Source: a virus | Direction: 5' to 3' (one strand) | Virus genome (UHGV): UHGV-0383422 | DNA: 40,660 nucleotides | In this document: piece after piece, positions 1-40,660 of the stretch | Layout of the letters: each line of letters opens with the position of its first letter | How positions within the stretch are numbered: the first letter of the stretch is position 1 | The notes under the pieces: model-generated | What the model was told of the DNA's origin: nothing | Database searches by the model: none | Seen by the model: only the letters and a program-made list of their open reading frames with translations | Program-made: the position numbers and the translations under genes

Positions 1-15
1 CAGAACTATTAAACG

Positions 16-1266
16 TTATTCCCCCGCCATCCACTTCTCAAACTTCGACGGGGAGAACGGAATCAGATCCGTATGCTCCCCGTCAATCCATGAATCAATC
101 ATATCGGCCCACTGCTGCAACATGTAGGCGCGCTGTCTGGCGTATTCCGCTTTGTTATATACGGCGCGCACACCTTTCTGCTCATGTGCCAGAGCCTTTT
201 CAATCCAGTCTGAAGGATAACCAGCCTCATGCAACAACGTACTGGCTGTACGGCGCATATCATGTACAGTGAAGTCCTGAATATGCTCACCATCTTCATT
301 TATTATTTTCACCGTTCTGTCGATCAGAGAGTTCAGCGCGGCATTAGATAATGGCTTCCGGAAATTGTAACGACCAGGAACCAGATATTCACTTCCACCA
401 GCGCACATCTGCAACCCGACCAATATATCCTGTGCCTGTTTAGGCAGGTAAATAACGTGCGCCCGGCTTCCCTTCATGCGGTCTGGAGGAATTGTCCATG
501 TCCATTTTTTAAAATCTATTTCATCCCACGTTGCATTGGTGAATTCGCCCTTACGAACCATAGTGATAAGCACCAGTTTTAAAGCCATTTTCATAGTGCC
601 CATAGCACCAATGGCATCCAGCGTGCGGAAGAACAGGCCAATTTCTTCTGGTGCCAGTGTTCGCTCTCGTGGTTTAAATATGGCGATAGACGAAGGTTTA
701 ATGTCAGCCGCAGGATTAAACAAACCATGACCACGGTCATTGGCGTGACGGTATACGCTACTGATGATCTCCCTGGCCTGCACTGCTGTTGCCCGGCCAC
801 CGCGTTCGACAATCCGGTCACACAAATCACGAACCATCGATGTGGTAATTTCAGCCATCATTTTATTGCCAAGAACCGGAAGTATGTCACGGTCGATCAC
901 CGCCTGTTTCATTGCGCGGGTACTGTCAGCCAGGATGACGTGTTTCATATAACTGTCGGTATGTACCGCAAACGTCTCGGCACCACGAATCTTTTTGATA
1001 CCGTCACGTTTAGCCGCAGCCGGTGACTGGCCTGCTTTAAGCAGCTTCTTTGCAGCAATCAGTTCTTCTCGCGCTTCTGCCAGGCTGATACCGTCACGCC
1101 CATACTGCCCGATTACCAGTGTTTCGCGGCGACCGTTGATACGGTAGTCATAGCGAAACGAGACCGTGCCTGACGTAAGCACAGCTACATACAGCCCGTC
1201 ACGATCGGAGACCTTGTACAGTTTGTCCTGCGGCTTGAGGTTTTTTAATTTTGTATCGGTAAGCAC
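16..1266 (-). CDS. int: tyrosine integrase (P4-like phage integrase family)
   Basis: 416-aa ORF; C-terminal HDMRRT (HxxR) and catalytic-Tyr region RAVYNKAEY typical of tyrosine recombinases; located at the phage end. Confidence 0.9.
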   Translation of the reverse strand: MLTDTKLKNLKPQDKLYKVSDRDGLYVAVLTSGTVSFRYDYRINGRRETLVIGQYGRDGISLAEAREELIAAKKLLKAGQSPAAAKRDGIKKIRGAETFAVHTDSYMKHVILADSTRAMKQAVIDRDILPVLGNKMMAEITTSMVRDLCDRIVERGGRATAVQAREIISSVYRHANDRGHGLFNPAADIKPSSIAIFKPRERTLAPEEIGLFFRTLDAIGAMGTMKMALKLVLITMVRKGEFTNATWDEIDFKKWTWTIPPDRMKGSRAHVIYLPKQAQDILVGLQMCAGGSEYLVPGRYNFRKPLSNAALNSLIDRTVKIINEDGEHIQDFTVHDMRRTASTLLHEAGYPSDWIEKALAHEQKGVRAVYNKAEYARQRAYMLQQWADMIDSWIDGEHTDLIPFSPSKFEKWMAGE

Positions 1267-1307
1267 AATTCACCCGTATAGAAACCATTTTCATGACGGT
1301 ATGAGAG

Positions 1308-1324
1308 TATACCTTTAAGGTAAT
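1308..1324. promoter_or_regulatory. operator-like palindrome TATACCT-TTA-AGGTAAT upstream of int
   Basis: Member of the dispersed ATTACCT-N3-AGGTAAT family; 42-58 bp upstream of the int start codon; flanked by 9-bp inverted repeat TGACGGTAT/ATACCGTCA (1294-1302, 1323-1331). Confidence 0.45.
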
Positions 1325-1373
1325 ACCGTCACCTGTACCGACGAAAAATATGGTGTATAGTGAATAGAAATGA

Positions 1374-1410
1374 ATACATAAAAACAAAAACCCTCTGTTT
1401 TTACAGAGGG
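1374..1410 (-). terminator. rho-independent terminator after the lysis cassette
   Basis: Stem CCCTCTG/CAGAGGG (1391-1397/1404-1410) followed on the minus strand by TTTTTGTTTTTAT. Confidence 0.7.
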
Positions 1411-1583
1411 TTAAATTAGTATCTGAATAGGAATGAGTTGCTATGAGTTAGCTGTTAATCATTCCCACTCAATTATTTACGATAACCATAACCAATTGAG
1501 TGATAACATTTTTCCAAATCTCAATTTTTCCCGTACCGTTTTATATACCGTCACCGGAAATCAGTACCATGAAAAATGCCATG

Positions 1584-2066
1584 CTATCTGGTCAAAGTGT
1601 CGTACTGTTTTTCGCAGACTCTTCCGGCTTCGGCTGCCCGGTCAGCATACTCTGCCAGTTGTCTGTTTCTCTCGAGAGATTTGCTGAGCACGTCGGCAAG
1701 CAAAACTCCGGTGTCTGCGGCTGACGACCCAGCGCCGACAATGGCGTTATACTGCCTGAGCTGCTCACGGATGGCAAAGAGTTGTTGCTGCAACCGGCCA
1801 GCGCTAGCGGCAGCATCAAGAGCATCATTGCGCGCCTGGTCGATCCTCTGCTGAGCTTCACGTTCATTGGTCACTTTCTCCTGTTCGTAGTACTGACGAA
1901 CTTTGTCTTCTTCGGCTTTGCGGTCTTCTTCCGCCTGAGCATACCCGGCATCGTACTGGCGACTGCCGTGTATATTCCAGGCAACCACTCCTGATATGAC
2001 CAGAACAGCAAGCACTGCCACGATAAGAAACTGTTTCCAGTATGCTTTTACGAATGCCCAGATCAT
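1584..2066 (-). CDS. inner-membrane spanin subunit (Rz-like)
   Basis: 160 aa; N-terminal transmembrane segment then charged coiled-coil-like region; last gene of lysis cassette; start overlaps endolysin stop. Confidence 0.75.
1592..1828 (-). CDS. outer-membrane lipoprotein spanin subunit (Rz1-like), embedded in Rz in another frame
   Basis: ORF fully inside Rz; N-terminus [14 protein letters not shown] has signal peptide and lipobox (LAGC); Pro-rich mature part; start Met chosen at the internal MM. Confidence 0.65.
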   Translation of the reverse strand: MMLLMLPLALAGCSNNSLPSVSSSGSITPLSALGRQPQTPEFCLPTCSANLSRETDNWQSMLTGQPKPEESAKNSTTL

Positions 2067-2692
2067 ACCGCCAGCACCTTACTGGCAGTGATGTACCGCG
2101 CTCGCCGGTCGTCGATGCCGTTCCGGCCACCATTGATAATCAGAGTTACACGTGCAATATCGCCGGTATACTTCATGCATCCTTTGCTGGCGAAGAACCA
2201 CGCCGCGCTACGAGCCGCATATTCGTCCTGCGCCAGCAGTTCAGGGCTCTCCAGCAGGTCAACCTTCAGACCGTTTCCGCAATCACGATAGTTATTCAAA
2301 CCGGTAATCTGGATAAGTCCGCGCCCTCGGTAATTCCAGCCATCACCAGGGGCATTGTTCCCCATGCGTTTGCTGTATACCAGATTTGCGATCGCGCGCT
2401 GGCGCTCAAGTGGCAATGGTGGTTCACCAGCACGGCGCCCCAGTGCATTAGCCTGCCCCTGAGTGAGACGCCCAGCCCGAACGAAGTTAGCCAGTCCGCT
2501 GACACTGTAGTTGAAATTCTCCTGCAACCTGGTGAAGCCCCCAGACTCATGCCCGACTTGAGCAATAAACATTGCCTGATCTTCTGCTTTGCTGATACCA
2601 AACTCTTTCATCGCAGAAGTTATATGCGAGAACCAGCGTGCGGCCAGTGCCTCGCTGATACCAGCAGCTCGCTGGAATTGTTTAATCTCCAT
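2063..2692 (-). CDS. endolysin, glycoside hydrolase family 19 (chitinase-like lysozyme)
   Basis: 209 aa from internal Met ([11 protein letters not shown]...) with GAGGT Shine-Dalgarno upstream; GH19-like motifs ([22 protein letters not shown]); the listed 264-aa version overlaps the upstream gene and is rejected. Confidence 0.8.
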
Positions 2693-2990
2693 GTTTAGAC
2701 CTCGATACTTTAAAAATTTGAACGACGTTACCGCGCGTTTTAATAACCGCAGCCAGCATGACAGCGTTGATAATGACCTCAGATAAATCCACAGCCATTG
2801 GCGTACGTAACCAGATTGCATAGGCGACTCGAACAGGAATACTGGCCGCAGCAACAATCAGGAAATAAGCAAGCCATCCTCCCCACCTTCGATGTTGAGA
2901 GCCGTTACGCCGGAATGTGACAACGCGAATTGCTATGCCAGTGCAAATAACTGCATTGGTGATAAGCAAAAAAAACTCATGCGTTACCAT
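2682..2990 (-). CDS. second holin-like / lysis-accessory membrane protein
   Basis: 102 aa with about three hydrophobic helices; sits between holin and endolysin with overlapping ends. Confidence 0.5.
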
Positions 2991-3381
2991 CGTCTTTTCT
3001 CCCCGGAATTAACTCGCGTGGATTATCGGAACGGTGATAGAGCCATATACCAATACGCACAGCGACAATTGCTGACACGAATGCGCCTGCAGAGAAAACA
3101 ATCCCTTTTTCAAAAGAGTCCTGCGTGATGGTAGGGATCAGGCTGGCTATGCCGATAAGAATTGATGCTGCTGGTTTGTAAAAGAGAAGGCCGCAAAGAA
3201 AGCTGAGCATCGACAGGAGCACCCGGCGACGGATGGGGTACTCTACTGCAGAGGTAACAAAAATTACCGCCCCAGCCAAAGCCCCTAAAGCAACCTCCGG
3301 AGGGGCACCTGCAATAACCGCAGCAAGAGAACTAAAACTAAGCAACTGATTTAATTGCTCACTTGTTACTTGAGCAGACAT
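2977..3381 (-). CDS. holin-like membrane protein
   Basis: 134 aa, multiple transmembrane segments, charged C-terminus; first gene of lysis cassette; AGGAGAAAGT Shine-Dalgarno upstream. Confidence 0.6.
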   Translation of the reverse strand: MSAQVTSEQLNQLLSFSSLAAVIAGAPPEVALGALAGAVIFVTSAVEYPIRRRVLLSMLSFLCGLLFYKPAASILIGIASLIPTITQDSFEKGIVFSAGAFVSAIVAVRIGIWLYHRSDNPRELIPGRKDDGNA

Positions 3382-3662
3382 ACTTTCTCCTGTTTACTAT
3401 CTATAAGCCAGTCAATTATTGATGACTAAACCCGCATAGTAAACCATATATGAATCATTATTGTTCCATATCATATATCTCAATAAAAGTACTAATGATT
3501 TTACAGAACGAGCCAGCAGAGTGGGGGCAGTTGTACAGGAACCATAGACTTAATTTTGTATTTAATAATGCTATGGTGTAATAAACCTGAACATGTATTT
3601 AAAATACGTACTGATTCATGATAGAATTCAAAGATAACTTTTCACAAACTCCGTTTTTGATA

Positions 3663-3689
3663 CCCGCAAAATATTGCGGGCTTTTTTTT
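3663..3689 (+). terminator. intrinsic-terminator-like hairpin oriented for plus-strand transcription, at the tailspike 3' end
   Basis: Stem CCCGCAA/TTGCGGG followed by eight T on the plus strand; on the minus strand the hairpin is preceded, not followed, by the T/A run. Confidence 0.45.
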
Positions 3690-6600
3690 AACGTTCTTCC
3701 AGAGACTGAATCCGCTCTTTTATCTTATCCATTTCTCTGCGCTGCCATGCTGCCTCGATATAGAATAAGAGATCAGGTCTGACCCCCCATCTAGATCCTG
3801 CTGGCGTTATTTCAACGCGCTCAATGATGTCTTCCATTACCATCACTGGATTATCATCCTCATCAACAATGATGCTCCCGTCATTATCAGTCAGCGGCAT
3901 TTCCCTTTGGCCAGTAATGACGTCATCATATACTGCGGGATAATCGTCATAGCAAAGAAAGGCATAGCGGCATGTTGTGCTTTCTTCTTCCATGAGTCCG
4001 TGAGAAATAAGAACATCACGAAGTTGCTGCGCGATTACACCATGATGTATCCTCGCCCCTTCTTCCCCCTTTATAGCGACAGCGTTCAGCCATTTATAAG
4101 CGATATACCTGACGTCACCCCAGGCATCCAGCAATGCTTCGTCAGGAGAGACCGGCTCTGTCTTTAATGTTCCGTCACTGGTAACCACAGGATTGGAGCC
4201 AAGATAAACTGTCGAGAACCTGTTTCCCGGACCACCAAGAGCATTTACATTATCAAGATAAGGTTTAACATCTCCGTTCTCAAAAAGATGTTCGAGTGCG
4301 TTATATACCGCGCGACGTGGAGTACTGCTTCCGGAACCATGCAACGTTATCATTGCACCATCTGCTGAAGACGTTGTTTCACCGCCGCTAACGATTAATC
4401 TCTGAGCGGTAACATCATCAGACGGTACTTTCTTCGCAATAATGGCGTAATTACCCTCAAGTTTGACTTCCGCGCGAACTTGTCCTGATGTACCTGCATG
4501 GACAGTCAGTGACTGGACGGCAACATCATCTGTGAAATCAACGGGTACAGGAACCGTCCTCACGCCTGACGTCGACATAAAAGTAGGAAGCGTTCTGTTA
4601 GGAGTGGCTCCGTAGACAAAATCCCTTGAAACAAATTCTTCCTGTTTAATTTTCACCCTGAAACAATACAAATCAGCCGGGTGACCATCGTGAACATAAG
4701 GATATTTTCTGTTGTTATCCCCTATGCTCCATGGGTTTAGAAAGTCTTCCCCACCGAAAATGTAGTACAGCCAGTTGTCTTTGATACAAACTGAACCAAC
4801 ACCAACTGCAGAGTTAACTATTCCGCCCTGATAAATCTGATCAGTAACATTAACCCACTCTACATTATCCAGACTCCACTCATTGACGTTAACTCTGGTC
4901 ATAAATGTTCTTGGATAATTTCCTGCATAACGGTTATCAGGTTCTCCTCCTTCCCACTCACCAAATGCGCGCTCACTGCCAAAAATAATCAGCTCATCGC
5001 CAACTTTGGCAAAAGGAAGGTTTGAGTGATGAACATTATTTGGGAAGCGAAGAGAATTCCATGATGTACCTAAATCAGAGCTTCTGTGCAATGAACTACC
5101 GGGTTGAGTACTTAATGTCCCCCTGGTCGTCAGATACAGAATGCCATCATAATATTTTACACATGGCTCAGATGCATTCGCCTCATATTCTGCAGGTATG
5201 CGTCTGCGAACAAAGCTACCAGGAGAACCGAAAGCATCAGAGAAATAGAGTATCCCAAGCTCGCGTGGACCAATATCACCATTATGGTAGCCAACAGCAA
5301 AACTGTTATCGCTAATCGTCGCAAAACTGTGAATCTCAGTAACAGGAGTGCTTCCGTCAACAAAAGAAGGAATAGTTCCAAGACTGGTTTTTCTCCATGG
5401 TGACGAGTGAAATGATGTACCAAAACTCCAGTATCTACCCTCGTTATTCTGATCCACATCCTGGGTATTTTGCGTCGTAACTGTAAAAGTATTTTTATCA
5501 ATAACAGTAGTCACCGTCATATTCCCGGTAACACCTGTAACACCAGAGTTTGAGAAGTTGACAAAATCACCAGCAAATAATCCGTGATCAGTAATGCGAA
5601 TATAAGCGACTTGCTGATTTGCTGCTTTCGTTATACCACCATAAGCGCGAAGGCTGCGACTCATTGGGCGATCCCACAACTCTGCAACCTGCAGTTTATT
5701 TCCGCTCACGGTCCGCGTCTCAATTACAGCAAAAAGGCGATTTCTGACAACCCCCATACTCATGCAGTGATAGTTAACTGTGGGATAGTTTTCATGTAAA
5801 TCTGTAAGCCATTCCGGCGTTGTCCAGGTCTTCCCGTCATCTCCTGAGCGAACCCATGCAACATGGAGGTTATTTACACCATGGCGGTCTCCAGCCATAA
5901 AAGGCGCATAGATGACATTGTCATATACAAACGTTTTATCCTGCGTCCAGGCGTTGTACCACGGTGTATCTGTAATTTTAAATAACTCTCCCTGGATAAA
6001 ATCTTCAGAAGCATAAAAAAGAGGCTGGCCCGGTATTCTCTCAAATAAAAAACGAGCATTTTTAAATCGACTGACATCCGGAAGAGTTGATACTTTAAAA
6101 GTAAGCCCTAATCCGTCAATTTTATAACCTGGAGATGAGGCTTCAAGGCACGCGCTTATTGCAGTGGAATCGTCATTTATACCATCACCAACAGCTCCAA
6201 AATCTTTGGGGCTAATAGCATCACGCATTTTATCCTGGAACGTTCGGTACACAGCCCCAGAACCATACTGAATAAACCAACCAAAACCACCAACAACCCC
6301 GGCGATTGCAGCATCGACATAATTACGCATTGAGCGATTATTTACAGCGTCCTGCTCAAATGATGGATCTGCAAGGTTAGAAATTTTGTTTTGCTTTGCA
6401 TCGTAATATTTTGCAAGCAAAGATGGTTTCATCAATGCACGTCTGAACCACCCAAAACATTGCTGGATCAGCATCGTCAGGTAGTCAAAGGCATCTTCAT
6501 GCACTTCGGGGAAAAATTTTCCCTGATTGCGAAGGTCTGTCTCCTGCACTACATCAAGCACACGATCTATCGTAATTCGCCATCCAGTAGCAAGCGGAGA

Positions 6601-6807
6601 CGGAAGAACCACAGAACCGCCACTATAAGTGCCCGCCCCAGTTACCGTATAACCGGTATCCAGAACCAATTCTGTTACGTTTCCGTTCAGGTCAGACACC
6701 TGAACAACCAGGTCTGATTTTCTGAAAATTCGAAAAGTATACGGAAACGATGTCGTAACGCCGTTACCAGTGTATTCGTTGTGGTCAACTTCGGTTGAGA
6801 CCGTCAT
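3688..6807 (-). CDS. tailspike, endosialidase-like (endo-N-acetylneuraminidase) with C-terminal intramolecular chaperone domain
   Basis: 1039 aa; N-terminal particle-binding-like domain; sialidase Asp-boxes (SGDDGKTW, SSDLGTSW); C-terminal region (LGSNPVVTSDG...RIHHGVIAQQLRD...) resembles self-cleaving chaperone domains of endosialidase tailspikes (recollection, not searched). Confidence 0.8.
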   Translation of the reverse strand: MTVSTEVDHNEYTGNGVTTSFPYTFRIFRKSDLVVQVSDLNGNVTELVLDTGYTVTGAGTYSGGSVVLPSPLATGWRITIDRVLDVVQETDLRNQGKFFPEVHEDAFDYLTMLIQQCFGWFRRALMKPSLLAKYYDAKQNKISNLADPSFEQDAVNNRSMRNYVDAAIAGVVGGFGWFIQYGSGAVYRTFQDKMRDAISPKDFGAVGDGINDDSTAISACLEASSPGYKIDGLGLTFKVSTLPDVSRFKNARFLFERIPGQPLFYASEDFIQGELFKITDTPWYNAWTQDKTFVYDNVIYAPFMAGDRHGVNNLHVAWVRSGDDGKTWTTPEWLTDLHENYPTVNYHCMSMGVVRNRLFAVIETRTVSGNKLQVAELWDRPMSRSLRAYGGITKAANQQVAYIRITDHGLFAGDFVNFSNSGVTGVTGNMTVTTVIDKNTFTVTTQNTQDVDQNNEGRYWSFGTSFHSSPWRKTSLGTIPSFVDGSTPVTEIHSFATISDNSFAVGYHNGDIGPRELGILYFSDAFGSPGSFVRRRIPAEYEANASEPCVKYYDGILYLTTRGTLSTQPGSSLHRSSDLGTSWNSLRFPNNVHHSNLPFAKVGDELIIFGSERAFGEWEGGEPDNRYAGNYPRTFMTRVNVNEWSLDNVEWVNVTDQIYQGGIVNSAVGVGSVCIKDNWLYYIFGGEDFLNPWSIGDNNRKYPYVHDGHPADLYCFRVKIKQEEFVSRDFVYGATPNRTLPTFMSTSGVRTVPVPVDFTDDVAVQSLTVHAGTSGQVRAEVKLEGNYAIIAKKVPSDDVTAQRLIVSGGETTSSADGAMITLHGSGSSTPRRAVYNALEHLFENGDVKPYLDNVNALGGPGNRFSTVYLGSNPVVTSDGTLKTEPVSPDEALLDAWGDVRYIAYKWLNAVAIKGEEGARIHHGVIAQQLRDVLISHGLMEEESTTCRYAFLCYDDYPAVYDDVITGQREMPLTDNDGSIIVDEDDNPVMVMEDIIERVEITPAGSRWGVRPDLLFYIEAAWQRREMDKIKERIQSLEER

Positions 6808-6910
6808 GTTAAATCTCCAGATAGTCGCAGCACCCGTTGCGCCGCATATCTGGTTATTCTATTACCTGGAAAACCACATATGGATAGAAAGGCTGTAAAT
6901 ACGAATAGAT

Positions 6911-6927
6911 ATTACCTTTCAGGTAAT
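6911..6927. promoter_or_regulatory. operator-like palindrome ATTACCT-TTC-AGGTAAT (perfect 7-3-7)
   Basis: In the divergent intergenic region between tailspike and the LexA-controlled gene. Confidence 0.5.
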
Positions 6928-6963
6928 TTGCAAAACGTGCTGGATAGCAAACAAATTATTTGA

Positions 6964-6983
6964 TACTGTATAAATATACAGTT
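6964..6983 (+). promoter_or_regulatory. LexA (SOS) box TACTGTATAAATATACAGTT
   Basis: Perfect CTGT-N8-ACAG (6966-6981) with AT-rich spacer, about 20 bp upstream of the start codon at 7003; -35-like TTGATA at 6960-6965. Confidence 0.8.
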
Positions 6984-7002
6984 ATTGCATGGAGAAGATA
7001 AG

Positions 7003-7260
7003 ATGCAGCAGTATCACTATCCACTGGAAGACGGATTTACCGAAAGGATTCACACGCCGGGAGGCGTCAGGTCACTGGTGGAGGGATCGCACTTGATGAA
7101 ATTACTCCGGGATCTCGATAAGGATGGATTTAATGTCGATGGCCCACTTGCCGAACTGACTGCACTGATTAACTACGTCACCAGCTCACAGATGTCTATG
7201 CAGGATCTGCAAACACATCTCGACTATTGTGCCGAACAATTACGAAAACAAACCCGGTAA
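7003..7260 (+). CDS. small SOS-controlled antirepressor-like protein
   Basis: 85 aa from ATG at 7003 with GGAGA Shine-Dalgarno; LexA box upstream; clearly homologous to the C-terminal approx 80 aa of the Bro-N protein at 8409-9119. Confidence 0.7.
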   Translation: MQQYHYPLEDGFTERIHTPGGVRSLVEGSHLMKLLRDLDKDGFNVDGPLAELTALINYVTSSQMSMQDLQTHLDYCAEQLRKQTR

Positions 7261-7266
7261 ATTTAA

Positions 7267-7284
7267 AGGCCGCAAGAGCGGCCT
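7267..7284. terminator. hairpin between convergent genes (possible bidirectional terminator)
   Basis: Stem AGGCCGC/GCGGCCT with AAGA loop; T-rich flanks on both sides. Confidence 0.45.
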
Positions 7285-8011
7285 ATCGTTTCGCTTTGTG
7301 CTCGTCCCAGCACGTTTTGCACCATGCCATTAAGCCGTCCGCATTTTGATTATTAGGGTAAAAGCTGGTCCGTTTTCTGCGGACATTACAAATTGGGCAC
7401 CACTTCATATGGCGTGTATTCTTTGGGCCATCGAGACACCTTGCACACCACTTAGTCAATCCATCTGGATTTTTTGACGATTTCCGGAATTTGTCATATG
7501 GAAGGTTTATTCTGCATCGCAAACACTGCTTGCGGCCACTTGAAACTCTGTTAGCTGATTCTTCTTTTGGCGGCGATACAGAAGGTATTCTTGCTGGCTC
7601 TGATACTGCCTGAGGTGCTTTTTTAGATGACTGAGACGATATGTCATCACCAGGGAATCTTCCATGATATGCCGGACGCATTGATACTCCAGGTGGAAGC
7701 TCAGCTGTAAACGGCTTTGGCTGAATCAGTTGCCTCTCTTTTGCTAACTCCTGCTGTTTACAATATGTCTGGATTACCGCACTATCATAAGCAGGAGGTG
7801 CGGAAATATTAGGCGCATTACCTCCAGTTTTTTGAAACTGAGTAGAGGTGTGTTCTATCACCTGTGTACGATTAATCGTTATCTCCCCATCTTCGGTCTT
7901 TATCGTTTTGTTATGATTAACGACCGTACGATCAGAGATCTTAGTCTTGTTCTGGTTGATAACGTAAATAATCACCGCAACCACACCAACAACTATCCAG
8001 AAAACTTCCAT
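7283..8011 (-). CDS. membrane-anchored protein with C-terminal tandem Cys4 zinc-ribbon repeats (function unknown)
   Basis: 242 aa; N-terminal transmembrane helix; two approx 30-aa repeats each CxxC...DGL..WC..C; GAGGAA Shine-Dalgarno. Confidence 0.65.
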   Translation of the reverse strand: MEVFWIVVGVVAVIIYVINQNKTKISDRTVVNHNKTIKTEDGEITINRTQVIEHTSTQFQKTGGNAPNISAPPAYDSAVIQTYCKQQELAKERQLIQPKPFTAELPPGVSMRPAYHGRFPGDDISSQSSKKAPQAVSEPARIPSVSPPKEESANRVSSGRKQCLRCRINLPYDKFRKSSKNPDGLTKWCARCLDGPKNTRHMKWCPICNVRRKRTSFYPNNQNADGLMAWCKTCWDEHKAKR

Positions 8012-8030
8012 TGCTTTTCCTCACAATAAC

Positions 8031-8047
8031 ATTACCTTAAAGGTAAT
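8031..8047. promoter_or_regulatory. operator-like palindrome ATTACCT-TAA-AGGTAAT (perfect)
   Basis: 20-36 bp upstream of the start codon of the 7283-8011 gene; a weaker copy ATTACCT-TTG-CGGTAAA lies at 8124-8140. Confidence 0.5.
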
Positions 8048-8408
8048 ATCTTGCTTTCAGGTGATCAAGCGTTAAACGCCACCAACCAAATACGGTTGAT
8101 TTTGATATTTCTCCGCGTTTATCATTACCTTTGCGGTAAATTTACATCGCACTCCTCTTGTGCCATAGTAATCGGGCACTGGCAAAATCCAGTGCCGGGA
8201 TTGGCGTCCCGGGTTACTAAGTGGCGCATACCACGCCAGACGTGGTTTTTTTATGCGTTAAGCACAGCTATATCCGAATTATGGTGGGCTGGGCAGGGGT
8301 CCGAAAGGACGCCGGTACCACTTAGGCCGGTACGCCAACCTTGTCCAGTTCACCACCAGTAATTGGCGTTGCGGTGGTGATTAAAATCACTAAGTGGAGA
8401 TAACCACC

Positions 8409-9119
8409 ATGGCTAATGCTCAAACTTCCATCTTCAAATTTGAATCTGTTAACCCTATCCGTTCCATCATTATCGATGGCCAACCATGGTTTGTAGCCCA
8501 AGACGTTTGTAGTGCGCTGCGTATCCAAAACGTCACCCAAGCACTTGAAAAACTGGATGATGATGAAAGGTCTATGTTCAACATAGGGCATGAACATCGT
8601 GCAATTTTTGACAGCCGAGTAAAAGAGATCAACATCATCTCCGAGTCAGGCCTCTACACACTGATCCTCCGCTGCCGCGACGCAGTGACACCAGGCACTA
8701 TCCCCTACCGCTTTCGTAAATGGGTTACGGGTGAGGTTCTTCCTCAGATCCGCCGCACCGGAAGCTACATTAAAAACTCGCTCCCGCAGGAAGAACGCAT
8801 AAAGATGGTTGCCGACCAGGTGGCCAACGCCACGGCGTCAGCAGTAATGCAGGCGATGAAGATAGAGAACAAAACCTACAGCGCCCCACTGAATCCCGGC
8901 TACCGCAGCCTGATTCATTCGCCGTCTGGTGTTCTCGGCCTGACGGAGAACTCACTGCTGATGAATCTGCTGAACCAGTTACAGGACGACGGGCACGACG
9001 TATCGGGCGCGGCGGCGGAGCTGACCACCATGTTCTGCTACATCGTCGGTGTGAGCAAATGCCTGCGTGATATCCAGACCCACGCGGAATACATCAACGA
9101 CAAGGCAGGGTTCTTCTGA
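8409..9119 (+). CDS. Bro-N domain antirepressor-like protein
   Basis: 236 aa from ATG at 8409 with GGAGA Shine-Dalgarno; N-terminal Bro-N/KilA-N-like region; C-terminal domain homologous to the 7003-7260 product. Confidence 0.7.
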   Translation: MANAQTSIFKFESVNPIRSIIIDGQPWFVAQDVCSALRIQNVTQALEKLDDDERSMFNIGHEHRAIFDSRVKEINIISESGLYTLILRCRDAVTPGTIPYRFRKWVTGEVLPQIRRTGSYIKNSLPQEERIKMVADQVANATASAVMQAMKIENKTYSAPLNPGYRSLIHSPSGVLGLTENSLLMNLLNQLQDDGHDVSGAAAELTTMFCYIVGVSKCLRDIQTHAEYINDKAGFF

Positions 9120-9126
9120 CGGGCGG

Positions 9127-9152
9127 TGGCACAGGGATGTGCCTTTAAATAA
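9127..9152 (+). terminator. rho-independent terminator after the Bro-N gene
   Basis: Stem GGCACA/TGTGCC with GGGA loop followed by TTTAAATAATT. Confidence 0.55.
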
Positions 9153-9190
9153 TTCTGTACAGATTGCAGACTGTGGGTGAATAGCGTACT

Positions 9191-9207
9191 ATTACCTTAA
9201 AGGTAAA
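9191..9207. promoter_or_regulatory. operator-like palindrome ATTACCT-TAA-AGGTAAA
   Basis: Immediately upstream of the GGAGG Shine-Dalgarno and ATG (9219) of the 55-aa gene. Confidence 0.5.
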
Positions 9208-9218
9208 GGAGGCGCGAT

Positions 9219-9386
9219 ATGACAGCGTTGAAAAATCGTACTCAGCACAATGAACAAGCCAAGCAATGCTGGGATGTCATTGGAAAAGTTATGCTTGGCC
9301 GCGCAAGCAAAGAGCGCGACAAGGATATGGTTTACCAGACAGGAACATCTTTCAGCGACTTCAAGGCGGCATTTCGCTCCAAATAG
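9219..9386 (+). CDS. hypothetical small protein (55 aa)
   Basis: ATG with strong AAAGGAGG Shine-Dalgarno; hydrophilic; not in the supplied track (below 60 aa); overlaps the N-terminal extension of listed ORF 9266-9847, which I reject. Confidence 0.55.
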   Translation: MTALKNRTQHNEQAKQCWDVIGKVMLGRASKERDKDMVYQTGTSFSDFKAAFRSK

Positions 9387-9406
9387 AAGCACATCAGGAG
9401 TTTTCC

Positions 9407-9847
9407 TTGAAGTTTAACATTAGAATATCTAATAGTTTTCTACATGGGGAAAGCAACACCCCTTTCGCTGTAGACGGACCTTTCCTTACTGATGATGAAA
9501 TAAAAATCATACAAAGTTTTTTAGAGGATGTTGCCAATGGAAGGGCGCTTGTTGGAAAAAACAAGCCCTCGTGGGTTGATGATAACCATGATAAAATTCC
9601 CGGCTCAGACAATTATGAGCAAGAGAATTATTGGCATTATCATTGTGGGCCAACATGGTATCCAAACACATTTAAGAATTATACCATTAACTTAAATTTC
9701 AACCCTGGCGGAAGGCATTCTAATGAATGCATTCATTATGCAAAAAATGATAATGAAATTGTCATTGTTGGATTTTCAAGAGAACACATACCTTTCCTTT
9801 CATCAGATGGAAACAACAATCCGCTTTTTAATGATGAAGAAGAATAG
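9407..9847 (+). CDS. hypothetical protein, AT-rich accessory gene (about 146 aa)
   Basis: Same frame as listed ORF 9266-9847, but start placed at in-frame TTG 9407 six nt after AGGAG; no in-frame ATG in the AT-rich part; sharp drop in GC from about 9400; terminator follows. Confidence 0.5.
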   Translation: MKFNIRISNSFLHGESNTPFAVDGPFLTDDEIKIIQSFLEDVANGRALVGKNKPSWVDDNHDKIPGSDNYEQENYWHYHCGPTWYPNTFKNYTINLNFNPGGRHSNECIHYAKNDNEIVIVGFSREHIPFLSSDGNNNPLFNDEEE

Positions 9848-9867
9848 CCCGCGCTGCGGGCTTTTTT
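9847..9867 (+). terminator. rho-independent terminator
   Basis: Stem GCCCGC/GCGGGC with GCT loop followed by TTTTTT. Confidence 0.75.
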
Positions 9868-9939
9868 GTGGACGAAACAAAAGTCAGTGCTACACTCATT
9901 GACGCCACATTGAGGTGGCTTATAGATGGAAATTTCACA

Positions 9940-10101
9940 ATGAAAAAAGCATTTGCTGCACTGTTCGTTTTGTTGTCTCTGGTAGCTTCAACTCAGGCCT
10001 TTGCCGGTCGTTGTCAGCACGACAGCGACACTGCTGCTGACGGCTCCCGCTGCGGTGGGCGTTCTGCGGACTCCCGTCCGGGCGGCGGTGGCATTCGTTA
10101 A
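9940..10101 (+). CDS. small secreted peptide (signal peptide plus approx 31-aa Cys-containing mature part)
   Basis: MKKAFAALFVLLSLVASTQAFA signal-like N-terminus, then GRCQHDSDTAADGSRCGG...; internal Met chosen because the longer form overlaps the upstream terminator. Confidence 0.45.
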   Translation: MKKAFAALFVLLSLVASTQAFAGRCQHDSDTAADGSRCGGRSADSRPGGGGIR

Positions 10102-10123
10102 AAACAAGGCCGCGAAAGCGGCC
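10096..10123 (-). terminator. hairpin terminator for the minus-strand structural operon
   Basis: Stem GGCCGC/GCGGCC with GAAA loop (10108-10123); T-run on the minus strand. Confidence 0.55.
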
Positions 10124-10124
10124 T

Positions 10125-10136
10125 GTGACATGTCAC
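10125..10136. repeat. 12-bp perfect palindrome GTGACATGTCAC (copy 1 of 3)
   Basis: Exact palindrome between convergent accessory genes and the ejection operon. Confidence 0.6.
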
Positions 10137-10143
10137 GCTCACG

Positions 10144-10284
10144 TTATGACAAGCCTATGTACCCTGCTACACCAGATAATATCATAATAACTGCAACAGC
10201 AAATTCGCCATCGTCAATGATACATTTACGGTTCATAACGCCAAGTGCAACAAGCGCAAACACAACAAGAATAAAAGCAATCAT
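10144..10284 (-). CDS. small hydrophobic membrane peptide (46 aa)
   Basis: MIAFILVVFALVALGVMNRKCIIDDGEFAVAVIMILSGVAGYIGLS; AAGGATGAG Shine-Dalgarno; just downstream of the 824-aa ejection-protein gene; not in supplied track. Confidence 0.45.
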   Translation of the reverse strand: MIAFILVVFALVALGVMNRKCIIDDGEFAVAVIMILSGVAGYIGLS

Positions 10285-10293
10285 TTCTCATCC

Positions 10294-12768
10294 TTATTGC
10301 GGAGTGACATCCTGTGGTCGCCACCAGTATGTCTGGTTAAACTCTTTCTTCGAACGTTGCTCCATTTTACGCAAATAACCTGGTGAAAAATACTCCTGCA
10401 TCTGGTTAAAGATCATGTGATCGAGAGCCGCCTTCAAGTACCAGAGATTCGCACCTGGCATCAGACCTTTCCCCAGCTTAACCAGATCACCACCAGTCTG
10501 CTCACTCTTCCCTTCCACAGCATTTAACGGTATGCCCTGAGCAATCTTCACTACGTCATCAACCAGACCAGCTACCGGGCCAAGCATCGACGCCAGCGCG
10601 CCGCTTCCGTACCTAGTGTGATCTGACAATAAAAAGTCACCGTAAAGGCCAAGACCACCACCTTTCAGTAGAGCACCAAGCCAAAATTTAGCAGCATCTT
10701 CTCCTGTCATCTCGCGAGGATTACGACCAGACGCAAGGTCGTTAAGTTGCTGCGACAAAGCGCCAAGAATGGTCGTACTGGCAATAAACGTCGCAATATA
10801 TGCCGCACGCCCACCAGCAGACGGCATACCCATAGCGCGTGACCAGTGACGCATAACCACCGAGATAGGGAACGATTTAAACAGGAAAACACTTCTCGTT
10901 AATTCACCTTTCCATGTTCCACGCTGAATACCAGAACCGGTTATCAGTTGCTCACGTGCTCCCGGTGTAATAACAGCCATATCAACTTCTTCAGTTACGG
11001 CACCGAGCAGTTTACGCATTGCCTCAAATTTCACGCGTTCAGGCTCACCAAGATGTTTAACTGCTGAATCAGGGATACGCATAATGCTTTCCGGTGTCAG
11101 CATCGTATTATTACCGTTCCCCCAGTCCTCCTGTTTCGCCAGCTTCCATACGCTCCAGTCTGTGTCAGTAATCCCTTTGCTTTTCAGGATACGAAAATCA
11201 GAGTCATCGAGGCTACGAAGGTCTGGTGTACGTGACACTACTTCTCCCAGGCTTCCCATCATGGTTACGCCATAGGCGCGCTTGTGCGCATCTGACCATG
11301 CTGTAAGCCCACTGGCACGCATTACCGCCGTTGCCGCCCAACGAGACACTGACGGCCCCATATTATCCATCGCCCAGCGGTTAACGCTGCCAAGTAGAGA
11401 TTCCATCGCCAGACCAGCGCGGCGCGCCCGCGCAAGTTCTGTACGGTTCGTTGGGTCCATAGCTTCAAGCTGGTTGCGGAATAACTGGTTCATTGGAAGG
11501 TTGGTAACCTTCGCAGACAGATACATGGTTCCAAGATCAGAGAACGATGACAGCAACGCGGATCCGAGTCTGCTGGCAACCAGCCAGTTGCGGATATTGT
11601 CAGACCATCGCGCGATGTGCGGATTCGCTACAGGCTGTGTCTTTCCGGAAATAAAGTTGTACAGATTCTCTGTGTTGTTCGCCAGCCGCTCGACTTTACC
11701 GGTTTTACTCGGGTTAGCTGTTGCCGTTTCTGCCTTCACCTGATCAAGAAGAGAGCGGAAAACATGATCGGGGTTTGGGCCATATGTTTCCACCAGTGCA
11801 ATATCTTTACTGATACCTTCCAGGTGACCGACCATGATTTCCCATAGAGAGCGATCGCCATAAAGTTGCTGATATTGCAGATAGGAATCTGCATCTTTGA
11901 AATGTATCTGTCGTGATGCATTACCACGGTTAGCACGTGCGCCGGAAATTCGCATTCCGGTATCAGTAAGCTTATTCAGCCCACCAGTAGCGATCGTGTT
12001 ATAAGCCTCTCCAAGAAATGAAGACAACTCGGCATCGTTCATCAGTTGTCCATCGGCTCGGATATAATATTTGCGATCCAGCTTACCTATAACATCGCTA
12101 ACCCACTTATCCTTTGATACTGCCCCAACCTTTTCCATAGAATGATGTTGAGGGATCCCCCAGTTTTCGAGATAGCCAATGTCCCCACCAGCATCATTAA
12201 ACCGGCGGCGCAGCAGCTCTGTAACTTCTCTCCACGCCTTAGCACCGTTTCTTGCTTTAGCATTGCCAGTATTTTGCCCCCGCATTTCATATACCAGGTC
12301 ACGTACGCCCGCTTCATCTTCAAACAGACCAAAAAAGCGAGGATCAACTGCTTCGAATGCCTCCTGCAATTGACTCAATGCATAATCACGGGTGGCTTTT
12401 GTTCTGGATTCAACAGAGAGGAAATTAGATTTACCGTCTGCATTAAAAGCTATAGTACGGTTAAGAGCGCCAAGTTTCCCATCAGCCCCTTGATAGCTAT
12501 TGATAAATTTATCCAATCTCTGACGCGCGGCTATAGTGAGAGCCACACGACGTTTCTTTAATGCCGCTTCTCGCTGTAATTCTTCAGATGCCAATTGTGC
12601 TGCTCGATATAGCCGCTCTGATTCGGAAAGTTGTCTCCACGACATCGGGTCATCACGAGCAATGGAGCGCATATTTCGATAAATGCGGTCTTCAATGTTC
12701 TGTATTTCTCGCGCCGTTAACGTGCGCTGCGCCGCCTGCTGGACCGCTTGTATACATTCCTGTCTCAT
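10294..12768 (-). CDS. internal virion / DNA-ejection protein (large)
   Basis: 824 aa; last of three consecutive large genes at the distal end of the morphogenesis operon. Confidence 0.6.
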   Translation of the reverse strand: MRQECIQAVQQAAQRTLTAREIQNIEDRIYRNMRSIARDDPMSWRQLSESERLYRAAQLASEELQREAALKKRRVALTIAARQRLDKFINSYQGADGKLGALNRTIAFNADGKSNFLSVESRTKATRDYALSQLQEAFEAVDPRFFGLFEDEAGVRDLVYEMRGQNTGNAKARNGAKAWREVTELLRRRFNDAGGDIGYLENWGIPQHHSMEKVGAVSKDKWVSDVIGKLDRKYYIRADGQLMNDAELSSFLGEAYNTIATGGLNKLTDTGMRISGARANRGNASRQIHFKDADSYLQYQQLYGDRSLWEIMVGHLEGISKDIALVETYGPNPDHVFRSLLDQVKAETATANPSKTGKVERLANNTENLYNFISGKTQPVANPHIARWSDNIRNWLVASRLGSALLSSFSDLGTMYLSAKVTNLPMNQLFRNQLEAMDPTNRTELARARRAGLAMESLLGSVNRWAMDNMGPSVSRWAATAVMRASGLTAWSDAHKRAYGVTMMGSLGEVVSRTPDLRSLDDSDFRILKSKGITDTDWSVWKLAKQEDWGNGNNTMLTPESIMRIPDSAVKHLGEPERVKFEAMRKLLGAVTEEVDMAVITPGAREQLITGSGIQRGTWKGELTRSVFLFKSFPISVVMRHWSRAMGMPSAGGRAAYIATFIASTTILGALSQQLNDLASGRNPREMTGEDAAKFWLGALLKGGGLGLYGDFLLSDHTRYGSGALASMLGPVAGLVDDVVKIAQGIPLNAVEGKSEQTGGDLVKLGKGLMPGANLWYLKAALDHMIFNQMQEYFSPGYLRKMEQRSKKEFNQTYWWRPQDVTPQ

Positions 12769-12773
12769 TTAAT

Positions 12774-14576
12774 TTAACCTCTCAAGAAACACGCCACAGC
12801 GACATCAAACAGGCTGGAATCCTGTATTGCCTGCTCACTTTCCCTGTTCGCTTCATCCAGTACTTCACGCGCGCTGCGCGATTGTGGATTACCATCATCA
12901 TCCAGCACGGTGATTATCATGTCCGGATATTCAAGCAGCGAGTCTTCAGCTATACGCAGATCAATATCTCCTGCCGGATCTGCCATCATTTTTTGTTCTG
13001 TCTGTTGCAATATCTTACCGGGATCAAAAGGAGCTACTTCGTCTGGCGTCCTGACCTCTGCTGTTTTATAGAATGAAACAGCCTGAGCATTAAGTTCACT
13101 TTCTGCCTGCTGTCTCCGAGCCAGTTCTGCTCGAGCTTCAAAAAACTGACCGCCAGGCTCATGCGGTGCCAACGCGTTACGGGAAAATTCCAGGCGTTCT
13201 TGTGCCTGCCGGATTCGTTGGTCAATATCCCGAAGTCTGGCCTGTTTATCTGATCGAGCACGAGACAAAGCTTTACCGCTACCGGCTGGATCTTCTGCAA
13301 GAATTTGTGCGCGCTGTTCAGTGAGATTTTCAATAATTCGTTGGCTATTAGCGATTTCAGACTGGTAAACCTGTCTATCGCCACGCGGCAAAAGCTGCGC
13401 GGCCTGTTCTTCAAGCAACCGATTTTCTATAGCGCGCGCCGTTACTCCATCATCTACAGATGACAGAGCCTCATTAACTGCCTGAGACAGCAGACTCTTG
13501 CGTCCAGGAATTTCACTGAAAGATGCAGACTCAACAATGCTGGCAACGTCTACAGGTCTCCCCTGGCTAACATCAGACATGGCTTTTCGCAGAGCCTGAA
13601 TGTGCGAATTACGCGAAAGCACGTTGATCGGCACGCCGGGAGCAATATCAATTTCAGCATGATGAGCGGCATTCGCCGCCAGTGCAGCATCGATATCAAC
13701 TGGTGAAAAATTTGGTGCGCTTGTAGACTCGCCGCGAGAGTTAATAAATCTGCCGACACCACCAAACGCCACCCCAAGAACAGCATCAATAGCAATTGCC
13801 TGTCGATCCAACACATCATACTGGTTAGCCATTTCGCTATAGCCACCATCACGAAGCGTTTTTGCAGTAAGCCCACGCTGTGCCATACCGAACGCAATAT
13901 TTGTACCTGCGGCATAGGCAATATCTGGCGTTGCACGTACTGCTGTTGCTGCGGCGCGTCGCACTGAACTTTCACCCGTCCGCGCAAGCTGAGCCGCCAC
14001 ACCTTCCGCCAGCGCACCACCAGCACGTAACCCGAGGCTCATAGGGATCAGTGTTCCGGCACCAGCAGTAATACCCTGCACTAATCCCGCTTCCTGCGCC
14101 GTCCTGAAATCAACACCCTGTGCTGTAAGCCGTTCAAACTCAGAAAAACCCTGTAGAGAAGTTACCGCCGCAGCACCTCCGACCGGACCACCGAGCGTTG
14201 TACCGACAACAGCCTGCCCGCCCATATCGAACAACCCATAAAGGACCTGCCCGGCGGTTCCGGTTGTCGCGGCATCAGGCGTCAGCCGCTTAACCTGCTG
14301 CTCTGCTAGTTTTCTCTGCTCAGCAATGTATGAAACTGAAGTGTCATTGATCGAGGTGTTTTCGTTAACAAACTGAGCAATCGGGGATACGATTTTATCC
14401 ATCCCTGCCCATAGCAACTGATCTGGCTTTGCCACCAGCCCGGAGTACAAACCAGACAATGCCGCTCCTACAGCATTGTCGAAAAAACCAACATCGCTGT
14501 TAAAGCCAGCTGGATTTGATGCTGCTTCGTCAAGCTGCTGATTCTGGTTTACTGGATTAAGGCCAAAGTAACTCAT
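12774..14576 (-). CDS. internal virion / DNA-ejection protein
   Basis: 600 aa, Ala/Gly-rich; position in structural operon. Confidence 0.55.
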   Translation of the reverse strand: MSYFGLNPVNQNQQLDEAASNPAGFNSDVGFFDNAVGAALSGLYSGLVAKPDQLLWAGMDKIVSPIAQFVNENTSINDTSVSYIAEQRKLAEQQVKRLTPDAATTGTAGQVLYGLFDMGGQAVVGTTLGGPVGGAAAVTSLQGFSEFERLTAQGVDFRTAQEAGLVQGITAGAGTLIPMSLGLRAGGALAEGVAAQLARTGESSVRRAAATAVRATPDIAYAAGTNIAFGMAQRGLTAKTLRDGGYSEMANQYDVLDRQAIAIDAVLGVAFGGVGRFINSRGESTSAPNFSPVDIDAALAANAAHHAEIDIAPGVPINVLSRNSHIQALRKAMSDVSQGRPVDVASIVESASFSEIPGRKSLLSQAVNEALSSVDDGVTARAIENRLLEEQAAQLLPRGDRQVYQSEIANSQRIIENLTEQRAQILAEDPAGSGKALSRARSDKQARLRDIDQRIRQAQERLEFSRNALAPHEPGGQFFEARAELARRQQAESELNAQAVSFYKTAEVRTPDEVAPFDPGKILQQTEQKMMADPAGDIDLRIAEDSLLEYPDMIITVLDDDGNPQSRSAREVLDEANRESEQAIQDSSLFDVAVACFLRG

Positions 14577-17086
14577 TGCGGAATATCTCCGGAGAATCTC
14601 TGACGCTTCTGTGTCAGATTAAGAACAACGGGAGAACCATCATCTTTCAGCAGATAACCAGTACCAAGTTTCACCAGGTACTGACTATCGCCGTAACTTT
14701 GCAAACCATACTGACCAGGCGGTGTTTTTATCCCGGAGCCGACAACTTGTTCATTCCAAGCCTGATTAACCTGCTTATCGAATTGCTCTGCAGACATTCC
14801 CCACGGCAAAAGGACATTCCCCATTCCGTTATAGTCATGCACGCCACCTGTAGCTACGTTAACAGCCTGTTTCCAGACATCATTGTCAATTTCGCCTGAT
14901 ACCACGCCTTTTTTCGCCATCACACCAGCGTAATAATCCTTTGCGATCTCGTATGCCATTGATGCGCCCTGAGCGTCACCAGCAAATGCATCCTTCACCA
15001 TGTCAGAAAACTCAAGGCGAAGATCAGCATCTTTAGGCATCGGAATACCTTTCGCATCATCAGTACCTTTACGAGCCGCCGCGCCAGCAAGAATTGTCTG
15101 CGCAGCGGTTTCAGGAGACACGGAAACATCCGGATTAAACCAGTTTTTTTCTGCCAAAATACCACCAGGCTTATCCATCAGTATCCCGGCAACGGCAGCA
15201 GATGGAGCGTTGGCACTGATCTGCTGTAGTGCTGACATATACACCTGCCCACCACCAGTGCTCTGCCTGATGGTATCGAGATATGCTGCCTGTTGGGAAA
15301 CTGGAGCATCACGAAAGAAAACACCGATCTGATTGGCCTCGTCTTTGGAAAAGAACGTCAGTGGAGTGCCATATGACTTAGCAAGGTCACTGACCTGAGC
15401 GGCACGCAAGGCAACGCTCTGTCCAAAGTTATCCTTATTGCTCATGTCGATAGGCTTTGCCTGTCGGGAGGCAAGAGAGAACTGCACAGGATCCGACTGC
15501 CGCTGCTTTATCACCTGATTTGCAGCCGAAACAACGTTGTCATAAAGAGTTGCGCGTGCCGCATACCCCTCCCCTGTATCACCAGTATCCGGGCGTAATT
15601 GCTCAACATATGCTGTAATGCTGCTTGTCGGCATGTTGCGGAAAGAGCCTATATACTGTCCGGCGATCTGCGTATTCTTAAACTCGGTATATCGCAGGTT
15701 TCCTTCTCTGACTCCATAAGCTGCAATAAAATCATCCTCACCAGGTGGGTTAGGAAATTCAATGCCACGCATATACGCAGCCGTCGCATCGCGAACCCGG
15801 CTGTCGAGCATCGTTTTATATTCAGCCTGCTGTTGTCTGGCTAGTGCATCAGTCTGTCGCAACACGCTGGCCTGATCTGATTCACTTAAAGCATCGAACC
15901 AGGCTACACCGGTATAACGTTTATTTTTTGTCGGTAGCTGAGAAAGCCCCAGCGCAGCACTAACACCTGCAGTTAACTGCTGATCACTGTATGGCTGGCT
16001 ACCGTTTTCATGATGGATAATGGCTGCACAAAGCGCCTTCAGGGTATCAGGATTTGATGCATCGAGAGGCTCATCAGCAGAAACGCCAAGTTGTTCGCAC
16101 ACTGCTTTGATATACGACATAGTGTCATTTTTATCAGTAGGCGGTGCCCAGCGATTAATTATCTCGCTGACGGTATCAATACCCTGCCGCTGATACGACA
16201 TCAGGTTCCGCCCTAATGCACGAATACCGTGTTCAGGGGTTTCGAATTTGGCAAAGCGACCATCATCACCAGTCTGCCCAACCCACGGATTAGTTTTGCT
16301 GTATTCAAGATTGCCGGGGTTATTGTTGCGTATACCGCGGGTACGATCGGAAGAGCCACTATCTGCTACAGCACGGCGAGAACCAGCAGCAGTATCGCTT
16401 AACTCGCCGTTTTGCTGTCTTACCTGAAGATAGTTTGCTCCAATAGCATTTTGAGCAGTTGCTTTTGCTGTTGCTTCTTTAAACTCGATTTTCTTGGCCT
16501 GGATTTGCTCGTCACTCCAGCCATGTGCAATGCCGTAATCCTCAATTTGCTGGAAAGTTTGCTTATTAGCCAATACGTATGCGGCGTTGTCGCCATACAA
16601 TGCTGCGGCATTTTTACCATTGTTCAGCAGCGTAGCCTGAAACTGGCCTTCTTCGTAGGCATTTATTTGCCCTATCTCGTGCCGCCCGGCCTGCGTAGTG
16701 AACTGAATGCGCTGCTGCTGCGCCTGCTGCATGAAAGCATTACGAGCCTGTTCATCCGGCAGCGACATAGCCAGTTGTTCGACCTGAGCATCAAACTGCT
16801 GCGTATACTCCTGACCTTTTCCAATAGCATTTTTCCCTTTCAGGTTAAGCAAACCTGTTTCAGGGTTATTCAGCAGATCGCTGCTTATCTGGCTTAAGCT
16901 AAGAGAAGCATCCTGAGCCATAGCAACATTCGCACGCTGTTTTGCCTGCGCAATAATACCTGCATATTGCTCTGCAACATCGCCAAGTACATCACCGACA
17001 TTTGGTGTCTGAAACGATGAGAATCCCTGCGTCGAAATCCCTCTGCTCTGAACCTGACGGCCCGATGTTGTTGGTACAACTGGCAT
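14573..17086 (-). CDS. internal virion / DNA-ejection protein (large)
   Basis: 837 aa; Gln/Ala-rich coiled regions; position in structural operon; any cell-wall-hydrolase domain is unverified. Confidence 0.55.
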   Translation of the reverse strand: MPVVPTTSGRQVQSRGISTQGFSSFQTPNVGDVLGDVAEQYAGIIAQAKQRANVAMAQDASLSLSQISSDLLNNPETGLLNLKGKNAIGKGQEYTQQFDAQVEQLAMSLPDEQARNAFMQQAQQQRIQFTTQAGRHEIGQINAYEEGQFQATLLNNGKNAAALYGDNAAYVLANKQTFQQIEDYGIAHGWSDEQIQAKKIEFKEATAKATAQNAIGANYLQVRQQNGELSDTAAGSRRAVADSGSSDRTRGIRNNNPGNLEYSKTNPWVGQTGDDGRFAKFETPEHGIRALGRNLMSYQRQGIDTVSEIINRWAPPTDKNDTMSYIKAVCEQLGVSADEPLDASNPDTLKALCAAIIHHENGSQPYSDQQLTAGVSAALGLSQLPTKNKRYTGVAWFDALSESDQASVLRQTDALARQQQAEYKTMLDSRVRDATAAYMRGIEFPNPPGEDDFIAAYGVREGNLRYTEFKNTQIAGQYIGSFRNMPTSSITAYVEQLRPDTGDTGEGYAARATLYDNVVSAANQVIKQRQSDPVQFSLASRQAKPIDMSNKDNFGQSVALRAAQVSDLAKSYGTPLTFFSKDEANQIGVFFRDAPVSQQAAYLDTIRQSTGGGQVYMSALQQISANAPSAAVAGILMDKPGGILAEKNWFNPDVSVSPETAAQTILAGAAARKGTDDAKGIPMPKDADLRLEFSDMVKDAFAGDAQGASMAYEIAKDYYAGVMAKKGVVSGEIDNDVWKQAVNVATGGVHDYNGMGNVLLPWGMSAEQFDKQVNQAWNEQVVGSGIKTPPGQYGLQSYGDSQYLVKLGTGYLLKDDGSPVVLNLTQKRQRFSGDIPQ

Positions 17087-17098
17087 CTTATTATCCCC

Positions 17099-17638
17099 TT
17101 ATCGACCGGTTGGAGTGCCAACAGCAGCAGAAATCGGCGCAGCCTTCTGAGAGAACGGGCTCCACGTTCCGCCGCCCATCTGGTATGCACCGTATGCTTT
17201 TAGTGGTGCCGTTAACAAAGTGCTGGTCATCGATGATTTAGCAGCCGACTGAGCAGCAGCCCCCTGTGCCTGAGCATTCATTCCCTGAACCTGATACCCA
17301 TATGCCTCACGCTGAGCATTATTCACTGTCGTTAACGCATCAAGAGTGCCGAACTGAGCATTATCCGCAAAAACGTCAAGAGCTGTTCCGCTACTTAATT
17401 CCGCACCGGTAGCCCCCATAGTGGCCGCCGCAGTGCCTGAGCGTTGACGCATTTCACGACGACGCTGATCCGCTTCAATATTCCCACGATTGATTGAATC
17501 CTGTGCCTGAGCTTCAGCAATTTCAGCATTCCGATCAGCTATGGCTGACTGGTATTTTGCCTGCTTGCTCTGGCTGTACATTGACGCGGCTGTGGATGCC
17601 ACTGTGACGGCAACCAAAGCGATGGCTGGGTTACACAT
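17099..17638 (-). CDS. virion structural protein with N-terminal hydrophobic segment
   Basis: 179 aa; Ala/Gln-rich; structural operon. Confidence 0.5.
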   Translation of the reverse strand: MCNPAIALVAVTVASTAASMYSQSKQAKYQSAIADRNAEIAEAQAQDSINRGNIEADQRRREMRQRSGTAAATMGATGAELSSGTALDVFADNAQFGTLDALTTVNNAQREAYGYQVQGMNAQAQGAAAQSAAKSSMTSTLLTAPLKAYGAYQMGGGTWSPFSQKAAPISAAVGTPTGR

Positions 17639-18102
17639 TATTTTCTCTCCATGTGAAATCTGTGGAAATTAAGACCAAGAGCACCATAAGGCGCGGCTTC
17701 TTCAAGCCTGAATCCAAGCCAGTGCAGCCATGCTTTGGCAACATGGTTTCGCTCGTCGACGTAGTTTTCCAGGCGCGGATAAACTGCCAGCATCTGCTGC
17801 AATACAGGGCGGCAGTGGCGAAGAAATGTCTTCTGATATTTTTCAATACGGCTGGTTCCTACCAGCCAGGGCGTACCATTGCCACCGATCATTGACGCCG
17901 GAGATACGCCAAACATGGTTACCAGTTCTCCGTTCGCAAATCCTGACCAGGCCATAGTCGCAGTACGCAGACCAACACGCAGCGCATCTTCGGTAGTCAT
18001 CAGTGATACCGCATACAGTTCGTCAATATCAGCCTGACGAACATCCGGCAAAATCATCTGAAGATGCTCTTCGGTTGCGGGAATAATTTGAACATCGATC
18101 AT
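17638..18102 (-). CDS. hypothetical protein in structural module
   Basis: 154 aa; translationally coupled to neighbours. Confidence 0.5.
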   Translation of the reverse strand: MIDVQIIPATEEHLQMILPDVRQADIDELYAVSLMTTEDALRVGLRTATMAWSGFANGELVTMFGVSPASMIGGNGTPWLVGTSRIEKYQKTFLRHCRPVLQQMLAVYPRLENYVDERNHVAKAWLHWLGFRLEEAAPYGALGLNFHRFHMERK

Positions 18103-20573
18103 CAGAACCCACCAACAGTAAGGCGAGGAATAACGGCAAGAACAGACAGCGGCAACGGATCAAGCTGACGGATTTTTACACGTCCGTTTTTGCCCCAGTT
18201 ACTGTCCAGTTTCACTTCTACTTTTCCGGTAGCATCATCAACAGGATCATCGTAGAACTCGAATTCACGCTGTGGATATTCGTACCATTTACCGCCGGGC
18301 GTAGTCGCCCAGATGCCGCGACTGGCATTCACAACCAGAGTAACGGACGGGATCACCTGTTTTTTGTCCAGCAGCGTTTCCTGTCCGTTAATGTTGATAT
18401 CCAGTGTTTCGAATTCAGCAGTTATTGGCAGGCCGATGTGCACTACAGCCCCCGGTGATTCCAGCGTGACGGCACATCCGGAAACCACTTTCTGTGGTTC
18501 CACGTTCGCATCAGAGAGAATGTTTACGGTCTGGCCTTCAAGATGAGACAGGCCTCCAAATGTCCGGCGCGCCATCTGCCAGTTCGTGGTGGCCACATTC
18601 CTGAGGGATGGCGGGACGTTCCTGTTAGCACGAACCACTACAGCGGTATTGCTGGTTACAGAAATAATGTCGCAACGTAATTCTTTTGACACCTCATCGC
18701 CAGTATCAGGATCAGTTCCGGTATAAGGGAACTGTAGTTGCGCGCCGACATCACTACTGGTGAAGTACGCACCACCAGAAACACTGATTGTATATTCCGC
18801 GCGGTAATCCCATTCGCCAGAACCACCAGTGATGATCATCGTTCTGTCAGACGTATTTCTTCCATCATAGCTAAGGCCAGAATCAACAAAGAAAGCATCT
18901 TCATCGCTGGTAAATAAACGGCTGGACAGTCGCTCGATGTATCTCACTGTTTGCCCGTTAACGGTTCGGTTAACGACGAAATACACCGCATCTTCATTGC
19001 CTTCGCTGATACTGCATGTGCTTTCATATTTTCCGGTACTGGATTGTGGTGCCCATGCAAAAACCTGCTGATCACGCAAATAGGTCATCACCAGTAATTT
19101 ACCGTCATCACGGATGCAGAAGGCGCTGGAGTAAGGGACTATTGAGAAGCACCAGTCAACAATGCTGTGCTTCTGAAAAAGATGATTGGCAAGGATAGTA
19201 AGGTCGTTCCCCTGATAGCCGTCAACATCGAATGAGTAGGCCAGATCACGGACAACACTGCCTTTCTCCTGGACGAACAGAGCAATATTCGCCACGGCAA
19301 TTGGTGGGACATTGCTCGAGCCATTTGATCCCTGAGAGCTGAATGCAAATGATGATGGGGTAAGCACTTTGTTCTGGTCGCCAGTGATGACGTACTCACC
19401 TCCGGAAGTCAGCGCCACCAGCGAACCAACATCAATCAGGTGACGGATCTCATTAACCTGACGCCCGGCATAGGTGTAGATAATTCTGTCGTCATCCTGC
19501 GTAGGATTGCTTTTGCCAAAATCCTTATAATCCCCAGTACGGCTGGCCCAGATAGTCTGAGGGAACGCAGTCGATGCGGCGAAGTAAAGACGCTGTTGAT
19601 AATAAACAACAGTGCCAGGATAACCATTAACACTGTTCCAGGCATATTTAGCCCATTTATAGCTGGCATTATCCTCGCCAACGACCTGCGAAGGGATATA
19701 GGAAATCACCTCGGCAGTTGCAGTAGTGCCATTTGCAGCAGTGATACGGGCAATGCCAAAACCACTGTGCAGATACTCCCACTCAATGCCAGTATCATCA
19801 TCACCGGATCCGCCCCAGCCATCCCATGATGTGCCTTCTGTATGCGAAGGGCGCAAAGTACCTGTTTTGCCTGCTGTAACGGCGCGATAGTAGTTACTGT
19901 CTGCACGGCGAATATCGCCAATCGACGTACTCTTACTGGTTTCCCATACAGGTACTGAATCCACTGCAGGCTGTTCCAGATAGAACAATTTGCCTACCTG
20001 CTCCGCGCCAAAAATAGAGACGCTTGCCGTTAACGTAATTGTCCCGGTGCTGGCGCTGGCATAAACCGTCACTGACTCATCAATATTGATATCTTCAAAT
20101 GGCCCGTTCTTCGTTACCACATCAACCAGTTGCCAGTTGTCATGCGCATAGCGACGCAACTCTTTCGGCGGGTATGCCGGATGAACAAGCGTAAGCACGT
20201 CTGCGCTTTGCGTGAATTTAATTCGGAACAGATCGGCTTCAGTATATGGCGTGGCAATTTCATAAATAACATTGCTGCTGTTCAGCACCAACGCACCATC
20301 TTTGATAACGCGCATGTACTGGTGTCCGAACTCCAGAGCATAGGTCTGAACCGTCGAGAACTGGAACGGGATCAGGCGGCATTTCCGATTTGGGTATTTG
20401 GCGGCACCGACAAAACGCGTACCAGGTCGATTCTCAACGCCGCCATACTGCCGCACGATAAAGTTATCGCACTTGCGCAATGCCACCTGGTACTTCGCCA
20501 TGTCGATACGTCCGTACAACGACGGTCCAATCTCACCACCAGCAAAGCTGGGCTGGATCCAACTGATAGCCAT
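18102..20573 (-). CDS. large tail/nozzle structural protein
   Basis: 823 aa; position between adaptor-like and internal virion genes. Confidence 0.55.
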   Translation of the reverse strand: MAISWIQPSFAGGEIGPSLYGRIDMAKYQVALRKCDNFIVRQYGGVENRPGTRFVGAAKYPNRKCRLIPFQFSTVQTYALEFGHQYMRVIKDGALVLNSSNVIYEIATPYTEADLFRIKFTQSADVLTLVHPAYPPKELRRYAHDNWQLVDVVTKNGPFEDINIDESVTVYASASTGTITLTASVSIFGAEQVGKLFYLEQPAVDSVPVWETSKSTSIGDIRRADSNYYRAVTAGKTGTLRPSHTEGTSWDGWGGSGDDDTGIEWEYLHSGFGIARITAANGTTATAEVISYIPSQVVGEDNASYKWAKYAWNSVNGYPGTVVYYQQRLYFAASTAFPQTIWASRTGDYKDFGKSNPTQDDDRIIYTYAGRQVNEIRHLIDVGSLVALTSGGEYVITGDQNKVLTPSSFAFSSQGSNGSSNVPPIAVANIALFVQEKGSVVRDLAYSFDVDGYQGNDLTILANHLFQKHSIVDWCFSIVPYSSAFCIRDDGKLLVMTYLRDQQVFAWAPQSSTGKYESTCSISEGNEDAVYFVVNRTVNGQTVRYIERLSSRLFTSDEDAFFVDSGLSYDGRNTSDRTMIITGGSGEWDYRAEYTISVSGGAYFTSSDVGAQLQFPYTGTDPDTGDEVSKELRCDIISVTSNTAVVVRANRNVPPSLRNVATTNWQMARRTFGGLSHLEGQTVNILSDANVEPQKVVSGCAVTLESPGAVVHIGLPITAEFETLDININGQETLLDKKQVIPSVTLVVNASRGIWATTPGGKWYEYPQREFEFYDDPVDDATGKVEVKLDSNWGKNGRVKIRQLDPLPLSVLAVIPRLTVGGF

Positions 20574-21181
20574 CAGGACAACCTCGCAATGGTAAACTCG
20601 TCAACCGGTGGCTGTGGTTCCTGTGATTCATTCTGGCTATGCGAGCCAGCACTAAGAATCACGCGATTGTACATATTGAGAGCAAATGTACCGAGATCCG
20701 CATTCCCAGTCAGCGCCATGTTAATGGCTGCCGCAAGACGCCAGGCCAGCGCCTCCATAAAAATGGCATCAAACATGTTTACATCTGAAACGCGAGAGAC
20801 ATACTTGAGCCATGCCTGAGGCTGGTCTGTGTAGATCAACTTTCCTGTTCCGTTGGTGTCTGCACCAACTTCGTACTGAACGCGCATTGCTGCTGTTGGA
20901 TTGCGTACACCAGGAAGCATAATTTCAGTAATGCGCAGACAATCTGACGGGTACTGGTACGCATATTCCCAGTCAGGCGGTGGATTGCTCGTATCTGCAA
21001 GCGCCACGCGTTTGGTAGCAAAGTTCCAGTCAAAATCAGAAAGCACAGCATCACGGCAGGCCTCAAAGTGCAGCGAACATTCCCCCGCTTCCTTGCTGGC
21101 TTCCGTCAGGCTGTTAATGCTGCGGCTGTTGCCAATATTGGACAGCGCACGATTACAGATCTCTACTACAGAGGCCATCAC
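20573..21181 (-). CDS. head-tail adaptor-like structural protein
   Basis: 202 aa; position; coupled overlaps. Confidence 0.5.
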   Translation of the reverse strand: MMASVVEICNRALSNIGNSRSINSLTEASKEAGECSLHFEACRDAVLSDFDWNFATKRVALADTSNPPPDWEYAYQYPSDCLRITEIMLPGVRNPTAAMRVQYEVGADTNGTGKLIYTDQPQAWLKYVSRVSDVNMFDAIFMEALAWRLAAAINMALTGNADLGTFALNMYNRVILSAGSHSQNESQEPQPPVDEFTIARLS

Positions 21182-21507
21182 TCACCTCCGTTACCGTACA
21201 GAGTTTCAGCCGCTGATTTTTCTACATCCCCGGAAACAGGAGCGATCGCCATATCAGTGATCTGCAGATCGGCGCTGCGATTAACACCATCGTCAGTTTC
21301 TTTGGCAGACAGGCCTCGAATAACAGCCTTTGCAGTTATCATCACTTCTGTTCCGACGCCCTGAGGTTGCGCCTTCAGCTTATTCAATGTGTCGTTATTA
21401 AGAGTGATGCACAGCCCCCACGGGTATTCATCGCGAGTTCTGGTTTCTCCGCTCTCATCCTGGTAGCTGTCAGTGCCGGTTTTGAGGTTTACGAGTTCCA
21501 TATACAC
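21178..21507 (-). CDS. hypothetical virion protein
   Basis: 109 aa; preceded by a UUCG-loop hairpin and AGGAG Shine-Dalgarno. Confidence 0.5.
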   Translation of the reverse strand: MYMELVNLKTGTDSYQDESGETRTRDEYPWGLCITLNNDTLNKLKAQPQGVGTEVMITAKAVIRGLSAKETDDGVNRSADLQITDMAIAPVSGDVEKSAAETLYGNGGE

Positions 21508-21518
21508 TCCTGCAATAA

Positions 21519-21534
21519 AGGGGCCGAAGCCCCT
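21519..21534 (-). other. RNA stem-loop (AGGGGC-UUCG-GCCCCU) between structural genes
   Basis: Six-bp GC stem with UUCG tetraloop on the minus-strand transcript, directly before a ribosome-binding site. Confidence 0.4.
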
Positions 21535-21551
21535 TGTCTGATCCGCGAGGC

Positions 21552-21896
21552 TTACACGCCCAGTTCTTTACGCTTATCTGCGATCTTCTCGCGGAGCGTT
21601 TCGGCTTTGGCGTTATGGTGTGGCTTCTCGTTAAAGAGCAATTCGTACTCTTCACGGAGCTTATCCAGTTCACCATCATCTGACACGTCGTTGATGATTT
21701 TGGTGCTGGTTGCTGCCATTGACACCTTTCCTGCAACTTTTGCTTTTGCCTGTCTGGCTGCATCGTTAACAGGTTCCAGTGCGCTACCAGGCTCACCTTC
21801 GTATTCGATTTCTGCCCCCTCCGGCCACAGAGTGTTATGGATATGAGAGAGGCGCAGAACGCGGTATCTTGGTTTCTCACCTGACATCGATATCAC
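21552..21896 (-). CDS. hypothetical virion protein
   Basis: 114 aa; preferred over overlapping 21470-21880 ORF by coupling to neighbours and composition. Confidence 0.45.
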   Translation of the reverse strand: MISMSGEKPRYRVLRLSHIHNTLWPEGAEIEYEGEPGSALEPVNDAARQAKAKVAGKVSMAATSTKIINDVSDDGELDKLREEYELLFNEKPHHNAKAETLREKIADKRKELGV

Positions 21897-21897
21897 C

Positions 21898-22335
21898 TTA
21901 ACCAGTTACTTTTGAGCGGATCGGATACGGCGTATTGGCATCAACATCAAGACTGATACCAGCAGTGAATTCGCCAGCCGTTAGTGGGCCAGTTGCGACG
22001 GAGTAGTTAACACGCAGATATCGCTGAACACCGGCAGGCACCTTTGCAGAAACAACTCGTTTACCTGCTGTCAGGGCGGTCTTTGCCAGTGCGCCACTAT
22101 CATAAATAGTGGTCCATGAGCTGTTATTCTCACTCGTCTGCAACTGGATGTTTACAGTTGCATCACCGCTTGCTGCGGCGGCTGTGTTAACCAGCGCCCA
22201 AAACTCAAGCGGGTAACCCACGCCGATATCACGACGTTTTCCGTCAATTGGACCGAGATCGATTACGTCAGTAGAAGCCGCGGTATTCGTAACCGCCTGA
22301 GCTTCGGAGAACATCAACAGTTTGTCGGTGATCAT
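21898..22335 (-). CDS. hypothetical virion protein (possible capsid decoration)
   Basis: 145 aa; immediately after major capsid gene. Confidence 0.45.
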   Translation of the reverse strand: MITDKLLMFSEAQAVTNTAASTDVIDLGPIDGKRRDIGVGYPLEFWALVNTAAAASGDATVNIQLQTSENNSSWTTIYDSGALAKTALTAGKRVVSAKVPAGVQRYLRVNYSVATGPLTAGEFTAGISLDVDANTPYPIRSKVTG

Positions 22336-22350
22336 CTTCTTTCTCCATTA

Positions 22351-22370
22351 GTGGGTCTGTTACGACCCAC
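22351..22370 (-). other. stem-loop after major capsid gene (possible attenuator or stability element)
   Basis: Stem GTGGGTC/GACCCAC; no T-run; followed by GGAGAAAG Shine-Dalgarno of next gene. Confidence 0.4.
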
Positions 22371-22386
22371 AGGTTAATAACAGGCG

Positions 22387-23379
22387 TTACACCACGCGGG
22401 CTTCTGTTTCCAGAAGCGCATCAGTTTCACGGATTGGTACACCACGGAATGAAGTCCACCACTCGCCTTCTGTCTCTTTTACGCTGATAGCCAGAGATGT
22501 TTTCTCCAGAGACTGCAGATCAAGAGCCTGGCCTACAGTGCGGTTCATGTAGAACACCGGGCGGCCCATGCCACGGTTTGGAATGCGATGTAGTGCTTTA
22601 ACCATCAACTTCGCAATATTTGCGGCAGAGGATGGTTCTGAAAGATTGCTGACATCGATGTTTGCAATGCGAACAACATAACGCCAGTCACGCAGAGCAA
22701 GTCCGTTATCCCATTTGTAATGGGTGCGATAGCCTTCGTACTTGCCGCCATTAGCATCTTCCAGTGTCACCTGGCCTTTATCTTCCATCTGGATGCCAGC
22801 CTTCTGCCCTTTCGGGAAGATGCCATGCACGGTGTTTTCGCCCCACACCACTAACCAGATTGAGGTGTTATCTGTACCCGTGCCACCAGCATCAATGATG
22901 TTCTGAGCATTACCCGCAGACAGGCTGGAATAGCGGGAGGACAGTCCCATAAACTGCTGAGGGTTAACGCTGGAATCACCATAAAACAGCGTCTGCGCCA
23001 TCTGCTGATTCATCGCTTCAATAAATGCGCGGTCTTCAGACAGGCGGAATTCGGCGGTATTGCCGTTCAGATCAGCCAGTGACTTATCGACTTCCGCATA
23101 GGTTTCCAGCATGCCAACGGAATCGGTTACCTGCACTGTGGTTGATTTGCTTGGCTGTACGCCATAGTTCAGCAAACGCCAGGTAGCTGAAGGTAAACCA
23201 GAACGAATGGTGGTTCGGTGTCCGGTAGGAAGGTTCCCTTCGACAAAAGGCATATCCTGAAGGATCGGGTTAGTTTGACCGAGAAGCTCGATAATCTTAT
23301 CGACTTTCCCGTTTGGATCGACGCGCTTACCCCAGTCAGCCAGCGTTAGCGCAGTTAAGCCTTTAACAGCCATTGTCAT
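22387..23379 (-). CDS. major capsid protein
   Basis: 330 aa; directly after the scaffolding gene. Confidence 0.75.
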   Translation of the reverse strand: MTMAVKGLTALTLADWGKRVDPNGKVDKIIELLGQTNPILQDMPFVEGNLPTGHRTTIRSGLPSATWRLLNYGVQPSKSTTVQVTDSVGMLETYAEVDKSLADLNGNTAEFRLSEDRAFIEAMNQQMAQTLFYGDSSVNPQQFMGLSSRYSSLSAGNAQNIIDAGGTGTDNTSIWLVVWGENTVHGIFPKGQKAGIQMEDKGQVTLEDANGGKYEGYRTHYKWDNGLALRDWRYVVRIANIDVSNLSEPSSAANIAKLMVKALHRIPNRGMGRPVFYMNRTVGQALDLQSLEKTSLAISVKETEGEWWTSFRGVPIRETDALLETEARVV

Positions 23380-23387
23380 TTCCTCTC

Positions 23388-24089
23388 TTATTTGCCATAG
23401 AGCACTTCGGCCGCACTACGCTGGCCTTCATTACCACCGGTGACCATGCCATCTTCAGACATCGCCTTTCCGATTTTCACGAACGTTTTGACCAGATCAG
23501 GGTGATTACCCAGCCCGGTGGTGTTCAGATATTCTTTGAGTTCAGGTGTCCCGAACTGGTCAAGCGCACGCTGTGCGGCGCTAAGGTTAGAAATCAACTT
23601 GTCGCCACCGATTTCTTTGTCGGCTTTTACATCCGCAGCCCACTGCTCGGTTGTTTTCTGCCAGGCTTCTGCCTGGCGCTGCTGAACACCTGCCAGAATC
23701 TTCGGATAAGCATCAACCAGCTTTTGCGCTTGCTCGTTGGTCAGGTTTAGTTCTCGCGCCACCGGCTCGAATTCCTTCAACGCTTCTGTATCCAGCTCTA
23801 CGCCTTCGGCAGCCTGAAACTCGTACTTTTCAGGCGCACCCTCTGGTTTATCGCCGTCCTTTTTTTCATCCTGCTTATCGTTTTCAGGCTTTTTGTCATC
23901 AGCAGGTTTATCGCCATCAGCAACAGGTTGTGGCTTATCACCTTCCTGTTGTGATGGATCACCAACTGGAGCAGGGTTATCACCTGCAGGCGCTGACGGT
24001 TCTGACGCAGCCGGAGCTGCTCCACCATCGACTGGTTGCTCATTGCAAAGACGGCGATACAGCAAACGCTCAAATAAATTCATGATCAC
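23388..24089 (-). CDS. head scaffolding protein
   Basis: 233 aa; Pro/Asp/Lys-rich acidic low-complexity N-terminal half; between portal and capsid. Confidence 0.7.
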   Translation of the reverse strand: MIMNLFERLLYRRLCNEQPVDGGAAPAASEPSAPAGDNPAPVGDPSQQEGDKPQPVADGDKPADDKKPENDKQDEKKDGDKPEGAPEKYEFQAAEGVELDTEALKEFEPVARELNLTNEQAQKLVDAYPKILAGVQQRQAEAWQKTTEQWAADVKADKEIGGDKLISNLSAAQRALDQFGTPELKEYLNTTGLGNHPDLVKTFVKIGKAMSEDGMVTGGNEGQRSAAEVLYGK

Positions 24090-24382
24090 TCCTGTTCACT
24101 GGCCTCTTTGGCCATCTTCAAATACTGTTCAGGGCAATGCGCCATAACGCGCTGAAACAGTTCCAGCGCCAGATTGCGTTGCCCCTCATTAAATGCCATT
24201 GCCATAGCATCCATCGGAGAGATAGCGGAAAACACCCGGCCTTTCTCCAGCACCGACCAGACAACGCGACGCCCCTGTTCACTGCTCATGACAAAGCGAA
24301 TGTCATCAATTTCACGCTGTGCCATGTCACGTTGCTTACGGGCGTTTTCTTCTTTCAGTTGATCGTCTTCGAAATCTGTCAT
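24086..24382 (-). CDS. hypothetical head-morphogenesis protein
   Basis: 98 aa; coupled between portal and scaffold. Confidence 0.5.
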   Translation of the reverse strand: MTDFEDDQLKEENARKQRDMAQREIDDIRFVMSSEQGRRVVWSVLEKGRVFSAISPMDAMAMAFNEGQRNLALELFQRVMAHCPEQYLKMAKEASEQE

Positions 24383-26058
24383 TGTGATTGCCCACCCTGA
24401 CCACTAACTGCATTCGCCATAGCTGACAAAACACTCGGATCCGAAGTTTTAGCTTCGCTTAGCGTCTTGGCACCCTGTGCCGCCGCCATCCCCATCGCCA
24501 TCATTTGTTGCTGCTGTTGTTGCTGTGCCCGTTGCTGGCGAGCCTGCTCAACCTGTTCCTGCGGAACAATGACGGTTGGAGACACTCCGGACATATCAGC
24601 GAATGCATCGATCGCCTGATCAACGTTGAGTTTGTCGAGAGCTTCTGGTTTCGCTTGCGCAAGTTGACCAATGAAGTTAACCGTGGACGCCAGACTGGAC
24701 AGGCCGATAGACTTCTGCGCCTGAGCCATGACGGAAATGTATTCGACCTTCAGGGGCATGCCTTCCATCGCGTCAGGCGGTGTCGGCAGCATGTTTTTAC
24801 GCACCATCATCGAGAAAGCGCGGTCAATGAGAGGATTAAGACATTCGTCGTTCAGACGCTCCAGAACCGGCCCCAACATCAGAAGTTTTTCTTCTTTCAT
24901 TTCGATCACCGCTTCAACAGGCATCGAGCGGGTATTGATGTTCTGCAACATCATGAACAGATCGACAAAGTAGGCGCTGTTAATGATTTGACGGGTGTCC
25001 TGAATGTCTGCCACCAAATCTGCTGTACTGGGGTTAACCAGATAAGCAGGCCTGAAACCATCCTGACCAGTAATCTGATCGATATACGTGATGTCGCCAG
25101 GAAGAAGGGAGGCACGCTGATTCTTGAGGGAAGTCGGAGCAACCATCGGCGGATTGGTGGCTTTATCAATCAACTGCGACTTGCGCTTCTGGAGAAGCTG
25201 CAATGCCTTAACAGGTCCAAGCGCCAGCATACCCGGGCATGATGATCCATAAACATCTTCGCCGTTAACTTCCCAGCGCGGAGCCATAATTGGAAACTCA
25301 TCGAATCCGGACTCACGCAACAACTTGTCGTTATCGCCACCAACCTCGTAATAAACCGATTTGAATGGCTTGTTCTTGCTATCCAGCTTCGATGTATCGC
25401 GGTCAATGTTCGGGTAAACCGAATGCATCACTTCAATCCACTTCTCGTAGGTGCCGCTTTCCCACATGCTTTTTACGGATTCGCTGACGTTATTTAGCCC
25501 GAACTCCTGAACAAGCTGACGAACAGTCATAGAGAACTTGCGAAAACAGGTGTCCACACTGCCACGAGGTGAGTTAGCCAGGTAGTAACTGCCTATCGGG
25601 AATGGCATTGTGCGAATGATGTCCTCGTCATCCTCCAGCACCGCCATTGCACCAGTGCTGTATGTGCCGAGGCTTCCGTATAACTGCGGAAGAGACTGGT
25701 AGAGATTCGACTTATTGAACATATCGTTCATGCGGTTCTGAACTGCCTCAAGCCACAACTTAACAGGGCCATAGTCCATCATTTCAGGATCTGGCGTAGC
25801 CAGGCGAAACCACGGACGGGCGGGGCTTGTTATGCCTGACATCATGCCGCTGGCAAGAGTGCGCGCCGCCATAGTCCCGGTCGAATCAATAATGCGTGTA
25901 TTGCGTCGATCGTTACGGTTAACCTCAGAAGTCAGAAAGCGGGAACCACGCGGGTTGATGTAATCACTCAACTCGCGCCAGTGCGGCTCGAACGACTGAC
26001 GCTCGCTTTCAAGTTGTGCGAACTGTTTGTTCAATCGCTCTTTAGTTGTTTCCGCCAT
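24379..26058 (-). CDS. portal protein
   Basis: 559 aa; poly-Gln/Ala C-terminal tail; position next to terminase and scaffold. Confidence 0.8.
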   Translation of the reverse strand: MAETTKERLNKQFAQLESERQSFEPHWRELSDYINPRGSRFLTSEVNRNDRRNTRIIDSTGTMAARTLASGMMSGITSPARPWFRLATPDPEMMDYGPVKLWLEAVQNRMNDMFNKSNLYQSLPQLYGSLGTYSTGAMAVLEDDEDIIRTMPFPIGSYYLANSPRGSVDTCFRKFSMTVRQLVQEFGLNNVSESVKSMWESGTYEKWIEVMHSVYPNIDRDTSKLDSKNKPFKSVYYEVGGDNDKLLRESGFDEFPIMAPRWEVNGEDVYGSSCPGMLALGPVKALQLLQKRKSQLIDKATNPPMVAPTSLKNQRASLLPGDITYIDQITGQDGFRPAYLVNPSTADLVADIQDTRQIINSAYFVDLFMMLQNINTRSMPVEAVIEMKEEKLLMLGPVLERLNDECLNPLIDRAFSMMVRKNMLPTPPDAMEGMPLKVEYISVMAQAQKSIGLSSLASTVNFIGQLAQAKPEALDKLNVDQAIDAFADMSGVSPTVIVPQEQVEQARQQRAQQQQQQQMMAMGMAAAQGAKTLSEAKTSDPSVLSAMANAVSGQGGQSQ

Positions 26059-26072
26059 TTCAATGACTCCGG

Positions 26073-26279
26073 TTACTGACCAAGCAGCGTTTTACCGCTG
26101 GTATTAGCGGTTGATGTGTCGCCCTGAGAACCGGTAAGCAGCGTAGAACTACGACCAGCAGCAGCGCGACGGCGACGAGTTTCTTCGTCGCGGGCATCAA
26201 CAACGGCGGCATCCTGCTCCTGTGGTGCTGCCTGAACTTCTGGTGTTGCAGGCACTGATGGTGAGCTACCCATGCACAT
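26073..26279 (-). CDS. hypothetical small protein upstream of portal
   Basis: 68 aa, low complexity; shares the GGAGTCATTGA ribosome-binding segment with the portal gene. Confidence 0.4.
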   Translation of the reverse strand: MCMGSSPSVPATPEVQAAPQEQDAAVVDARDEETRRRRAAAGRSSTLLTGSQGDTSTANTSGKTLLGQ

Positions 26280-26367
26280 ATCAATGACTCCGTACGCAAT
26301 TAAATTATTACCAATTTAACCATATATGATTTATTTATCGTAGGTAGTTGACATTTAACGCACAAAT

Positions 26368-26384
26368 TATTACCTTTCAGGTAA
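26368..26384. promoter_or_regulatory. operator-like palindrome ATTACCT-TTC-AGGTAAC
   Basis: Dispersed motif family member, in the terminase-portal accessory island. Confidence 0.45.
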
Positions 26385-26706
26385 CCAAAGAGTTCATTCC
26401 GGTTACTAACCTGACTGGCTTGTCGTTAAATTGAACAGGTGGAGTGAGCTTTTATTTTGAGCAGTACGGCGTATGGCACATGCGCCGATAGCGGTCTGGA
26501 TACGTTTAAGGGGCACCCTCCCTTGCTCGGGCAAACGAACCAGGTAGCCGGAATGTGCAAGTCGAGCGGTTTTATTCCGCGCACGGGGATTCACCATCCC
26601 GGCGATTCGGTGTGACGCCTCGGAAGAGACGAGGGTACAACGATGAGAGCATTTATGGAGCCGCGACAAAGTGTGGCGCCTTAACAGGCTAAGTGCTCTC
26701 AGCGTT

Positions 26707-26783
26707 GTGGCATTAGCTCAGTTGGACAGAGCAACCGCCTTCTAAGCGGTTGGTCGCAGGTTCGAATCCTGCATGCCACGCCA
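26707..26783 (+). tRNA. tRNA-Arg (anticodon UCU)
   Basis: Folded by hand: acceptor GTGGCAT/ATGCCAC, D-arm GCTC/GAGC, anticodon stem ACCGC/GCGGT with loop CTTCTAA (anticodon TCT), T-arm GCAGG-TTCGAAT-CCTGC, discriminator G and CCA. Confidence 0.9.
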
Positions 26784-26826
26784 GAATCACGCCTAAGGAC
26801 CGTGATGCCAGAAGTTCCAGGTGCTT

Positions 26827-26868
26827 GGCGGTGATGGTTTCCCTTGAAGGACTATCACCGCCCTTTTT
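26827..26868 (+). terminator. hairpin terminator downstream of tRNA
   Basis: Stem GGCGGTGAT/ATCACCGCC followed by CTTTTT. Confidence 0.55.
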
Positions 26869-26946
26869 ACAGCAGGACGCCATTGCGATGACTTCATGCT
26901 GTAAACCAGTACAGCCACGGAAGGCATAACTCATTGCTTCCAGTTC

Positions 26947-26971
26947 GCCCGGTTCGTCCGGGCATTTTTTT
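26947..26971 (+). terminator. rho-independent terminator
   Basis: Stem GCCCGG/CCGGGC with TTCGT loop followed by ATTTTTTT; next ATG only 13 nt downstream. Confidence 0.65.
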
Positions 26972-26983
26972 AAGGTGAAAATC

Positions 26984-27316
26984 ATGAAAGAGAAGACTGC
27001 AGCTGAGCGCTATGCCGCAGCTATCAATGCCGCGATGGCGATTGTAAACCTGCGTGAAGAGATTAAAGATCTCCTTGCAATTATCCATAACAACCTGACA
27101 TGTACAGAGTTGCTTGGCGGTCAGTACAACGGTGAGGCGGTGAAGGAGGCATTTAAAAATGCCGAGGTAGGAATAATTCCAGCAAACTATGTCAAGGCTG
27201 AATGTGTGCTCCTAAAGGCACGAGTGAGTCTGCATGAAGATCCTGGTAATCTCGGTCGAACTGCAATGCGTTACGTGATAGACGAGTCGAATGCCAAACA
27301 CAATCTACCGAAATAA
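26984..27316 (+). CDS. hypothetical protein (110 aa), accessory gene
   Basis: ATG at 26984 with AAGGTGA Shine-Dalgarno; convergent with large terminase; palindrome copy just after the stop. Confidence 0.55.
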   Translation: MKEKTAAERYAAAINAAMAIVNLREEIKDLLAIIHNNLTCTELLGGQYNGEAVKEAFKNAEVGIIPANYVKAECVLLKARVSLHEDPGNLGRTAMRYVIDESNAKHNLPK

Positions 27317-27320
27317 CACC

Positions 27321-27332
27321 GTGACATGTCAC
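27321..27332. repeat. 12-bp perfect palindrome GTGACATGTCAC (copy 2 of 3)
   Basis: Exact palindrome four nt after the stop of 26984-27316. Confidence 0.6.
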
Positions 27333-27406
27333 AAACAGACAGCCTATGAGCTGGCTTTGTTTTATCCTCACCAGAGGATATCAACGACATTATCCCCACC
27401 AGCGGA

Positions 27407-28882
27407 TTAAGCATAGGGATCGTAATCTGTGATGGCCTTGCCTTGCTGGTTCTGCTGACCGGGAATTCGCAGACGCTTCGACACAGGGAACGCAAACGTC
27501 AGCAGTAGCGCATCGCCTTTACCAGGAGAACGCCCAAGTCGCTCTTTGATATCTTCCTTCGGTTCGATAACGATTTTACCGTCCACTCGAACTTTGTACT
27601 CTGCTGCCGACAGGTCGTCCGCTGTTTCCTGGTCATCCAGCATGCCGCCCAGCCTCAGCCATGTCTTGCATGAATTGAACATCTCCCCACGCTTGTTGAG
27701 CATCTGCGGGTCAGTAGACGCGCCACCGAACGGAACAAGTTGCCATGTACGACCCCATCCGTCACCGATTGACTTCAGACCGGTTCCGTAACCGAAGTCG
27801 ATGAACACCGCGTCAGCCTGATACTGGTCTTCAAAGTCAGCGATACGCTTCGCCATAATCAGATCGTCGGTAGTCTTGTTGCCAGTCCACAGCACCTTAC
27901 TGTGTAGCCCCTGCCGCAGGTATATCACCGCGTCATCAACGCCTGAATATGCCGGGTCAACACCGATTATCACCGGAGCATGCGCCACCTGCGCAGCGGT
28001 TACCACCCGTTTCATTGCCTCATCAGTAAGACCGGTAGGGATAAACTGCAATTCAGATGCATCAGGGAATATGCCGCGCACACGGATTTTAACGAAGTCG
28101 CTGTCTTCCCCGTAGTCATCAACCCATTTCTGCAACTGCTGTTTGTTAGTGCCTTCCACCGTTCGGCTGTCAATCTGCGCAGTTTTCCAGCGGTGTTTAT
28201 ATTTGCGGAAACATTCGCGGAAACGTCCGGTATTACGCGTCGGGTTTCCGAACGCCACCCAGATAATCTCAGTGTCTTCGTCCGTTAGTGCACCCTCGGC
28301 AACTTCCCACACCAGATCCGCAATGTTCGACGCTTCATCGAATACCACGATGATGCGTTTGCGCTCGTTGTGTAGTCCGGCGAATGCCTCAGTGTTGTGC
28401 TCAGACCAGGGGATTGCGTCAGCTCGCCACCGCTTGTCGTGTCCAGGATCATTGCTGTACATCGCGGTAGCGGTACAGGTAAACCAGTCTTTCGTGATAG
28501 CAAGGTTCGACCACTTGATAATTTCCGGCCAGGTCTTCGTTCGTAGCTGGTTGTCGGTGTTGGCGGTCACCACGACCTTACAATCCTCGCAAGTGGACAT
28601 GCCCCAGTTGATCAGCATTGAGATGAATGCGGATTTACCAATACCGTGACCCGAAGCACGTGCCAGCATAAGCGGCTGATAGCGCGTCTCTGGATTCTGC
28701 AGGTGATCACGTATCTCTCGGAACGCATCAGCCTGCCACTGACGTGGGCCGGTAGCATGTGCCAGTTCAGTCCCCTCTTCCCCCCACGGGAACGCATAGA
28801 GGGCATAGCCAAGCGGATCGTGAGTGAACCCTGCAATATCCTCGATCAACTGCTCTTCAGGAGATAACGCTGTATCTGTCAC
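27407..28882 (-). CDS. terminase large subunit
   Basis: 491 aa; Walker A-like ASGHGIGKS; acidic nuclease-region motifs; coupled to small subunit. Confidence 0.85.
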   Translation of the reverse strand: MTDTALSPEEQLIEDIAGFTHDPLGYALYAFPWGEEGTELAHATGPRQWQADAFREIRDHLQNPETRYQPLMLARASGHGIGKSAFISMLINWGMSTCEDCKVVVTANTDNQLRTKTWPEIIKWSNLAITKDWFTCTATAMYSNDPGHDKRWRADAIPWSEHNTEAFAGLHNERKRIIVVFDEASNIADLVWEVAEGALTDEDTEIIWVAFGNPTRNTGRFRECFRKYKHRWKTAQIDSRTVEGTNKQQLQKWVDDYGEDSDFVKIRVRGIFPDASELQFIPTGLTDEAMKRVVTAAQVAHAPVIIGVDPAYSGVDDAVIYLRQGLHSKVLWTGNKTTDDLIMAKRIADFEDQYQADAVFIDFGYGTGLKSIGDGWGRTWQLVPFGGASTDPQMLNKRGEMFNSCKTWLRLGGMLDDQETADDLSAAEYKVRVDGKIVIEPKEDIKERLGRSPGKGDALLLTFAFPVSKRLRIPGQQNQQGKAITDYDPYA

Positions 28883-29553
28883 TGATTACCATCCTGACGT
28901 TCTTTGAGTCGCTTCCTGGCTGCTGCTATGCGATCAGCAATTGTCACATTCACATTAACATCCAGACGTTCTTTGAACGCGTTGACATCAACATGCTTAC
29001 CAATCAGCTCAAGGTTCTTCACCTTGTCAGGCCATTTAATTTTTTTGAGGATTGTCTCTATCGAATCCTCGTTCATGTTCATGATGGTCGATGACAGATC
29101 AAAGCCACTAAGCGTAGTGCGCCAGATTTTCGGCCACTCACGGATTGGTTTAAGGCTCCCATCGTCGTTGAGGATGTCGATCACGTCCATCTGGTCGATC
29201 TCCACCAGGCGCATGAGAACGTAATCAGCACTGACGCGCATTCGTTTGTTGCGCTCCTCCATCAACTCGGCAATCCGTTTTTGAATGCGTTCATCGCGCA
29301 TCATGACACTGGCTTTAACTGCCGCTGTATTTGGGGAGAATCCTGCGTTAATCGCTGCCTGAGTCTGGTTTTCAGGCGTTTTGATGTATGACTGGCAATA
29401 AGCCTCCTGCATTGCTGTTAGTGGCTTAAATTGCGTTGATTTGCGTTTATAGGTTTTAGGTTCAGCAGGCATCATAACCACCGTGGTAATAGTTACCGTT
29501 GTGGTAATAGTACCATGCAAAATAAAGCCGCCATAGTTGGCGGCAGTATTCAA
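28879..29553 (-). CDS. terminase small subunit
   Basis: 224 aa; N-terminal HTH-like region (AMQEAYCQSYIKTPENQTQAAINAGFSPNTAAVKA); likelier start may be the internal MM at 29475, as the listed N-terminus is encoded by a direct-repeat region. Confidence 0.8.
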   Translation of the reverse strand: MNTAANYGGFILHGTITTTVTITTVVMMPAEPKTYKRKSTQFKPLTAMQEAYCQSYIKTPENQTQAAINAGFSPNTAAVKASVMMRDERIQKRIAELMEERNKRMRVSADYVLMRLVEIDQMDVIDILNDDGSLKPIREWPKIWRTTLSGFDLSSTIMNMNEDSIETILKKIKWPDKVKNLELIGKHVDVNAFKERLDVNVNVTIADRIAAARKRLKERQDGNQ

Positions 29554-29585
29554 AACCCATCAAATTCATCATGCATAATCTACTC

Positions 29586-29597
29586 GTGACATGTCAC
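29586..29597. repeat. 12-bp perfect palindrome GTGACATGTCAC (copy 3 of 3)
   Basis: Exact palindrome between the upstream gene stop and the small-terminase start region. Confidence 0.6.
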
Positions 29598-29941
29598 ACT
29601 ATTAATTTCGTTTCATGCCAGCCTTTAGTCACCCAGCATTGCGAGTCACCATTACACGGGCATGAATTAACTGGAACTCTCTCGCCGCACTTACCGCAAC
29701 ATTTTCTGCTGATCGATTTTATACGCCCGCGCACGCGTGCATCATCCTGGCGGATCAGTAACGCGATGTACTCGGCCATTTCATAGGGATCGCGACCAGG
29801 GCGCCGGGCGGCGCAGTTCCGCGCCAGCATTTCCTGCTCCTGCTTATCCAGCACCAGTTCAATTTTGCGCTCACCGGCGGCGGACTGCCGAGCGCGCTGC
29901 GCGGCTTTGCGTTCTGCGGGGGATTTAGCCACGAATCGCAC
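29594..29941 (-). CDS. hypothetical protein with Cys-rich C-terminus (start uncertain)
   Basis: Listed ORF starts at GTG; internal ATG (MLARN...) has AGGAG Shine-Dalgarno; C-terminus CCGKCGERVPVNSCPCNGDSQCW; GC-rich segment. Confidence 0.4.
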   Translation of the reverse strand: MRFVAKSPAERKAAQRARQSAAGERKIELVLDKQEQEMLARNCAARRPGRDPYEMAEYIALLIRQDDARVRGRIKSISRKCCGKCGERVPVNSCPCNGDSQCWVTKGWHETKLIV

Positions 29942-30047
29942 TCCACGCCAGATTGATTAATGACTCCCAGGTAATATAAACCCGGATACCAGCAGCCAGG
30001 CCGAAACCAATCACCATGGCATAAAGCAGAGCGTTGCACTTGTTCAT
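29925..30047 (-). CDS. small membrane peptide (40 aa)
   Basis: MNKCNALLYAMVIGFGLAAGIRVYITWESLINLAWSAIRG; AGGAGGTGA Shine-Dalgarno; ATG overlaps upstream stop. Confidence 0.45.
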   Translation of the reverse strand: MNKCNALLYAMVIGFGLAAGIRVYITWESLINLAWSAIRG

Positions 30048-30829
30048 CACTTCACCTCCTGCGGCGGTTCTGGTAGCGGCATCCAGAACAAGGCGTTCCC
30101 TAACCACGATAAAGTGCCGTCGCTCAACTCCACGTATTCCCCTTGTACCTGTCCTGCCATATACTCGCCGTGCTTTGAATAAATTAAAATCCAATCATCT
30201 TGAGGGGGCATTCGCTCACTACAGCTTATCCAACCATCCGGAGTCACCGGAAGCGAGAACGGCAGCACATCTCTGTGAACAAGTTTTTGCTGTGACAGGT
30301 TATCCAGAACTTTCTGTACTGCTGCATCACCGAATACACCAAGCGCATCTGCCATAACTCCTACAACCTGATAAGCCTCAGCGCATACCGTGGATAAACC
30401 ATCCGGAATTACCGGAGAGTTGCCGGGTTCTTTAATGTGCAAGCGAGGCTCACCATCTTTTGGCTCAGGCCACTGGCGCTCCATGTTGATCTTCAATTTA
30501 TCTTCCATAGCAACGGTAATTTCAGCATCGCTGATGCCAGCACGGCGCTGTGCATCCCACAACAGAAACTGCATATCAGCCCACTCGCTAAGATCGTCTG
30601 GTTCGGCTGCGGCTTCCAGTGCCTCTTTTGAGAGGTGTTTCAGTGGACCAATGGGGCCAACGCAGCCAAATGTGGAGTCAGACCATTTGGCATGCTCGTG
30701 GCGAATCTGTTCGCGTTCCAGTGATGCCAGTGCAATTCGTGCTAGTTCCATTTGTTCGCCACGAGTAAGCCCGTTTTCAAGCGGATTTTTAATGAACAAT
30801 TCAATACGTTCTTTGGTAATAGTGGTCAT
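30047..30829 (-). CDS. hypothetical protein (nin-region type)
   Basis: 260 aa; early-operon position; no motif recognised with confidence. Confidence 0.5.
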   Translation of the reverse strand: MTTITKERIELFIKNPLENGLTRGEQMELARIALASLEREQIRHEHAKWSDSTFGCVGPIGPLKHLSKEALEAAAEPDDLSEWADMQFLLWDAQRRAGISDAEITVAMEDKLKINMERQWPEPKDGEPRLHIKEPGNSPVIPDGLSTVCAEAYQVVGVMADALGVFGDAAVQKVLDNLSQQKLVHRDVLPFSLPVTPDGWISCSERMPPQDDWILIYSKHGEYMAGQVQGEYVELSDGTLSWLGNALFWMPLPEPPQEVK

Positions 30830-30839
30830 GTGTTACTCC

Positions 30840-31103
30840 TTAACCCGCAGTGCTTTCAACTGATGAGGGGAACAAAATCTTTTCATCAAACCCTGCATTC
30901 ATATCATTGACAGCAACACACCAATCCATTGACGAACGATTATCAAGAGCCTCCATGATTTCATCCATGCGGCGCAGGTCATACAGGTAAATGCTTTTAT
31001 CGCCAATGGTGTAAAAACCAATTTTTTTCGGTGATGGGCAGCGATCAAGAACGTCCTGTAATTCGCTCAACCATGCTTGTTCTTTTTTTGTCAAAGTTGC
31101 CAT
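30840..31103 (-). CDS. hypothetical protein
   Basis: 87 aa; start lies directly after the conserved junction repeat. Confidence 0.5.
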   Translation of the reverse strand: MATLTKKEQAWLSELQDVLDRCPSPKKIGFYTIGDKSIYLYDLRRMDEIMEALDNRSSMDWCVAVNDMNAGFDEKILFPSSVESTAG

Positions 31104-31104
31104 A

Positions 31105-31596
31105 TCACTCTCCTTTGATGCGAATGCCAGTGGTACTCATTCTCCTGATTTCCCAGAGCACACGAGGAACACCACCGTTTCCGACCGGATCGCGTTTACT
31201 CCGCAGGGCGACGCTTGATTCCGCCCAGCTTTTTCTTGGAGGAAGCTCTTTCACACGAACAAAACCAGCTGCGCGGAGAGATGCTCCTGATTCATCTGCC
31301 TGGGTGTACGTAATACAACGTTGATAACCCATAGCCTTTGCTGCCCGCCAGACAGCACCATAAAGCGCGCTGTTAGCGTTGCGTTCTCCTGTGGTACATG
31401 TGCGATTTACTTCAAGCGTTAATCCATCGTCCAAATGTCGTGCAACAGGTCTACCGGCTGTCGCCACACCTATCAATTCTCCGGCATCATTTCTCAGACC
31501 AATGCTGAATTTATGCCCCACCGGGGGTTTATTGTGTCGGTGATGTCTGGATATAAACGCCTTCGCAACACGAAGAGTAACCGGTGAAATTTGCAT
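31105..31596 (-). CDS. hypothetical protein with His/Arg-rich N-terminus; ends GIRIKGE
   Basis: Start set at ATG 31596 with GGAGAG Shine-Dalgarno (listed ORF begins at GTG); C-terminal heptapeptide shared with the upstream gene. Confidence 0.5.
   Translation of the reverse strand: MQISPVTLRVAKAFISRHHRHNKPPVGHKFSIGLRNDAGELIGVATAGRPVARHLDDGLTLEVNRTCTTGERNANSALYGAVWRAAKAMGYQRCITYTQADESGASLRAAGFVRVKELPPRKSWAESSVALRSKRDPVGNGGVPRVLWEIRRMSTTGIRIKGE
31106..31130. repeat. 25-bp direct repeat (junction copy 1) CACTCTCCTTTGATGCGAATGCCAG
   Basis: Identical 25-mer at 31600-31624; encodes C-terminal GIRIKGE plus stop plus Shine-Dalgarno of next gene. Confidence 0.7.
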
Positions 31597-31598
31597 TC

Positions 31599-32285
31599 TC
31601 ACTCTCCTTTGATGCGAATGCCAGCGGCACGGGAATCATTCCATCGCTTTACTTCTTCACGAATTACGTCAATGCATTCTTTCGAATCCATTAGGTAATC
31701 TTCATCAAAAAGCCTTTCCTGTTCGTTTTCTATCGCAACAATGATTGCTTCAACTAACTTTTGTGCCTGAGAACCACTTTCTAACTCTGCAATGCGCTTC
31801 TCTGCGGCTTCCAGCTTCTCGCGCATATCGTCAACGTACTCGACCAGAGATCCGCCAGCAGGAATTTCGCACTCCTCGACCAGTTGGAAGTAGATATCAG
31901 CTGCGGCCCGTGTGTTGCTATGCCTAGCGTCGCCCATCTCACCTTCACGAAGAGCATCGCGTTCGGCGGTAAGATTGGCTATTTTGCTGTCTTTGCCTTC
32001 CAGCTCAACGCGAAGCCTCCCAACCGTAAGCGCAATATCCTCGTTCTCCTGGTCGCGGCGTTTGATGTATTGCAGGTTTCTTTCCCGTTCATCCAGCAGC
32101 GTCAGCACGGTTTCTGGTCCGGTCAGAAATTTGAAGGCGTTGAGCGCATCAATATCCACACCATAATCTTTAAGTTCCTGTTCACTTAACAAATCATCAT
32201 CAGCTGGCAACATTAACAGGCGTTCCATTGCTGGAATTGCACGTTCTGCCGCCTCACGCAGTGCCTGATAGTTAATTTTGGTCAT
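31599..32285 (-). CDS. Ea22-like early protein
   Basis: 228 aa, acidic coiled-coil-like; C-terminal GIRIKGE; prophage early-region position. Confidence 0.55.
   Translation of the reverse strand: MTKINYQALREAAERAIPAMERLLMLPADDDLLSEQELKDYGVDIDALNAFKFLTGPETVLTLLDERERNLQYIKRRDQENEDIALTVGRLRVELEGKDSKIANLTAERDALREGEMGDARHSNTRAAADIYFQLVEECEIPAGGSLVEYVDDMREKLEAAEKRIAELESGSQAQKLVEAIIVAIENEQERLFDEDYLMDSKECIDVIREEVKRWNDSRAAGIRIKGE
31600..31624. repeat. 25-bp direct repeat (junction copy 2)
   Basis: Identical to 31106-31130. Confidence 0.7.
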
Positions 32286-32286
32286 A

Positions 32287-32586
32287 TCACATCACCCTGA
32301 AGCCGTTGCATTTACGTAAAAAATCGCAGATATAGCCCTTCATTTTTTCGTGCCAATCTCGATCATTCCCATTGCACCAACCATCAGGTGGAGTCCAGTT
32401 TTCTATCAGAGCAGCCATTTTCTTTGCTTTCGCCGGAGTAGCTGTTGCGGTATCGCAGTAATGACGAGTGTCAACCAACGTATCCATACCATCGATATCA
32501 AGTACGCAAAACCATGTGTGATTCGGCATTTCAACAGATGGTATTTGTTGCCCGCGTCGACGTTTATCAATAAGACATACAGTCAC
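32287..32586 (-). CDS. hypothetical protein
   Basis: 99 aa; coupled in early operon. Confidence 0.45.
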   Translation of the reverse strand: MTVCLIDKRRRGQQIPSVEMPNHTWFCVLDIDGMDTLVDTRHYCDTATATPAKAKKMAALIENWTPPDGWCNGNDRDWHEKMKGYICDFLRKCNGFRVM

Positions 32587-33188
32587 TGGTTGCCTCCTTT
32601 GCGAAGCTGGGCAGCAAAGTCAACTAACCACTCAGTCATTTCAACCTTCCCTACCAGGTCTGAACCAGGGTGCATACAGCAATCACTCTGCGCCGCTTTG
32701 AAATCCTTATACTCATATTCTTGGGCCACCAGATTTTTTGCAGCTTCTATAGCAGCATCCACCCCCTGCGCCCGAACTTCAGCCAGGAAAGCGTCGGTGG
32801 CTTGGGTTTCGATATCGTTAATTTCAGGAAGAATCTCTTCCCATGTAGCGATATCGCCATTCAAATGCCATCCGGCAATTCCACTGGAGTTATCCGCAAC
32901 ACTGCGAACGGCTTCAATAGTTTCATGCATTGCCGCATTCTCCGCTGCCAGCGCCGAAAACTTCTCGTGTGCCAACTTAACAGCCGCATCAGCCTGCTTA
33001 ATTGACTCAATCGCTTTCTGCTGGTCTTCGGCCAGCGCATTAGCACGCACCAGTTGCACTTCCAGTTGCGTTGCCAAATCGCTGATCAGCTTTGCCACAC
33101 TGCGCATATCAACGGCACCACATTCTGCTTTCAGTTCCGAAGCCATCTCATGCCCGGCGGCAACTAACCCTTTGATATTACTTTCCAT
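32583..33188 (-). CDS. hypothetical protein
   Basis: 201 aa, acidic/Ala-rich; early operon. Confidence 0.5.
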   Translation of the reverse strand: MESNIKGLVAAGHEMASELKAECGAVDMRSVAKLISDLATQLEVQLVRANALAEDQQKAIESIKQADAAVKLAHEKFSALAAENAAMHETIEAVRSVADNSSGIAGWHLNGDIATWEEILPEINDIETQATDAFLAEVRAQGVDAAIEAAKNLVAQEYEYKDFKAAQSDCCMHPGSDLVGKVEMTEWLVDFAAQLRKGGNQ

Positions 33189-33249
33189 CTTTACCCTCGC
33201 TTATCCACATAACTTATTGATTACATTGATAACTAAAAAGATCGTCGAT

Positions 33250-33594
33250 TCAGAACTCTTCGATGTTCCAGCCACCACCTGCTTTCTTTGGTTTAACCGT
33301 TACCCCGATGATTCGGAACGGATACTGATCTGCGGCGACTTTGGTTTTCACCCTGGCGTCGTCGGTCCAGAAACCTTTCACTTCGTGCAGTTCCATCTCT
33401 CCGGTGGCGAGCATCACAGCGAAATCGGGCGTATAGAACGTGTTGTCAGCTAACCGCAGCTTGATACCCTCGAATCGATACCAGGCGATTTCCCCTGCAC
33501 GTTTACGCTGCTCAAGGTGCTGGCAATACGCAGATTCTGTTTTGTTCATCTGGCCTGTTTTGAGTCGACCAAGAGCCTGTATCTGTTTTCTCAT
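33250..33594 (-). CDS. hypothetical protein (possible small nuclease-like nin-region protein)
   Basis: 114 aa; start codon two nt from an operator-like palindrome that supplies its GAGGT Shine-Dalgarno. Confidence 0.5.
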   Translation of the reverse strand: MRKQIQALGRLKTGQMNKTESAYCQHLEQRKRAGEIAWYRFEGIKLRLADNTFYTPDFAVMLATGEMELHEVKGFWTDDARVKTKVAADQYPFRIIGVTVKPKKAGGGWNIEEF

Positions 33595-33596
33595 GA

Positions 33597-33613
33597 TTTA
33601 CCTCTAAGGTAAT
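33597..33613. promoter_or_regulatory. operator-like palindrome TTTACCT-CTA-AGGTAAT
   Basis: Dispersed motif family; overlaps the ribosome-binding region of 33250-33594. Confidence 0.45.
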
Positions 33614-33658
33614 TAAAAACCATATAAGACACGAAATCAATAGAGTTTAGAATATTTT

Positions 33659-33675
33659 GTTACCTTGTAGGTAAT
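33659..33675. promoter_or_regulatory. operator-like palindrome GTTACCT-TGT-AGGTAAT
   Basis: Second copy 62 bp from the previous one, between replication and nin-like modules. Confidence 0.45.
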
Positions 33676-33711
33676 TGTTGAGGCGTAAAAAAATGCGCTA
33701 TCGCGCTGGTA

Positions 33712-34488
33712 TTACTTGATAAATCCTGCCGCCTTTCCCCGCCTGTATTCCTCCATCAGCCACTGCGCCGGTGTTATTCCCCCAAGGGTGGCGGCGTTAG
33801 GCATGCACCCGAAACTTCGCCCTGGTGGATGGTAAACGTCTCTCCCTGTGTCCGGAGGTGTACTCATGGGCTCTGGCTTTGCCTGTATGCTGATCACCGG
33901 ATCGGGTATCTGCTGTCCGGAAGCCACCTTTTTCGCCCAATCATCGAGCAGCCTGCGCGCGTGTTTCTCAACCTCACTCTCGCTAAGCTGGCGCTGATAC
34001 ATTGCACGACGGGTATCACATACGACCCAGTACATAACCGGATGCCGCCACGGGAATCTTTCGGGACCACCAGGATATAAACTTTTTTCCTTGCTGTACC
34101 GGTGAAACTCCGCCATCACATCGTCAATGGTGACGCCAAGAACCATCTTGCTGTCTTTGCACCACTTGATGAATTGCCCTGGCGACGGCCAGAACGGAGA
34201 TTCACTGGCGCGGGCGTGGCGCATACCAGCGTTAACCTGTTCCATTGTAGTGATCCCATTCTCCAGAAACGCAAGCATCCATTGCTTACGGAATTCATTA
34301 AGTTTGTTCTGCTCCCTTATGGTCGAAACGCTTGCAGGAAATGCAGCCTGTAACTGGACAAATAGTTCATTGAAAATTCTAGCAACCTGCTCCTTTTTGC
34401 CATTGCTGTCACGCCGCTCTTCATGCACAGCAACACCATGCTCACGTAAGCGATCGTACTCATTGAGAAGTTCTGGAGTTGATTTCAT
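33712..34488 (-). CDS. replication protein (P-like helicase-loader candidate)
   Basis: 258 aa, downstream of and overlapping the initiator-like gene; no Walker A; assignment by position. Confidence 0.5.
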   Translation of the reverse strand: MKSTPELLNEYDRLREHGVAVHEERRDSNGKKEQVARIFNELFVQLQAAFPASVSTIREQNKLNEFRKQWMLAFLENGITTMEQVNAGMRHARASESPFWPSPGQFIKWCKDSKMVLGVTIDDVMAEFHRYSKEKSLYPGGPERFPWRHPVMYWVVCDTRRAMYQRQLSESEVEKHARRLLDDWAKKVASGQQIPDPVISIQAKPEPMSTPPDTGRDVYHPPGRSFGCMPNAATLGGITPAQWLMEEYRRGKAAGFIK

Positions 34489-35302
34489 CCCACACCCCTT
34501 CTATCCAGTCAGTGTTATTCCAGTCAAGCTCATCGCTTTTCCCGGCATTTTTTGATTTTCCCCTGATATGATTTACGTGCCTGGCGAATTTTTGTTCCCA
34601 CTGAACCTGCGTGAACACTTTGCCCTCAGCCATCCAGTAATCCCGGAATGCAGCAAGTTCAGCAGGTGTAAATTCCGGTTCCGGCAGGGCCGTTCCCCAC
34701 AGCGCAGCACGCCGCCGAAAATCTGGCGACGGTAGCCAGCCATCTGTCATCGGAAATTTCCCGATGGGTTCACTCAGGCCATCCAGAAATTCAGGTTCTG
34801 CCACCTGCAACGGCGTACTGTTCGCTTCACTGGTCGGAGCACCCTCGCGCACGTGCGCTATGTGTGGGGTTTTATATATATCTTCCTCTTCCTCTGGTAA
34901 CTCCTTTTGTAACGCTGTTGGCGTTACTTTTTGCGTTACTCGTTTTCTATGCTCTGCCACTCTTCTATTCGTAAGTGCACGTTTTTTCGATGATTCTCCA
35001 TTATGTCGCTCAAAGTTTGGAAGAATTAGTTTGCCGTCATGATAAGCAAGCCATCCGACGCTAATGAGGGCGTCAGCAAATCCTGTAATAAAAGCGAGTC
35101 TATCAAGTACTCCTTTTGTAACGCTGCCAGCGTTACCGTCTATTGTTTGCTGGTCAGCCCATGCCCATATACGAACCAGCTTTCCAAGAACAGCATCTGG
35201 ATCAATACCCAGAATTTCTGCTATCTGAAAAATTTCAGGTTTATCAGGAGTGATAACTTCAACCTTAATCCAGCTGCTTGCCATAGGTTTCCCCTCTTGC
35301 AC
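34460..35302 (-). CDS. replication initiator / replisome organizer (O-like) with DnaT-like C-terminal region
   Basis: 280 aa; contains internal iteron-like repeats in different reading frames plus an AT-rich tract. Confidence 0.6.
   Translation of the reverse strand: MQEGKPMASSWIKVEVITPDKPEIFQIAEILGIDPDAVLGKLVRIWAWADQQTIDGNAGSVTKGVLDRLAFITGFADALISVGWLAYHDGKLILPNFERHNGESSKKRALTNRRVAEHRKRVTQKVTPTALQKELPEEEEDIYKTPHIAHVREGAPTSEANSTPLQVAEPEFLDGLSEPIGKFPMTDGWLPSPDFRRRAALWGTALPEPEFTPAELAAFRDYWMAEGKVFTQVQWEQKFARHVNHIRGKSKNAGKSDELDWNNTDWIEGVWDEINSRTSQ
34895..35138. repeat. candidate origin: iteron-like repeats (GTAACGC/GCGTTAC) and AT-rich tract inside the initiator gene
   Basis: 26-bp repeat TCCTTTTGTAACGCTG..GCGTTAC at 34901-34926 and 35111-35136, each an inverted repeat; extra GCGTTAC at 34932-34938; TTTTATATATAT at 34870-34881. 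Confidence 0.5.
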
Positions 35303-35477
35303 TCTTTAGTGCACAAGCAAATTCATTACGATGGCGGTTGGCGCTATTCATTGCACATTCAACACATGTTCCGTTCAGAACATACCTTTCAGAGAGATGG
35401 CCGTGACGGCACCGCTTTCCTGTGAAATAGCGATTTAACCCGGCTTTTGCGGCCTCCATTCTGGTTACTATCTTCAA
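35265..35477 (-). CDS. hypothetical small Cys/His-containing protein
   Basis: 70 aa; CRHGH...CVEC...C pattern suggests metal binding; between cro-like and replication genes. Confidence 0.45.
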   Translation of the reverse strand: MKIVTRMEAAKAGLNRYFTGKRCRHGHLSERYVLNGTCVECAMNSANRHRNEFACALKSARGETYGKQLD

Positions 35478-35571
35478 TTTTTCCGCCCCTTTTTGTTATT
35501 GATATTGGCTATTTTGCACAATTGGAAAATTTGATCAACCAGATTTGGTTTTTTATTACCCTTAAGGTGCG

Positions 35572-35603
35572 AATAGATATGAAAAGACCGCCGGATGGCG
35601 GTC
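35572..35603 (-). terminator. rho-independent terminator immediately after the cro-like gene
   Basis: Stem GACCGCC/GGCGGTC with GGAT loop followed on the minus strand by TTTTCATATCTATT. Confidence 0.6.
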
Positions 35604-35625
35604 TACAGAGGGTTGTGGCTGGATA

Positions 35626-35856
35626 TCATGAGTAGAAGAAGTATGCCAGTTCTGCTTTTGAGCGCAGCCATTGTCTTGTTTTACAGGCTTTAAAAAGCCC
35701 ATTCATCAATACTTTACCTGGCATTTTGCGCTTGCCTGTTAAGTGAGTCTGGATATAGTGACTCGTCGTTCCGGCTTCCTGTGCGAAGGCTTCACGCTCA
35801 TCCGGAGTAAGTGCAAGCCAGTGCTTTTTGAAATCGAAATGTCCGTTATCGCTCAT
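35626..35856 (-). CDS. Cro-like HTH regulator
   Basis: 76 aa; HTH-like segment FAQEAGTTSHYIQTHLTGKRK; divergent from the CI-like gene across an operator cluster. Confidence 0.6.
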   Translation of the reverse strand: MSDNGHFDFKKHWLALTPDEREAFAQEAGTTSHYIQTHLTGKRKMPGKVLMNGLFKACKTRQWLRSKAELAYFFYS

Positions 35857-35891
35857 AGCTATTGCCTGATATTTATTTCAGATAATAAATA

Positions 35892-35956
35892 TTCACCCAT
35901 AAGGTAACAAAAATCAAGGATAGTTACCTATGAGGTGCATTTACCTGTTGGGTAAT
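35892..35956. promoter_or_regulatory. operator cluster: three palindromes of the ATTACCT-N3-AGGTAAT family at the cro/cI divergent region
   Basis: 35892-35908 TTCACCC-ATA-AGGTAAC; 35923-35939 GTTACCT-ATG-AGGTGCA; 35940-35956 TTTACCT-GTT-GGGTAAT. Confidence 0.6.
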
Positions 35957-36010
35957 ATTGCTTTAAATTGAATCATCTACTGATTCATATATGAGGCGAT
36001 TTTCCAGAAA

Positions 36011-36595
36011 ATGAAAAGTATCCAGGACGTCCGCAGGCAAAATCTCAACGACTTGATCGACCGTGAATTCAATGGTGTTCAGACGCGGATGGCAGAAAAA
36101 CTTGGAACTCAGGCAAATCTGGTAAACCGCTGGGCTCTTGGCAAGAAGGTTATCGGCGACCAGGTTGCACGAAAAATTGAAGCTGCCGCCAATAAACCCC
36201 GTAACTGGCTTGATATTGATCGTTCGCTTTCTCAGGAGGGTTTTCAGCCTGTCGGCCCGAGCGATATAGGTCAGCTGGCGGCTCACAACCTGGAACGCTG
36301 GATGAGCGAAAGCCGCGACCTTTCAACACAGGGAAAACTTCACCGCGCATCCGGCGTCGCCCAGGTGACAATCAGCCGCCTGTTAAACAATGAGGTCAGC
36401 GTTTCCATTTCCACCCTGGAGAATGTTGCATCCGCATTCGGGCGTCACGGATATGAACTACTGATTCACCCGCACGACCCTGCGACTATCAACTATGACC
36501 GCTCACGCTACGCATTGTTACCCGAAACCGAGAAAGCAAAGATCGAAAGTTACATTGAATTTGTCATCAACCAGAACGAAAAAAGCAAACAATAA
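36011..36595 (+). CDS. CI-like repressor candidate (HTH; no LexA-type self-cleavage domain evident)
   Basis: 194 aa; HTH-like segments; no Ser-Lys peptidase motif; divergent from cro-like gene; own terminator. Confidence 0.55.
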   Translation: MKSIQDVRRQNLNDLIDREFNGVQTRMAEKLGTQANLVNRWALGKKVIGDQVARKIEAAANKPRNWLDIDRSLSQEGFQPVGPSDIGQLAAHNLERWMSESRDLSTQGKLHRASGVAQVTISRLLNNEVSVSISTLENVASAFGRHGYELLIHPHDPATINYDRSRYALLPETEKAKIESYIEFVINQNEKSKQ

Positions 36596-36616
36596 AACTA
36601 TAGTTTTCAGTAAGTA

Positions 36617-36641
36617 AGCCGCCTCATGGCGGCTTTTTTAT
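36617..36641 (+). terminator. rho-independent terminator after the CI-like gene
   Basis: Stem AGCCGCC/GGCGGCT with TCAT loop followed by TTTTTTA. Confidence 0.8.
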
Positions 36642-36652
36642 TGCCAGATAGA

Positions 36653-36669
36653 TTACCTTACGGGTAATT
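36653..36669. promoter_or_regulatory. operator-like palindrome ATTACCT-TAC-GGGTAAT
   Basis: Between the CI terminator and the promoter of the rightward recombination operon; weaker related copy at 36714-36730. Confidence 0.5.
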
Positions 36670-36686
36670 TTTTTAACTCATATCTA

Positions 36687-36715
36687 TTGACACCAAACCA
36701 AATAAGCATAATTAT
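36687..36715 (+). promoter_or_regulatory. candidate sigma70 promoter for rightward early operon
   Basis: TTGACA (36687-36692), 17-bp spacer, AATTAT-like -10; sits between terminator/operator and the first ORF. Confidence 0.35.
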
Positions 36716-36748
36716 TACCCCAACGGTAACAGACCGAGGTAACAAGTT

Positions 36749-36901
36749 ATGCAGTGGAAAATCATCAACGGTTGGTACTGCGTTACTGCATGCGGATTCA
36801 TGAGCTGGAAGTTCCGCACCTTACAGGAAGGCATTAAGTGGGCTTTCGTCAGCAAAGAAGCTCGCGATGTAGCCAACGATAACGAGATATGGGAGGGCTG
36901 A
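36749..36901 (+). CDS. hypothetical small protein (50 aa, Trp/Cys-containing)
   Basis: ATG with GAGGT Shine-Dalgarno; MQWKIINGWYCVTACGFMSWKF...; not in supplied track. Confidence 0.4.
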   Translation: MQWKIINGWYCVTACGFMSWKFRTLQEGIKWAFVSKEARDVANDNEIWEG

Positions 36902-36903
36902 TA

Positions 36904-37203
36904 ATGAACGTTAATCAGCAGAAAAATCTTCAAAAAATCATGCTGGCATTCGACAAGGACTACCGCCTGTCAGAACAGCTATATGACCGACAAGTTGAAC
37001 TGATTGAGAGCATCCGACTTCATCAACTGTCCTCAACTTTCGACGTTGTAACAGGCAAAGGCGTTCGTCAGGAAGTGCTGGAGGCTGCTAAAGACAGCCC
37101 TGAGTTCGAAGAACTGATGGATGCCTACCGGCGCGAGGCAATGGCAATTATAGCGCGCTGGGATCTGGCGGATCAGCTTGATGGGCAGAGGGACGCGGCA
37201 TGA
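36904..37203 (+). CDS. hypothetical protein
   Basis: 99 aa from ATG 36904 with GGGAGGG Shine-Dalgarno; coupled to exonuclease gene. Confidence 0.5.
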   Translation: MNVNQQKNLQKIMLAFDKDYRLSEQLYDRQVELIESIRLHQLSSTFDVVTGKGVRQEVLEAAKDSPEFEELMDAYRREAMAIIARWDLADQLDGQRDAA

Positions 37204-38099
37204 TGCGGAACGCTGGAATCATGGATAGAACAAAATACATCGGAGGAAGCGATGTTGCAGGGATTCTTGGAATTAGCCCATGGCGCACCCCGCTTGAGGT
37301 TTATCTGGATAAGGTCCAGCCACGTGTCAAACCAGTAGACCCAAGCAAGCAGAAAGTTTTCACGCGTGGCCAGCGTATGGAGCCATACGTAATAGACCTG
37401 CTTTCTGAGGAAACAGGGATGGAAATCGTTCATCGCGGAAACCGCTATATCCACCGTGATTACGATTTTATTGCAGCTGAGATCGATGCAGAAGCAGCGT
37501 CAGGCGAGAACATTGAGATCAAAACAGTTAGTCCGTTCAAAGCCAAAGAATGGGGAGAAATCCAGACAGATGCAATTCCTGTGCATTACACGGCCCAGGC
37601 CATGCACGGGTTGATGGTTACAAACAAACAGGTATGCGTTTTCGGTGTGCTTATCGGTGGCGACGACTTCCGAATCTATCGGGTTGAGCGTGATGAAGAA
37701 ACTATCCAGGCGATCTTAGAAAAAGAAATCGCTTTCTGGGACCGAGTGAAAAATCTTAACCCGCCGGAAGCTACCAGCGTAAGCGATGTATCGCTGATGT
37801 TTGAGAAAGATGCCGGGACAAGTATCGAGGCTGACGGAAAGGCACTCGCACTATTCAACGATCTACGAGACATGAAATCACGCAGAAAATCACTGGAAGA
37901 AGAAATAGCTATATCAGAAGAGAAGCTGAAGATGTACATGCAAGAGCACTCAGTCCTGACCCTGGACGGAAAGCCGCTCTGCACATGGAAATCTCAGATC
38001 AGCAACAGATTCGACCAGAAGCTATTCCAGTCAGTACACCCTGAGTTATTCGAAAAATTCAAAACAACAACGACACAACGCGTCTTCAGAATGAAGTAA
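37200..38099 (+). CDS. YqaJ-type recombination exonuclease
   Basis: 299 aa; N-terminal YIGGSDVAGILGISPWRTPLEVY motif; directly upstream of RecT-like gene. Confidence 0.8.
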   Translation: MMRNAGIMDRTKYIGGSDVAGILGISPWRTPLEVYLDKVQPRVKPVDPSKQKVFTRGQRMEPYVIDLLSEETGMEIVHRGNRYIHRDYDFIAAEIDAEAASGENIEIKTVSPFKAKEWGEIQTDAIPVHYTAQAMHGLMVTNKQVCVFGVLIGGDDFRIYRVERDEETIQAILEKEIAFWDRVKNLNPPEATSVSDVSLMFEKDAGTSIEADGKALALFNDLRDMKSRRKSLEEEIAISEEKLKMYMQEHSVLTLDGKPLCTWKSQISNRFDQKLFQSVHPELFEKFKTTTTQRVFRMK

Positions 38100-38108
38100 G
38101 GAGAAAAA

Positions 38109-39131
38109 ATGTCTATCAATGCACTTAAGGCAGCGGCTACCGGTAACCAAGTTGCACATCATAATGAGAAACCAACAACTCTGGCCGGACTTCTGGCAGA
38201 CCCAAAAATTAAAGCTCAGATGGCTTTGGCACTTCCAAAGCACATGACAGCAGACCGTCTGGCGCGCATAGCAACCACAGAGATCAGAAAGGTTCCAAAA
38301 CTTGCATCATGCGACCAAGCCAGCTTCCTGGGGGCAATTATGCAATGTGCCCAATTGGGTCTTGAACCAGGCGGAGCTCTTGGACACGCTTACCTGATAC
38401 CGTTCGACAAACGCCAGAAAGTAAATGGAAGATGGGAAACCGTATCTACAGAAGCACAGCTGATTATCGGCTATCGCGGAATGATTGACCTTGCCCGCCG
38501 CTCTGGGCAGATCCTGAGTATCTCGGCTCGTACCGTACATACAAACGACAAATTCAGCTACTCATACGGCCTGGAAGAAACGCTCGAGCATTTACCTTGC
38601 GAAACAGGTGACCGCGGAGAATTAACGCACGTTTACGCCGTTGCACGACTGAAAGATGGCGGAGTCCAATTTGAAGTTATGAGCCGGGCAGACGTTGAGA
38701 AAGTTCGTGCACTGAGCAAAGCCGGTAGCAGTGGCCCATGGGTTGATCACTTCGATGAGATGGCTAAAAAAACAGTAATTCGCCGACTGTTCAAATATCT
38801 TCCTGTTTCTATTGAAATGCAGAAGGCTGTTGTTATGGATGAGCGCGCTGAAGCTGGACTTAGCCAAGATAACGCAGCTGTTATCACTGGTGAATATTCC
38901 GTAGTTGACGATGAGCGTCAACACCTGTCGCCAATTTCAGATTCAGAACGAGAAGAAGCTCGAGAATATATCATCGCGATACTTAATAGCCTGGATCCAT
39001 CTGCTGAAGATGCAAAAACGATGTTCAAGCGCGCTGAAAATGAAATTAACACCATGGCTGAAAAGCTCGGTGATGAATATCACCAAAAATTCATGATGAC
39101 GCTTAACGATATGCGTCCAGAATTCGAGTAA
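38109..39131 (+). CDS. RecT-family single-strand annealing recombinase
   Basis: 340 aa; RecT-like core (GLEPGG...AYLIPF...IIGYRG); paired with exonuclease. Confidence 0.8.
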   Translation: MSINALKAAATGNQVAHHNEKPTTLAGLLADPKIKAQMALALPKHMTADRLARIATTEIRKVPKLASCDQASFLGAIMQCAQLGLEPGGALGHAYLIPFDKRQKVNGRWETVSTEAQLIIGYRGMIDLARRSGQILSISARTVHTNDKFSYSYGLEETLEHLPCETGDRGELTHVYAVARLKDGGVQFEVMSRADVEKVRALSKAGSSGPWVDHFDEMAKKTVIRRLFKYLPVSIEMQKAVVMDERAEAGLSQDNAAVITGEYSVVDDERQHLSPISDSEREEAREYIIAILNSLDPSAEDAKTMFKRAENEINTMAEKLGDEYHQKFMMTLNDMRPEFE

Positions 39132-39180
39132 CCACCACCGCGGCGCCACGTGCGCCGCACTGCAACCAAGAGAGGTATTC

Positions 39181-39429
39181 ATGAAAGGTGCATTAGGTAA
39201 GAAAGAACTCCTGGCGGTGGTGCCACTGTCATGGAGCACTATCGACCGTATGGAGCGCGCAGGGGAATTTCCTAAACGCTGGTATATCACCGATAAACGC
39301 TGCGCATGGAACCGTGATGAAGTTGAGCGTTGGCTTGATGAACGTCAGGCAGCAAGCCCGGCAGAGTTCCAGGGTAAAAAGCCTCCTGTTCAGCAACGTG
39401 TATATCGTCCCGTGAGCAACGCTGCATGA
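39181..39429 (+). CDS. AlpA-like HTH regulator (possible excisionase/directionality factor)
   Basis: 82 aa; LLAVVPLSWSTIDRMERAGEFPK then WNRDEVERWL pattern typical of AlpA-type small DNA-binding proteins. Confidence 0.55.
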   Translation: MKGALGKKELLAVVPLSWSTIDRMERAGEFPKRWYITDKRCAWNRDEVERWLDERQAASPAEFQGKKPPVQQRVYRPVSNAA

Positions 39430-39538
39430 GTGCGCTGCTAAGGCACTGGAGCAAATGGTCAGGATGGTACTTATTCCTGGCCTCTGTTTCAGCATGGCTT
39501 TATCTGCTGGCATTAATTTTCAGAGAGGGTTGGATTAA

Positions 39539-39838
39539 GTGAGAAAGTTAAGCCGACTTGAAAAATATCACATGAATAAGGTTTCAATGCGCAGTCCGTC
39601 AAAGATTGTCGCCGTTACTCCTGCGGCGATAGAGATCGAAAAACGCGCGATTGAAAGAGAGAAAAAAGGGCAATTCCGCATTGCCGCTCACCTTTGGCTT
39701 CAGTGTATGGATGTTGCTTCTGGTGATGTTGAACGTGCAAGGATCGCGGTTCGCAGGGACCAATGTATCACAAAAGGTAACGGCCTTCGCCGTGGCGACT
39801 ATAGCGGCATAGGATGTTGTGGGGTGGTTTATGACTAA
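39539..39838 (+). CDS. hypothetical protein
   Basis: 99 aa; coupled to methyltransferase gene. Confidence 0.45.
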   Translation: MRKLSRLEKYHMNKVSMRSPSKIVAVTPAAIEIEKRAIEREKKGQFRIAAHLWLQCMDVASGDVERARIAVRRDQCITKGNGLRRGDYSGIGCCGVVYD

Positions 39839-40481
39839 GAAATACACACTAATCTATGCAGATCCACCCTGGGTATACCGGGACAAAGCCGCAGATGGTA
39901 ATCGCGGTGCCGGTTTTAAATATCCGGTTATGAGTGTGCTGGATATCTGCCGCCTTCCTGTGTGGGATTTGGCCGATGAAAACTGTCTGTTGGCCATGTG
40001 GTGGGTGCCAACACAACCACTCGAAGCACTAAAAGTTGTTGAAGCCTGGGGATTCCGTCTGATGACGATGAAGGGCTTCACGTGGATAAAATGTGGTAGT
40101 CGACAACCAGATAAACTGGTTATGGGTATGGGACACATGACTCGCGCCAATAGTGAAGATTGCCTGTTTGCGGTAAAGGGAAAACTACCTACGCGCATTA
40201 ATGCAGGGATCGTTCAGTCATTTACCGCACCGCGGCTTGAGCATTCAAGAAAGCCAGATATCGTTCGTGAAAAACTTGTGCAATTATTAGGCGATATTTC
40301 TCGCATTGAACTGTTCGCCCGCCAGACGTCTCATGGCTTTGATGTTTGGGGTAATCAGTGCGAAGACCCGGCAGTGCAACTACACCCTGGATACGCGTTG
40401 GATATTGGCGGATTAACAAATGCATTCAGCAATGCTCCGCTGTCACCAACAGACATCCAGGGGCGGGAGCGTGCTGCATGA
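39831..40481 (+). CDS. DNA N6-adenine methyltransferase, MT-A70 family
   Basis: 216 aa from ATG 39831; catalytic DPPW motif in YADPPWVYRD. Confidence 0.8.
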   Translation: MTKKYTLIYADPPWVYRDKAADGNRGAGFKYPVMSVLDICRLPVWDLADENCLLAMWWVPTQPLEALKVVEAWGFRLMTMKGFTWIKCGSRQPDKLVMGMGHMTRANSEDCLFAVKGKLPTRINAGIVQSFTAPRLEHSRKPDIVREKLVQLLGDISRIELFARQTSHGFDVWGNQCEDPAVQLHPGYALDIGGLTNAFSNAPLSPTDIQGRERAA

Positions 40482-40660
40482 ACAGGGCATCACCAGCAGA
40501 TTTAAGAAAATGCCTTGAAACTGCAAACATGCTTGCACACAGCGGGATCAGGTTTGTTCCAATTCCCGCTGTCACTGATGCTGAATTTGCAACACTGTCA
40601 GCAATATTCGAAAACAAAATTGAATCACTGGCAGCAGAAGCAGAGATGGAAGAAAATCAG
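40478..40660 (+). CDS. hypothetical protein, 3' end truncated by window edge
   Basis: ATG overlaps methyltransferase stop (ATGA); ORF runs to end of window. Confidence 0.4.
   Translation, partial: MNRASPADLRKCLETANMLAHSGIRFVPIPAVTDAEFATLSAIFENKIESLAAEAEMEENQ

What the first reader, a model, noticed from the sequence alone, without database searches (positions are those of the whole stretch)
9219..9847. AT-rich two-gene accessory cassette with a probable TTG-initiated gene
A 55-aa gene with a strong Shine-Dalgarno is followed 20 nt later by a markedly AT-rich ORF (roughly one-third GC by eye). That ORF has no in-frame ATG but has an AGGAG six nt before an in-frame TTG at 9407, and ends with a strong terminator. 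The encoded 146-aa protein has an acidic tail and segments such as YWHYHCGPTWYPNTFKNY that I cannot place. The cassette is bounded by an operator-like palindrome upstream. Composition and boundaries suggest recent horizontal acquisition; function could be exclusion, defense or host modification.
Basis: partly seen in the sequence, partly recalled or inferred. Interest (0 to 1): 0.55.

Follow-up and report, generated by a model that had tools for sequence, protein, structure and literature searches.

The report
RelE-fold toxin–antitoxin-like prophage cargo cassette
A two-gene insert in an E. coli prophage encodes a small basic protein and a protein with the fold of RelE-type mRNA-cutting toxins. 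It is most likely an undescribed family of toxin–antitoxin module, and it is the real gene behind a published "orf10" virulence phenotype.

Summary
A 55-aa gene (9219-9386) and a TTG-initiated, AT-rich 146-aa gene (9407-9847) form an exchangeable cassette that ends at a strong terminator. RefSeq already annotates the TTG start.

- **No annotation:** neither protein matches Pfam, NCBIfam or PADLOC. Both fall in function-unknown PHROGs.
- **Paired genes:** the small gene lies directly upstream in every locus examined. These include prophages, an Erwinia chromosomal site and 2.7-3.0 kb plasmids where the pair is the only cargo apart from a replication-type gene.
- **Best reading (about 0.6):** a new RelE-fold type II toxin–antitoxin-like module.
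- **Cargo slot:** related prophages carry a YafO-family pair or other genes at the same position.
- **Palindrome:** it belongs to the phage backbone, not the cassette. It is one of 11 exact genome-wide copies of a repressor-operator-like motif.
- **Published "orf10":** Li et al. 2020 deleted a wrong-frame ORF that lies inside this gene.

Toxicity, RNase activity and neutralisation are untested.

The parts
9164..9192 (+). Putative sigma-70 promoter of the cargo slot: -35 TTGCAG (9164-9169), 17-nt spacer, -10 TACTAT (9187-9192). It lies in the conserved backbone.
   Evidence: Read from the sequence. It is weaker than the scan threshold. It is identical in TL-2011b and in other slot variants. The geometry (-35, 17-18 nt, -10 whose last T starts the inverted repeat) matches the PL-like promoter at 36688-36715 and the c4/ant promoter at 8096-8125. 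Promoter activity is inferred, not tested.
9192..9206 (.). 15-bp inverted repeat TTACC-TTAAA-GGTAA. It is one copy of a phage-wide operator-like motif and forms the left edge of the cargo slot.
   Evidence: The window holds 11 exact and 3 one-mismatch copies, against 0.68 expected. Copies sit in the cro/cI intergenic region and flank a promoter just after cI. The repeat is conserved upstream of all five cargo types and in Pectobacterium and Serratia prophages.
9208..9845 (+). Exchangeable cargo cassette. It is promoterless and carries two genes, each with its own ribosome-binding site.
   Evidence: Identity with TL-2011b is lost at about 9208 and regained at about 9842. Breakpoints of flank-only matches in E. 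coli genomes fall at 9197-9210 and 9836-9848. Cassette GC is 0.39 against 0.49 for the window.
9206..9212 (+). Shine-Dalgarno AAGGAGG of the 55-aa gene.
   Evidence: it lies 6 nt before ATG 9219.
9219..9386 (+). 55-aa basic protein (pI 9.8) and putative antitoxin. The conserved part is residues about 18-52 (W18, D19, L26, R28, G42, S44, D47).
   Evidence: phrog_8607, E 3.6e-39. It lies directly upstream of the 146-aa homologue in every locus examined. Alignment. AF2 predicts a long helix at low confidence (pLDDT 70.8). No Pfam domain.
9396..9400 (+). Shine-Dalgarno AGGAG of the 146-aa gene.
   Evidence: it lies 6 nt before TTG 9407.
9407..9847 (+). 146-aa acidic protein (pI 4.9) with a RelE/ParE-superfamily fold and putative toxin. 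Conserved motifs are G50-K-N-K-P-S-W56, W76-H-Y-H-C-G81, I109-H-Y111 and S124-x-x-H127-x-P-F130. The start codon is TTG.
9537..9695 (+). Wrong-frame 52-aa 'Orf10' of GenBank MN187550.1. This is the interval deleted by Li et al. 2020. The deletion removes codons about 44-97 of the 146-aa gene.
   Evidence: Annotation. The knockout homology arms map to 9477-9536 and 9696-9755.
9846..9868 (+). Intrinsic terminator (7-bp G+C-rich stem, 3-nt loop, T6). It is shared backbone and forms the right edge of the slot.
   Evidence: It is conserved after all five cargo types, with the loop in either orientation, GCT or AGC.

Best explanation
Positions 9208-9845 hold a mobile two-gene module of a previously unannotated family. 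It works like a type II toxin–antitoxin pair.

**Shown**
- The 146-aa product has the RelE/ParE toxin fold.
- Relative to minimal RelE toxins, it has an extended segment before helix 2 and a roughly 28-residue insertion between strands 3 and 4.

**Inferred mechanism**
- It is an endoribonuclease that cuts mRNA, probably on the ribosome as RelE, YoeB, YafQ, HigB and YafO do.
- It would use a histidine-rich site: H77/H79 on strand 3, H110 on strand 4 and H127 just after the last strand. K51/K53 on strand 2 would also contribute.
- The 55-aa basic protein encoded 20 nt upstream neutralises it by direct binding through its conserved C-terminal segment of about 35 residues.
- A strong Shine-Dalgarno plus ATG on the small gene, against a TTG start on the large gene, would keep the antitoxin in excess.

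**Regulation in this phage**
- The pair is promoterless cargo. It sits in a fixed slot between the Bro-N antirepressor gene and a small secreted-protein gene.
- It is probably transcribed from a backbone promoter whose -10 abuts a copy of the phage-wide operator TTACC-N5-GGTAA.
- The prophage's cI-like HTH repressor probably binds that operator. Expression would then be low in a quiet lysogen and rise on derepression.

**Likely biological role**
- Stabilisation of the element (addiction), and/or growth arrest that excludes other phages.
- The published serum-resistance phenotype of 'Δorf10' is a consequence of losing this gene.
For: **Fold**
- The AF2 model is confident: pLDDT 91.6, pTM 0.86.
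- These hits align about 80 of about 88 target residues at 2.3-2.9 Å.
- The top Foldseek hits are the same families.

**Enzyme-like conservation**
- In 81 relatives with a mean column identity of 19%, H79 and H127 are invariant.
- G50, N52, K53, S55, H77, Y78, H110, Y111 and F130 are at least 90% conserved.

**Obligate pairing**
- A partner gene sharing the same C-terminal motif lies directly upstream in every locus examined.
- These loci are E. coli, Pectobacterium, Serratia, Klebsiella, Proteus, Erwinia, Pasteurellaceae, Neisseriaceae, Aeromonas and an Enterobacter locus. The spacing ranges from a short overlap to 31 nt.

**Contexts typical of TA modules**
- Two different prophage slots: after Bro-N, and in the nin region.
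- A non-phage chromosomal site between accA and an IF-2B-family gene in Erwinia.
- 37 plasmid records. The 15 listed are 2.7-4.6 kb. In the three examined, the pair is the only cargo beside a replication-type or unnamed gene.

**Same slot in relatives**
- In TL-2011b and many E. coli prophages, this slot holds a small basic protein plus a protein annotated as a YafO-family toxin.

**Weak start codon**
- TTG or GTG starts on the large gene recur in four genera.

**Published experiment**
- A deletion inside the 146-aa gene that leaves the 55-aa gene intact is viable, with normal growth in LB (PMC7724020). This fits the large protein being the toxin rather than the antidote.

**Regulation**
- Operator copies and their geometry support repressor control.
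- The cI-like protein has an HTH_3 domain.
- 'orf10' RNA rose 2^4.12-fold in serum. The PR-operon genes orf40 and orf41 rose 2^3.68- and 2^4.56-fold (positions).
Against: - **No sequence link to known toxins.** Pfam, NCBIfam and PADLOC give nothing. No toxin–antitoxin family appears among the listed Pfam matches of the 81 relatives, and no family matched more than one member. A profile search against PDB finds nothing. hhalign gives probability 1.6% against YafO, 4% against YoeB and 0.1% against YafQ.
- **Charge is reversed relative to classical RelBE.** The putative toxin is acidic (pI 4.9, net charge -11). The partner is basic (pI 9.8). An acidic protein is an odd fit for ribosome or RNA binding.
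- **No autoregulation is evident.** The partner has no recognisable DNA-binding domain. The upstream palindrome is a phage element, not a cassette-specific operator.
- **Partner architecture varies.** In Pasteurellaceae and Neisseriaceae the partner is 159-211 aa with a hydrophobic N-terminus, which is unusual for an antitoxin.
- **The viability argument is weakened.** If the repressor keeps the promoter off in lysogens, a viable deletion tells us less.
- **Not tested.** Toxicity, neutralisation, complex formation and RNase activity were not tested.
Confidence: 0.6

Rival explanations
1. The module is a phage developmental tool rather than an addiction or defence module. It would be an early, repressor-controlled RelE-fold endoribonuclease that reshapes host or phage mRNA pools after induction or infection, as T4 RegB does. 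The 55-aa protein would act as its timer, inhibitor or cofactor.
For: - The cargo promoter carries the same operator, in the same geometry, as the PL-like early promoter.
- Transcript levels rise together with early genes in serum.
- T4 RegB is an early-gene endoribonuclease with a RelE/YoeB-like structure (PMC3014915).
Against: - The same pair sits on 2.7-3.0 kb plasmids and at an Erwinia chromosomal site with no phage around it. Its function therefore cannot depend on a phage programme.
- The slot is optional: only 71 of 485 E. coli genomes with these flanks carry this cargo.
Confidence: 0.15
2. The module is a lysogenic-conversion regulator, as Li et al. proposed for 'orf10'. The product would raise K1-capsule gene expression and serum resistance without being a toxin. 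The RelE fold would have been re-used for a non-toxic regulatory role.
For: PMC7724020 reports these effects for the deletion:
- Survival in 50% chicken serum falls to about 60% of wild type.
- The kps genes are down about 2-fold.
- Bacterial loads in chickens returned to wild-type level in the complemented strain.

The deleted interval lies inside the 146-aa gene.
Against: - The study targeted a wrong-frame 52-aa ORF. The extent of the complementing fragment is not given, so it is unknown which product complemented.
- The effects are modest and could be indirect, for example through basal RNase activity or a scar-fusion peptide.
- Invariant histidines, the obligate partner and carriage on small plasmids are not explained by a K1-capsule regulator. 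Most hosts of the family lack K1 capsule.
Confidence: 0.1
3. The module is an anti-defence protein. The acidic 146-aa protein with its acidic tail would be expressed early and would inhibit a host defence or nucleic-acid-binding protein, acting as a decoy or mimic. The basic partner would be a chaperone.
For: - pI 4.9, net charge -11 and a DEEE tail.
- Early-type promoter control.
- Variable cargo slots often hold defence or counter-defence genes.
Against: - The fold is that of an RNase toxin and the conserved residues are histidines and lysines, not the acidic surface.
- The acidic tail is not conserved.
- More distant relatives have a median pI of 6.7 and range up to 10.7.
- Residence on cryptic plasmids argues against a phage counter-defence role.
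Confidence: 0.06
4. The polarity is reversed. The 55-aa basic helical protein would be the toxin and the 146-aa acidic protein its antidote.
For: The charge pattern (basic small protein, acidic large protein) is the reverse of RelE/RelB.
Against: - The large protein carries the toxin fold and the invariant catalytic-type residues.
- Deletion inside the large gene, with the small gene intact, is viable with normal growth in LB.
- Only the C-terminal ~35 residues of the partner are conserved, while its N-terminal part is freely replaced. This is typical of antitoxins.
Confidence: 0.04

Closest known systems
RelE/YoeB/YafQ/HigB ribosome-dependent mRNA interferases (RelE/ParE toxin superfamily)
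   Same: - A small partner gene lies directly upstream.
- Conserved basic and histidine residues sit on strands 2-4, and a conserved His follows the last strand. In sequence order this corresponds to YoeB H83 and YafQ H87 (my reading from known active sites, not a tested superposition).
- The motif GKNKPSW resembles YoeB GKGKPEPL.
   Different: - There is no significant sequence or profile similarity.
- The protein is about 60 residues longer, with an insertion at 80-107 and an extended N-terminal part.
- It is acidic rather than basic.
- The partner is a 55-aa basic protein without an RHH, Phd or HTH DNA-binding domain.
YafO-family toxin cassette of phage TL-2011b and many E. coli prophages (Pfam PF13957), and E. 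coli YafNO
   Same: - It occupies exactly the same slot, with the same promoter/operator and terminator flanks.
- The layout is the same: a 59-aa basic protein followed by an acidic 181-aa protein.
- Invariant residues come in the same order, HxH ... H(x)xY ... H.
- YafO is a RelE-related, translation-dependent mRNA interferase (PMC2814082).
   Different: - The PF13957 model does not match.
- hhalign against a canonical YafO alignment gives probability 1.6%, E 0.032.
- BLASTP finds nothing significant for either protein pair.
- The partner is unrelated to YafN.
PaaR2-PaaA2-ParE2 of E. coli O157 cryptic prophage CP-933P
   Same: - It is a RelE/ParE-superfamily toxin in a prophage.
- Its expression is embedded in the prophage's lambda-like repressor network rather than being simply autoregulated (PMC8630535).
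- From my own knowledge: PaaA2 is a small antitoxin that lacks a DNA-binding domain.
   Different: - ParE2 is not an RNase, from my own knowledge of ParE-type toxins.
- paaR2 is part of the operon. Here the inferred regulator is the phage's own cI-like gene, 27 kb away.
- There is no sequence similarity.
T4 RegB endoribonuclease
   Same: It is a phage-encoded, early-expressed endoribonuclease with a RelE/YoeB-like structure and catalytic histidines (PMC3014915).
   Different: - RegB has no known partner gene and is not found on plasmids or in chromosomes as a two-gene module.
Phage morons / variable cargo slots
   Same: It is an AT-rich foreign insert between conserved backbone genes, followed by a terminator, with alternative contents in related phages.
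   Different: The cargo brings no promoter of its own. The promoter, operator and terminator all belong to the backbone, so the slot acts like an expression socket.

Membership tests
RelE/ParE toxin superfamily (fold level) | Compact alpha/beta fold: N-terminal strand, two helices, then an antiparallel sheet of three to four strands | tested here: met
   [not shown]
RelE/ParE toxin superfamily (fold level) | Match to a sequence family of the superfamily (ParE_toxin, YoeB_toxin, YafQ_toxin, HigB, Gp49, YafO_toxin ...) | tested here: not met
   No Pfam hit at E up to 1 for the protein. No such family is among the listed Pfam matches of the 81 relatives. No NCBIfam hit. The profile search against PDB sequences returns only chance hits.
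RelE/ParE toxin superfamily (fold level) | Catalytic or RNA-binding residues on the sheet face and at the C-terminus | tested here: inconclusive
   H79 and H127 are invariant. K53, H77, H110 and Y111 are at least 90% conserved, on strands 2-4 and just after strand 5. Overall charge is acidic.
Type II toxin–antitoxin system | Two adjacent co-oriented small genes that travel together | tested here: met
   A partner lies directly upstream in all loci examined across four bacterial orders, with spacing from a short overlap to 31 nt.
Type II toxin–antitoxin system | Residence on mobile elements, including plasmids, at varied insertion sites | tested here: met
   Two different prophage slots, an Erwinia chromosomal site and 37 plasmid records, of which those listed are 2.7-4.6 kb.
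Type II toxin–antitoxin system | Autoregulation through a DNA-binding domain in the antitoxin | tested here: not met
   The 55-aa protein has no Pfam domain and is predicted as one long helix. The upstream palindrome is shared with unrelated cargoes and is repeated genome-wide.
Type II toxin–antitoxin system | The toxin arrests growth and the antitoxin neutralises it by direct binding | not testable with these tools
The only indirect evidence is that the deletion inside the large gene is viable.
YafO toxin family (PF13957) / YafNO | Match to the YafO_toxin model above 25 bits | tested here: not met
   No hit. As controls, E. coli YafO scores 134.6 bits and the TL-2011b protein 26.3 bits.
YafO toxin family (PF13957) / YafNO | Profile-profile similarity to canonical YafO | tested here: not met
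   hhalign of the 81-sequence family alignment against 14 YafO sequences gives probability 1.6%, E 0.032. The aligned motifs (WHYH to AHIH, TS..IHY to TS..LVY) are suggestive only.
YafO toxin family (PF13957) / YafNO | YafN (Phd/YefM-type) antitoxin upstream | tested here: not met
   The partner has no Pfam match and no similarity to the TL-2011b partner.
YoeB / YafQ families | Profile similarity to E. coli YoeB or YafQ | tested here: not met
   hhalign probability is 4.1% for YoeB, covering only helix 2 and the GKxKP motif, and 0.1% for YafQ. Both query sequences were recalled from memory.
PHROG families 5954 and 8607 (function unknown) | Full-length match to the profile | tested here: met
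   E 6.8e-74 over 1-142 of 143 positions, and E 3.6e-39 over 1-55 of 55.
Known anti-phage defence systems (PADLOC) | Match to any PADLOC model | tested here: not met
   No hit at E up to 1 for either protein.

The most novel reading that the evidence does not exclude
The module may not be a conventional addiction or abortive-infection toxin–antitoxin pair. It could instead be a new class of acidic RelE-fold RNase whose expression is wired to the prophage repressor through a backbone 'expression socket'. In this reading, its low-level or induction-coupled activity reprogrammes host gene expression, for example K1 capsule and serum resistance. A toxin fold would then have been domesticated as a prophage-controlled virulence regulator. 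The socket, bounded by operator and terminator, would be a general device for swapping such effectors.
Probability: 0.15. Interest if true: 0.7.

Novelty: new variant of a known kind. Interest (0 to 1): 0.5.

Why it matters
1. **A new family.** It adds a family of about 120 clusters at 50% identity to the RelE/ParE toxin superfamily. No current profile library names it. It is found in prophages, on cryptic plasmids and in chromosomes of Enterobacterales, Pasteurellales, Aeromonadales and Neisseriales. It has unusual properties: an acidic toxin and a tiny basic partner with no DNA-binding domain.
2. **A correction to the literature.** The 'orf10' of phage phiv142-3, reported to promote serum resistance and chicken colonisation, is a wrong-frame call inside this gene. 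The phenotype should be re-tested against the 146-aa protein.
3. **A defined cargo slot.** It lies between a repressor-operator-type palindrome and a shared terminator, and holds at least five alternative cargoes. This is a convenient place to look for further prophage accessory functions.

Tried and rejected
**Searches that found nothing**
- Pfam, NCBIfam and PADLOC scans of both proteins gave nothing.
- Pfam on ten distant relatives and on all 81 family members showed no toxin–antitoxin family.
- Profile searches of PDB sequences gave only chance hits: a cytochrome c555 repeat artefact and Cks1.
- Foldseek against BFVD was uninformative.
- Pfam on the long Pasteurellaceae and Neisseriaceae partners found no domain.
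- Rfam found nothing inside the cassette. A Trp-leader hit at 9763-9869 has E 0.28, below threshold, and is just the terminator.

**Similarity tests that failed**
- BLASTP of both proteins against the TL-2011b pair was not significant.
- hhalign against YafO, YoeB and YafQ was not significant.

- afdb50 was unavailable.
- The search for related loci with the broad alignments failed for lack of a conserved stretch. With A1 it returned 19 loci, one of which is a false positive (ribosomal protein L13-like, L037).

**Readings rejected**
- *The 193-aa ORF starting at ATG 9266.* It overlaps the 55-aa gene. It is contradicted by homologue N-termini and by in-frame stops upstream of the start in other genera.
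- *A pseudogene or non-coding AT-rich filler.* It is contradicted by conservation and by pN far below pS.
- *The palindrome as an operator specific to this toxin–antitoxin pair.* The palindrome is shared with unrelated cargoes and is repeated genome-wide.

**Literature**
- The ZX5 phage paper contains no operator mapping.
Full report
**1. What is in the sequence**

- AAGGAGG (9206-9212) lies 6 nt before ATG 9219. The 55-aa ORF ends at 9386.
- A 20-nt gap follows. AGGAG (9396-9400) lies 6 nt before TTG 9407.
- A 146-aa ORF with no internal Met ends at 9847 with the residues ...NDEEE.
- The hairpin AGCCCGCGCTGCGGGCT plus T6 follows.
- The 146-aa gene has GC 0.356 and GC3 0.31. The window has GC 0.489 and the neighbouring ant gene 0.52.

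One correction is needed. The frame is open upstream to ATG 9266 (193 aa), overlapping the 55-aa gene.

The TTG is nevertheless the real start.
- RefSeq/PGAP annotates 9407-9847 as WP_000671198.1.
- The PHROG profile matches from residue 1.
- Homologues start at the same position.
- In Pectobacterium, Serratia and Erwinia, in-frame stops 2-4 codons upstream force a TTG or GTG start.

Both genes evolve under purifying selection. pN is 0.25-0.43 while pS is saturated at 0.76-0.91.

**2. Where it comes from**

The region is 100% identical to Escherichia phage phiv142-3 (Uetakevirus). It is 97% identical to phage HEMP4.
- 71 to 77 of about 470-485 E. coli genomes that carry the flanking sequence also carry this cassette.
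- The GenBank record of phiv142-3 mis-annotates the large gene as a wrong-frame 52-aa 'Orf10', window 9537-9695.

**3. The cassette is cargo in a fixed slot**

Alignment with phage TL-2011b shows near-identity through the end of the Bro-N antirepressor gene and the intergenic region, up to about 9207.
- Unrelated sequence follows, and identity returns at about 9842.
- E. coli prophages carry at least five cargoes at this position:
  - this pair;
  - a 59-aa protein plus a 181-aa YafO-family toxin;
  - a single 210-aa protein;
  - a DUF4760 protein;
  - a 108-aa protein plus a DUF2335 protein.
- All five share the left edge TTACC-N5-GGT(A/G)A and the right edge AGCCCGC-(GCT or AGC)-GCGGGCT-T6.
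- All are AT-rich, with GC 0.39-0.45.

**4. The palindrome**

TTACC-N5-GGTAA occurs 11 times exactly in the window, and 14 times allowing one mismatch. Chance predicts 0.68. phiv142-3 has 10 exact and 5 one-mismatch copies.
- Two copies and a degenerate third lie between the divergent cro-like gene (35626-35856, minus strand) and the cI-like gene (36011-36595; HTH_3).
- Two more flank a TTGACA-17-AATTAT promoter just after cI.
- At that promoter, at the c4/ant promoter (8096-8125), at 33598 and at the cargo slot, the repeat begins at the last T of a -10-like hexamer. At the cargo slot the elements are TTGCAG-17-TACTAT, 9164-9192.
- I infer that this is the operator of the prophage repressor and that the cargo is transcribed from a repressor-controlled backbone promoter. 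Binding was not tested.

This fits the data of Li et al. 'orf10' RNA rises 2^4.12-fold in serum. The PR-operon genes orf40 and orf41 rise 2^3.68- and 2^4.56-fold. The support is weak, because most operons in this phage have such a site.

**5. What the proteins are**

Neither protein matches Pfam, NCBIfam or PADLOC. They belong to phrog_5954 and phrog_8607, both of unknown function.

*The 146-aa family*
- It has 34 clusters at 90% identity, all named 'hypothetical'.
- It has 121 representatives at E up to 1e-3 among 1.84 billion proteins.
- Across 81 diverse members, H79 and H127 are invariant. G50, N52, K53, S55, H77, Y78, H110, Y111 and F130 are at least 90% conserved.

*Structure*
- AlphaFold2 gives a confident model, pLDDT 91.6 and pTM 0.86.
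- About 80 residues align at 2.3-2.9 Å.
- Foldseek ranks the same families first, but below significance.

*What the fold assignment does and does not establish*
- The fold assignment is solid. Sequence-level membership of any named family is not.
- hhalign gives 1.6% against YafO, 4% against YoeB and 0.1% against YafQ.
- By sequence order, K51/K53 lie on strand 2, H77/H79 on strand 3 and H110 on strand 4. H127 lies just after the last strand.
- This arrangement recalls RelE K52/K54 and the His sites of YafQ and YoeB. That comparison is my inference from known active sites, not a measured superposition.

**6. The partner**

A small gene lies directly upstream of every homologue examined.
- Pectobacterium and Serratia prophages: 56-57 aa, after Bro-N.
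- Klebsiella lambdoid prophages: in the nin region.
- Proteus: 62 aa.
- Erwinia: 58 aa, in the chromosome between accA and an IF-2B-family gene.
- Aeromonas: 71 aa.
- An Enterobacter locus: 66 aa.
- Pasteurellaceae and Neisseriaceae: 159-211 aa.

Only the C-terminal ~35 residues are shared, with the pattern L-x-R ... Y ... G/S-x-S-x-x-D. This fits a toxin-binding segment. The 55-aa protein alone is predicted as one long helix at low confidence and has no DNA-binding domain.

**7. Plasmids**

tblastn finds the large protein in 37 plasmid records from 10 genera. The 15 listed are 2.7-4.6 kb.
- The Providencia 2,673-bp plasmid carries only an HTH replication-type gene, a 62-aa partner and the 153-aa homologue.
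- E. coli p1_020001 (2,959 bp) carries the pair plus one HTH gene. The Edwardsiella plasmid (3,043 bp) carries the pair plus two unnamed genes.
- Being the sole accessory cargo of such small replicons is the classic setting of an addiction module.

**8. Published experiment**

Li et al. 2020 (PMC7724020) deleted 'orf10' of phiv142-3.
- Their homology arms map to 9477-9536 and 9696-9755.
- The deletion therefore removes codons about 44-97 of the 146-aa gene, including GKNKPSW and WHYHCG. The 55-aa gene is left intact.
- The mutant grew normally in LB. It grew less well in serum, showed about 60% of wild-type survival in 50% serum, had about 2-fold lower kps mRNA and reached 7-8% of wild-type loads in chicken blood and heart.
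- The complementing fragment is not specified.
- Viability of this deletion fits the large protein being the toxin. If the promoter is repressed in lysogens, the argument is weaker.

**9. Interpretation**

The best explanation, at about 0.6, is a new RelE-fold type II toxin–antitoxin-like module.
- The large protein would be an mRNA endonuclease, probably ribosome-dependent.
- The small protein would be a direct-binding antitoxin. Its ATG and strong Shine-Dalgarno, against the toxin's TTG, would favour antitoxin excess.

Points against this reading:
- there is no sequence link to known toxins;
- the charge is reversed, pI 4.9 for the toxin and 9.8 for the partner, a pattern shared with the TL-2011b YafO-family pair;
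- there is no antitoxin DNA-binding domain;
- the partners in Pasteurellaceae are long, with a hydrophobic N-terminus.

Rival readings are:
- a phage early RNase in the manner of T4 RegB, at 0.15;
- a non-toxic virulence regulator, at 0.10;
- an acidic anti-defence protein, at 0.06;
- reversed polarity, at 0.04.

**10. Comparison and novelty**

- It works like RelE, YoeB, YafQ and YafO. YafO is a RelE-related, translation-dependent interferase (PMC2814082).
- In regulation it resembles paaR2-paaA2-parE2, which is embedded in a prophage repressor network (PMC8630535).
- It fails every sequence-based membership test for those families.
- I rate it a new variant of a known kind, with moderate interest. 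The fold-level answer is conventional.
- Three results are nonetheless useful: the family is unnamed, the toxin is oddly acidic, and the correction of a published virulence gene can be acted on directly. The operator-to-terminator cargo socket adds a fourth.

Noticed in passing
window 1309, 6912, 8032, 8125, 9192, 26370, 29475, 29493, 33598, 33660, 35893, 35941, 36653, 36715: The 15-bp inverted repeat TTACC-N5-GGTAA occurs 14 times allowing one mismatch (11 exact), against 0.68 expected. Copies lie upstream of most operons and cluster around the cI-like/cro-like genes. This resembles a dispersed-operator repressor system like that of P1.
   Followed up: partly
window 8163-8360: Rfam finds isrK (8176-8252, 67.7 bits), C4 antisense RNA (8277-8360, 66 bits) and the C4 a1/b1 target sites (8163-8215, 44.1 bits, just under that family's gathering score of 46.7) just upstream of the Bro-N antirepressor gene (8394-9119). 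This looks like a P1/P7-type immI antisense control of ant in a Uetakevirus-like phage.
   Followed up: no
window 9846-9862 and the same site in L002, L015, L016, L017: The loop of the shared terminator hairpin occurs as GCT or as its reverse complement AGC in different slot variants. The whole hairpin is therefore present in both orientations. This may be a trace of recombination or template switching at the slot boundary.
   Followed up: no
window 9940-10101 (+), promoter-like TTGACG-17-TATAGA at about 9901-9929: A conserved 53-aa protein with a signal-peptide-like N-terminus lies directly after the slot and appears to have its own promoter. It matches phrog_14503, 'membrane associated protein', in the moron category. 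RefSeq sometimes calls it 'transmembrane anchored protein'.
   Followed up: no
window 7283-8011 (-): A 242-aa protein has an N-terminal hydrophobic segment and C-terminal CxxC repeats. It gives weak Stc1, endonuclease VII, Lar-like and HNH PHROG/Pfam hits. It is transcribed divergently from the c4/ant operon and has an operator copy at 8032.
   Followed up: no
L020-L035 (Pasteurellaceae, Neisseriaceae), about 1400-2000 in each locus: The partner of the RelE-fold protein is 159-211 aa here and has a hydrophobic, signal-peptide-like N-terminus. Only its last ~35 residues resemble the 55-aa protein. No Pfam domain was found. In L008 the pair sits directly after a MuF-fused polymorphic toxin gene.
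   Followed up: partly
window 9219-9386; proteins P0042, P0044, P0045, P0046: Several short-read assemblies contain frameshifted versions of the 55-aa gene whose tails switch into other reading frames. These are probably assembly errors, but they could be real inactivated alleles.
   Followed up: no
window 26707-26783 (+): The phage carries a tRNA-Arg(tct) gene. phiv142-3 annotates a tRNA-Arg(tct) at the corresponding place but on the opposite strand.
   Followed up: no
window 16-1266 (-) next to the lysis genes at 1584-3381: A 416-aa ORF of integrase size sits next to the lysis genes. In the integrated prophage of strain MS20653, the integrase and the lysis genes are at opposite ends, between yfgI and guaA. 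The window is therefore probably a circularised or permuted phage genome rather than a prophage in place. Its tailspike (1039 aa, annotated as endosialidase-type in MS20653) differs from that of phiv142-3 (710 aa).
   Followed up: no

What the first reader, a model, noticed from the sequence alone, without database searches (positions are those of the whole stretch)
9940..10284. Small secreted Cys-containing peptide convergent with a 46-aa hydrophobic membrane peptide
A 53-aa ORF with a convincing signal-peptide-like N-terminus yields a 31-residue Gly/Ser/Asp-rich mature peptide with two Cys. It faces a 46-aa, almost entirely hydrophobic peptide encoded at the 3' end of the ejection-protein operon. 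Between them lie a GAAA-loop hairpin and palindrome copy 1. Such small membrane or secreted peptides at this position may act in superinfection exclusion or signalling.
Basis: inference. Interest (0 to 1): 0.4.

Follow-up and report, generated by a model that had tools for sequence, protein, structure and literature searches.

The report
Two unrelated small phage envelope genes
Both small ORFs are real, conserved genes of an epsilon15/phiV10-like E. coli prophage, one for an exported disulfide-loop mini-protein and one for a tiny two-helix membrane protein, but they are inherited independently, are not a pair, and have no known function.

Summary
ORF-A (9940-10101, +, 53 aa) and ORF-B (10144-10284, -, 46 aa) face each other across a GGCCGC-GAAA-GCGGCC hairpin and a 12-bp palindrome. 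Both are real genes: they are RefSeq-annotated, match PHROG families full-length, and are under purifying selection.

They are not a functional pair. Only 7 of 51 ORF-B-carrying loci also carry ORF-A. ORF-A is in about 10% of complete E. coli genomes and ORF-B in about 1%.

ORF-A looks like an autonomous moron, with a conserved extended -10 element and a covarying 5'-UTR hairpin. It encodes a Sec-type signal peptide plus a 31-aa mature peptide. Its core, C-x4-D-x-A-x-DGSRCG-x-R-[SA]-x3-RPGG, defines a widespread family (473 cluster representatives). The family spans Enterobacterales, Rhizobiales and cyanobacteria. It has no Pfam, NCBIfam, PDB or fold match.

ORF-B is the last cistron of the late ejection-protein operon. 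Related phages carry unrelated small hydrophobic proteins in exactly the same slot (57 aa, 41 aa, epsilon15 gp18).

Superinfection exclusion is positionally plausible, because P22 sieA lies at the analogous place, but it is untested. Overall: ordinary phage accessory genes, with one moderately interesting uncharacterized family.

The parts
9846..9862 (+). Rho-independent terminator (AGCCCGCGCTGCGGGCT + TTTTTT) that ends the upstream 146-aa gene. It insulates ORF-A from upstream transcription.
   Evidence: the same element is present in TL-2011b
9869..9896 (+). Inferred ORF-A promoter: -35-like TGGACG (9869-9874), a 16-nt spacer, and an extended -10 TGC-TACACT (9888-9896).
   Evidence: The TAnnnT signature is nearly invariant at a fixed distance in 15 upstream regions from 10 or more genera. 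The strict sigma-70 scan did not flag it, so this part is inferred.
9904..9919 (+). 5'-UTR stem-loop GCCAC-ATTGAG-GTGGC at the predicted 5' end of the ORF-A mRNA.
   Evidence: RNAalifold predicts 4 pairs, and all 4 show compensatory double changes among the 13 sequences. It is in the centroid fold. The signal is modest.
9940..10005 (+). ORF-A signal peptide (22 codons: MKK / AFAALFVLLSLVA / STQAFA).
   Evidence: The h-region varies while the A-x-A|G site is conserved in homologues. Signal-peptide pN/pS is 0.31 against 0.15 for the mature part.
10006..10101 (+). ORF-A mature 31-aa peptide plus stop codon. The conserved core is C25-x4-D30-x-A32-x-D34-G-S-R-C38-G-G-R41-S-A-D-S-R46-P-G-G49.
   Evidence: Alignments. 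473 cluster representatives. AF2 block-mean pLDDT is 74-83 for residues 21-40 with a 50-sequence alignment.
10099..10124 (-). Late-operon rho-independent terminator: stem AGGCCGC/GCGGCCT (10107-10124), loop UUUC on the minus strand, and a TTGTTTTT tail (10106-10099) that overlaps the ORF-A stop codon.
   Evidence: Annotated as a terminator in phiV10. The stem is kept while the loop varies in related phages.
10125..10136 (.). 12-bp perfect palindrome GTGACATGTCAC, lying between the ORF-B stop codon and the terminator.
   Evidence: It is kept exactly at this position in 41 of 51 related loci, and most of the remaining 10 carry it displaced or with one mismatch. It is invariant in the alignment.
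10144..10284 (-). ORF-B, 46 aa: TM1 (2-17), loop NRKCIIDDGE, TM2 (28-46). It belongs to phrog_7892 and corresponds to PhiV10p21.
10285..10296 (-). Junction between the 824-aa gene stop codon (TAA, 10296-10294) and the ORF-B start. The 9-nt spacer GGATGAGAA contains an AAGGA Shine-Dalgarno sequence.
   Evidence: Read from the sequence. The same 9-nt spacing is seen in all intact E. coli ORF-B loci, and 8-10 nt for the alternative small ORFs.
10294..12768 (-). 824-aa virion structural / ejection protein gene (phrog_684; homologue of PhiV10p20 and epsilon15 gp17). ORF-B follows it as the last cistron of the operon.

Best explanation
The window is an epsilon15/phiV10-like (Uetakevirus) E. coli prophage. 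The two small ORFs are independent genes that happen to abut the same terminator.

ORF-A is a self-contained accessory gene (moron). An upstream terminator isolates it. A conserved extended -10 promoter and a 5'-terminal mRNA hairpin drive it, most likely also in the lysogen (inferred). Its product would be exported by Sec and cut by signal peptidase I after AFA22. The released 31-aa peptide is hydrophilic and periplasmic, and its two invariant cysteines (C25, C38) probably form one disulfide-closed loop (inferred). It belongs to a large, uncharacterized family of stand-alone exported mini-proteins or domains and has no dedicated partner gene. It therefore most likely works alone, by binding some general periplasmic or envelope target. 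My committed guess, with low certainty, is that in prophages it protects the lysogen at the periplasmic step of phage DNA delivery, like T4 Spackle.

ORF-B is the terminal cistron of the late ejection-protein operon. It is translated from an AAGGA site 9 nt after the stop codon of the 824-aa gene. It would insert into the inner membrane as a two-helix hairpin with its basic NRK loop end facing the cytoplasm (inferred). It occupies a slot that almost every relative fills with some small hydrophobic protein of unrelated sequence. The slot therefore supplies a generic late-infection inner-membrane function, and a specific partnership with ORF-A or with the 824-aa protein is unlikely.

The confidence given applies to the anatomy (two real, independent, envelope-targeted genes; a moron and a late-operon terminal cistron). 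The specific biological roles are much less certain, at about 0.2 each.
For: Identity of the window:
- Uetakevirus matches and synteny with phiV10 and epsilon15.

Both ORFs are coding:
- Full-length PHROG hits and RefSeq CDS calls.
- ORF-B dN/dS is 0.15-0.29, with 38 of 51 loci keeping the intact 46-codon ORF.
- In the ORF-A mature region there are 14-21 synonymous against 1-11.5 non-synonymous differences; pooled pN/pS is 0.15.

The two ORFs are independent:
- ORF-A is present in only 7 of 51 ORF-B loci.
- Among 80 phages whose 824-aa protein C-terminal 368 residues are at least 95% identical, ORF-A accompanies all three slot cassettes. It is rarest with ORF-B: 2 of the 29 intact ORF-B loci (3 of 31 counting a frameshifted copy and a divergent variant), against 20 of 41 and 7 of 8 for the other two.
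- The ORF-A cassette is in 537 of 5426 complete E. coli genomes; ORF-B is in 54 of 5426.
- phiV10 keeps only the last ~25 nt of ORF-A, a deletion remnant.

ORF-A is autonomous:
- Upstream terminator, conserved TAnnnT/-10 element and SD region, covarying hairpin.
- Constant ORF-A is flanked by variable genes on both sides in 10 distinct contexts, and it also occurs in the P22-like phage TL-2011b.

ORF-A family breadth and lack of partners:
- 57 loci in species-representative genomes across phyla and 473 cluster representatives.
- No conserved neighbour gene.
- The domain is also fused at the N- or C-termini of larger exported proteins.

ORF-B slot:
- A small hydrophobic ORF starts 8-10 nt after the big gene in essentially all E. 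coli relatives examined: the 46-48-aa family, a 57-aa GTG/TTG-start family, or a 41-aa ORF.
- The 57-aa family is itself under purifying selection, with omega 0.07-0.17.
- epsilon15 gp18 (64 aa, 2 TM) sits in the same place.
- hhalign detects no homology among these families.
Against: - No dedicated signal-peptide or TM predictor could be run, so cleavage and topology rest on rules and conservation only.
- The strict promoter scan found no sigma-70 site upstream of ORF-A.
- ORF-A has no U-tract terminator of its own.
- No expression data exist for either gene.
- The Spackle-like role for ORF-A is pure analogy. The family's presence in non-phage chromosomal contexts of Rhizobiales and cyanobacteria argues for a more general function than anti-phage protection.
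- ORF-B lacks its own promoter, so it is probably silent in lysogens. That argues against classical prophage superinfection exclusion.
- One relative (Pantoea, L011) has no small hydrophobic ORF in the slot. Other relatives carry signal-peptide proteins there instead.
Confidence: 0.6

Rival explanations
1. The two ORFs form a functional pair, for example a Sec-exported microcin-like Gly/Cys peptide (ORF-A) with a small membrane immunity protein (ORF-B), or a secreted ligand with its membrane receptor.
For: They are adjacent and convergent. The peptide is small, Gly/Ser-rich and has two Cys, and it lies next to a small 2-TM protein. That resembles class II bacteriocin/immunity layouts (the comparison is from general knowledge).
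Against: - Independent assortment: ORF-A is in 7 of 51 ORF-B loci, and ORF-A occurs with three different slot cassettes.
- A tenfold difference in prevalence.
- The ORF-A family occurs alone, without any conserved neighbour, in 57 genomes.
- It has a Sec-type leader and not a double-glycine leader.
- No exporter gene is nearby.
- The two genes are in different transcription units and probably expressed at different times.
Confidence: 0.04
2. Both genes are superinfection-exclusion genes expressed from the prophage. ORF-A would act in the periplasm and ORF-B in the inner membrane to block DNA entry of related phages.
For: - P22 sieA is convergent with the last ejection gene at the analogous map position.
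- The slot and its surroundings are filled only with envelope-targeted proteins in relatives.
- ORF-A has its own promoter-like elements.
Against: - No homology to SieA and no PADLOC hit.
- ORF-B has no upstream promoter and is coupled to a late structural gene.
- ORF-A homologues exist in non-prophage contexts across phyla.
Confidence: 0.2
3. ORF-A is a host-fitness (lysogenic conversion) factor unrelated to phages: a periplasmic binding module, for example for a divalent cation via its D-x-A-x-D-G loop, or a ligand or modulator of a periplasmic sensor domain (signalling).
For: - Wide distribution outside phages, plus fusion to other exported or membrane proteins.
- An extremely conserved acidic/basic core.
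- About 10% prevalence in E. coli genomes.
Against: - No match to Excalibur, EF-hand, MgrB or any other Pfam/NCBIfam model at E<=1.
- The central Asp of a DxDxDG motif is an invariant Ala.
- No structural match.
- No partner gene points to a pathway.
Confidence: 0.25
4. ORF-B and its positional analogues are needed for virion morphogenesis or for lysis timing, for example by handling the membrane-active ejection proteins in the producing cell. On this view they are not accessory cargo.
For: - A small hydrophobic ORF is present in nearly every relative, with conserved tight spacing or overlap to the last ejection gene.
- Two unrelated families in the slot are under purifying selection.
Against: - The cassettes are exchanged between phages whose 824-aa protein C-terminal 368 residues are 99-100% identical. 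There is therefore no co-adaptation with that protein.
- One relative lacks such an ORF.
- A frameshifted copy exists (L111).
- The lysis cassette lies elsewhere in epsilon15.
Confidence: 0.25

Closest known systems
P22 SieA (superinfection exclusion A)
   Same: It is encoded convergently to the end of the ejection-protein operon, next to the immI/ant region, has its own promoter and is an envelope protein. This is the same map position as ORF-A.
   Different: SieA is a 164-aa polytopic inner-membrane protein. hhalign detects no similarity to ORF-A or ORF-B. ORF-A is a 31-aa soluble exported peptide.
T4 Spackle (Sp) and T4 Imm (comparison from general knowledge)
   Same: Spackle is a small signal-peptide-bearing periplasmic protein that blocks entry of superinfecting phage. 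Imm is a small 2-TM inner-membrane protein. These two topologies parallel ORF-A and ORF-B.
   Different: No sequence relationship. The only T4_Spackle hit was a sub-threshold match (E 0.065) to the signal peptide of one homologue. T4 is virulent and expresses these genes early. No phenotype is known here.
epsilon15 gp18 (phrog_29212) and the unannotated 57-aa and 41-aa ORFs of related E. coli Uetakeviruses
   Same: Same slot immediately after (or overlapping) the last ejection gene and before the late terminator. All are small and hydrophobic with 1-2 TM segments.
   Different: No detectable homology to ORF-B. These are positional and topological analogues, not members of the same family.
Classic phage morons (lambda bor/lom, HK97 gp15; from general knowledge)
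   Same: A promoter-gene-terminator unit inserted between conserved modules, variably present among close relatives, and encoding an envelope protein.
   Different: ORF-A is much smaller and is neither a lipoprotein nor a membrane protein. Its family extends far beyond phages.
epsilon15 gp22 alpha-polymerase inhibitor / Pseudomonas D3 Iap (small hydrophobic serotype-conversion peptides)
   Same: These are small 1-2-TM phage peptides in the same phage group.
   Different: No homology to ORF-B. ORF-B is not next to a wzy-like gene and sits in a late operon.

Membership tests
Sec/SPase-I cleaved signal peptide (ORF-A) | Basic n-region, a 10-15-residue hydrophobic h-region, and small residues at -3/-1 (A-x-A) | tested here: met
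   MKK / AFAALFVLLSLVA / STQ-A-F-A|G. A-x-A|G-like sites are kept across homologues while the h-region varies.
Sec/SPase-I cleaved signal peptide (ORF-A) | Positive call by a trained predictor (SignalP or similar), or experimental cleavage | not testable with these tools
   No such predictor or experimental data were available. The NCBI name 'transmembrane anchored protein' implies an uncleaved anchor, and this cannot be excluded.
Bacterial lipoprotein (ORF-A) | Lipobox [LVI][ASTVI][GAS]C at the end of the signal peptide | tested here: not met
   The sequence is ...AFAGRC. The Cys lies 3 residues past the A-x-A site, and this spacing is conserved in nearly all homologues.
phrog_14503 / 'transmembrane anchored protein' family (ORF-A) | Full-length profile match | tested here: met
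   E 2.3e-40 over residues 1-53 of a 53-residue profile. 57 database clusters at E<=0.01.
Phage moron (ORF-A) | Presence/absence polymorphism among otherwise near-identical phages, and occurrence in unrelated phage backbones | tested here: met
   also present in the P22-like phage TL-2011b.
Phage moron (ORF-A) | Own promoter and terminator; expression from the repressed prophage | tested here: inconclusive
   A conserved extended -10-like element and an upstream terminator are present. The strict scan found no promoter. The downstream hairpin has a U-tract only for the opposite strand. Expression cannot be tested here.
P22 SieA-type superinfection exclusion | Sequence homology to SieA | tested here: not met
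   hhalign probability below 1% for both ORFs.
P22 SieA-type superinfection exclusion | Exclusion phenotype in lysogens | not testable with these tools
   This needs plating and DNA-entry assays.
Known anti-phage defence proteins (PADLOC) | Match to a defence-system HMM | tested here: not met
   0 hits at E<=0.1 for ORF-A, ORF-B and five other proteins: four encoded nearby in the window and phiv142-3 Orf12.
Excalibur / DxDxDG calcium-binding domains (ORF-A) | Pfam Excalibur match and an intact D-x-D-x-D-G motif | tested here: not met
   No Pfam hit at E<=1 for ORF-A or 10 diverse homologues. The motif is D-x-A-x-D-G with an invariant Ala.
Class II microcin + immunity pair | Obligate linkage of the peptide gene and the immunity gene; double-glycine leader / ABC exporter | tested here: not met
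   Independent assortment. The leader is Sec-type. No exporter is among the neighbours.
phrog_7892 / PhiV10p21 (ORF-B) | Full-length profile match and the same genomic position | tested here: met
   E 1.1e-32 over residues 1-46 of a 46-residue profile. 95.7% identical to PhiV10p21 at the same position.
Two-TM helical-hairpin inner-membrane protein (ORF-B) | Two hydrophobic segments of at least 15 residues separated by a short polar loop | tested here: met
   The Kyte-Doolittle profile has two maxima (residues 1-17 and 26-46) and a minimum at 13-18 windows. The loop NRK-x-II-x-DGEF is nearly invariant. Topology was not tested.
Holin / type I toxin / Wzy inhibitor (ORF-B) | Family HMM match or a defining neighbour (endolysin; antisense RNA; wzy) | tested here: not met
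   The only Pfam hit is sub-threshold DUF5367 (E 0.025). No homology to epsilon15 gp22. The neighbours are the ejection gene and the terminator.

The most novel reading that the evidence does not exclude
The ORF-A core (C-x4-D-x-A-x-DGSRCG-x-R-[SA]-x3-RPGG) defines a new, phylogenetically broad class of exported disulfide-loop mini-domain. It spans Enterobacterales prophages, Rhizobiales, cyanobacteria, Vibrio and Bacteriovorax, both stand-alone and fused. It would have one specific conserved periplasmic target, and temperate podophages would have captured it as a lysogen-expressed factor, for example an inhibitor of the cell-wall-degrading or channel-forming step of phage DNA delivery, or a ligand of an envelope sensor. 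In parallel, the end of the Uetakevirus ejection operon would encode a functionally conserved but sequence-replaceable small inner-membrane hairpin protein.
Probability: 0.2. Interest if true: 0.6.

Novelty: new member of a known kind. Interest (0 to 1): 0.35.

Why it matters
If ORF-A acts in the periplasm of lysogens, it is a very common E. coli prophage cargo with an unknown effect on the host envelope or on phage susceptibility. It is in about 10% of complete genomes, and the exact protein is indexed in 18,473 blocks of the public-assembly collection. Its 25-residue core is conserved across phyla but absent from Pfam, NCBIfam and the PDB. A single biochemical characterization would therefore annotate hundreds of protein clusters.

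The ORF-B result is a concrete example of a phage gene slot conserved by position and topology but not by sequence. Homology-based annotation misses this kind of gene: the 57-aa GTG/TTG-start analogue is unannotated in phiv142-3, the one annotated phage record of this cassette examined, and is absent from PHROGs.

As it stands, neither gene changes any established picture.

Tried and rejected
- Pfam, NCBIfam and PADLOC scans of both ORFs, their neighbours and diverse homologues gave nothing above threshold.
- A PDB sequence-profile search and a Foldseek search of the AF2 model against the PDB gave zero hits.
- The first AF2 model, built from a shallow alignment, was poor (pLDDT 65). The deeper alignment gave 73.5 but no recognizable fold.
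- Literature searches for accessions, PHROG ids, 'transmembrane anchored protein' and motif strings found nothing. Papers on epsilon15, phiV10 and ZX5 do not treat these ORFs.
- An all-against-all comparison of ORFs across the 57 ORF-A loci found no recurrent partner gene apart from the phage ejection gene.
- Neighbours in alphaproteobacterial, cyanobacterial and Vibrio loci gave mixed results: a resolvase, a transposase-like HTH protein, a metabolic enzyme, or nothing.
- The longer 77-aa GTG-start reading of ORF-A (phrog_3117) was rejected. The upstream extension is not conserved in frame, and MKK is the universal start.
- The antisense 47-aa ORF (9988-10131, -) was rejected as the mirror image of ORF-A.
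- Homology of ORF-B to epsilon15 gp18, the 57-aa analogue, epsilon15 gp22 and SieA was rejected.
- One strong-looking representative hit, P0126 (805 aa, 11 stretches), is a Cys-rich repeat protein and a false positive for the family.
Full report
**Context**

The window is a Uetakevirus (epsilon15/phiV10-like) prophage of E. coli. Megablast of 9700-10500 hits phiv142-3, HEMP4, phiV10, the O157 typing phages and the Salmonella SPN1S group. A 100%-identical stretch lies in the chromosome of E. coli 04-00955.

The local gene order is as follows:
- tailspike, 3688-6807 (-)
- a 242-aa gene (-)
- a Bro-N/antirepressor-like gene, 8394-9119 (+)
- a 55-aa gene, 9219-9386 (+)
- a 146-aa gene, 9407-9847 (+)
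- ORF-A, 9940-10101 (+)
- then, convergently: ORF-B, 10144-10284 (-)
- the 824-aa virion/ejection protein gene, 10294-12768 (-), followed by further late genes

**Observation**

- ORF-A reads MKKAFAALFVLLSLVASTQAFA|GRCQHDSDTAADGSRCGGRSADSRPGGGGIR.
- ORF-B reads MIAFILVVFALVALGVMNRKCIIDDGEFAVAVIMILSGVAGYIGLS. It has two hydrophobic segments around a charged loop.
- The hairpin AGGCCGC-GAAA-GCGGCCT (10107-10124) has its T-run only on the minus strand. It is therefore the late-operon terminator, as annotated in phiV10.
- The palindrome GTGACATGTCAC (10125-10136) recurs at 27321 and 29586, and with one mismatch at 24319. That is 4 matches against 0.18 expected.

**Are they genes?**

Small ORFs are frequent by chance here, so conservation is the test.

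ORF-B:
- 42 database clusters from E. coli, Salmonella, Citrobacter and Hafnia.
- A nearly invariant loop NRK-x-II-x-DGEF.
- 38 of 51 IMG/VR loci keep the intact 46-codon ORF at the expected position. dN/dS is 0.15-0.29 at dS 0.24-0.57.

ORF-A:
- 57 clusters in many Enterobacterales.
- The signal peptide drifts, while G23-G49 is almost invariant.
- Against divergent alleles the mature region shows 14-21 synonymous but only 1-11.5 non-synonymous differences. Pooled pN/pS is 0.15, against 0.31 for the signal peptide.

Both ORFs match PHROGs full-length: phrog_14503 ('membrane associated protein', moron category) and phrog_7892. Both are RefSeq CDSs.

**Are they a pair?**

No.
- Only 7 of 51 ORF-B loci carry ORF-A.
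- collected 80 phages whose 824-aa protein is at least 95% identical over its C-terminal 368 residues. In these, the position after that gene holds one of three cassettes, and ORF-A accompanies all three:
  - ORF-B: about 30 loci (29 intact, 2 of them with ORF-A; 31 and 3 if a frameshifted copy and a divergent variant are counted).
  - A 57-aa GTG/TTG-start 2-TM ORF followed by a 98-aa 3-TM protein (phrog_3075): about 39 loci. This cassette makes up most of the 41 loci in which one search found no ATG-start ORF, and 20 of those 41 have ORF-A.
  - A 41-aa 1-TM ORF plus a 43-aa ORF plus a 131-aa lipoprotein: 8 loci, 7 with ORF-A.
- The ORF-A cassette is in 537 of 5426 complete E. coli genomes, and ORF-B is in 54.
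- phiV10 and many ORF-B phages retain only the last ~25 nt of ORF-A fused to the Bro-N gene end. This is a deletion scar.

**What ORF-A is**

ORF-A looks like an autonomous unit.
- A terminator (9846-9862) closes the upstream gene.
- TGC-TACACT (9888-9896) is an extended -10. Its TAnnnT signature is nearly invariant at a fixed distance in upstream regions from Enterobacter, Franconibacter, Rahnella, Kluyvera, Klebsiella, Rouxiella, Pectobacterium, Pantoea and Buttiauxella.
- Immediately downstream lies a short stem-loop (GCCAC/GTGGC, 9904-9919). All four of its pairs show compensatory changes.
- ORF-A stays constant while the genes on both sides vary. Upstream cargo includes DUF2335, DUF4760 and YafO-like genes. 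Downstream there are P22-type Ant or various slot genes. It is also present in the P22-like phage TL-2011b.

These are the properties of a moron. Expression in lysogens is inferred and not shown.

The ORF-A family is much wider than phages.
- A scan of one genome per species found 57 loci. They are in Enterobacterales, Tolumonas, Mesorhizobium, Rhizobium, Agrobacterium, Bradyrhizobium, Devosia, Methylobacterium, Microvirga, Nostocales and other cyanobacteria, Vibrio, Rhodoferax, Bacteriovorax and a myxobacterium.
- Nearly all are 46-60-aa precursors: a signal peptide followed by C-x4-D-[RT]-A-[SA]-DGSRCG-x-R-[SA]-x3-RPGG.
- A profile search of 1.84 billion cluster representatives gave 473 hits at E<=1e-3.
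- The module also occurs after the signal peptide or at the C-terminus of 100-300-aa exported or membrane proteins. A related 4-Cys variant, CPCPYN..NGSRCGGRSAYSRPGG, corresponds to phrog_27544.
- There is no hit in Pfam, NCBIfam, PADLOC, the PDB or Foldseek.
- Database names are only 'hypothetical' or 'transmembrane anchored protein'.
- No neighbour gene is conserved across loci.
- AF2 with a 50-sequence alignment gives block-mean pLDDT 74-83 for residues 21-40, a small knot with one beta-bridge.

The inference is that ORF-A encodes a stand-alone periplasmic binding module with one disulfide loop. Its target is unknown.

**What ORF-B is**

ORF-B is the last cistron of the late operon.
- Its ATG lies 9 nt after the TAA of the 824-aa gene, preceded by an AAGGA site.
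- The spacing is 9 nt in all intact E. coli copies.
- No promoter-like site lies upstream of it.

The slot is positionally conserved.
- The 57-aa and 41-aa ORFs start 8-9 nt after the same gene.
- epsilon15 gp18 (64 aa, 2 TM) and a 91-aa Buttiauxella protein overlap the gene's stop codon.
- The 57-aa family is conserved in E. coli, Kluyvera and Klebsiella with omega 0.07-0.17.
- None of these families is detectably homologous to ORF-B.
- More distant relatives carry signal-peptide proteins, or a Rap1a-like protein, in the same position.

The cassettes are swapped between phages whose 824-aa protein C-terminal 368 residues are 99-100% identical. A specific co-adapted partnership with that protein is therefore unlikely. 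The swap boundaries coincide with the 3' end of the gene on one side and the palindrome plus terminator on the other.

**Function**

Nothing here tests function.

Positional analogy with P22, where sieA is convergent with gene 16, makes exclusion a reasonable hypothesis for ORF-A. However, there is no homology to SieA, and the non-phage distribution of the family suggests a more general periplasmic role.

ORF-B is probably expressed late, so classical lysogen exclusion is less likely for it. A generic late inner-membrane function is the best reading: exclusion during the lytic cycle, handling of membrane-active ejection proteins, or fine-tuning of lysis.

A bacteriocin/immunity reading is excluded by the independent assortment of the two genes.

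**Verdict**

Both are ordinary small phage envelope genes that are already catalogued as hypotheticals. Two modestly interesting points came out of the work:
- ORF-A belongs to a broad, uncharacterized family of exported mini-domains.
- ORF-B sits in a slot conserved by position and topology but replaceable in sequence.

Noticed in passing
window 10125-10136, 27321-27332, 29586-29597 (exact); 24319-24330 (1 mismatch): The 12-bp perfect palindrome GTGACATGTCAC is strongly over-represented (4 matches against 0.18 expected). The first copy sits between the last late gene and the terminator. It is kept there exactly in 41 of 51 related loci, even where the hairpin loop or stem differs, and it also travels with ORF-A into the P22-like phage TL-2011b. 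Two other copies are intergenic near the terminase genes. It may be a protein-binding site or a recombination boundary.
   Followed up: partly
L001 (phiv142-3) 3744-3917 (-); also L007, L008 and about 39 IMG/VR loci: An unannotated 57-aa, 2-TM ORF with a GTG/TTG start begins 9 nt after the 824-aa gene. It is absent from PHROGs and from the phiv142-3 annotation, yet it is under purifying selection (omega 0.07-0.17) across E. coli, Kluyvera and Klebsiella.
   Followed up: yes
L002 (phiV10) about 2980-3005, aligned to window 10079-10101: phiV10 retains only the last ~25 nt (GGGIR-stop) of ORF-A, fused behind its Bro-N gene and PhiV10p22. This is a deletion scar showing that ORF-A was ancestral at this site.
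   Followed up: yes
window 9219-9847 and the equivalent positions in L196-L205: The cargo between the Bro-N gene and ORF-A is hypervariable among otherwise similar prophages. In this window it is a 55-aa gene (phrog_8607) plus a 146-aa gene (phrog_5954). Elsewhere it is DUF2335, DUF4760 or faintly YafO-like proteins. These may be defence or counter-defence cargo, but there are no PADLOC hits.
   Followed up: partly
L014 (Pantoea) 4405-4701 (-), next to an ORF-A homologue at 4998-5153: A 98-aa exported protein carries the related 4-Cys motif CACPFNSARNGSSCGRRSAWSKQGGYAPICY (phrog_27544, E 7e-24). It lies adjacent to an ORF-A homologue, which suggests a wider superfamily of exported Cys-loop modules.
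   Followed up: partly
L006 (Rahnella) 5185-5589 (-): In a related prophage the slot facing ORF-A holds a Rap1a-like (T6SS immunity family) periplasmic protein (Pfam E 4.7e-8).
   Followed up: no
window 7283-8011 (-): A 242-aa protein (phrog_6762) has C-terminal zinc-ribbon / endonuclease-VII-like and Lar-like weak matches. It lies between the tailspike and Bro-N genes.
   Followed up: no
window 9904-9919: The 5'-UTR stem-loop of ORF-A shows compensatory base changes across genera. It may act as an mRNA 5' stabilizer or as a regulatory hairpin.
   Followed up: partly

What the first reader, a model, noticed from the sequence alone, without database searches (positions are those of the whole stretch)
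10125..29597. Three exact copies of the 12-bp palindrome GTGACATGTCAC at module boundaries
GTGACATGTCAC occurs at 10125-10136, 27321-27332 and 29586-29597. A specific 12-mer is expected about 0.005 times in 40 kb, so three perfect copies are not chance. Each lies within a few bases of a stop codon where an accessory cassette meets the structural operon: after the secreted-peptide gene, after the 26984-27316 gene facing large terminase, and just upstream of small terminase. No T-run follows, so they are not classical terminators. Candidates are a protein-binding site (late-gene regulator, packaging or insulator factor) or a recombination signpost for accessory-gene insertion.
Basis: seen in the sequence. 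Interest (0 to 1): 0.5.

Follow-up and report, generated by a model that had tools for sequence, protein, structure and literature searches.

The report
Conserved phage palindrome, likely regulator site
Three exact copies of a 12-base palindrome in this epsilon15-like phage are real and conserved across related phages, and they are most likely the DNA docking sites of a small uncharacterised regulatory protein whose own gene ends inside one of the copies.

Summary
GTGACATGTCAC occurs exactly three times (0.0024 expected). The same 12-mer sits at the same three places in epsilon15, SPC32H and Tyrion, and at two of them (third copy one mismatch) in phiV10, although these genomes are only about 80% identical.

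Each copy lies at the 3' end of one of three same-strand operons (early-right, terminase, structural), 1 to 42 nt from an intrinsic terminator.

The copy at 29586-29597 contains the TGA stop of a 112-aa gene (29594-29932, minus strand; epsilon15 gp49 / N15 gp46 family). Its model has a ribbon-helix-helix fold plus a Cys-rich tail.

In 27 of 35 loci retrieved without reference to the motif, a GTGAC-N2-GTCAC dyad lies at that gene's stop. These include N15, a Serratia Mu-like prophage and a Pseudomonas element.

Structural-module relatives that carry a Q antiterminator instead of this gene have no copies.

Best reading: these are operators of this protein, acting on transcription at operon junctions. 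Binding and the direction of the effect are untested.

The half-sites equal those of host matS, but the spacer is 2 bp, not 3. Homology between relatives often breaks at the palindromes. I found no description of the motif. Interest is moderate.

The parts
29586..29597 (.). Palindrome copy C (GTGACATGTCAC). On the minus strand its bases 2-4 are the TGA stop of the gp49-family gene. It lies at the end of the early-right operon and upstream of TerS.
   Evidence: The same arrangement is found in epsilon15, SPC32H, Tyrion, BUCT711 and in 24 of 35 surveyed loci.
27321..27332 (.). Palindrome copy A, between the convergent TerL (minus) and accessory gene 26975-27316 (plus).
   Evidence: The syntenic copy after TerL is present in epsilon15 (2142), phiV10 (2262), SPC32H (2145), Tyrion (2702) and 2.5-2.9 kb beyond copy C in many IMG/VR loci.
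10125..10136 (.). Palindrome copy B, between the last structural-operon gene (10144-10284, minus) and the plus-strand antirepressor/moron operon ending at 10101.
   Evidence: Syntenic copies: epsilon15 19517, phiV10 19493, SPC32H 19634, Tyrion 20377, BUCT711 18526.
29594..29932 (-). Gene for the proposed binding protein (112 aa; epsilon15 gp49 / N15 gp46 family; PHROG 536). It has a basic N-terminal helix, a ribbon-helix-helix core and a C-terminal Cys-rich zinc-ribbon-like tail.
29518..29544 (-). Intrinsic terminator (GCCGCCaactatGGCGGC plus TTTATTTT), 42 nt downstream of copy C and upstream of TerS.
27340..27363 (.). Bidirectional terminator-like hairpin (CAGCctatgaGCTG, extended stem). It has a T-run on the plus strand, and on the minus strand TCTGTTT running into copy A.
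   Evidence: The equivalent hairpin sits next to copy A in epsilon15, phiV10, SPC32H and Tyrion.
10099..10124 (-). Intrinsic terminator (AGGCCGCtttcGCGGCCT plus TGTTTTT) starting 1 nt after copy B on the minus strand; this is the end of the structural operon.
   Evidence: Annotated as a terminator at the same place in phiV10 and epsilon15.
28879..29475 (-). Small terminase gene. The true start is ATGATG at about 29475, not the TTG at 29553. It is the first gene of the operon that ends at copy A.
   Evidence: alignment with epsilon15 TerS, MPAEPK....
29474..29508 (.). Two repressor-operator-like sites (ATTACC-N5-GGTAAT, one mismatch each) between the terminator and the TerS start. This is a different motif from the palindrome.
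   Evidence: Epsilon15 carries an annotated repressor site at the equivalent place.
24319..24330 (.). One-mismatch copy (GTGCCATGTCAC) inside a coding region; probably chance or coding conservation, not counted as a site.
   Evidence: The same 1-mismatch copy is at the homologous place in phiV10 (5306).

Best explanation
The three palindromes are cis-acting DNA sites of the form GTGAC-N2-GTCAC. I propose they are recognised by a dimer of the phage's own small ribbon-helix-helix / zinc-ribbon protein (window 29594-29932, minus strand; epsilon15 gp49 / N15 gp46 family).

One site is built into the stop codon of that protein's gene, at the end of the early-right operon. The other two lie at the ends of the terminase operon and the structural operon. 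Each is beside an intrinsic terminator.

I infer that the bound protein acts on RNA polymerase at these operon junctions. It would set whether transcription stops or continues from the early-right operon into the packaging and structural genes, and it would insulate the oppositely oriented accessory genes.

What is shown: the motif, its conservation, its positions, its link to the gene, and the protein's fold. What is inferred: that the protein binds the motif. What is unknown: the direction of the effect. It could be read-through (Q-like gate) or a block (roadblock or autoregulation in the style of the LacI O3 operator).

Because the short element is conserved while its flanks are swapped, it also coincides with mosaic junctions.
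For: 1. Three exact copies against 0.0024 expected.

2. The identical 12-mer is at the same three syntenic places in epsilon15, SPC32H and Tyrion, in phiV10 (two exact, the third with one mismatch), and at two of them in Klebsiella phage BUCT711. These genomes are about 80% identical in DNA and the flanks differ.

3. Gene-site linkage. Thirty-five evaluable loci were retrieved by protein similarity or as whole genomes of relatives, not by the motif. In 27 of them an exact GTGAC-N2-GTCAC lies within -36 to +8 nt of the homologue's stop; in 24 the TGA is inside the motif. Chance is about 1e-4 per locus (details).

4. The linkage survives at 35-50% protein identity and in other virion types.
- N15, gene 46: GTGACTGGTCAC at the stop, plus two further copies of the same 12-mer.
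- A Serratia Mu-like prophage.
- A 63% GC Pseudomonas element.
The half-sites and the 2-bp spacer are constant; the central dinucleotide varies (AT, AG, TG, CG, GC, GT, CC).

5. The 8 bases after the stop are non-coding, so coding constraint cannot explain their conservation.

6. Natural contrast. Pseudomonas phages Ab31 and Flu_PA14_3 share the terminase and structural module but carry a Q antiterminator in place of this gene. They have no copies.

8. Position. Repressor-operator-like sites mark the starts of three co-directional minus-strand operons, and each operon ends at a palindrome plus terminator.

9. In lambda-like relatives the gene is the last early gene. A sigma-70-like promoter plus two terminators follow, and then the lysis and late genes.
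Against:
- Eight of the 35 loci lack an exact dyad at the gene's end, although one of them has a one-mismatch copy there and several of the others have copies elsewhere.
- N15 has a separate Q-like gene 40, so this family is not simply 'the Q' of these phages.
- In one common variant, copy C is followed after 9 nt by the TerS start codon, with no promoter or terminator. A promoter-element role cannot be general.
- The distance from the dyad to the late promoter differs by 18 bp between two lambda-like relatives. This argues against a fixed-geometry activator.
- The family is found mainly in Enterobacterales and Vibrionales, the taxa that also have MatP. Host range alone therefore does not exclude a host factor.
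- Many of the surveyed loci are close relatives, so the counts overstate the number of independent events.
Confidence: 0.55

Rival explanations
1. The sites are matS-like sites bound by the host protein MatP. This would tie phage DNA to the Ter/divisome machinery or unload MukBEF from it.
For: The half-sites GTGAC/GTCAC are identical to matS, GTGAC[AG]N[CT]GTCAC (PMC3603311). MatP is itself a ribbon-helix-helix protein and unloads MukBEF at matS (PMC8669397). Most hosts of the gene family are Enterobacterales or Vibrionales, which have MatP.
Against: - The spacer is 2 bp, not 3, at every site in every lineage. No 13-bp matS is present in any of these phages.
- The motif is tied to the stop codon of a phage gene, which a host factor does not explain.
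- It occurs with that gene in a Pseudomonas element. That Pseudomonas lacks MatP is my background knowledge, not tested here.
- Prophages avoid matS. These phages integrate at guaA (PMC9782041), which by my background knowledge lies outside Ter, so functional MatP sites there should be counter-selected. This last step is inference.
Confidence: 0.07
2. The palindrome is bound by another protein, not gp49: another phage early protein, or a host transcription factor shared by these hosts.
For: Binding was not tested. The neighbouring gene (29925-30194, the epsilon15 gp48 position) is also uncharacterised. Conservation alone does not name the binder.
Against: Across epsilon15-like, N15, Mu-like and lambda-like phage-plasmid genomes, the gp49/gp46 homologue is the only gene I saw consistently next to the dyad; the neighbouring genes differ. 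A packaging (TerS/pac) role is excluded by the different terminases and by the Mu-like context.
Confidence: 0.15
3. There is no dedicated binder. The 12-mer is part of a portable terminator/linker module. It is conserved because it serves as short homology for RecET-type module exchange, and it supplies a TGA stop in both directions.
For: - Homology between relatives often ends 1-4 nt beyond the palindrome. The bin holding copy C is the second-richest breakpoint bin in the window.
- At copy B one conserved core (terminator hairpin, T, palindrome, G) is joined to at least six different right flanks and two left flanks.
- The phage encodes RecT and an exonuclease.
- Short-homology exchange among temperate phages is documented (PMC3945230, listed).
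Against: A passive linker would drift. Here 10 of 12 positions are invariant from Pseudomonas to E. coli elements, while the adjacent hairpins vary freely. Twelve bases is very short for homology-driven exchange. The strict 2-bp spacer and the free central dinucleotide are the signature of recognition by a dimeric protein. Breakpoints next to any constrained element are expected anyway. The locus sample was partly selected for containing the motif.
Confidence: 0.1
4. The element acts in RNA, as a small hairpin upstream of the terminators that serves as a processing, stability or antitermination signal.
For: In at least one transcript at each site the palindrome is transcribed just before a terminator hairpin.
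Against: The hairpin is only 4 bp with a 4-nt loop, -1.2 kcal/mol, no better than shuffles. There are no compensatory changes: both arms are invariant. The element is symmetric on both strands. Rfam finds nothing at these places.
Confidence: 0.04

Closest known systems
matS / MatP (Ter macrodomain organiser of E. coli and relatives)
   Different: The spacer is 2 bp, not 3. There is no sequence homology between the proteins (hhalign probability 0.3%). The phage protein lacks MatP's four-helix bundle and coiled coil and has a Cys-rich tail instead. The sites are in a phage, at operon ends, not in Ter.
Lambda Q and its binding site at the late promoter (Q/qut late-gene antitermination)
   Same: A small regulator gene is the last gene of the early-right operon. 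Its DNA site lies immediately downstream of the gene and ahead of the late genes. A promoter-like element and a terminator lie between site and late genes in this window, in epsilon15 and in the Pseudomonas relative. Structural-module relatives carry Q where these phages carry this gene.
   Different: There is no similarity to any Q family. The site overlaps the stop codon rather than lying inside a promoter. Extra copies lie at operon ends. One common variant has neither promoter nor terminator after the site. N15 has both a Q-like gene and this gene.
Ribbon-helix-helix repressors with short dyad operators (Arc, Mnt, CopG, MetJ, antitoxins)
   Same: Fold of the proposed binder. The target is a short dyad of about 12 bp.
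   Different: Those operators lie at promoters and are usually tandem or multiple sub-sites. Here single dyads lie at 3' ends of genes and operons next to terminators, and the protein carries an extra zinc-ribbon-like tail.
lacI 3' end / O3 operator (roadblock that truncates the regulator's own mRNA; recalled from memory, Abo et al. 2000)
   Same: The regulator's binding site overlaps the 3' end of its own gene. A bound protein could stall RNA polymerase before the stop codon and so limit its own synthesis and downstream read-through.
   Different: This is purely an analogy. No evidence here for roadblocking or tmRNA tagging.
DksA/TraR C4 zinc-finger RNA-polymerase-binding proteins
   Same: Residues 46-106 align with TraR residues 5-65: a helix followed by CxxCG..P...G..C (PDB profile E 0.06; hhalign probability 72%).
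   Different: None of 50 family members reaches the Pfam zf-dskA_traR model. The last CxxC is altered. The helix that enters the polymerase channel in TraR is here part of the ribbon-helix-helix core.

Membership tests
matS (MatP binding site) | 13-bp consensus GTGAC-RNY-GTCAC | tested here: not met
   All copies have a 2-bp spacer. No GTGAC-N3-GTCAC occurs in the window or in epsilon15, phiV10, SPC32H, Tyrion or BUCT711. Consensus taken from PMC3603311.
matS (MatP binding site) | Occurs only in hosts that encode MatP, concentrated in the Ter macrodomain | tested here: not met
   The motif, together with its linked gene, is present in a Pseudomonas fluorescens-group contig of 63% GC. That Pseudomonas lacks MatP is background knowledge. 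Epsilon15-like phages integrate at guaA (PMC9782041); that guaA lies outside Ter is background knowledge.
matS (MatP binding site) | Bound by MatP | not testable with these tools
   Needs gel shift or ChIP.
Operator of a ribbon-helix-helix regulator | Partner protein has the ribbon-helix-helix fold | tested here: met
Operator of a ribbon-helix-helix regulator | Short dyad-symmetric DNA site that co-occurs with the regulator gene | tested here: met
   In 27 of 35 loci the dyad is at the gene's stop. There are zero copies in relatives lacking the gene.
Operator of a ribbon-helix-helix regulator | Direct sequence-specific binding | not testable with these tools
   No protein-DNA modelling or experiment was available.
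Intrinsic (rho-independent) terminator | Stable GC-rich hairpin followed by a T-run | tested here: not met
   The 12-mer itself folds at -1.2 kcal/mol and has no T-run. The adjacent hairpins at 10107-10124, 27340-27353 and 29527-29544 do meet the definition.
Q-type late antitermination (Q plus its site) | Protein belongs to a known Q family | tested here: not met
   No Pfam hit. N15 encodes a separate Q-like protein.
Q-type late antitermination (Q plus its site) | Regulator gene, its DNA site, a promoter and a terminator lie in that order ahead of the late genes | tested here: inconclusive
   The order is present in the window (weak promoter GTGACA-18-CATGAT, terminator 29544-29527), in epsilon15 and in L154. 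It is absent in the variant where TerS starts 9 nt after the site.
DksA/TraR zinc-finger family | C4 zinc finger matching zf-dskA_traR | tested here: inconclusive
   PDB profile hits to TraR and YbiI at E about 0.06. hhalign probability 72% over 59 columns. No Pfam PF01258 hit in any of 50 members.

The most novel reading that the evidence does not exclude
The gp49/gp46-family protein is a new class of DNA-loaded transcription elongation factor. A ribbon-helix-helix dimer waits on GTGAC-N2-GTCAC dyads placed inside transcribed DNA at operon ends, beginning with its own stop codon. It engages passing RNA polymerase through its TraR-like zinc-ribbon tail, making polymerase read through (or stop at) the adjacent terminators. 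This would be a Q-like late switch built from unrelated parts. A second, less likely novel reading: the 12-bp dyad is a one-base-short matS mimic through which the phage protein or host MatP interferes with MukBEF or Ter organisation.
Probability: 0.2. Interest if true: 0.8.

Novelty: new variant of a known kind. Interest (0 to 1): 0.55.

Why it matters
Epsilon15-like phages (Uetakevirus) are structural models and are used as reporter phages for E. coli O157 and Salmonella. I found no Q-family or other known late regulator among the proteins I scanned, nor in the annotated records of epsilon15, phiV10, SPC32H, Tyrion and BUCT711.

This analysis pairs an uncharacterised protein family with a precise DNA motif. 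The family is conserved across podoviruses, N15-type linear plasmid prophages, lambda-like phage-plasmids and Mu-like prophages. That gives a directly testable handle on how these phages join or separate their operons.

The motif also marks where modules are exchanged, which is useful for engineering and for reading mosaicism. Its near-identity to host matS, one base short, raises a testable question: do phages avoid, or exploit, the host chromosome-organising system?

Tried and rejected
- Repressor operator: rejected. The epsilon15 record annotates repressor sites at roughly comparable places, but they are ATTACC-N4/5-GGTAAT, a different motif that is also present in the window.
- CRP, LacI-type or SlmA sites (recalled consensus sequences): spacing and sequence do not fit. 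Not pursued.
- pac or packaging signal: rejected. There are three copies, and the motif occurs in phages with other terminases and, in a Mu-like prophage, far from the terminase genes.
- RNA hairpin: rejected.
- bZIP-like recognition of TGAC by the basic N-terminal helix: considered, then dropped, because the Ala-Ala signature is not conserved in the family.
- Sequence homology to MatP: none.
- Literature: no paper holds the 12-mer. Searches on ribbon-helix-helix plus late genes, and on GTGAC/GTCAC plus phage, returned nothing. The one 'gp46' mention uses another phage's numbering.
- A genome-contig scan with the Pseudomonas homologue found nothing.
- A 12-mer cannot be scanned in the public collections; 14 specified bases are needed. 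I used TGTGACATGTCACG instead, so that set is biased towards one flank variant. About 40% of its hits were coding coincidences in unrelated conserved genes or GTGAC-repeat arrays.
- The search of a host-flank protein of L129 showed only that this Mu-like prophage is in Serratia, a MatP host, so it did not help against the MatP rival.
- Not tested: how often the 12-mer occurs in host chromosomes outside prophages.
Full report
**1. The observation**

GTGACATGTCAC occurs at 10125-10136, 27321-27332 and 29586-29597 and nowhere else on either strand. None of 100 dinucleotide-preserving shuffles produced a single copy. From base composition the expected number is 0.0024 and P(>=3) is about 2e-9. With up to two mismatches only one more copy appears (24319, inside a coding region), which is within chance.

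**2. What the window is**

The window is a complete or nearly complete epsilon15-like podovirus genome (genus Uetakevirus). Its closest relatives are E. coli phages phiv142-3, HEMP4, ZX5 and phiV10. It is about 81% identical in DNA to Salmonella phage epsilon15 over the terminase region.

Late genes lie on the minus strand:
- TerS, 28879 to about 29475
- TerL, 27407-28882
- portal, 24379-26058
- the rest of the structural operon, down to a 46-aa membrane protein at 10144-10284

**3. Conservation**

The identical 12-mer is at the same three syntenic places in the following genomes:
- epsilon15: 2142, 19517, 39612
- SPC32H: 2145, 19634, 38629
- Tyrion: 2702, 20377, 41755
- phiV10: 2262 and 19493; the third copy spans the record ends with one mismatch

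BUCT711 from Klebsiella has it at two of the three places, plus one copy inside a gene. The flanks differ between these genomes while the 12 bases do not.

Pseudomonas phages Ab31 and Flu_PA14_3 share the terminase, portal and structural module (TerL 53-65% identical). They have no GTGAC-N(0-6)-GTCAC at all.

The sites that the epsilon15 record annotates as repressor operators are a different motif, ATTACC-N4/5-GGTAAT. That motif is also present in the window at twelve places.

**4. Local anatomy**

Each palindrome is next to an intrinsic terminator.
- On the minus strand, copy B is followed after 1 nt by AGGCCGCtttcGCGGCCT plus TGTTTTT (10124-10107).
- Copy C is followed after 42 nt by GCCGCCaactatGGCGGC plus TTTATTTT (29544-29527).
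- Copy A is 7 nt from a bidirectional hairpin at 27340-27353.

Equivalent hairpins accompany the copies in the relatives.

The 12-mer itself is not a terminator. As RNA it folds at only -1.2 kcal/mol, no better than shuffles.

Repressor-operator-like sites lie upstream of TerS (29474, 29492), upstream of the structural operon (26369) and at the early promoters (35940, 36652, 36714). Read together with the epsilon15 annotation, the minus strand carries three consecutive operons: early-right, TerS-TerL and structural. Each ends at a palindrome plus terminator. This operon structure is inferred from sequence, not from transcript data.

**5. The partner gene**

Copy C contains the TGA stop of a 112-aa open reading frame (29594-29932, minus strand). 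Only the last base of its last sense codon and the stop lie in the motif. The remaining 8 bases are non-coding.

The protein is the homologue of epsilon15 gp49, which the record describes as 'similar to N15 gp46'. It has no Pfam family. It matches PHROG 536, 'transcriptional regulator' (E 6e-54).

A search of 1.84 billion cluster representatives found 150 clusters. Their alignment shows three features:
- a basic N-terminal helix with invariant R8
- a beta-alpha-alpha core
- a Cys-rich C-terminus with invariant C79 and C82, and C99 nearly invariant

The C-terminal half aligns weakly with TraR and YbiI, which are DksA/TraR zinc-finger proteins that bind RNA polymerase (PDB profile E 0.06; hhalign probability 72%). 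No family member reaches the Pfam model for that finger. I treat this as a lead only.

**6. Gene-site linkage across lineages**

The 14-mer scan of IMG/VR first showed the pattern: the palindrome follows the gp49 homologue even in contigs without epsilon15-like terminase or portal genes.

A survey that did not depend on the motif used loci retrieved by protein similarity or as whole genomes of relatives. It gave 35 evaluable loci.
- 27 have an exact GTGAC-N2-GTCAC within -36 to +8 nt of the homologue's stop.
- In 24 of these the TGA stop is inside the motif.
- One more locus has a single mismatch.
- Chance is about 1e-4 per locus.

The linkage holds in distant members:
- P0207 (35% identical): GTGACAGGTCAC at the stop.
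- P0182, in a Mu-like prophage just upstream of gemA and mor: GTGACCGGTCAC, 36 nt before the stop. Its host is Serratia.
- P0191, on a 63% GC contig from a Pseudomonas fluorescens-group strain: GTGACTGGTCAC at the stop, and a second dyad elsewhere in the locus.
- N15 gene 46: GTGACTGGTCAC at the stop. The same 12-mer recurs at 28550, between the end of the repA operon and the promoter of the isrK/C4-antirepressor operon, and at 33237, inside repA.

A Serratia phage-plasmid lacks the dyad at the stop but has two GTGACGCGTCAC copies 23 bp apart, between convergent genes 2.1 kb downstream.

The half-sites and the 2-bp spacer are constant throughout, while the central pair varies. This pattern fits a protein dimer reading two half-sites. 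It does not fit an RNA stem, because there are no compensatory changes.

Many of the 35 loci are close relatives. The independent events are the four or five lineages just listed.

**7. What it probably does**

Shown:
- a conserved dyad
- its link to a ribbon-helix-helix protein gene
- its placement at gene and operon 3' ends next to terminators

Inferred: the protein binds the dyad.

The function must then concern what lies downstream of the gene:
- TerS and the late operons, in epsilon15-like phages
- a sigma-70-like promoter (TTGACA-17-TATCTT) followed by two terminators and the lysis/late genes, in the Pseudomonas element
- gemA-mor, in the Mu-like prophage

Relatives with the same structural genes carry a Q antiterminator at the corresponding genome position and no dyads. 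I therefore favour a role in controlling the passage of RNA polymerase across operon junctions.

I cannot tell which of two versions applies.
- (a) The protein promotes read-through, as a Q-like gate, possibly re-engaging polymerase at each copy.
- (b) The protein blocks polymerase. That would reinforce the neighbouring terminators in both directions, insulate the convergent accessory genes, and limit its own mRNA in the way LacI does at O3 (an analogy recalled from memory).

Points against a simple Q equivalence:
- N15 also has a Q-like gene.
- A common variant has the TerS start 9 nt after copy C, with no promoter or terminator.
- The dyad-to-promoter distance differs by 18 bp between two lambda-like relatives.

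In the window and in epsilon15, the first six bases of copy C (GTGACA) can be read as a -35 element: 18 nt before CATGAT here and 17 nt before TAAATT in epsilon15 (my reading of the sequence). This is not general.

**8. The matS resemblance**

Host matS is GTGAC[AG]N[CT]GTCAC, 13 bp. It is bound by the ribbon-helix-helix protein MatP, and prophages avoid it (PMC3603311). The phage dyad has the same half-sites with one base fewer between them.

I rate binding by host MatP as unlikely, for these reasons:
- No 13-bp matS occurs in any of these phages.
- The phage protein shows no sequence homology to MatP.
- The dyad is present with its gene in Pseudomonas. That Pseudomonas has no MatP is my background knowledge.
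- Three functional MatP sites in a prophage at guaA (integration site from PMC9782041) should be selected against. This is inference.

It is not excluded. Most hosts of the family do have MatP.

**9. Module boundaries**

At copy B, a conserved core (terminator hairpin, T, palindrome, G) is joined to at least six unrelated right flanks and two left flanks in different phages. At copy C the conserved gene end is joined to at least five different downstream arrangements:
- a terminator
- a direct TerS start
- a LexA-box promoter
- other hairpins
- other genes

These are listed.

In BLAST comparisons of the window with the fetched loci, high-scoring pairs end 1-4 nt beyond the palindromes. The 60-nt bin holding copy C is the second-richest breakpoint bin of the whole window.

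I read it as a consequence of a constrained element flanked by exchangeable cargo, not as proof of a recombination function. Part of the locus sample was selected for containing the motif.

**10. Novelty and verdict**

No paper in the searchable library contains the 12-mer. The epsilon15, phiV10, SPC32H, Tyrion and N15 records annotate nothing at these positions. Sources name the protein family 'hypothetical' or give it only a generic 'transcriptional regulator' label.

The kind of thing, a phage regulator with a dyad operator, is well known. Four features are unusual:
- the operator sits inside the regulator's own stop codon
- the other copies sit at operon ends beside terminators
- the half-sites equal those of matS
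- a ribbon-helix-helix core is combined with a zinc-ribbon-like tail

I classify it as a new variant of a known kind, of moderate interest. There is about a one-in-five chance that it is a new type of DNA-loaded elongation or termination factor.

Noticed in passing
window 8176-8252 and 8277-8360 (+): Rfam matches to isrK (Hfq-binding sRNA, 67.7 bits) and C4 antisense RNA (66 bits), just upstream of the 241-aa gene and the Bro-N antirepressor (9266-9847). This is a P1/N15-type antisense-RNA immunity module for the antirepressor. N15 has the same pair downstream of its second dyad (L159 4302-4490, minus strand).
   Followed up: partly
window 6911, 8031, 8124, 9191, 26369, 29474, 29492, 33597, 33659, 35940, 36652, 36714: Twelve ATTACC-N5-GGTAAT sites (0-1 mismatch), the motif that epsilon15 annotates as repressor operators. 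They lie upstream of TerS, the structural operon, the tailspike/ant region and the early promoters. This suggests the repressor directly controls the late operons.
   Followed up: partly
window 26707-26783 (+): tRNA-Arg (anticodon TCT) in the accessory region between the portal-side genes and copy A, opposite in orientation to the late genes.
   Followed up: yes
L136, L137, L143-L149, L153 (about 10350-10410); also L009, L027, L038, L010: In Klebsiella-type relatives, copy C is followed by a strong promoter (TTGACT ... TATACT) overlapped by a near-perfect LexA box (TACTGTTTAAATATACAGTA). An SOS-controlled gene is therefore inserted between the gp49 homologue and TerS.
   Followed up: no
L154 10450-10660; L128 10435-10553: In lambda-like phage-plasmid relatives, the gp49 homologue is followed by a sigma-70-like promoter, a conserved leader hairpin (GTGGTG...CGCCAC) and one or two terminators before the holin gene. 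This is a PR'/tR'-like late leader with no recognisable Q gene nearby.
   Followed up: partly
L026, L045, L055, L060, L074, L112 (IMG/VR contigs): Arrays of closely spaced GTGAC(A/G)/GTCAC repeats (iteron-like) surround the 14-mer in unrelated viral contigs. This may be a different protein that reads the same half-site.
   Followed up: no
L014, L019, L024, L076, L117, L126: The 14-mer also occurs as codons 2-5 (M-R-D-M-S-Q...) at the start of a conserved gene. From memory, that N-terminus resembles a Q-type antiterminator of lambdoid phages. I take it as a coding coincidence, and it shows that not every copy of the 12-mer is a site.
   Followed up: no
window 28879-29553 (-): The long TTG-initiated TerS reading frame, as annotated in phiV10, runs through the terminator hairpin and the operator-like sites. 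Alignment with epsilon15 TerS puts the real start at ATGATG, about 29475.
   Followed up: yes
L005 (BUCT711) 26462 and 23066: This Klebsiella relative lacks the copy after TerL. It has an exact copy inside a 156-aa structural-region gene and a GTGACGTGTCAC inside the 601-aa gene. The significance is unknown.
   Followed up: no

What the first reader, a model, noticed from the sequence alone, without database searches (positions are those of the whole stretch)
26060..27406. Accessory island splitting terminase from portal: tRNA-Arg(UCU), tandem terminators, an unknown 110-aa gene and about 300 bp of unexplained sequence
Large terminase and portal are normally adjacent, but here 1.3 kb intervene. 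It holds a well-folded plus-strand tRNA-Arg with anticodon UCU (rare AGA codon supply), two terminator-like hairpins, a plus-strand ORF whose start is only 13 nt after the second terminator (implying read-through or attenuation), and a GC-rich segment at about 26400-26700 where the only ORFs are implausible. That segment could be a tRNA leader, a degraded second tRNA, or a small RNA.
Basis: partly seen in the sequence, partly recalled or inferred. Interest (0 to 1): 0.5.

Follow-up and report, generated by a model that had tools for sequence, protein, structure and literature searches.

The report
Unannotated conserved phage RNA beside tRNA-Arg
The unexplained stretch between the terminase and portal genes is a highly conserved, pseudoknotted non-coding RNA with no Rfam family; it is present but unannotated in phage P1, Shiga-toxin phages and about a third of complete E. 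coli genomes, and may help phage early transcription run through terminators.

Summary
The window is a phiV10/epsilon15-like temperate podophage. Between TerL and a 68-aa gene next to portal lies a 1.13-kb plus-strand unit. It holds a promoter overlapped by a repressor operator, a tRNA-Arg(UCU), two strong intrinsic terminators, a real 110-aa gene of unknown function (phrog_27507) and a weak third terminator.

The "unexplained 300 bp" is not junk, a dead tRNA or a gene. Positions 26464-26636 are a 173-nt structured RNA. Four helices and one pseudoknot are supported by compensatory changes; a further loop contact is invariant and untestable. A 19-nt stretch is essentially invariant.

No Rfam family matches it at E<=10. 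A covariance model finds it in all but one of 149 fetched loci. BLAST finds it in 1824 of 5426 complete E. coli genomes, with no annotation in any of the 40 sampled rows. In phage P1 it lies between trnI and ban. In several lambdoid and Stx phages it lies directly after cI, at the PL position that putL occupies in HK022.

It is always co-oriented with nearby tRNAs, is flanked by long hairpin modules, and is often followed by look-alikes of host sRNAs. Here that is a RyhB-like box that ends in terminator 2.

The best-supported mechanism, inferred only (about 0.4), is a put-like leader RNA that lets RNA polymerase read through terminators. The main rival (about 0.33) is an excised, trans-acting RNA.

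The parts
26073..26279 (-). 68-aa late gene (epsilon15 gp3 homologue). It lies inside the finding's coordinates but belongs to the minus-strand late operon, not to the island.
   Evidence: ORF list; phrog_831 at E 2.4e-36; annotated as PhiV10p06 / epsilon15p03.
26348..26376 (+). Candidate sigma-70 promoter of the island: TTGACA, 17-nt spacer, TACCTT. Inferred; the -10 hexamer is weak.
   Evidence: Read from the sequence. Conserved in epsilon15 and Tyrion (alignment A4). The tool's strict promoter scan did not call it.
26370..26384 (.). Repressor operator palindrome TTACCTTTCAGGTAA, overlapping the -10 hexamer and the predicted transcription start.
   Evidence: Same position as the 'repressor, lysogeny' binding site annotated in epsilon15. 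TTACC-N5-GGTAA occurs 14 times in the window against 0.68 expected, and no shuffle out of 100 reaches 14.
26385..26463 (+). Leader: a degenerate copy of the long hairpin module that follows the scaffold in other phages. It corresponds to the 'RNaseIII' feature annotated in epsilon15.
   Evidence: Alignment A8 with epsilon15, L022, BUCT709 and L043; epsilon15 annotation.
26464..26636 (+). Conserved scaffold RNA, the new family. Helices: P1 26467-26487; P2 26495-26499 with 26540-26544, enclosing a variable hairpin; P4 26586-26600; P5 26618-26634. The invariant 19-mer is GGUAGCCGGAAUGUGCAAG at 26543-26561. A pseudoknot pairs the P4 loop CACC (26592-26595) with GGUG (26609-26612). A possible contact pairs the P1 loop GCAC with GUGC (26476-26479 with 26555-26558).
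   Evidence: Covariance model R1 scores 133.9 bits, the only significant match in the window. 96.5% of cells are paired against 26-46% in slid controls, 13 pairs change on both sides, and 0 of 500 shuffles reach the observed values. No Rfam match at E<=10. Not coding.
26637..26706 (+). Hairpin module with a conserved closing stem (ACAACGAUGAGAGCA / UGCUCUCAGCGUUGU) and a hypervariable interior. It abuts the 5' end of the tRNA.
   Evidence: Folds at -31.6 kcal/mol, z -5.1. At least 24 different interiors occur between conserved arms across loci. One interior carries a near-threshold hammerhead core.
26707..26783 (+). tRNA-Arg, anticodon UCU, CCA encoded.
   Evidence: ARAGORN; Rfam RF00005 73.3 bits; annotated as tRNA-Arg in relatives.
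26827..26868 (+). Intrinsic terminator T1: a 14-bp stem followed by CUUUUU, closing the tRNA trailer.
   Evidence: Terminator scan; -22.8 kcal/mol, z -5.0.
26916..26971 (+). RyhB-like element. The box AUUGCUUCCAGU is identical to the RyhB consensus core. It ends in terminator T2 (stem 26947-26963, U-run 26965-26971).
   Evidence: Rfam RyhB 22 bits, E 0.32, below the gathering score of 55. The box is invariant in 27 distinct epsilon15-like sequences while the T2 stem covaries. T2 folds at -13.1 kcal/mol.
26984..27316 (+). 110-aa protein gene of unknown function. It is an exchangeable cargo cassette behind a conserved AGGTGA ribosome-binding site.
   Evidence: phrog_27507 full-length match, E 3.5e-75. 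15 homologous clusters at 61-98% identity, all unnamed. No match in Pfam, NCBIfam, PADLOC or PDB. Relatives carry Gp49 or Sf6-gp66-like genes at the same junction.
27333..27362 (+). Weak terminator-like hairpin followed by UUUGUUUU after the ORF.
   Evidence: -8.4 kcal/mol, z -0.9. The equivalent site is annotated as a putative rho-independent terminator in phiV10.

Best explanation
The island is a repressor-controlled, plus-strand and mostly untranslated RNA operon inserted between the late genes TerL and gp3/portal.

**Order of parts:**
1. A promoter overlapped by an operator.
2. A degenerate hairpin module.
3. A 173-nt pseudoknotted scaffold RNA (26464-26636).
4. A hypervariable hairpin.
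5. tRNA-Arg(UCU).
6. A trailer ending in terminator T1.
7. A RyhB-like small RNA ending in terminator T2.
8. An exchangeable 110-aa gene.

**Shown:**
- The scaffold is a non-coding, strand-specific structured RNA family.
- It is widespread in temperate phages of Enterobacterales, and Stenotrophomonas phages also carry it.
- It is absent from Rfam and carries no annotation in any of the 40 sampled RefSeq E. coli rows.
- It is usually transcribed from a repressor-controlled early promoter.

**Inferred mechanism (about 0.4):** the scaffold folds on the nascent transcript and acts on the RNA polymerase that made it. In this it would resemble HK022 put RNA, although it is structurally unrelated and more than twice as long. 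Polymerase so modified would resist intrinsic and Rho-dependent termination. It could then pass the terminator-ended small RNAs and tRNA and reach the genes downstream. Here that gene is the 110-aa ORF behind T1 and T2. In lambdoid phages it is the whole early-left operon down to xis and int.

The tRNA supplies AGA decoding for the AGA-rich non-head genes.
For: **It is a structured RNA.**
- Invariant blocks and compensatory changes are seen between E. coli and Stenotrophomonas phages.
- 96.5% of cells are paired against 26-46% when partners are slid. 13 pairs change on both sides, and 0 of 500 shuffles reach the observed values, on 77 distinct sequences (on an independent MAFFT alignment).
- The pseudoknot covaries: CACC:GGUG becomes AACC:GGUU in 16 sequences.
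- G-U pairs are fixed on the plus strand.
- It is not coding.

**The family is widespread and unannotated.**
- At least 120 IMG/VR contigs carry the 19-mer.
- 22 species-representative genomes, nearly all Enterobacterales, carry it.
- 88 phage records carry it, including P1, P7, D6, SJ46, mEp460, cdtI and Stx2c/Stx2a phages.
- 1824 of 5426 complete E. coli genomes carry it, and all 40 sampled rows show 'none' under the match.
- Rfam gives nothing at E<=10, and no held paper contains the sequence.

**It sits in early, repressor-controlled transcripts.**
- An operator overlaps the island promoter, and the operator motif is dispersed across the window.
- In P1 it lies in the C1-controlled ban operon.
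- In mEp460, PhiR63_1, Stx2a_1447 and BUCT709 it follows cI on the same strand, behind operator-like repeats.
- Promoter-like sites lie within 170 nt upstream in 35 of 119 contexts, against 5-6 of 119 in controls.

**Support for a put-like role.**
- In L043, L150 and L035 an HK022-type OL/PL promoter region, about 55 nt and nearly identical to HK022, is followed by this RNA where HK022 has putL.
- No N gene lies between cI and the early-left genes, which run to xis and int.
- Strong terminators lie between the RNA and the first protein gene, with no promoter called between them. This holds in the window (T1, T2), in mEp460 (-21.2 and -45.5 kcal/mol hairpins followed by U-runs) and in BUCT709.
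- Nearby tRNAs are on the same strand in 57 of 57 cases.
Against: - There is no experimental or transcript evidence for any function.
- There is no sequence or covariance-model similarity to putL or putR, and the architecture differs from put's two stem-loops of about 70 nt (PMC9378689).
- In P1 no terminator separates the RNA from ban. In L043 none was found before the first gene.
- Epsilon15 has deleted most of the scaffold and the tRNA, yet keeps T2 and the ORF.
- In this window, processive read-through would carry polymerase antisense into TerL after only one small gene.
- The scaffold is bracketed by long hairpins, tRNAs or, in one case, a hammerhead-like core. That is what one expects of an RNA cut out to act on its own.
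- In Qin, dicB is expressed behind the DicF 3' hairpin, and the CM finds no copy of this RNA in the Qin region searched, so partial read-through may be enough.
Confidence: 0.4

Rival explanations
1. The scaffold is cut out of the early transcript as a discrete stable RNA and acts in trans on a highly conserved host component, such as RNase E, RNase P, Hfq or ProQ, the ribosome, Rho or a defence system. It would be excised by RNase III in the flanking hairpins and by RNase P or RNase E at the adjacent tRNAs. Its role would be host take-over or counter-defence early in lytic growth.
For: - It is bracketed by long hairpin modules on both sides in epsilon15-like phages. The upstream one is annotated as an RNase III site in epsilon15.
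- It directly abuts tRNAs. A tRNA (anticodon CAU; trnI/tRNA-Ile in P1) ends 15-17 nt upstream in 17 P1-like contexts. In 28 contexts tRNA-Arg lies within 150 nt downstream, mostly about 70 nt and directly after the hairpin module.
- One hairpin interior carries a near-threshold hammerhead core.
- The 19-nt segment modelled as unpaired is invariant from Escherichia to Stenotrophomonas phages.
- In the window and in P1 there is little that needs antitermination.
- No conserved protein partner is encoded nearby.
Against: - No partner or target has been identified.
- Cleavage from the transcript does not exclude a put-like role, because put RNA stays bound to the elongation complex without a tether (PMC9378689).
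- This reading does not explain why the RNA so often sits as the first element behind PL or another promoter.
Confidence: 0.33
2. The scaffold is only a processing and stability platform for the untranslated operon. It would organise folding and nuclease access so that the tRNA and small RNAs mature correctly, and it would have no activity of its own.
For: It is associated with tRNAs, sRNA look-alikes (RyhB-, RprA- and DicF-like) and long hairpins in one transcript.
Against: - 100 of 146 contexts have no tRNA within 1.5 kb.
- Such a platform would not need a 19-nt invariant stretch and a conserved pseudoknot across distant phages.
- BCE049-type relatives keep the scaffold but lack the tRNA.
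Confidence: 0.12
3. The scaffold is a ligand- or signal-sensing leader, a riboswitch-like aptamer, that gates early transcription.
For: It has a complex pseudoknotted fold with invariant junction nucleotides and a 5' leader position.
Against: - There is no adjacent expression platform. P5 is not followed by a U-run, and the terminators lie 200-400 nt away behind other RNAs.
- The downstream genes are unrelated to one another.
- In P1 it lies in the middle of an operon.
Confidence: 0.06
4. It is a DNA-level or single-stranded-DNA element (a replication or primosome signal, or a recombination site), or else a small protein gene.
For: - In P1 it lies next to the ban helicase gene.
- L023 has two copies flanking an inserted gene, which suggests recombination at the element.
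- GenBank records annotate minus-strand ORFs over it.
Against: - Fixed G-U pairs make the fold strand-specific.
- It is always co-oriented with promoters and tRNAs.
- No frame is conserved, and indels are not multiples of three.
- The overlapping ORFs have no Pfam match.
Confidence: 0.04

Closest known systems
HK022 putL/putR (polymerase-utilisation RNA, a cis-acting processive antiterminator)
   Same: - A phage-encoded structured RNA made as the first part of a repressor-controlled early transcript.
- In phages with an HK022-type OL/PL it sits in exactly the putL slot.
- There is no N gene, and terminators lie downstream.
   Different: - It is 150-180 nt with four helices and a pseudoknot, against about 70 nt and two stem-loops.
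- There is no sequence or CM similarity.
- Every locus but one (L023, two copies) has a single copy, and none was found on the PR side within the fetched flanks.
- It also occurs in the middle of the P1 ban operon and in a podophage late region.
- The activity is untested.
Lambda nutL with the RNase III hairpin of the N leader, and the rrn boxA antitermination leader
   Same: - The order is promoter, then RNA signal, then a long hairpin, then the downstream RNAs or genes.
- The operon is largely untranslated, like rrn operons.
- The 3' arm of the hairpin module (UGCUCUUUCCGUUG) resembles boxA (UGCUCUUUAACAA; the resemblance is judged from my own knowledge of the consensus).
   Different: - There is no N protein or boxB.
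- The boxA-like stretch is base-paired and has not been tested.
- The scaffold has no counterpart in nut or rrn leaders.
ROOL and GOLLD (large phage-associated structured RNAs often next to tRNAs)
   Same: It is phage-encoded, ornate, of unknown function, and adjacent to and co-oriented with tRNA genes in about a third of contexts.
   Different: It is much smaller. Rfam models for those families do not match. Its hosts are Enterobacterales.
The phiV10 / epsilon15 TerL-portal intergenic island (Uetakevirus)
   Same: The window's island is about 98% identical to those of phiV10, TL-2011b and ZX5 outside the ORF cassette. The tRNA-Arg is annotated in some records, and the repressor, IHF and RNase III sites are annotated in epsilon15.
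   Different: No record annotates the scaffold RNA; several call spurious ORFs over it. Epsilon15 itself retains only the first 50 nt or so.
The dicB operon of Qin with DicF, and the P1 ban operon 'dicF-like region'
   Same: These are early-left, repressor-controlled operons that carry processed small RNAs ending in terminator-like hairpins ahead of protein genes. DicF-like hairpins follow the scaffold in L058 and L081 at sub-threshold scores. The first mEp460 terminator hairpin looks the same by eye but gave no DicF match when L130 was scanned.
   Different: The Qin region searched has no scaffold. DicF is a 53-nt base-pairing RNA, not a pseudoknotted scaffold.

Membership tests
tRNA (RF00005), for 26707-26783 | Cloverleaf that scores above the Rfam gathering score, with an anticodon called | tested here: met
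   73.3 bits against a gathering score of 29. ARAGORN calls tRNA-Arg with anticodon tct.
Any Rfam 15 family, for the scaffold 26464-26636 | A covariance-model match at or near the gathering score | tested here: not met
   No plus-strand match over 26464-26636 at E<=10 with permissive filters, and none over homologues in eight other loci.
HK022 put RNA | Lies just downstream of an early, repressor-controlled promoter | tested here: met
   In L043, L150 and L035 an HK022-type OL/PL is followed by the scaffold about 20 nt after the predicted start. The arrangement is similar in mEp460.
HK022 put RNA | About 70 nt, two stem-loops, with sequence similarity to putL and putR | tested here: not met
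   - The scaffold is 147-179 nt with P1, P2, P4, P5 and a pseudoknot.
- Local alignment to the HK022 immunity region is no better than shuffles.
- CM R1 finds nothing in HK022.
- putL and putR find nothing above background in the loci.
HK022 put RNA | Suppresses termination and pausing by binding the RNAP beta-prime zinc-binding domain | not testable with these tools
   This needs transcription assays, rpoC mutants or structures (PMC9378689 describes the assays).
Lambda-type N/nut antitermination | An N gene and boxA-boxB behind PL | tested here: not met
   No N-like ORF lies between cI and the early-left genes in Stx2a_1447 or mEp460. Only a boxA-like stretch, inside a stem, was noted.
RyhB (RF00057), for 26916-26971 | Score at or above the gathering score of 55 | tested here: not met
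   22 bits in the window and 27.4 bits in L081. Only the core AUUGCUUCCAGU and a terminator are shared.
Intrinsic terminators, for T1 and T2 | A GC-rich hairpin directly followed by a U-run | tested here: met
   Terminator scan. Energies of -22.8 and -13.1 kcal/mol, with z of -5.0 and -4.3. Activity was not tested.
Protein-coding gene, for 26400-26700 | A reading frame conserved across homologues, with indels in multiples of three | tested here: not met
   The best frame is open in 15 of 42 sequences, and lengths modulo 3 are 21/13/9. The local ORFs have no Pfam match.
phrog_27507, for the ORF 26984-27316 | A full-length profile match | tested here: met
   E 3.5e-75 over residues 1-110 of 110. 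The family has no known function.

The most novel reading that the evidence does not exclude
The 173-nt scaffold founds a new class of phage regulatory RNA. Either it is a second, structurally unrelated RNA that reprograms bacterial RNA polymerase for processive antitermination, or it is an excised RNA that captures a conserved host machine. On either reading it has sat unannotated in phage P1, in Stx-converting phages and in about a third of complete E. coli genomes. It would head untranslated 'RNA operons' that deliver tRNAs and mimics of host small RNAs (RyhB-, RprA- and DicF-like).
Probability: 0.35. Interest if true: 0.85.

Novelty: new variant of a known kind. Interest (0 to 1): 0.68.

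Why it matters
- **A second antiterminator RNA.** RNA-only processive antitermination is known from essentially one small family, HK022 put. A second, larger and far more widespread RNA in the same genomic slot would make it possible to ask how RNA alone can reprogram RNA polymerase, using model phages such as P1 and the Stx phages.
- **Medical relevance.** The RNA heads the operon that leads to xis and int in some Stx-converting prophages, so it may bear on prophage induction.
- **Value even if the mechanism is wrong.** A pseudoknotted RNA with a 19-nt invariant stretch, present in 34% of complete E. coli genomes and missing from Rfam and from the sampled RefSeq annotation, is a gap worth closing.
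- **Annotation errors.** It accounts for spurious 'hypothetical protein' calls in several phage records.
- **Host-sRNA mimicry.** The attached sRNA look-alikes suggest that phages mimic host small RNAs systematically.

Tried and rejected
- **Degraded second tRNA or tmRNA:** ARAGORN finds only one tRNA.
- **Known RNA family:** Rfam finds nothing at the gathering threshold or at E<=10.
- **Protein gene:** no conserved frame and no Pfam match.
- **Membership of the put family:** local alignment, CM search of HK022, and putL/putR searches of all loci were all negative. I noticed a short resemblance in the P1 region (ACGGCG...CAUGCGUCG..AGCG) by eye, but it does not survive those tests.
- **A second copy on the PR side, as with putR:** not found within the fetched flanks.
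- **Acidovorax hit from the genome scan:** a chance pattern match inside a coding region, with no CM hit.
- **The 'Bacillota MAG' hit:** a 1.7-kb contig carrying HK022-like operators, probably enterobacterial phage sequence.
- **My own terminator counter:** too insensitive to give a family-wide statistic. It missed terminators that the tool or folding found, so I do not rely on its 52 of 121.
- **Structure of the 110-aa protein:** the AlphaFold model had pLDDT 48.8 and was unusable, so no fold search was run. A PDB profile search was empty.
- **Literature:** the P1 genome paper is not held. Searches on put, the P1 ban operon, phiV10/epsilon15 and N-independent antitermination found no description of this RNA. 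The prophage Pas sRNAs of EPEC lie in late regions and are different elements.
- **K-12 Qin dicB operon:** no copy.
Full report
**1.

The region is about 98% identical to Uetakevirus phages (phiV10, TL-2011b, ZX5, O157 typing phages 9 and 10) and to many E. coli prophages.

On the minus strand lie:
- TerS, 28879-29553.
- TerL, 27407-28882.
- A conserved 68-aa gene, 26073-26279 (epsilon15 gp3, phrog_831).
- Portal, 24379-26058 (Pfam Head-tail_con, E 6e-187).

The opposite-strand island is therefore 26280-27406.
- tRNA-Arg(UCU) at 26707-26783.
- Terminator hairpins at 26827-26862 and 26947-26963, each followed by a U-run.
- An ORF whose ATG at 26984 is 13 nt after the second U-run.
- A GC-rich stretch in which only implausible ORFs occur.

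The island is a conserved feature of this phage group. The block from the promoter to the ribosome-binding site is shared, and only the ORF is exchanged. phiV10 and epsilon15 carry an Sf6-gp66-like or Gp49 gene there, and other relatives carry other genes.

**2. The unexplained segment is a structured RNA family**

A distant BLAST of the non-coding block hit two unrelated phages that have no tRNA at that place: Escherichia phage PhiR63_1 and Stenotrophomonas phage BUCT709. In both, the match lies just downstream of the cI-type repressor gene on the same strand.

The three-way alignment shows long invariant blocks separated by stems with compensatory changes.

How widely it occurs:
- An independent anchor pattern in the 5' hairpin found 23 loci in species-representative genomes. 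All but one lie in Enterobacterales, apart from one short contig labelled as a Bacillota MAG that carries HK022-like operators and is probably enterobacterial phage sequence. The remaining hit, in Acidovorax, is a chance match.
- 21 of the 22 real elements carry the exact 19-mer.

I derived a structure from 38 diverse sequences:
- P1, a hairpin.
- P2, a helix that closes a variable hairpin.
- P4, a hairpin with the loop UUCACCA.
- A pseudoknot between that loop (CACC) and a downstream GGUG.
- P5, a hairpin with the loop GAAGAGA.
- A possible contact between the P1 loop and GUGC inside the 19-mer. It is invariant, so it cannot be tested by covariation.

On the MAFFT alignment, 95.7% of cells pair, against 26-50% when partners are slid. 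Twelve pairs change on both sides, and no shuffle out of 500 reaches the observed values.

On 77 distinct sequences aligned to the covariance model the figures are 96.5% paired, 13 pairs and 0 of 500. That alignment leans towards the model, so I treat as the independent check.

The pseudoknot covaries: CACC:GGUG becomes AACC:GGUU in 16 sequences. Several G-U pairs are fixed, which makes the fold specific to the plus strand.

The element is not coding. No frame anchored on the 19-mer is open in more than 15 of 42 sequences, and lengths fall in all three classes modulo 3.

Rfam 15 has no match at E<=10, and none over homologues in eight other loci. No held paper contains the sequence.

Covariance model R1 finds exactly one copy in the window (26464-26636, 133.9 bits). 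It finds none in HK022 or in the K-12 Qin region searched, and a copy in all but one of the 149 fetched loci searched (the exception is the Acidovorax chance match).

**3. Where it sits**

- **P1-like phage-plasmids (P1, P7, D6, SJ46, RCS47).** It lies between trnI and ban inside the C1-controlled ban operon, 15-17 nt after the tRNA, and is unannotated.
- **Lambdoid phages (mEp460, cdtI, PhiR-series, 2H10, Stx2c phages, Stx2a_1447/WGPS2).**
  - It follows cI on the same strand, behind the cI terminator and paired operator-like repeats. That places it at the start of the early-left (PL) operon.
  - No N gene is present in that operon, which runs to xis and int.
  - In L043, L150 and L035 the promoter and operator region is nearly identical to HK022 OL/PL over about 55 nt. 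Homology stops near the transcription start, and this RNA replaces putL. The tool calls that promoter.
- **Epsilon15-like podophages (this window).** It follows a promoter overlapped by the palindrome TTACCTTTCAGGTAA.
  - Epsilon15's authors annotated that site as a repressor site.
  - The motif TTACC-N5-GGTAA occurs 14 times in the window against 0.68 expected. This points to a dispersed repressor regulon, as in P1.
  - Epsilon15 itself keeps only the first 50 nt or so of the RNA and has lost the tRNA.

Across 146 unique contexts, 46 have a tRNA within 1.5 kb, and all 57 of those tRNAs are on the element's strand.

Strict sigma-70-like sites lie within 170 nt upstream in 35 of 119 contexts, against 5 and 6 of 119 in two controls.

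Upstream same-strand ORFs are frequently cI-type repressors of several families. Downstream genes are unrelated to one another: ban, DUF2303, ParB-like, Gp49 and others.

BLAST finds the scaffold in 1824 of 5426 complete E. coli genomes, at 2449 places, 547 of them on plasmids. All 40 sampled rows have no feature annotated under the match.

**4. What surrounds it: an RNA operon**

*The hairpin module.* After P5, most family members carry a long hairpin. Its closing stem is conserved (ACAACGAUGAGAGCA / UGCUCUCAGCGUUGU and variants). Its interior is hypervariable, with at least 24 different inserts of 35-100 nt.
- One interior holds a complete hammerhead catalytic core. It scores 28.7 bits against a gathering score of 34.
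- In this window the hairpin ends exactly where the tRNA begins.
- The leader upstream of the scaffold (26385-26463) is a degenerate copy of the same kind of module. It is homologous to the module that follows the scaffold in BUCT709 and L043, and it is the stretch annotated 'RNaseIII' in epsilon15.
- The scaffold is therefore bracketed by probable processing sites.

*Host-sRNA look-alikes.* Further downstream, different phages carry look-alikes of host small RNAs that end in the 'terminators'.
- **RyhB-like.** The window has a RyhB-like element at 26916-26971.
  - It scores below threshold (22 bits).
  - Its box AUUGCUUCCAGU equals the RyhB consensus core.
  - The box is invariant in 27 distinct epsilon15-like sequences while the T2 stem covaries.
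- **RprA-like.** BUCT709 has an RprA-like RNA at 50.2 bits, local E 1.5e-5.
- **DicF-like.** L058 and L081 have DicF-like hairpins at sub-threshold scores, and P1 has an annotated dicF-like region. The first terminator hairpin of mEp460 looks the same by eye, but the Rfam scan of that locus gave no DicF match.

*Cargo and tRNA.*
- The 110-aa ORF is a real but uncharacterised phage protein. It matches phrog_27507 over its full length and has 15 homologous clusters. It has no Pfam, NCBIfam, PADLOC or PDB match, and its AlphaFold model had pLDDT 49.
- AGA is used at 7.25 per 1000 codons. It is absent from the head and packaging genes and common in the tailspike, ejection and early genes, which fits a supply role for the tRNA.

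**5. Mechanism**

*Shown:*
- It is a strand-specific, pseudoknotted, non-coding RNA family.
- It is made as part of repressor-controlled early transcripts, at or near their 5' ends.
- It is co-transcribed with tRNAs and small-RNA look-alikes.

*Inferred, and my preferred reading (about 0.4):* it acts on the transcribing polymerase as put RNA does, letting it pass intrinsic terminators and Rho. The grounds are:
- It occupies the putL slot behind a homologous PL.
- The early-left operon has no N gene.
- In three unrelated backbones, strong terminators lie between the RNA and the first protein gene with no promoter called in between. These are the window, mEp460 and BUCT709.

*Against this reading:*
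- It has no similarity to put.
- P1 and L043 have no intervening terminator.
- Epsilon15 lost the RNA but kept T2 and the ORF.
- In this window, processive read-through would send polymerase antisense into TerL.
- The flanking processing sites fit an excised RNA.

*Main rival (about 0.33):* an excised, trans-acting RNA aimed at a conserved host machine. Lesser rivals are a pure processing platform, a riboswitch-like sensor, and a DNA-level or coding element.

**6. Comparison and novelty**

The island as such is already present in published genomes and partly annotated. The tRNA and terminators are ordinary.

The scaffold RNA fails every membership test for known RNA families. It resembles put only in position and in its presumed task.

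I rate it a new variant of a known kind, namely phage early-leader regulatory RNA. There is a substantial chance that it is something further from the known than that.

The literature I could search is limited to open-access text. An older description in a subscription journal cannot be excluded.

Noticed in passing
window 26916-26971: The second 'terminator' closes a RyhB-like element. The box AUUGCUUCCAGU equals the RyhB consensus core and is invariant in 27 distinct epsilon15-like sequences, while the terminator stem covaries. The Rfam RyhB score is only 22 bits against a gathering score of 55. It may be a phage mimic of the host iron-stress sRNA.
   Followed up: partly
window 8176-8252 and 8277-8360: isrK (67.7 bits) and C4 antisense RNA (66 bits) lie side by side, as in a P1/P7/P4-type RNA immunity module. 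The same pair sits near the scaffold-bearing PL region of mEp460 (L130 706-894).
   Followed up: no
window 1309, 6912, 8032, 8125, 9192, 26370, 29475, 29493, 33598, 33660, 35893, 35941, 36653, 36715: There are 14 copies of the palindrome TTACC-N5-GGTAA against 0.68 expected. This looks like a dispersed repressor operator set like that of P1 C1. Two of the copies lie inside the TerS gene.
   Followed up: partly
L005 (Stenotrophomonas phage BUCT709) 3131-3250: An RprA-like RNA (50.2 bits, gathering score 70) with AAUUGCUGUGUGUAGUCUU identical to the RprA consensus. It lies directly after the scaffold and ends in a strong terminator.
   Followed up: partly
L058 384-430: A complete hammerhead type I catalytic core (28.7 bits, gathering score 34, local E 7.5e-5) sits inside the hypervariable interior of the hairpin module that follows the scaffold.
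   Followed up: partly
L130 (mEp460) 3384-3520; L058 761-813; L081 802-854: DicF-like hairpins with U-runs lie between the scaffold and the first early-left gene in L058 (19.5 bits) and L081 (27.7 bits), both below the gathering score of 48. The mEp460 hairpins look similar by eye and fold at -21.2 and -45.5 kcal/mol, but the Rfam scan of L130 gave no DicF match.
   Followed up: partly
L023 4805-4960 and 3998-4155 (minus strand): Two copies of the scaffold lie about 650 nt apart, separated by an opposite-strand gene. The second copy has substitutions in otherwise invariant positions. The conserved RNA may serve as a recombination point for inserted genes.
   Followed up: partly
L129 (epsilon15) 2505-2588: Epsilon15 retains only the first 50 nt or so of the scaffold. 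A deletion has removed the rest of the scaffold, the hairpin, the tRNA and T1, but T2 and the ORF remain.
   Followed up: yes
window 26637-26706 and homologues: The 3' arm of the hairpin module (UGCUCUCAGCGUUG; UGCUCUUUCCGUUG in other phages) resembles the boxA antitermination signal of rrn operons (UGCUCUUUAACAA, recalled from my own knowledge). It is base-paired here.
   Followed up: no
L001 3154-3405; L130 2943-3311; L005 2823-3113; L006 2906-3067; L004 2943-3152: Five GenBank records annotate 'hypothetical protein' ORFs over this non-coding block. In mEp460, BUCT709, Tyrion and PhiR63_1 the ORFs lie across the scaffold RNA. In phiV10 the ORF lies over the tRNA and T1 region instead. These are probably spurious gene calls.
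   Followed up: partly
window 20573-29553 compared with the rest of the window: AGA codons are absent from the head, portal and terminase genes but frequent elsewhere: 16 in the 1039-aa ORF at 3688-6807 and 24 in the four large ORFs at 10294-20573. Codon usage is sharply modular within one phage.
   Followed up: no
window 26963-26990 and homologues: The junction UUUUUUUAAGGUGA followed by ATG is conserved, while the ORF behind it differs between near-identical phages (at least four unrelated cassettes). In some relatives another operator and promoter replaces it.
   Followed up: partly
window 38222-38355 (minus strand): A weak match to the scaffold model (9.3 bits, E 0.05). It is probably noise and I did not examine it.
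   Followed up: no

What the first reader, a model, noticed from the sequence alone, without database searches (positions are those of the whole stretch)
29483..29511. Direct repeats GTGGTAATAGT at the small-terminase start
Two copies of GTGGTAATAGT (29483-29493 and 29501-29511) lie at the 5' end of the small-terminase ORF and encode its odd Thr/Val-rich N-terminal extension. With palindrome copy 3 about 75 bp upstream, this may be a packaging-recognition or late-promoter element, and it suggests translation really starts at the internal MM (29475).
Basis: seen in the sequence. Interest (0 to 1): 0.3.

Follow-up and report, generated by a model that had tools for sequence, protein, structure and literature searches.

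The report
Tandem repressor operators before small terminase
The two repeated 11-mers are the left halves of two side-by-side binding sites for the prophage's own lysogeny repressor, placed over the likely promoter and ribosome-binding site of the DNA-packaging genes; this is an ordinary, already described feature of epsilon15/phiV10-like phages, not a packaging signal or a coding repeat.

Summary
The repeat is real: GTGGTAATAGT occurs at 29483-29493 and 29501-29511. On its own it is weak evidence, because exact 11-mers within 50 nt are expected 0.47 times per window and 3 are seen.

The window is a phiV10/epsilon15-like (Uetakevirus) E. coli prophage with its late genes on the minus strand. 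On that strand the repeat reads ACTATTACCAC twice. These are the left halves of two adjacent 17-bp inverted repeats, ATTACCacaacGGTAAC (29508-29492) and ATTACCacggtGGTTAT (29490-29474).

ATTACC-N5-GGTAAT occurs 14 times in the window against 1.1 expected. The sites cluster around a homologue of the SPC32H repressor Rep (36011-36595) and the antirepressor region. The RefSeq record of epsilon15 annotates the orthologous site upstream of terS as a repressor-binding site.

Across 32 distinct relatives the half-sites are invariant and the spacers vary. A TGnTAnnAT extended -10 motif fused to the distal site is also invariant.

The "Thr/Val-rich extension" is non-coding. It contains a terminator, the likely promoter and the operators, and relatives carry in-frame stops there.

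Nothing supports a packaging-site role. Interest is low: a new member of a known kind.

The parts
29501..29511 (-). Direct-repeat copy 1 (gene strand ACTATTACCAC). It covers positions 2-6 of the putative -10 hexamer, the left half-site ATTACC of the distal operator, and 2 spacer bases.
29483..29493 (-). Direct-repeat copy 2 (gene strand ACTATTACCAC). It covers the last 2 bases of the distal operator, 1 bp of spacer, the left half-site ATTACC of the proximal operator, and 2 spacer bases.
29492..29508 (-). Distal Rep operator ATTACCacaacGGTAAC (1 mismatch to ATTACC-N5-GGTAAT). It is orthologous to the annotated epsilon15 'repressor' protein_bind site at 12-27.
   Evidence: 11 of 12 half-site columns are invariant in 32 distinct relatives, and 4 of 5 spacer columns vary
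29474..29490 (-). Proximal Rep operator ATTACCacggtGGTTAT (1 mismatch). It overlaps the Shine-Dalgarno sequence and the first ATG. It is an accessory site: 2 mismatches in epsilon15, 3 in SPC32H, and degenerate in the Klebsiella clade.
29507..29515 (-). Putative extended -10 promoter element TGgTACTAT, fused to the distal operator through its last two bases. The inferred transcription start is near 29500.
   Evidence: TG and the TA of the hexamer are invariant in all 32 variants while n and hexamer positions 3-4 vary. Promoter function is inferred, not shown.
29519..29544 (-). Intrinsic terminator GCCGCCaactatGGCGGC plus TTTATTTT. It ends the upstream (early-right) operon and is annotated as a rho-independent terminator in epsilon15.
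29478..29482 (-). Shine-Dalgarno-like GGTGG, 5 nt before ATG 29472.
   Evidence: G/T columns at least 94% conserved
28879..29472 (-). terS (small terminase, Pfam Terminase_2). The real CDS starts at ATG 29472 (MPAEPK...). The database TTG start at 29553 is an over-extension.
36011..36595 (+). rep: the lysogeny repressor, a full-length homologue of SPC32H Rep (PDB 5D50, E 3.5e-42). It is the presumed binder of the operators.
36652..36730 (.). Operator pair 36652-36668 and 36714-36730, 62 bp apart, flanking the promoter TTGACA-17-AATTAT downstream of rep. Reference example of the operator family.
33597..33675 (.). Operator pair 33597-33613 and 33659-33675, also 62 bp apart, flanking TTGATT-17-TTTAAT on the minus strand.
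35940..35956 (.). Operator upstream of rep, in the divergent early region.
8031..8140 (.). Operators 8031-8047 and 8124-8140 at the promoter of the isrK/C4/Bro-N antirepressor-like module.
9191..9207 (.). Operator fused to TACTAT and overlapping the AGGAGG ribosome-binding site of a + strand ORF. Same architecture as at terS.
26369..26385 (.). Operator in the late region between terL and the portal genes, syntenic with epsilon15 site 2931-2947.
6911..6927 (.). Operator upstream of the tailspike gene, syntenic with epsilon15 site 19895-19911.
1308..1324 (.). Weaker operator-like site (2 mismatches) upstream of the integrase gene, syntenic with epsilon15 26881-26897 and SPC32H 26959-26975.

Best explanation
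The repeat marks two adjacent 17-bp operators for the prophage's lysogeny repressor Rep, which is of the epsilon15/SPC32H type and is encoded at 36011-36595. On the gene (minus) strand the layout runs: terminator (29544-29519), extended -10 TGgTACTAT (29515-29507), distal operator ATTACCacaacGGTAAC (29508-29492), 1 bp, proximal operator ATTACCacggtGGTTAT (29490-29474, covering the Shine-Dalgarno GGTGG), then ATG 29472 of terS. In a lysogen, Rep bound at these sites would cover the -10 and start region and the first ~27 bp of the transcript. That would keep the terminase/late operon off, while the terminator blocks read-through from the upstream operon. When Rep is inactivated by the antirepressor, the promoter fires. 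Shown here: the motif family, its enrichment, its clustering around rep, orthology to the annotated epsilon15 site, selective conservation of half-sites, and the non-coding nature of the 'extension'. Inferred: physical binding by Rep, promoter activity and the start site near 29500, and one tetramer contacting both sites. The exact 11-bp identity, which reaches beyond the half-site, is specific to the phiV10-like E. coli clade. It probably reflects a local duplication or conversion that strengthened an accessory second operator.
For: (1) ATTACC-N5-GGTAAT with up to 2 mismatches: 14 sites in the window against 1.13 expected, 0 of 100 shuffles reaching 14. The same excess is seen in epsilon15 (18 against 0.92) and SPC32H (18 against 1.19). 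(2) Both repeat copies sit inside such sites, at 29474-29490 and 29492-29508, with 1 mismatch each. (3) ORF 36011-36595 is a full-length homologue of SPC32H Rep (PDB 5D50, E 3.5e-42), and three sites flank it. Others lie at the antirepressor/isrK/C4 module and at sigma70-like promoters where the -10 ends in the AT of ATTACC. (4) RefSeq NC_004775.2 annotates 'protein_bind, repressor, lysogeny' at 12-27, immediately upstream of epsilon15 terS. That sequence aligns with the distal site, and a second unannotated site follows at 29-45. (5) In 32 distinct upstream variants from 140 IMG/VR loci, ATTACC and GGTAA of the distal site are invariant while 4 of 5 spacer columns vary. The block persists behind three unrelated upstream contexts. 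(6) TG and the TA of TGnTAnnAT are invariant while n and hexamer positions 3-4 vary. This holds even in variants that lack the terminator. (7) Published descriptions say Rep binds palindromic sites as a tetramer whose DNA-binding pairs come from different dimers (PMC9638917). That fits paired operators.
Against: No binding or transcription data exist for this prophage, and the papers on epsilon15 and SPC32H operators were not available. 'Rep binds this motif' therefore rests on the database annotation, on genomic logic, and on my recollection of those papers. The proximal site carries an internal mismatch (GGTTAT) and is weak or lost in SPC32H and Klebsiella relatives, so it may contribute little. 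No -35 element is present, and the chance of TG..TA appearing next to one of 26 site orientations is about 0.1, so the promoter call rests mainly on conservation. Centre-to-centre spacing of 18 bp (20 bp in one clade) puts the two sites on different helix faces, which is awkward for simultaneous binding by one rigid oligomer. All relatives share one operator specificity, so no covariation test between repressor and site was possible.
Confidence: 0.82

Rival explanations
1. Packaging recognition site: the small terminase binds the two direct repeats to start headful packaging, as with lambda cosB R sites or SPP1 pacL.
For: The position immediately upstream of terS is typical for pac or cosB elements. 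The genus packages by headful: the Tyrion genome is terminally redundant and circularly permuted (PMC5754475), so a pac site must exist, and it is unmapped. TerS has an N-terminal DNA-binding-type domain (Terminase_2).
Against: The motif is not unique. About 12 further copies lie at early, immunity, antirepressor, integrase and tail-gene promoters. The orthologous site is annotated as repressor-binding. The second copy decays in SPC32H and Klebsiella phages, whose TerS is 77-87% identical. phiES15, with a 60% identical TerS, has no such repeats. The record ends of phiV10 and Tyrion near 29593 are arbitrary linearisations at a gene boundary, not physical ends.
Confidence: 0.05
2. RNA-level control: the alternating complementary segments (GGUA / UUACC / GGUAA / UUACC / GGUGGUUA) fold in the terS leader and hide the Shine-Dalgarno sequence, giving translational regulation.
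For: The putative leader folds into a hairpin of -10.0 kcal/mol that pairs ACCAC with GGUGG, the Shine-Dalgarno sequence. A longer read-through leader gives -20.7 kcal/mol.
Against: Any palindromic operator gives such hairpins. The consensus fold over 32 variants is only -5.3 kcal/mol, with 0 compensatory pairs out of 10. The stems are invariant in sequence rather than covarying. The outer ACCAC/GGUGG helix is absent in epsilon15-type sequences. The same motif occurs in both orientations and at untranscribed promoter positions. There was no Rfam hit.
Confidence: 0.05
3. Transcription roadblock only: the sites are Rep operators but no promoter is present. Rep simply blocks polymerases that leak through the terminator, in the manner of mycobacteriophage L5 stoperators.
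For: The sites lie directly after a terminator and there is no -35 element. Rep sites are dispersed through the late region.
Against: TG and the TA of an extended -10 are invariant in all 32 variants, including those with no terminator. At four other promoters in the window the -10 is fused to ATTACC in the same register.
Confidence: 0.12
4. The repeat is translated: TerS starts at TTG 29553 and carries a Thr/Val-rich N-terminal extension, as annotated by PGAP and in the phiV10 record.
For: The ORF is open from TTG 29553. RefSeq E. coli genomes and phiV10 annotate this long form.
Against: The 'extension' contains a terminator hairpin and the operators. Relatives L061, L071, L081, L094, L101 and L105 have in-frame stops there. 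Homology to all relatives starts at MPAEP. There is a conserved GGTGG 5 nt before an invariant ATG. epsilon15 and SPC32H annotate the short form.
Confidence: 0.02

Closest known systems
Repressor operators of Salmonella phage epsilon15, and of SPC32H/SPN1S (17-bp ATTACC-N5-GGTAAT; Rep, PDB 5D50)
   Same: Same motif. Same genomic position: the epsilon15 record annotates a repressor site at 12-27, directly upstream of terS. Same dispersed set of syntenic sites, before the gp3/portal genes, before the tailspike, around rep, and in the replication region. The repressor is homologous. The upstream terminator is the same.
   Different: The repressor here is only about 43% identical overall to epsilon15/SPC32H Rep, with a better conserved N-terminal domain. 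The second, proximal operator is much better formed here (1 mismatch, against 2 in epsilon15 and 3 in SPC32H) and is not annotated in any record I saw. The exact 11-bp direct repeat is limited to the phiV10-like E. coli clade.
Lambda OR/OL tandem 17-bp operators overlapping promoters
   Same: Adjacent, partly symmetric 17-bp sites of graded quality that overlap the -10 and start region. Oligomeric repressor. Pairs of sites at a distance (62 bp here) that could allow looping.
   Different: Here the sites control the packaging/late operon directly, which lambda CI does not do. Spacing is 18 bp rather than 23-24 bp. The repressor is a tetramer said to use a 'trans' pairing of DNA-binding domains (PMC9638917) and is inactivated by an antirepressor rather than by RecA-stimulated cleavage (from literature, not tested here).
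Dispersed repressor sites of phage P1 (C1 operators) and mycobacteriophage L5 (gp71 stoperators)
   Same: One lysogeny repressor with many sites spread over the genome, including late-gene regions.
   Different: L5 stoperators are asymmetric and orientation-dependent, whereas these sites are palindromic and mostly fused to recognisable -10 elements. This is a resemblance recalled from memory and was not tested.
Terminase recognition repeats (lambda cosB R1-R3, SPP1 pacL boxes, P1 pac hexamers)
   Same: Short repeats next to the small-terminase gene.
   Different: Those are unique packaging loci bound by TerS. The present motif is a genome-wide operator family tied to the repressor gene.

Membership tests
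epsilon15/SPC32H-type Rep operator | 17-bp hyphenated inverted repeat ATTACC-N5-GGTAAT | tested here: met
   29508-29492 ATTACCacaacGGTAAC and 29490-29474 ATTACCacggtGGTTAT, 1 mismatch each
epsilon15/SPC32H-type Rep operator | Many copies in one genome, far above chance, clustered around a cognate rep gene | tested here: met
   14 sites against 1.13 expected. Sites 35940, 36652 and 36714 flank ORF 36011-36595, a homologue of PDB 5D50 Rep with E 3.5e-42.
epsilon15/SPC32H-type Rep operator | Positional orthology to a site annotated as repressor-binding in the type phage | tested here: met
   NC_004775.2 protein_bind 'repressor' at 12-27, upstream of terS at 47. It aligns with the distal site.
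epsilon15/SPC32H-type Rep operator | Half-sites under selection while the spacer is free | tested here: met
   Distal site: 11 of 12 half-site columns invariant and 4 of 5 spacer columns variable in 32 distinct variants
epsilon15/SPC32H-type Rep operator | Physical binding by Rep (EMSA or footprint) and Rep-dependent repression | not testable with these tools
   The primary papers (Kropinski 2007; Kim & Ryu 2013; Kim et al. 2016) are not held
sigma70 extended -10 promoter | TGn followed by a TATAAT-like hexamer with T1, A2 and T6 | tested here: met
   TGgTACTAT at 29515-29507. It is the only operator orientation with TGn plus a hexamer matching at least 4 of 6.
sigma70 extended -10 promoter | Key positions conserved in relatives while weak positions drift | tested here: met
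   TG and TA are 32/32. n = G/T/A, position 3 = C/T/G, position 4 = T/C/A.
sigma70 extended -10 promoter | Mapped transcription start or promoter activity | not testable with these tools
   No transcript data were available
Terminase recognition site (pac / cosB) | A site specific to the packaging locus, not a genome-wide motif | tested here: not met
   About 12 further copies at unrelated promoters
Terminase recognition site (pac / cosB) | Retained wherever the cognate TerS is retained | tested here: not met
   The proximal copy has 3 mismatches in SPC32H and is degenerate in Klebsiella phages despite 77-87% TerS identity. It is absent in phiES15.
Terminase recognition site (pac / cosB) | Packaging series starts or DNA ends map here | not testable with these tools
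   The only information is that Tyrion DNA is circularly permuted. Record ends near 29593 are arbitrary.
Structured RNA leader / translational operator | Conserved secondary structure with compensatory changes | tested here: not met
   RNAalifold -5.3 kcal/mol, 0 of 10 pairs compensatory. No Rfam hit.
Coding N-terminal extension of TerS | Open reading frame maintained in relatives | tested here: not met
   In-frame stops in six of the seven relative variants translated

The most novel reading that the evidence does not exclude
In phiV10-like phages the lysogeny repressor may gate the DNA-packaging/late operon directly. It would act through a dedicated extended -10 promoter insulated by a terminator, with a recently duplicated second operator placed over the ribosome-binding site. 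That would mean no late activator is needed at terS, and the exact 11-bp repeat would be a visible case of operator birth by local duplication. A dual use of the same sites by TerS as pac is not strictly excluded.
Probability: 0.3. Interest if true: 0.35.

Novelty: new member of a known kind. Interest (0 to 1): 0.2.

Why it matters
The main value is for annotation. It shows that the long TTG-initiated "terminase small subunit" in the phiV10 record and in PGAP-annotated E. coli genomes is an over-extension that swallows a terminator, a likely promoter and two operators. It also adds an unannotated second operator and a likely promoter to the regulatory map of a prophage type found in about 13% of complete E. 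coli genomes (698 of 5426). Biologically, it supports the picture that Uetakevirus repressors silence late and packaging genes directly at several dispersed sites. That is relevant to engineering phiV10 reporter phages and to predicting induction behaviour. It does not open a new question.

Tried and rejected
(1) A cos or physical end at the palindrome. The phiV10 record starts, and the Tyrion record ends, at window position ~29593, the centre of GTGACATGTCAC. Annotation showed both are linearised at the stop codon of the last gene, and Tyrion is circularly permuted. Rejected.

(2) An RNA switch built from alternating complementary segments. This looked attractive by eye and by single-sequence folding. 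It showed no covariation and weak consensus energy, and the complementarity is explained by the palindromic operators.

(3) A MAFFT alignment of the four palindrome contexts to find a shared promoter gave no usable register.

(4) A decoupling test, looking for phages with a Rep homologue but an unrelated terminase. Rep homologues in the phage collection are confined to Uetakevirus-type genomes, so the test was not possible.

(5) Literature. The primary papers on epsilon15 and SPC32H operators could not be retrieved. A full-text search for the operator consensus string found nothing. The ZX5 paper gives no operator or packaging detail.

(6) The sigma70 consensus scan found no standard -35/-10 promoter at the repeat. 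The extended -10 was found only by comparison across relatives.

Full report
**Observation**

The 11-mer GTGGTAATAGT occurs exactly at 29483-29493 and 29501-29511 (+ strand), 18 bp apart. As a bare repeat this is weak evidence. Exact 11-mers recurring within 50 nt are expected 0.47 times per window in first-order Markov simulations, and three are present, two of them in unrelated coding regions.

The mechanical ORF 28879..29553 on the minus strand starts at TTG. It reads the repeat as TITTTVTITTVV, followed by MM. The palindrome GTGACATGTCAC lies at 29586-29597.

**Context**

The window is a phiV10/epsilon15-like (Uetakevirus) prophage of E. coli. The 29250-29950 segment is 91.5-99% identical, over at least 97% of its length, to 11 Escherichia phage records including EC.W1-9, TL-2011b and ZX5. 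The phiV10 record matches at 99.1%, but only over the terS-side half, because that record starts there. The segment is also found in 698 of 5426 complete E. coli genomes.

Late genes run on the minus strand. On that strand the order is as follows:
- a 115-aa ORF annotated 'transcriptional regulator' (29941-29594), whose TGA stop lies inside the palindrome
- an intrinsic terminator GCCGCCaactatGGCGGC-TTTATTTT (29544-29519)
- GCA-TGgTACTAT-TACCacaacGGTAAC-t-ATTACCacggtGGTTAT-G-ATG, followed by terS

**What the repeat is**

On the gene strand the repeat reads ACTATTACCAC. Each copy holds the left half of a 17-bp hyphenated inverted repeat:
- distal: ATTACCacaacGGTAAC (29508-29492)
- proximal: ATTACCacggtGGTTAT (29490-29474)

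Searching ATTACCNNNNNGGTAAT with up to 2 mismatches gives 14 sites in the window against 1.13 expected, with 0 of 100 shuffles reaching 14. The same excess holds in epsilon15 (18 against 0.92) and SPC32H (18 against 1.19).

The sites fall into these groups:
- **Around the repressor gene.** Sites 35940, 36652 and 36714 surround ORF 36011-36595. That ORF is a full-length homologue of the crystallised repressor Rep of Salmonella phage SPC32H (PDB 5D50, E 3.5e-42; two HTH domains).
- **Antirepressor module.** Sites 8031, 8124 and 9191 lie around the isrK/C4/Bro-N antirepressor-like genes.
- **Replication region.** Sites 33597 and 33659.
- **Upstream of late and integrase genes.** Sites lie before the integrase (1308), the tailspike (6911) and the portal cluster (26369).

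Several sites are fused to recognisable sigma70 promoters, with the -10 hexamer ending in the AT of ATTACC. Examples are TTGACA-17-AATTAT at 36714, TTGATT-17-TTTAAT at 33597, TTGATT-18-TATCAT at 8124, and TACTAT at 9191. Two pairs are exactly 62 bp apart: 36652/36714 and 33597/33659.

The RefSeq record of epsilon15 annotates 'protein_bind: repressor, lysogeny' at 12-27, directly upstream of its terS at 47, plus six other such sites at syntenic places. The epsilon15 sequence there is TGtTACTATTACCaaaacGGTAATtATTACTtcggtGGTAACaATG. This is the same tandem layout, with the second site unannotated.

**Comparative test**

Two IMG/VR scans with TerS proteins gave 140 loci and 32 distinct upstream sequences. 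The block made of TGnTAnnAT, the distal operator, the proximal region and the ATG persists behind three unrelated upstream contexts. Some of those contexts have no terminator.

In the alignment:
- Invariant columns are exactly TG, the TA of the hexamer, ATTACC and GGTAA of the distal site, ATT of the proximal site, and the ATG.
- The distal spacer varies at 4 of 5 columns, as do the 'n' and hexamer positions 3-4.
- The proximal site is graded. It has 1 mismatch in the phiV10-like clade and in one other clade, where the two sites are 20 rather than 18 bp apart. It has 2 mismatches in epsilon15 and 3 in SPC32H, and it is unrecognisable in Klebsiella relatives, where only a perfect distal site remains.

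This is the signature of a sequence-specific protein site plus an accessory site. The exact 11-bp identity, which reaches into non-operator flanks, is peculiar to the phiV10-like clade and suggests a local duplication or conversion (inference).

**Start codon**

The 'extension' is not coding, for these reasons:
- It contains the terminator and the operators.
- Homology with every relative begins at MPAEP.
- Six of the seven relative variants translated have in-frame stops in the region.
- GGTGG lies 5 nt before an invariant ATG at 29472. The first ATG (29475) is missing in some relatives.

epsilon15 and SPC32H annotate the short form. phiV10 and PGAP annotate the long TTG form, which I regard as an annotation artefact.

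**Mechanism**

Shown here: motif identity, enrichment, association with rep, orthology to the annotated site, and the pattern of selective conservation.

Inferred:
- Rep binds these sites.
- TGgTACTAT (29515-29507) is an extended -10 promoter, with a start near 29500.
- Rep on the distal site occludes the -10 and start region.
- Rep on the proximal site adds cooperativity or a block over the first ~27 bp.
- The terminator insulates the late operon from the upstream early operon.

Rep is described as a tetramer whose DNA-binding pairs come from different dimers, with one tetramer sufficient for repression (PMC9638917). Its tetramerisation domain resembles DNA-looping domains (PMC9986798). Both points are compatible with paired operators.

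**Rivals**

- **Packaging site.** The genus packages by headful (Tyrion DNA is circularly permuted) and pac is unmapped. However, the motif is genome-wide and tied to rep, the second copy is not retained with TerS, and the record ends near 29593 are arbitrary.
- **RNA leader structure.** Single-sequence folds give -10 and -20.7 kcal/mol. The consensus fold is -5.3 kcal/mol with no compensatory pair, and there is no Rfam hit.
- **Roadblock without a promoter.** Not excluded, since no -35 is present. It is disfavoured by the invariant TG/TA.
- **Translated extension.** Rejected, as above.

**Novelty**

The kind of element is known. The orthologous distal site is already annotated in epsilon15. 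What this analysis adds is small:
- the second operator
- a likely promoter
- a corrected terS start for phiV10-like prophages

Interest is low.

Noticed in passing
window 29586-29597, 27321-27332, 10125-10136, 24319-24330 (1 mismatch); L088 (epsilon15) 2142, 19517, 39612: The palindrome GTGACATGTCAC recurs at the 3' ends of transcription units: overlapping the stop of the 115-aa 'regulator' gene, after terL, and at the end of the late operon. It sits next to intrinsic terminators. At 10125 it is immediately followed by GGCCGCtttcGCGGCC-TTGTTTTT. Three exact copies lie at syntenic positions in epsilon15, against 0.07 expected. The function is unknown; it may be a protein site linked to termination or antitermination.
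   Followed up: partly
window 6964-6982: A perfect LexA (SOS) box, TACTGTATAAATATACAGT, lies just upstream of a small + strand ORF (~6985-7260). This is the position of the ant antirepressor gene in SPC32H, and it is next to Rep operator 6911-6927. It suggests SOS-controlled antirepressor induction.
   Followed up: partly
window 8176-8252 and 8277-8360 (+): Rfam hits to isrK (67.7 bits) and C4 antisense RNA (66 bits) lie upstream of a Bro-N protein gene (8394-9119), flanked by Rep operators at 8031, 8124 and 9191. This looks like a P1/P7-like antisense-controlled antirepressor module inside a Uetakevirus.
   Followed up: no
window 26707-26783 (+): A tRNA-Arg (anticodon TCT) is encoded on the strand opposite to the late genes, between terL and the portal cluster. 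A TTGACA promoter-like element overlapped by Rep operator 26369-26385 lies upstream. SPC32H carries a tRNA-Arg at the same place.
   Followed up: no
window 36652/36714 and 33597/33659; epsilon15 32554/32616; SPC32H 33603/33665 and 35971/36033: Operator pairs flanking promoters are exactly 62 bp apart, start to start, in several places and in three phages. This suggests a fixed geometry for one Rep tetramer bridging two sites.
   Followed up: partly
window 28879-29553 (-); NZ_AP040229.1 1296845-1297555; NC_007804.2 41-715: PGAP/RefSeq and the phiV10 record annotate terS from the upstream TTG, adding about 27 non-coding codons that include a terminator and two operators. epsilon15 and SPC32H use the ATG.
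   Followed up: yes
window 29594-29941 (-): The 115-aa ORF upstream of the terminator has a Cys-rich C-terminus (CCGKCGERVPVNSCPCNGDSQC) and no Pfam hit. It is annotated 'transcriptional regulator' in relatives (epsilon15 gp49). It is replaced by unrelated sequence in many otherwise near-identical prophages.
   Followed up: partly
window 9191-9207 and 33597-33613: Two further Rep operators overlap ribosome-binding sites (GGTAAAGGAGG...ATG and AGAGGTAAAtcATG), as the proximal terS operator does. The GGT-rich half-site seems to double as Shine-Dalgarno sequence.
   Followed up: no
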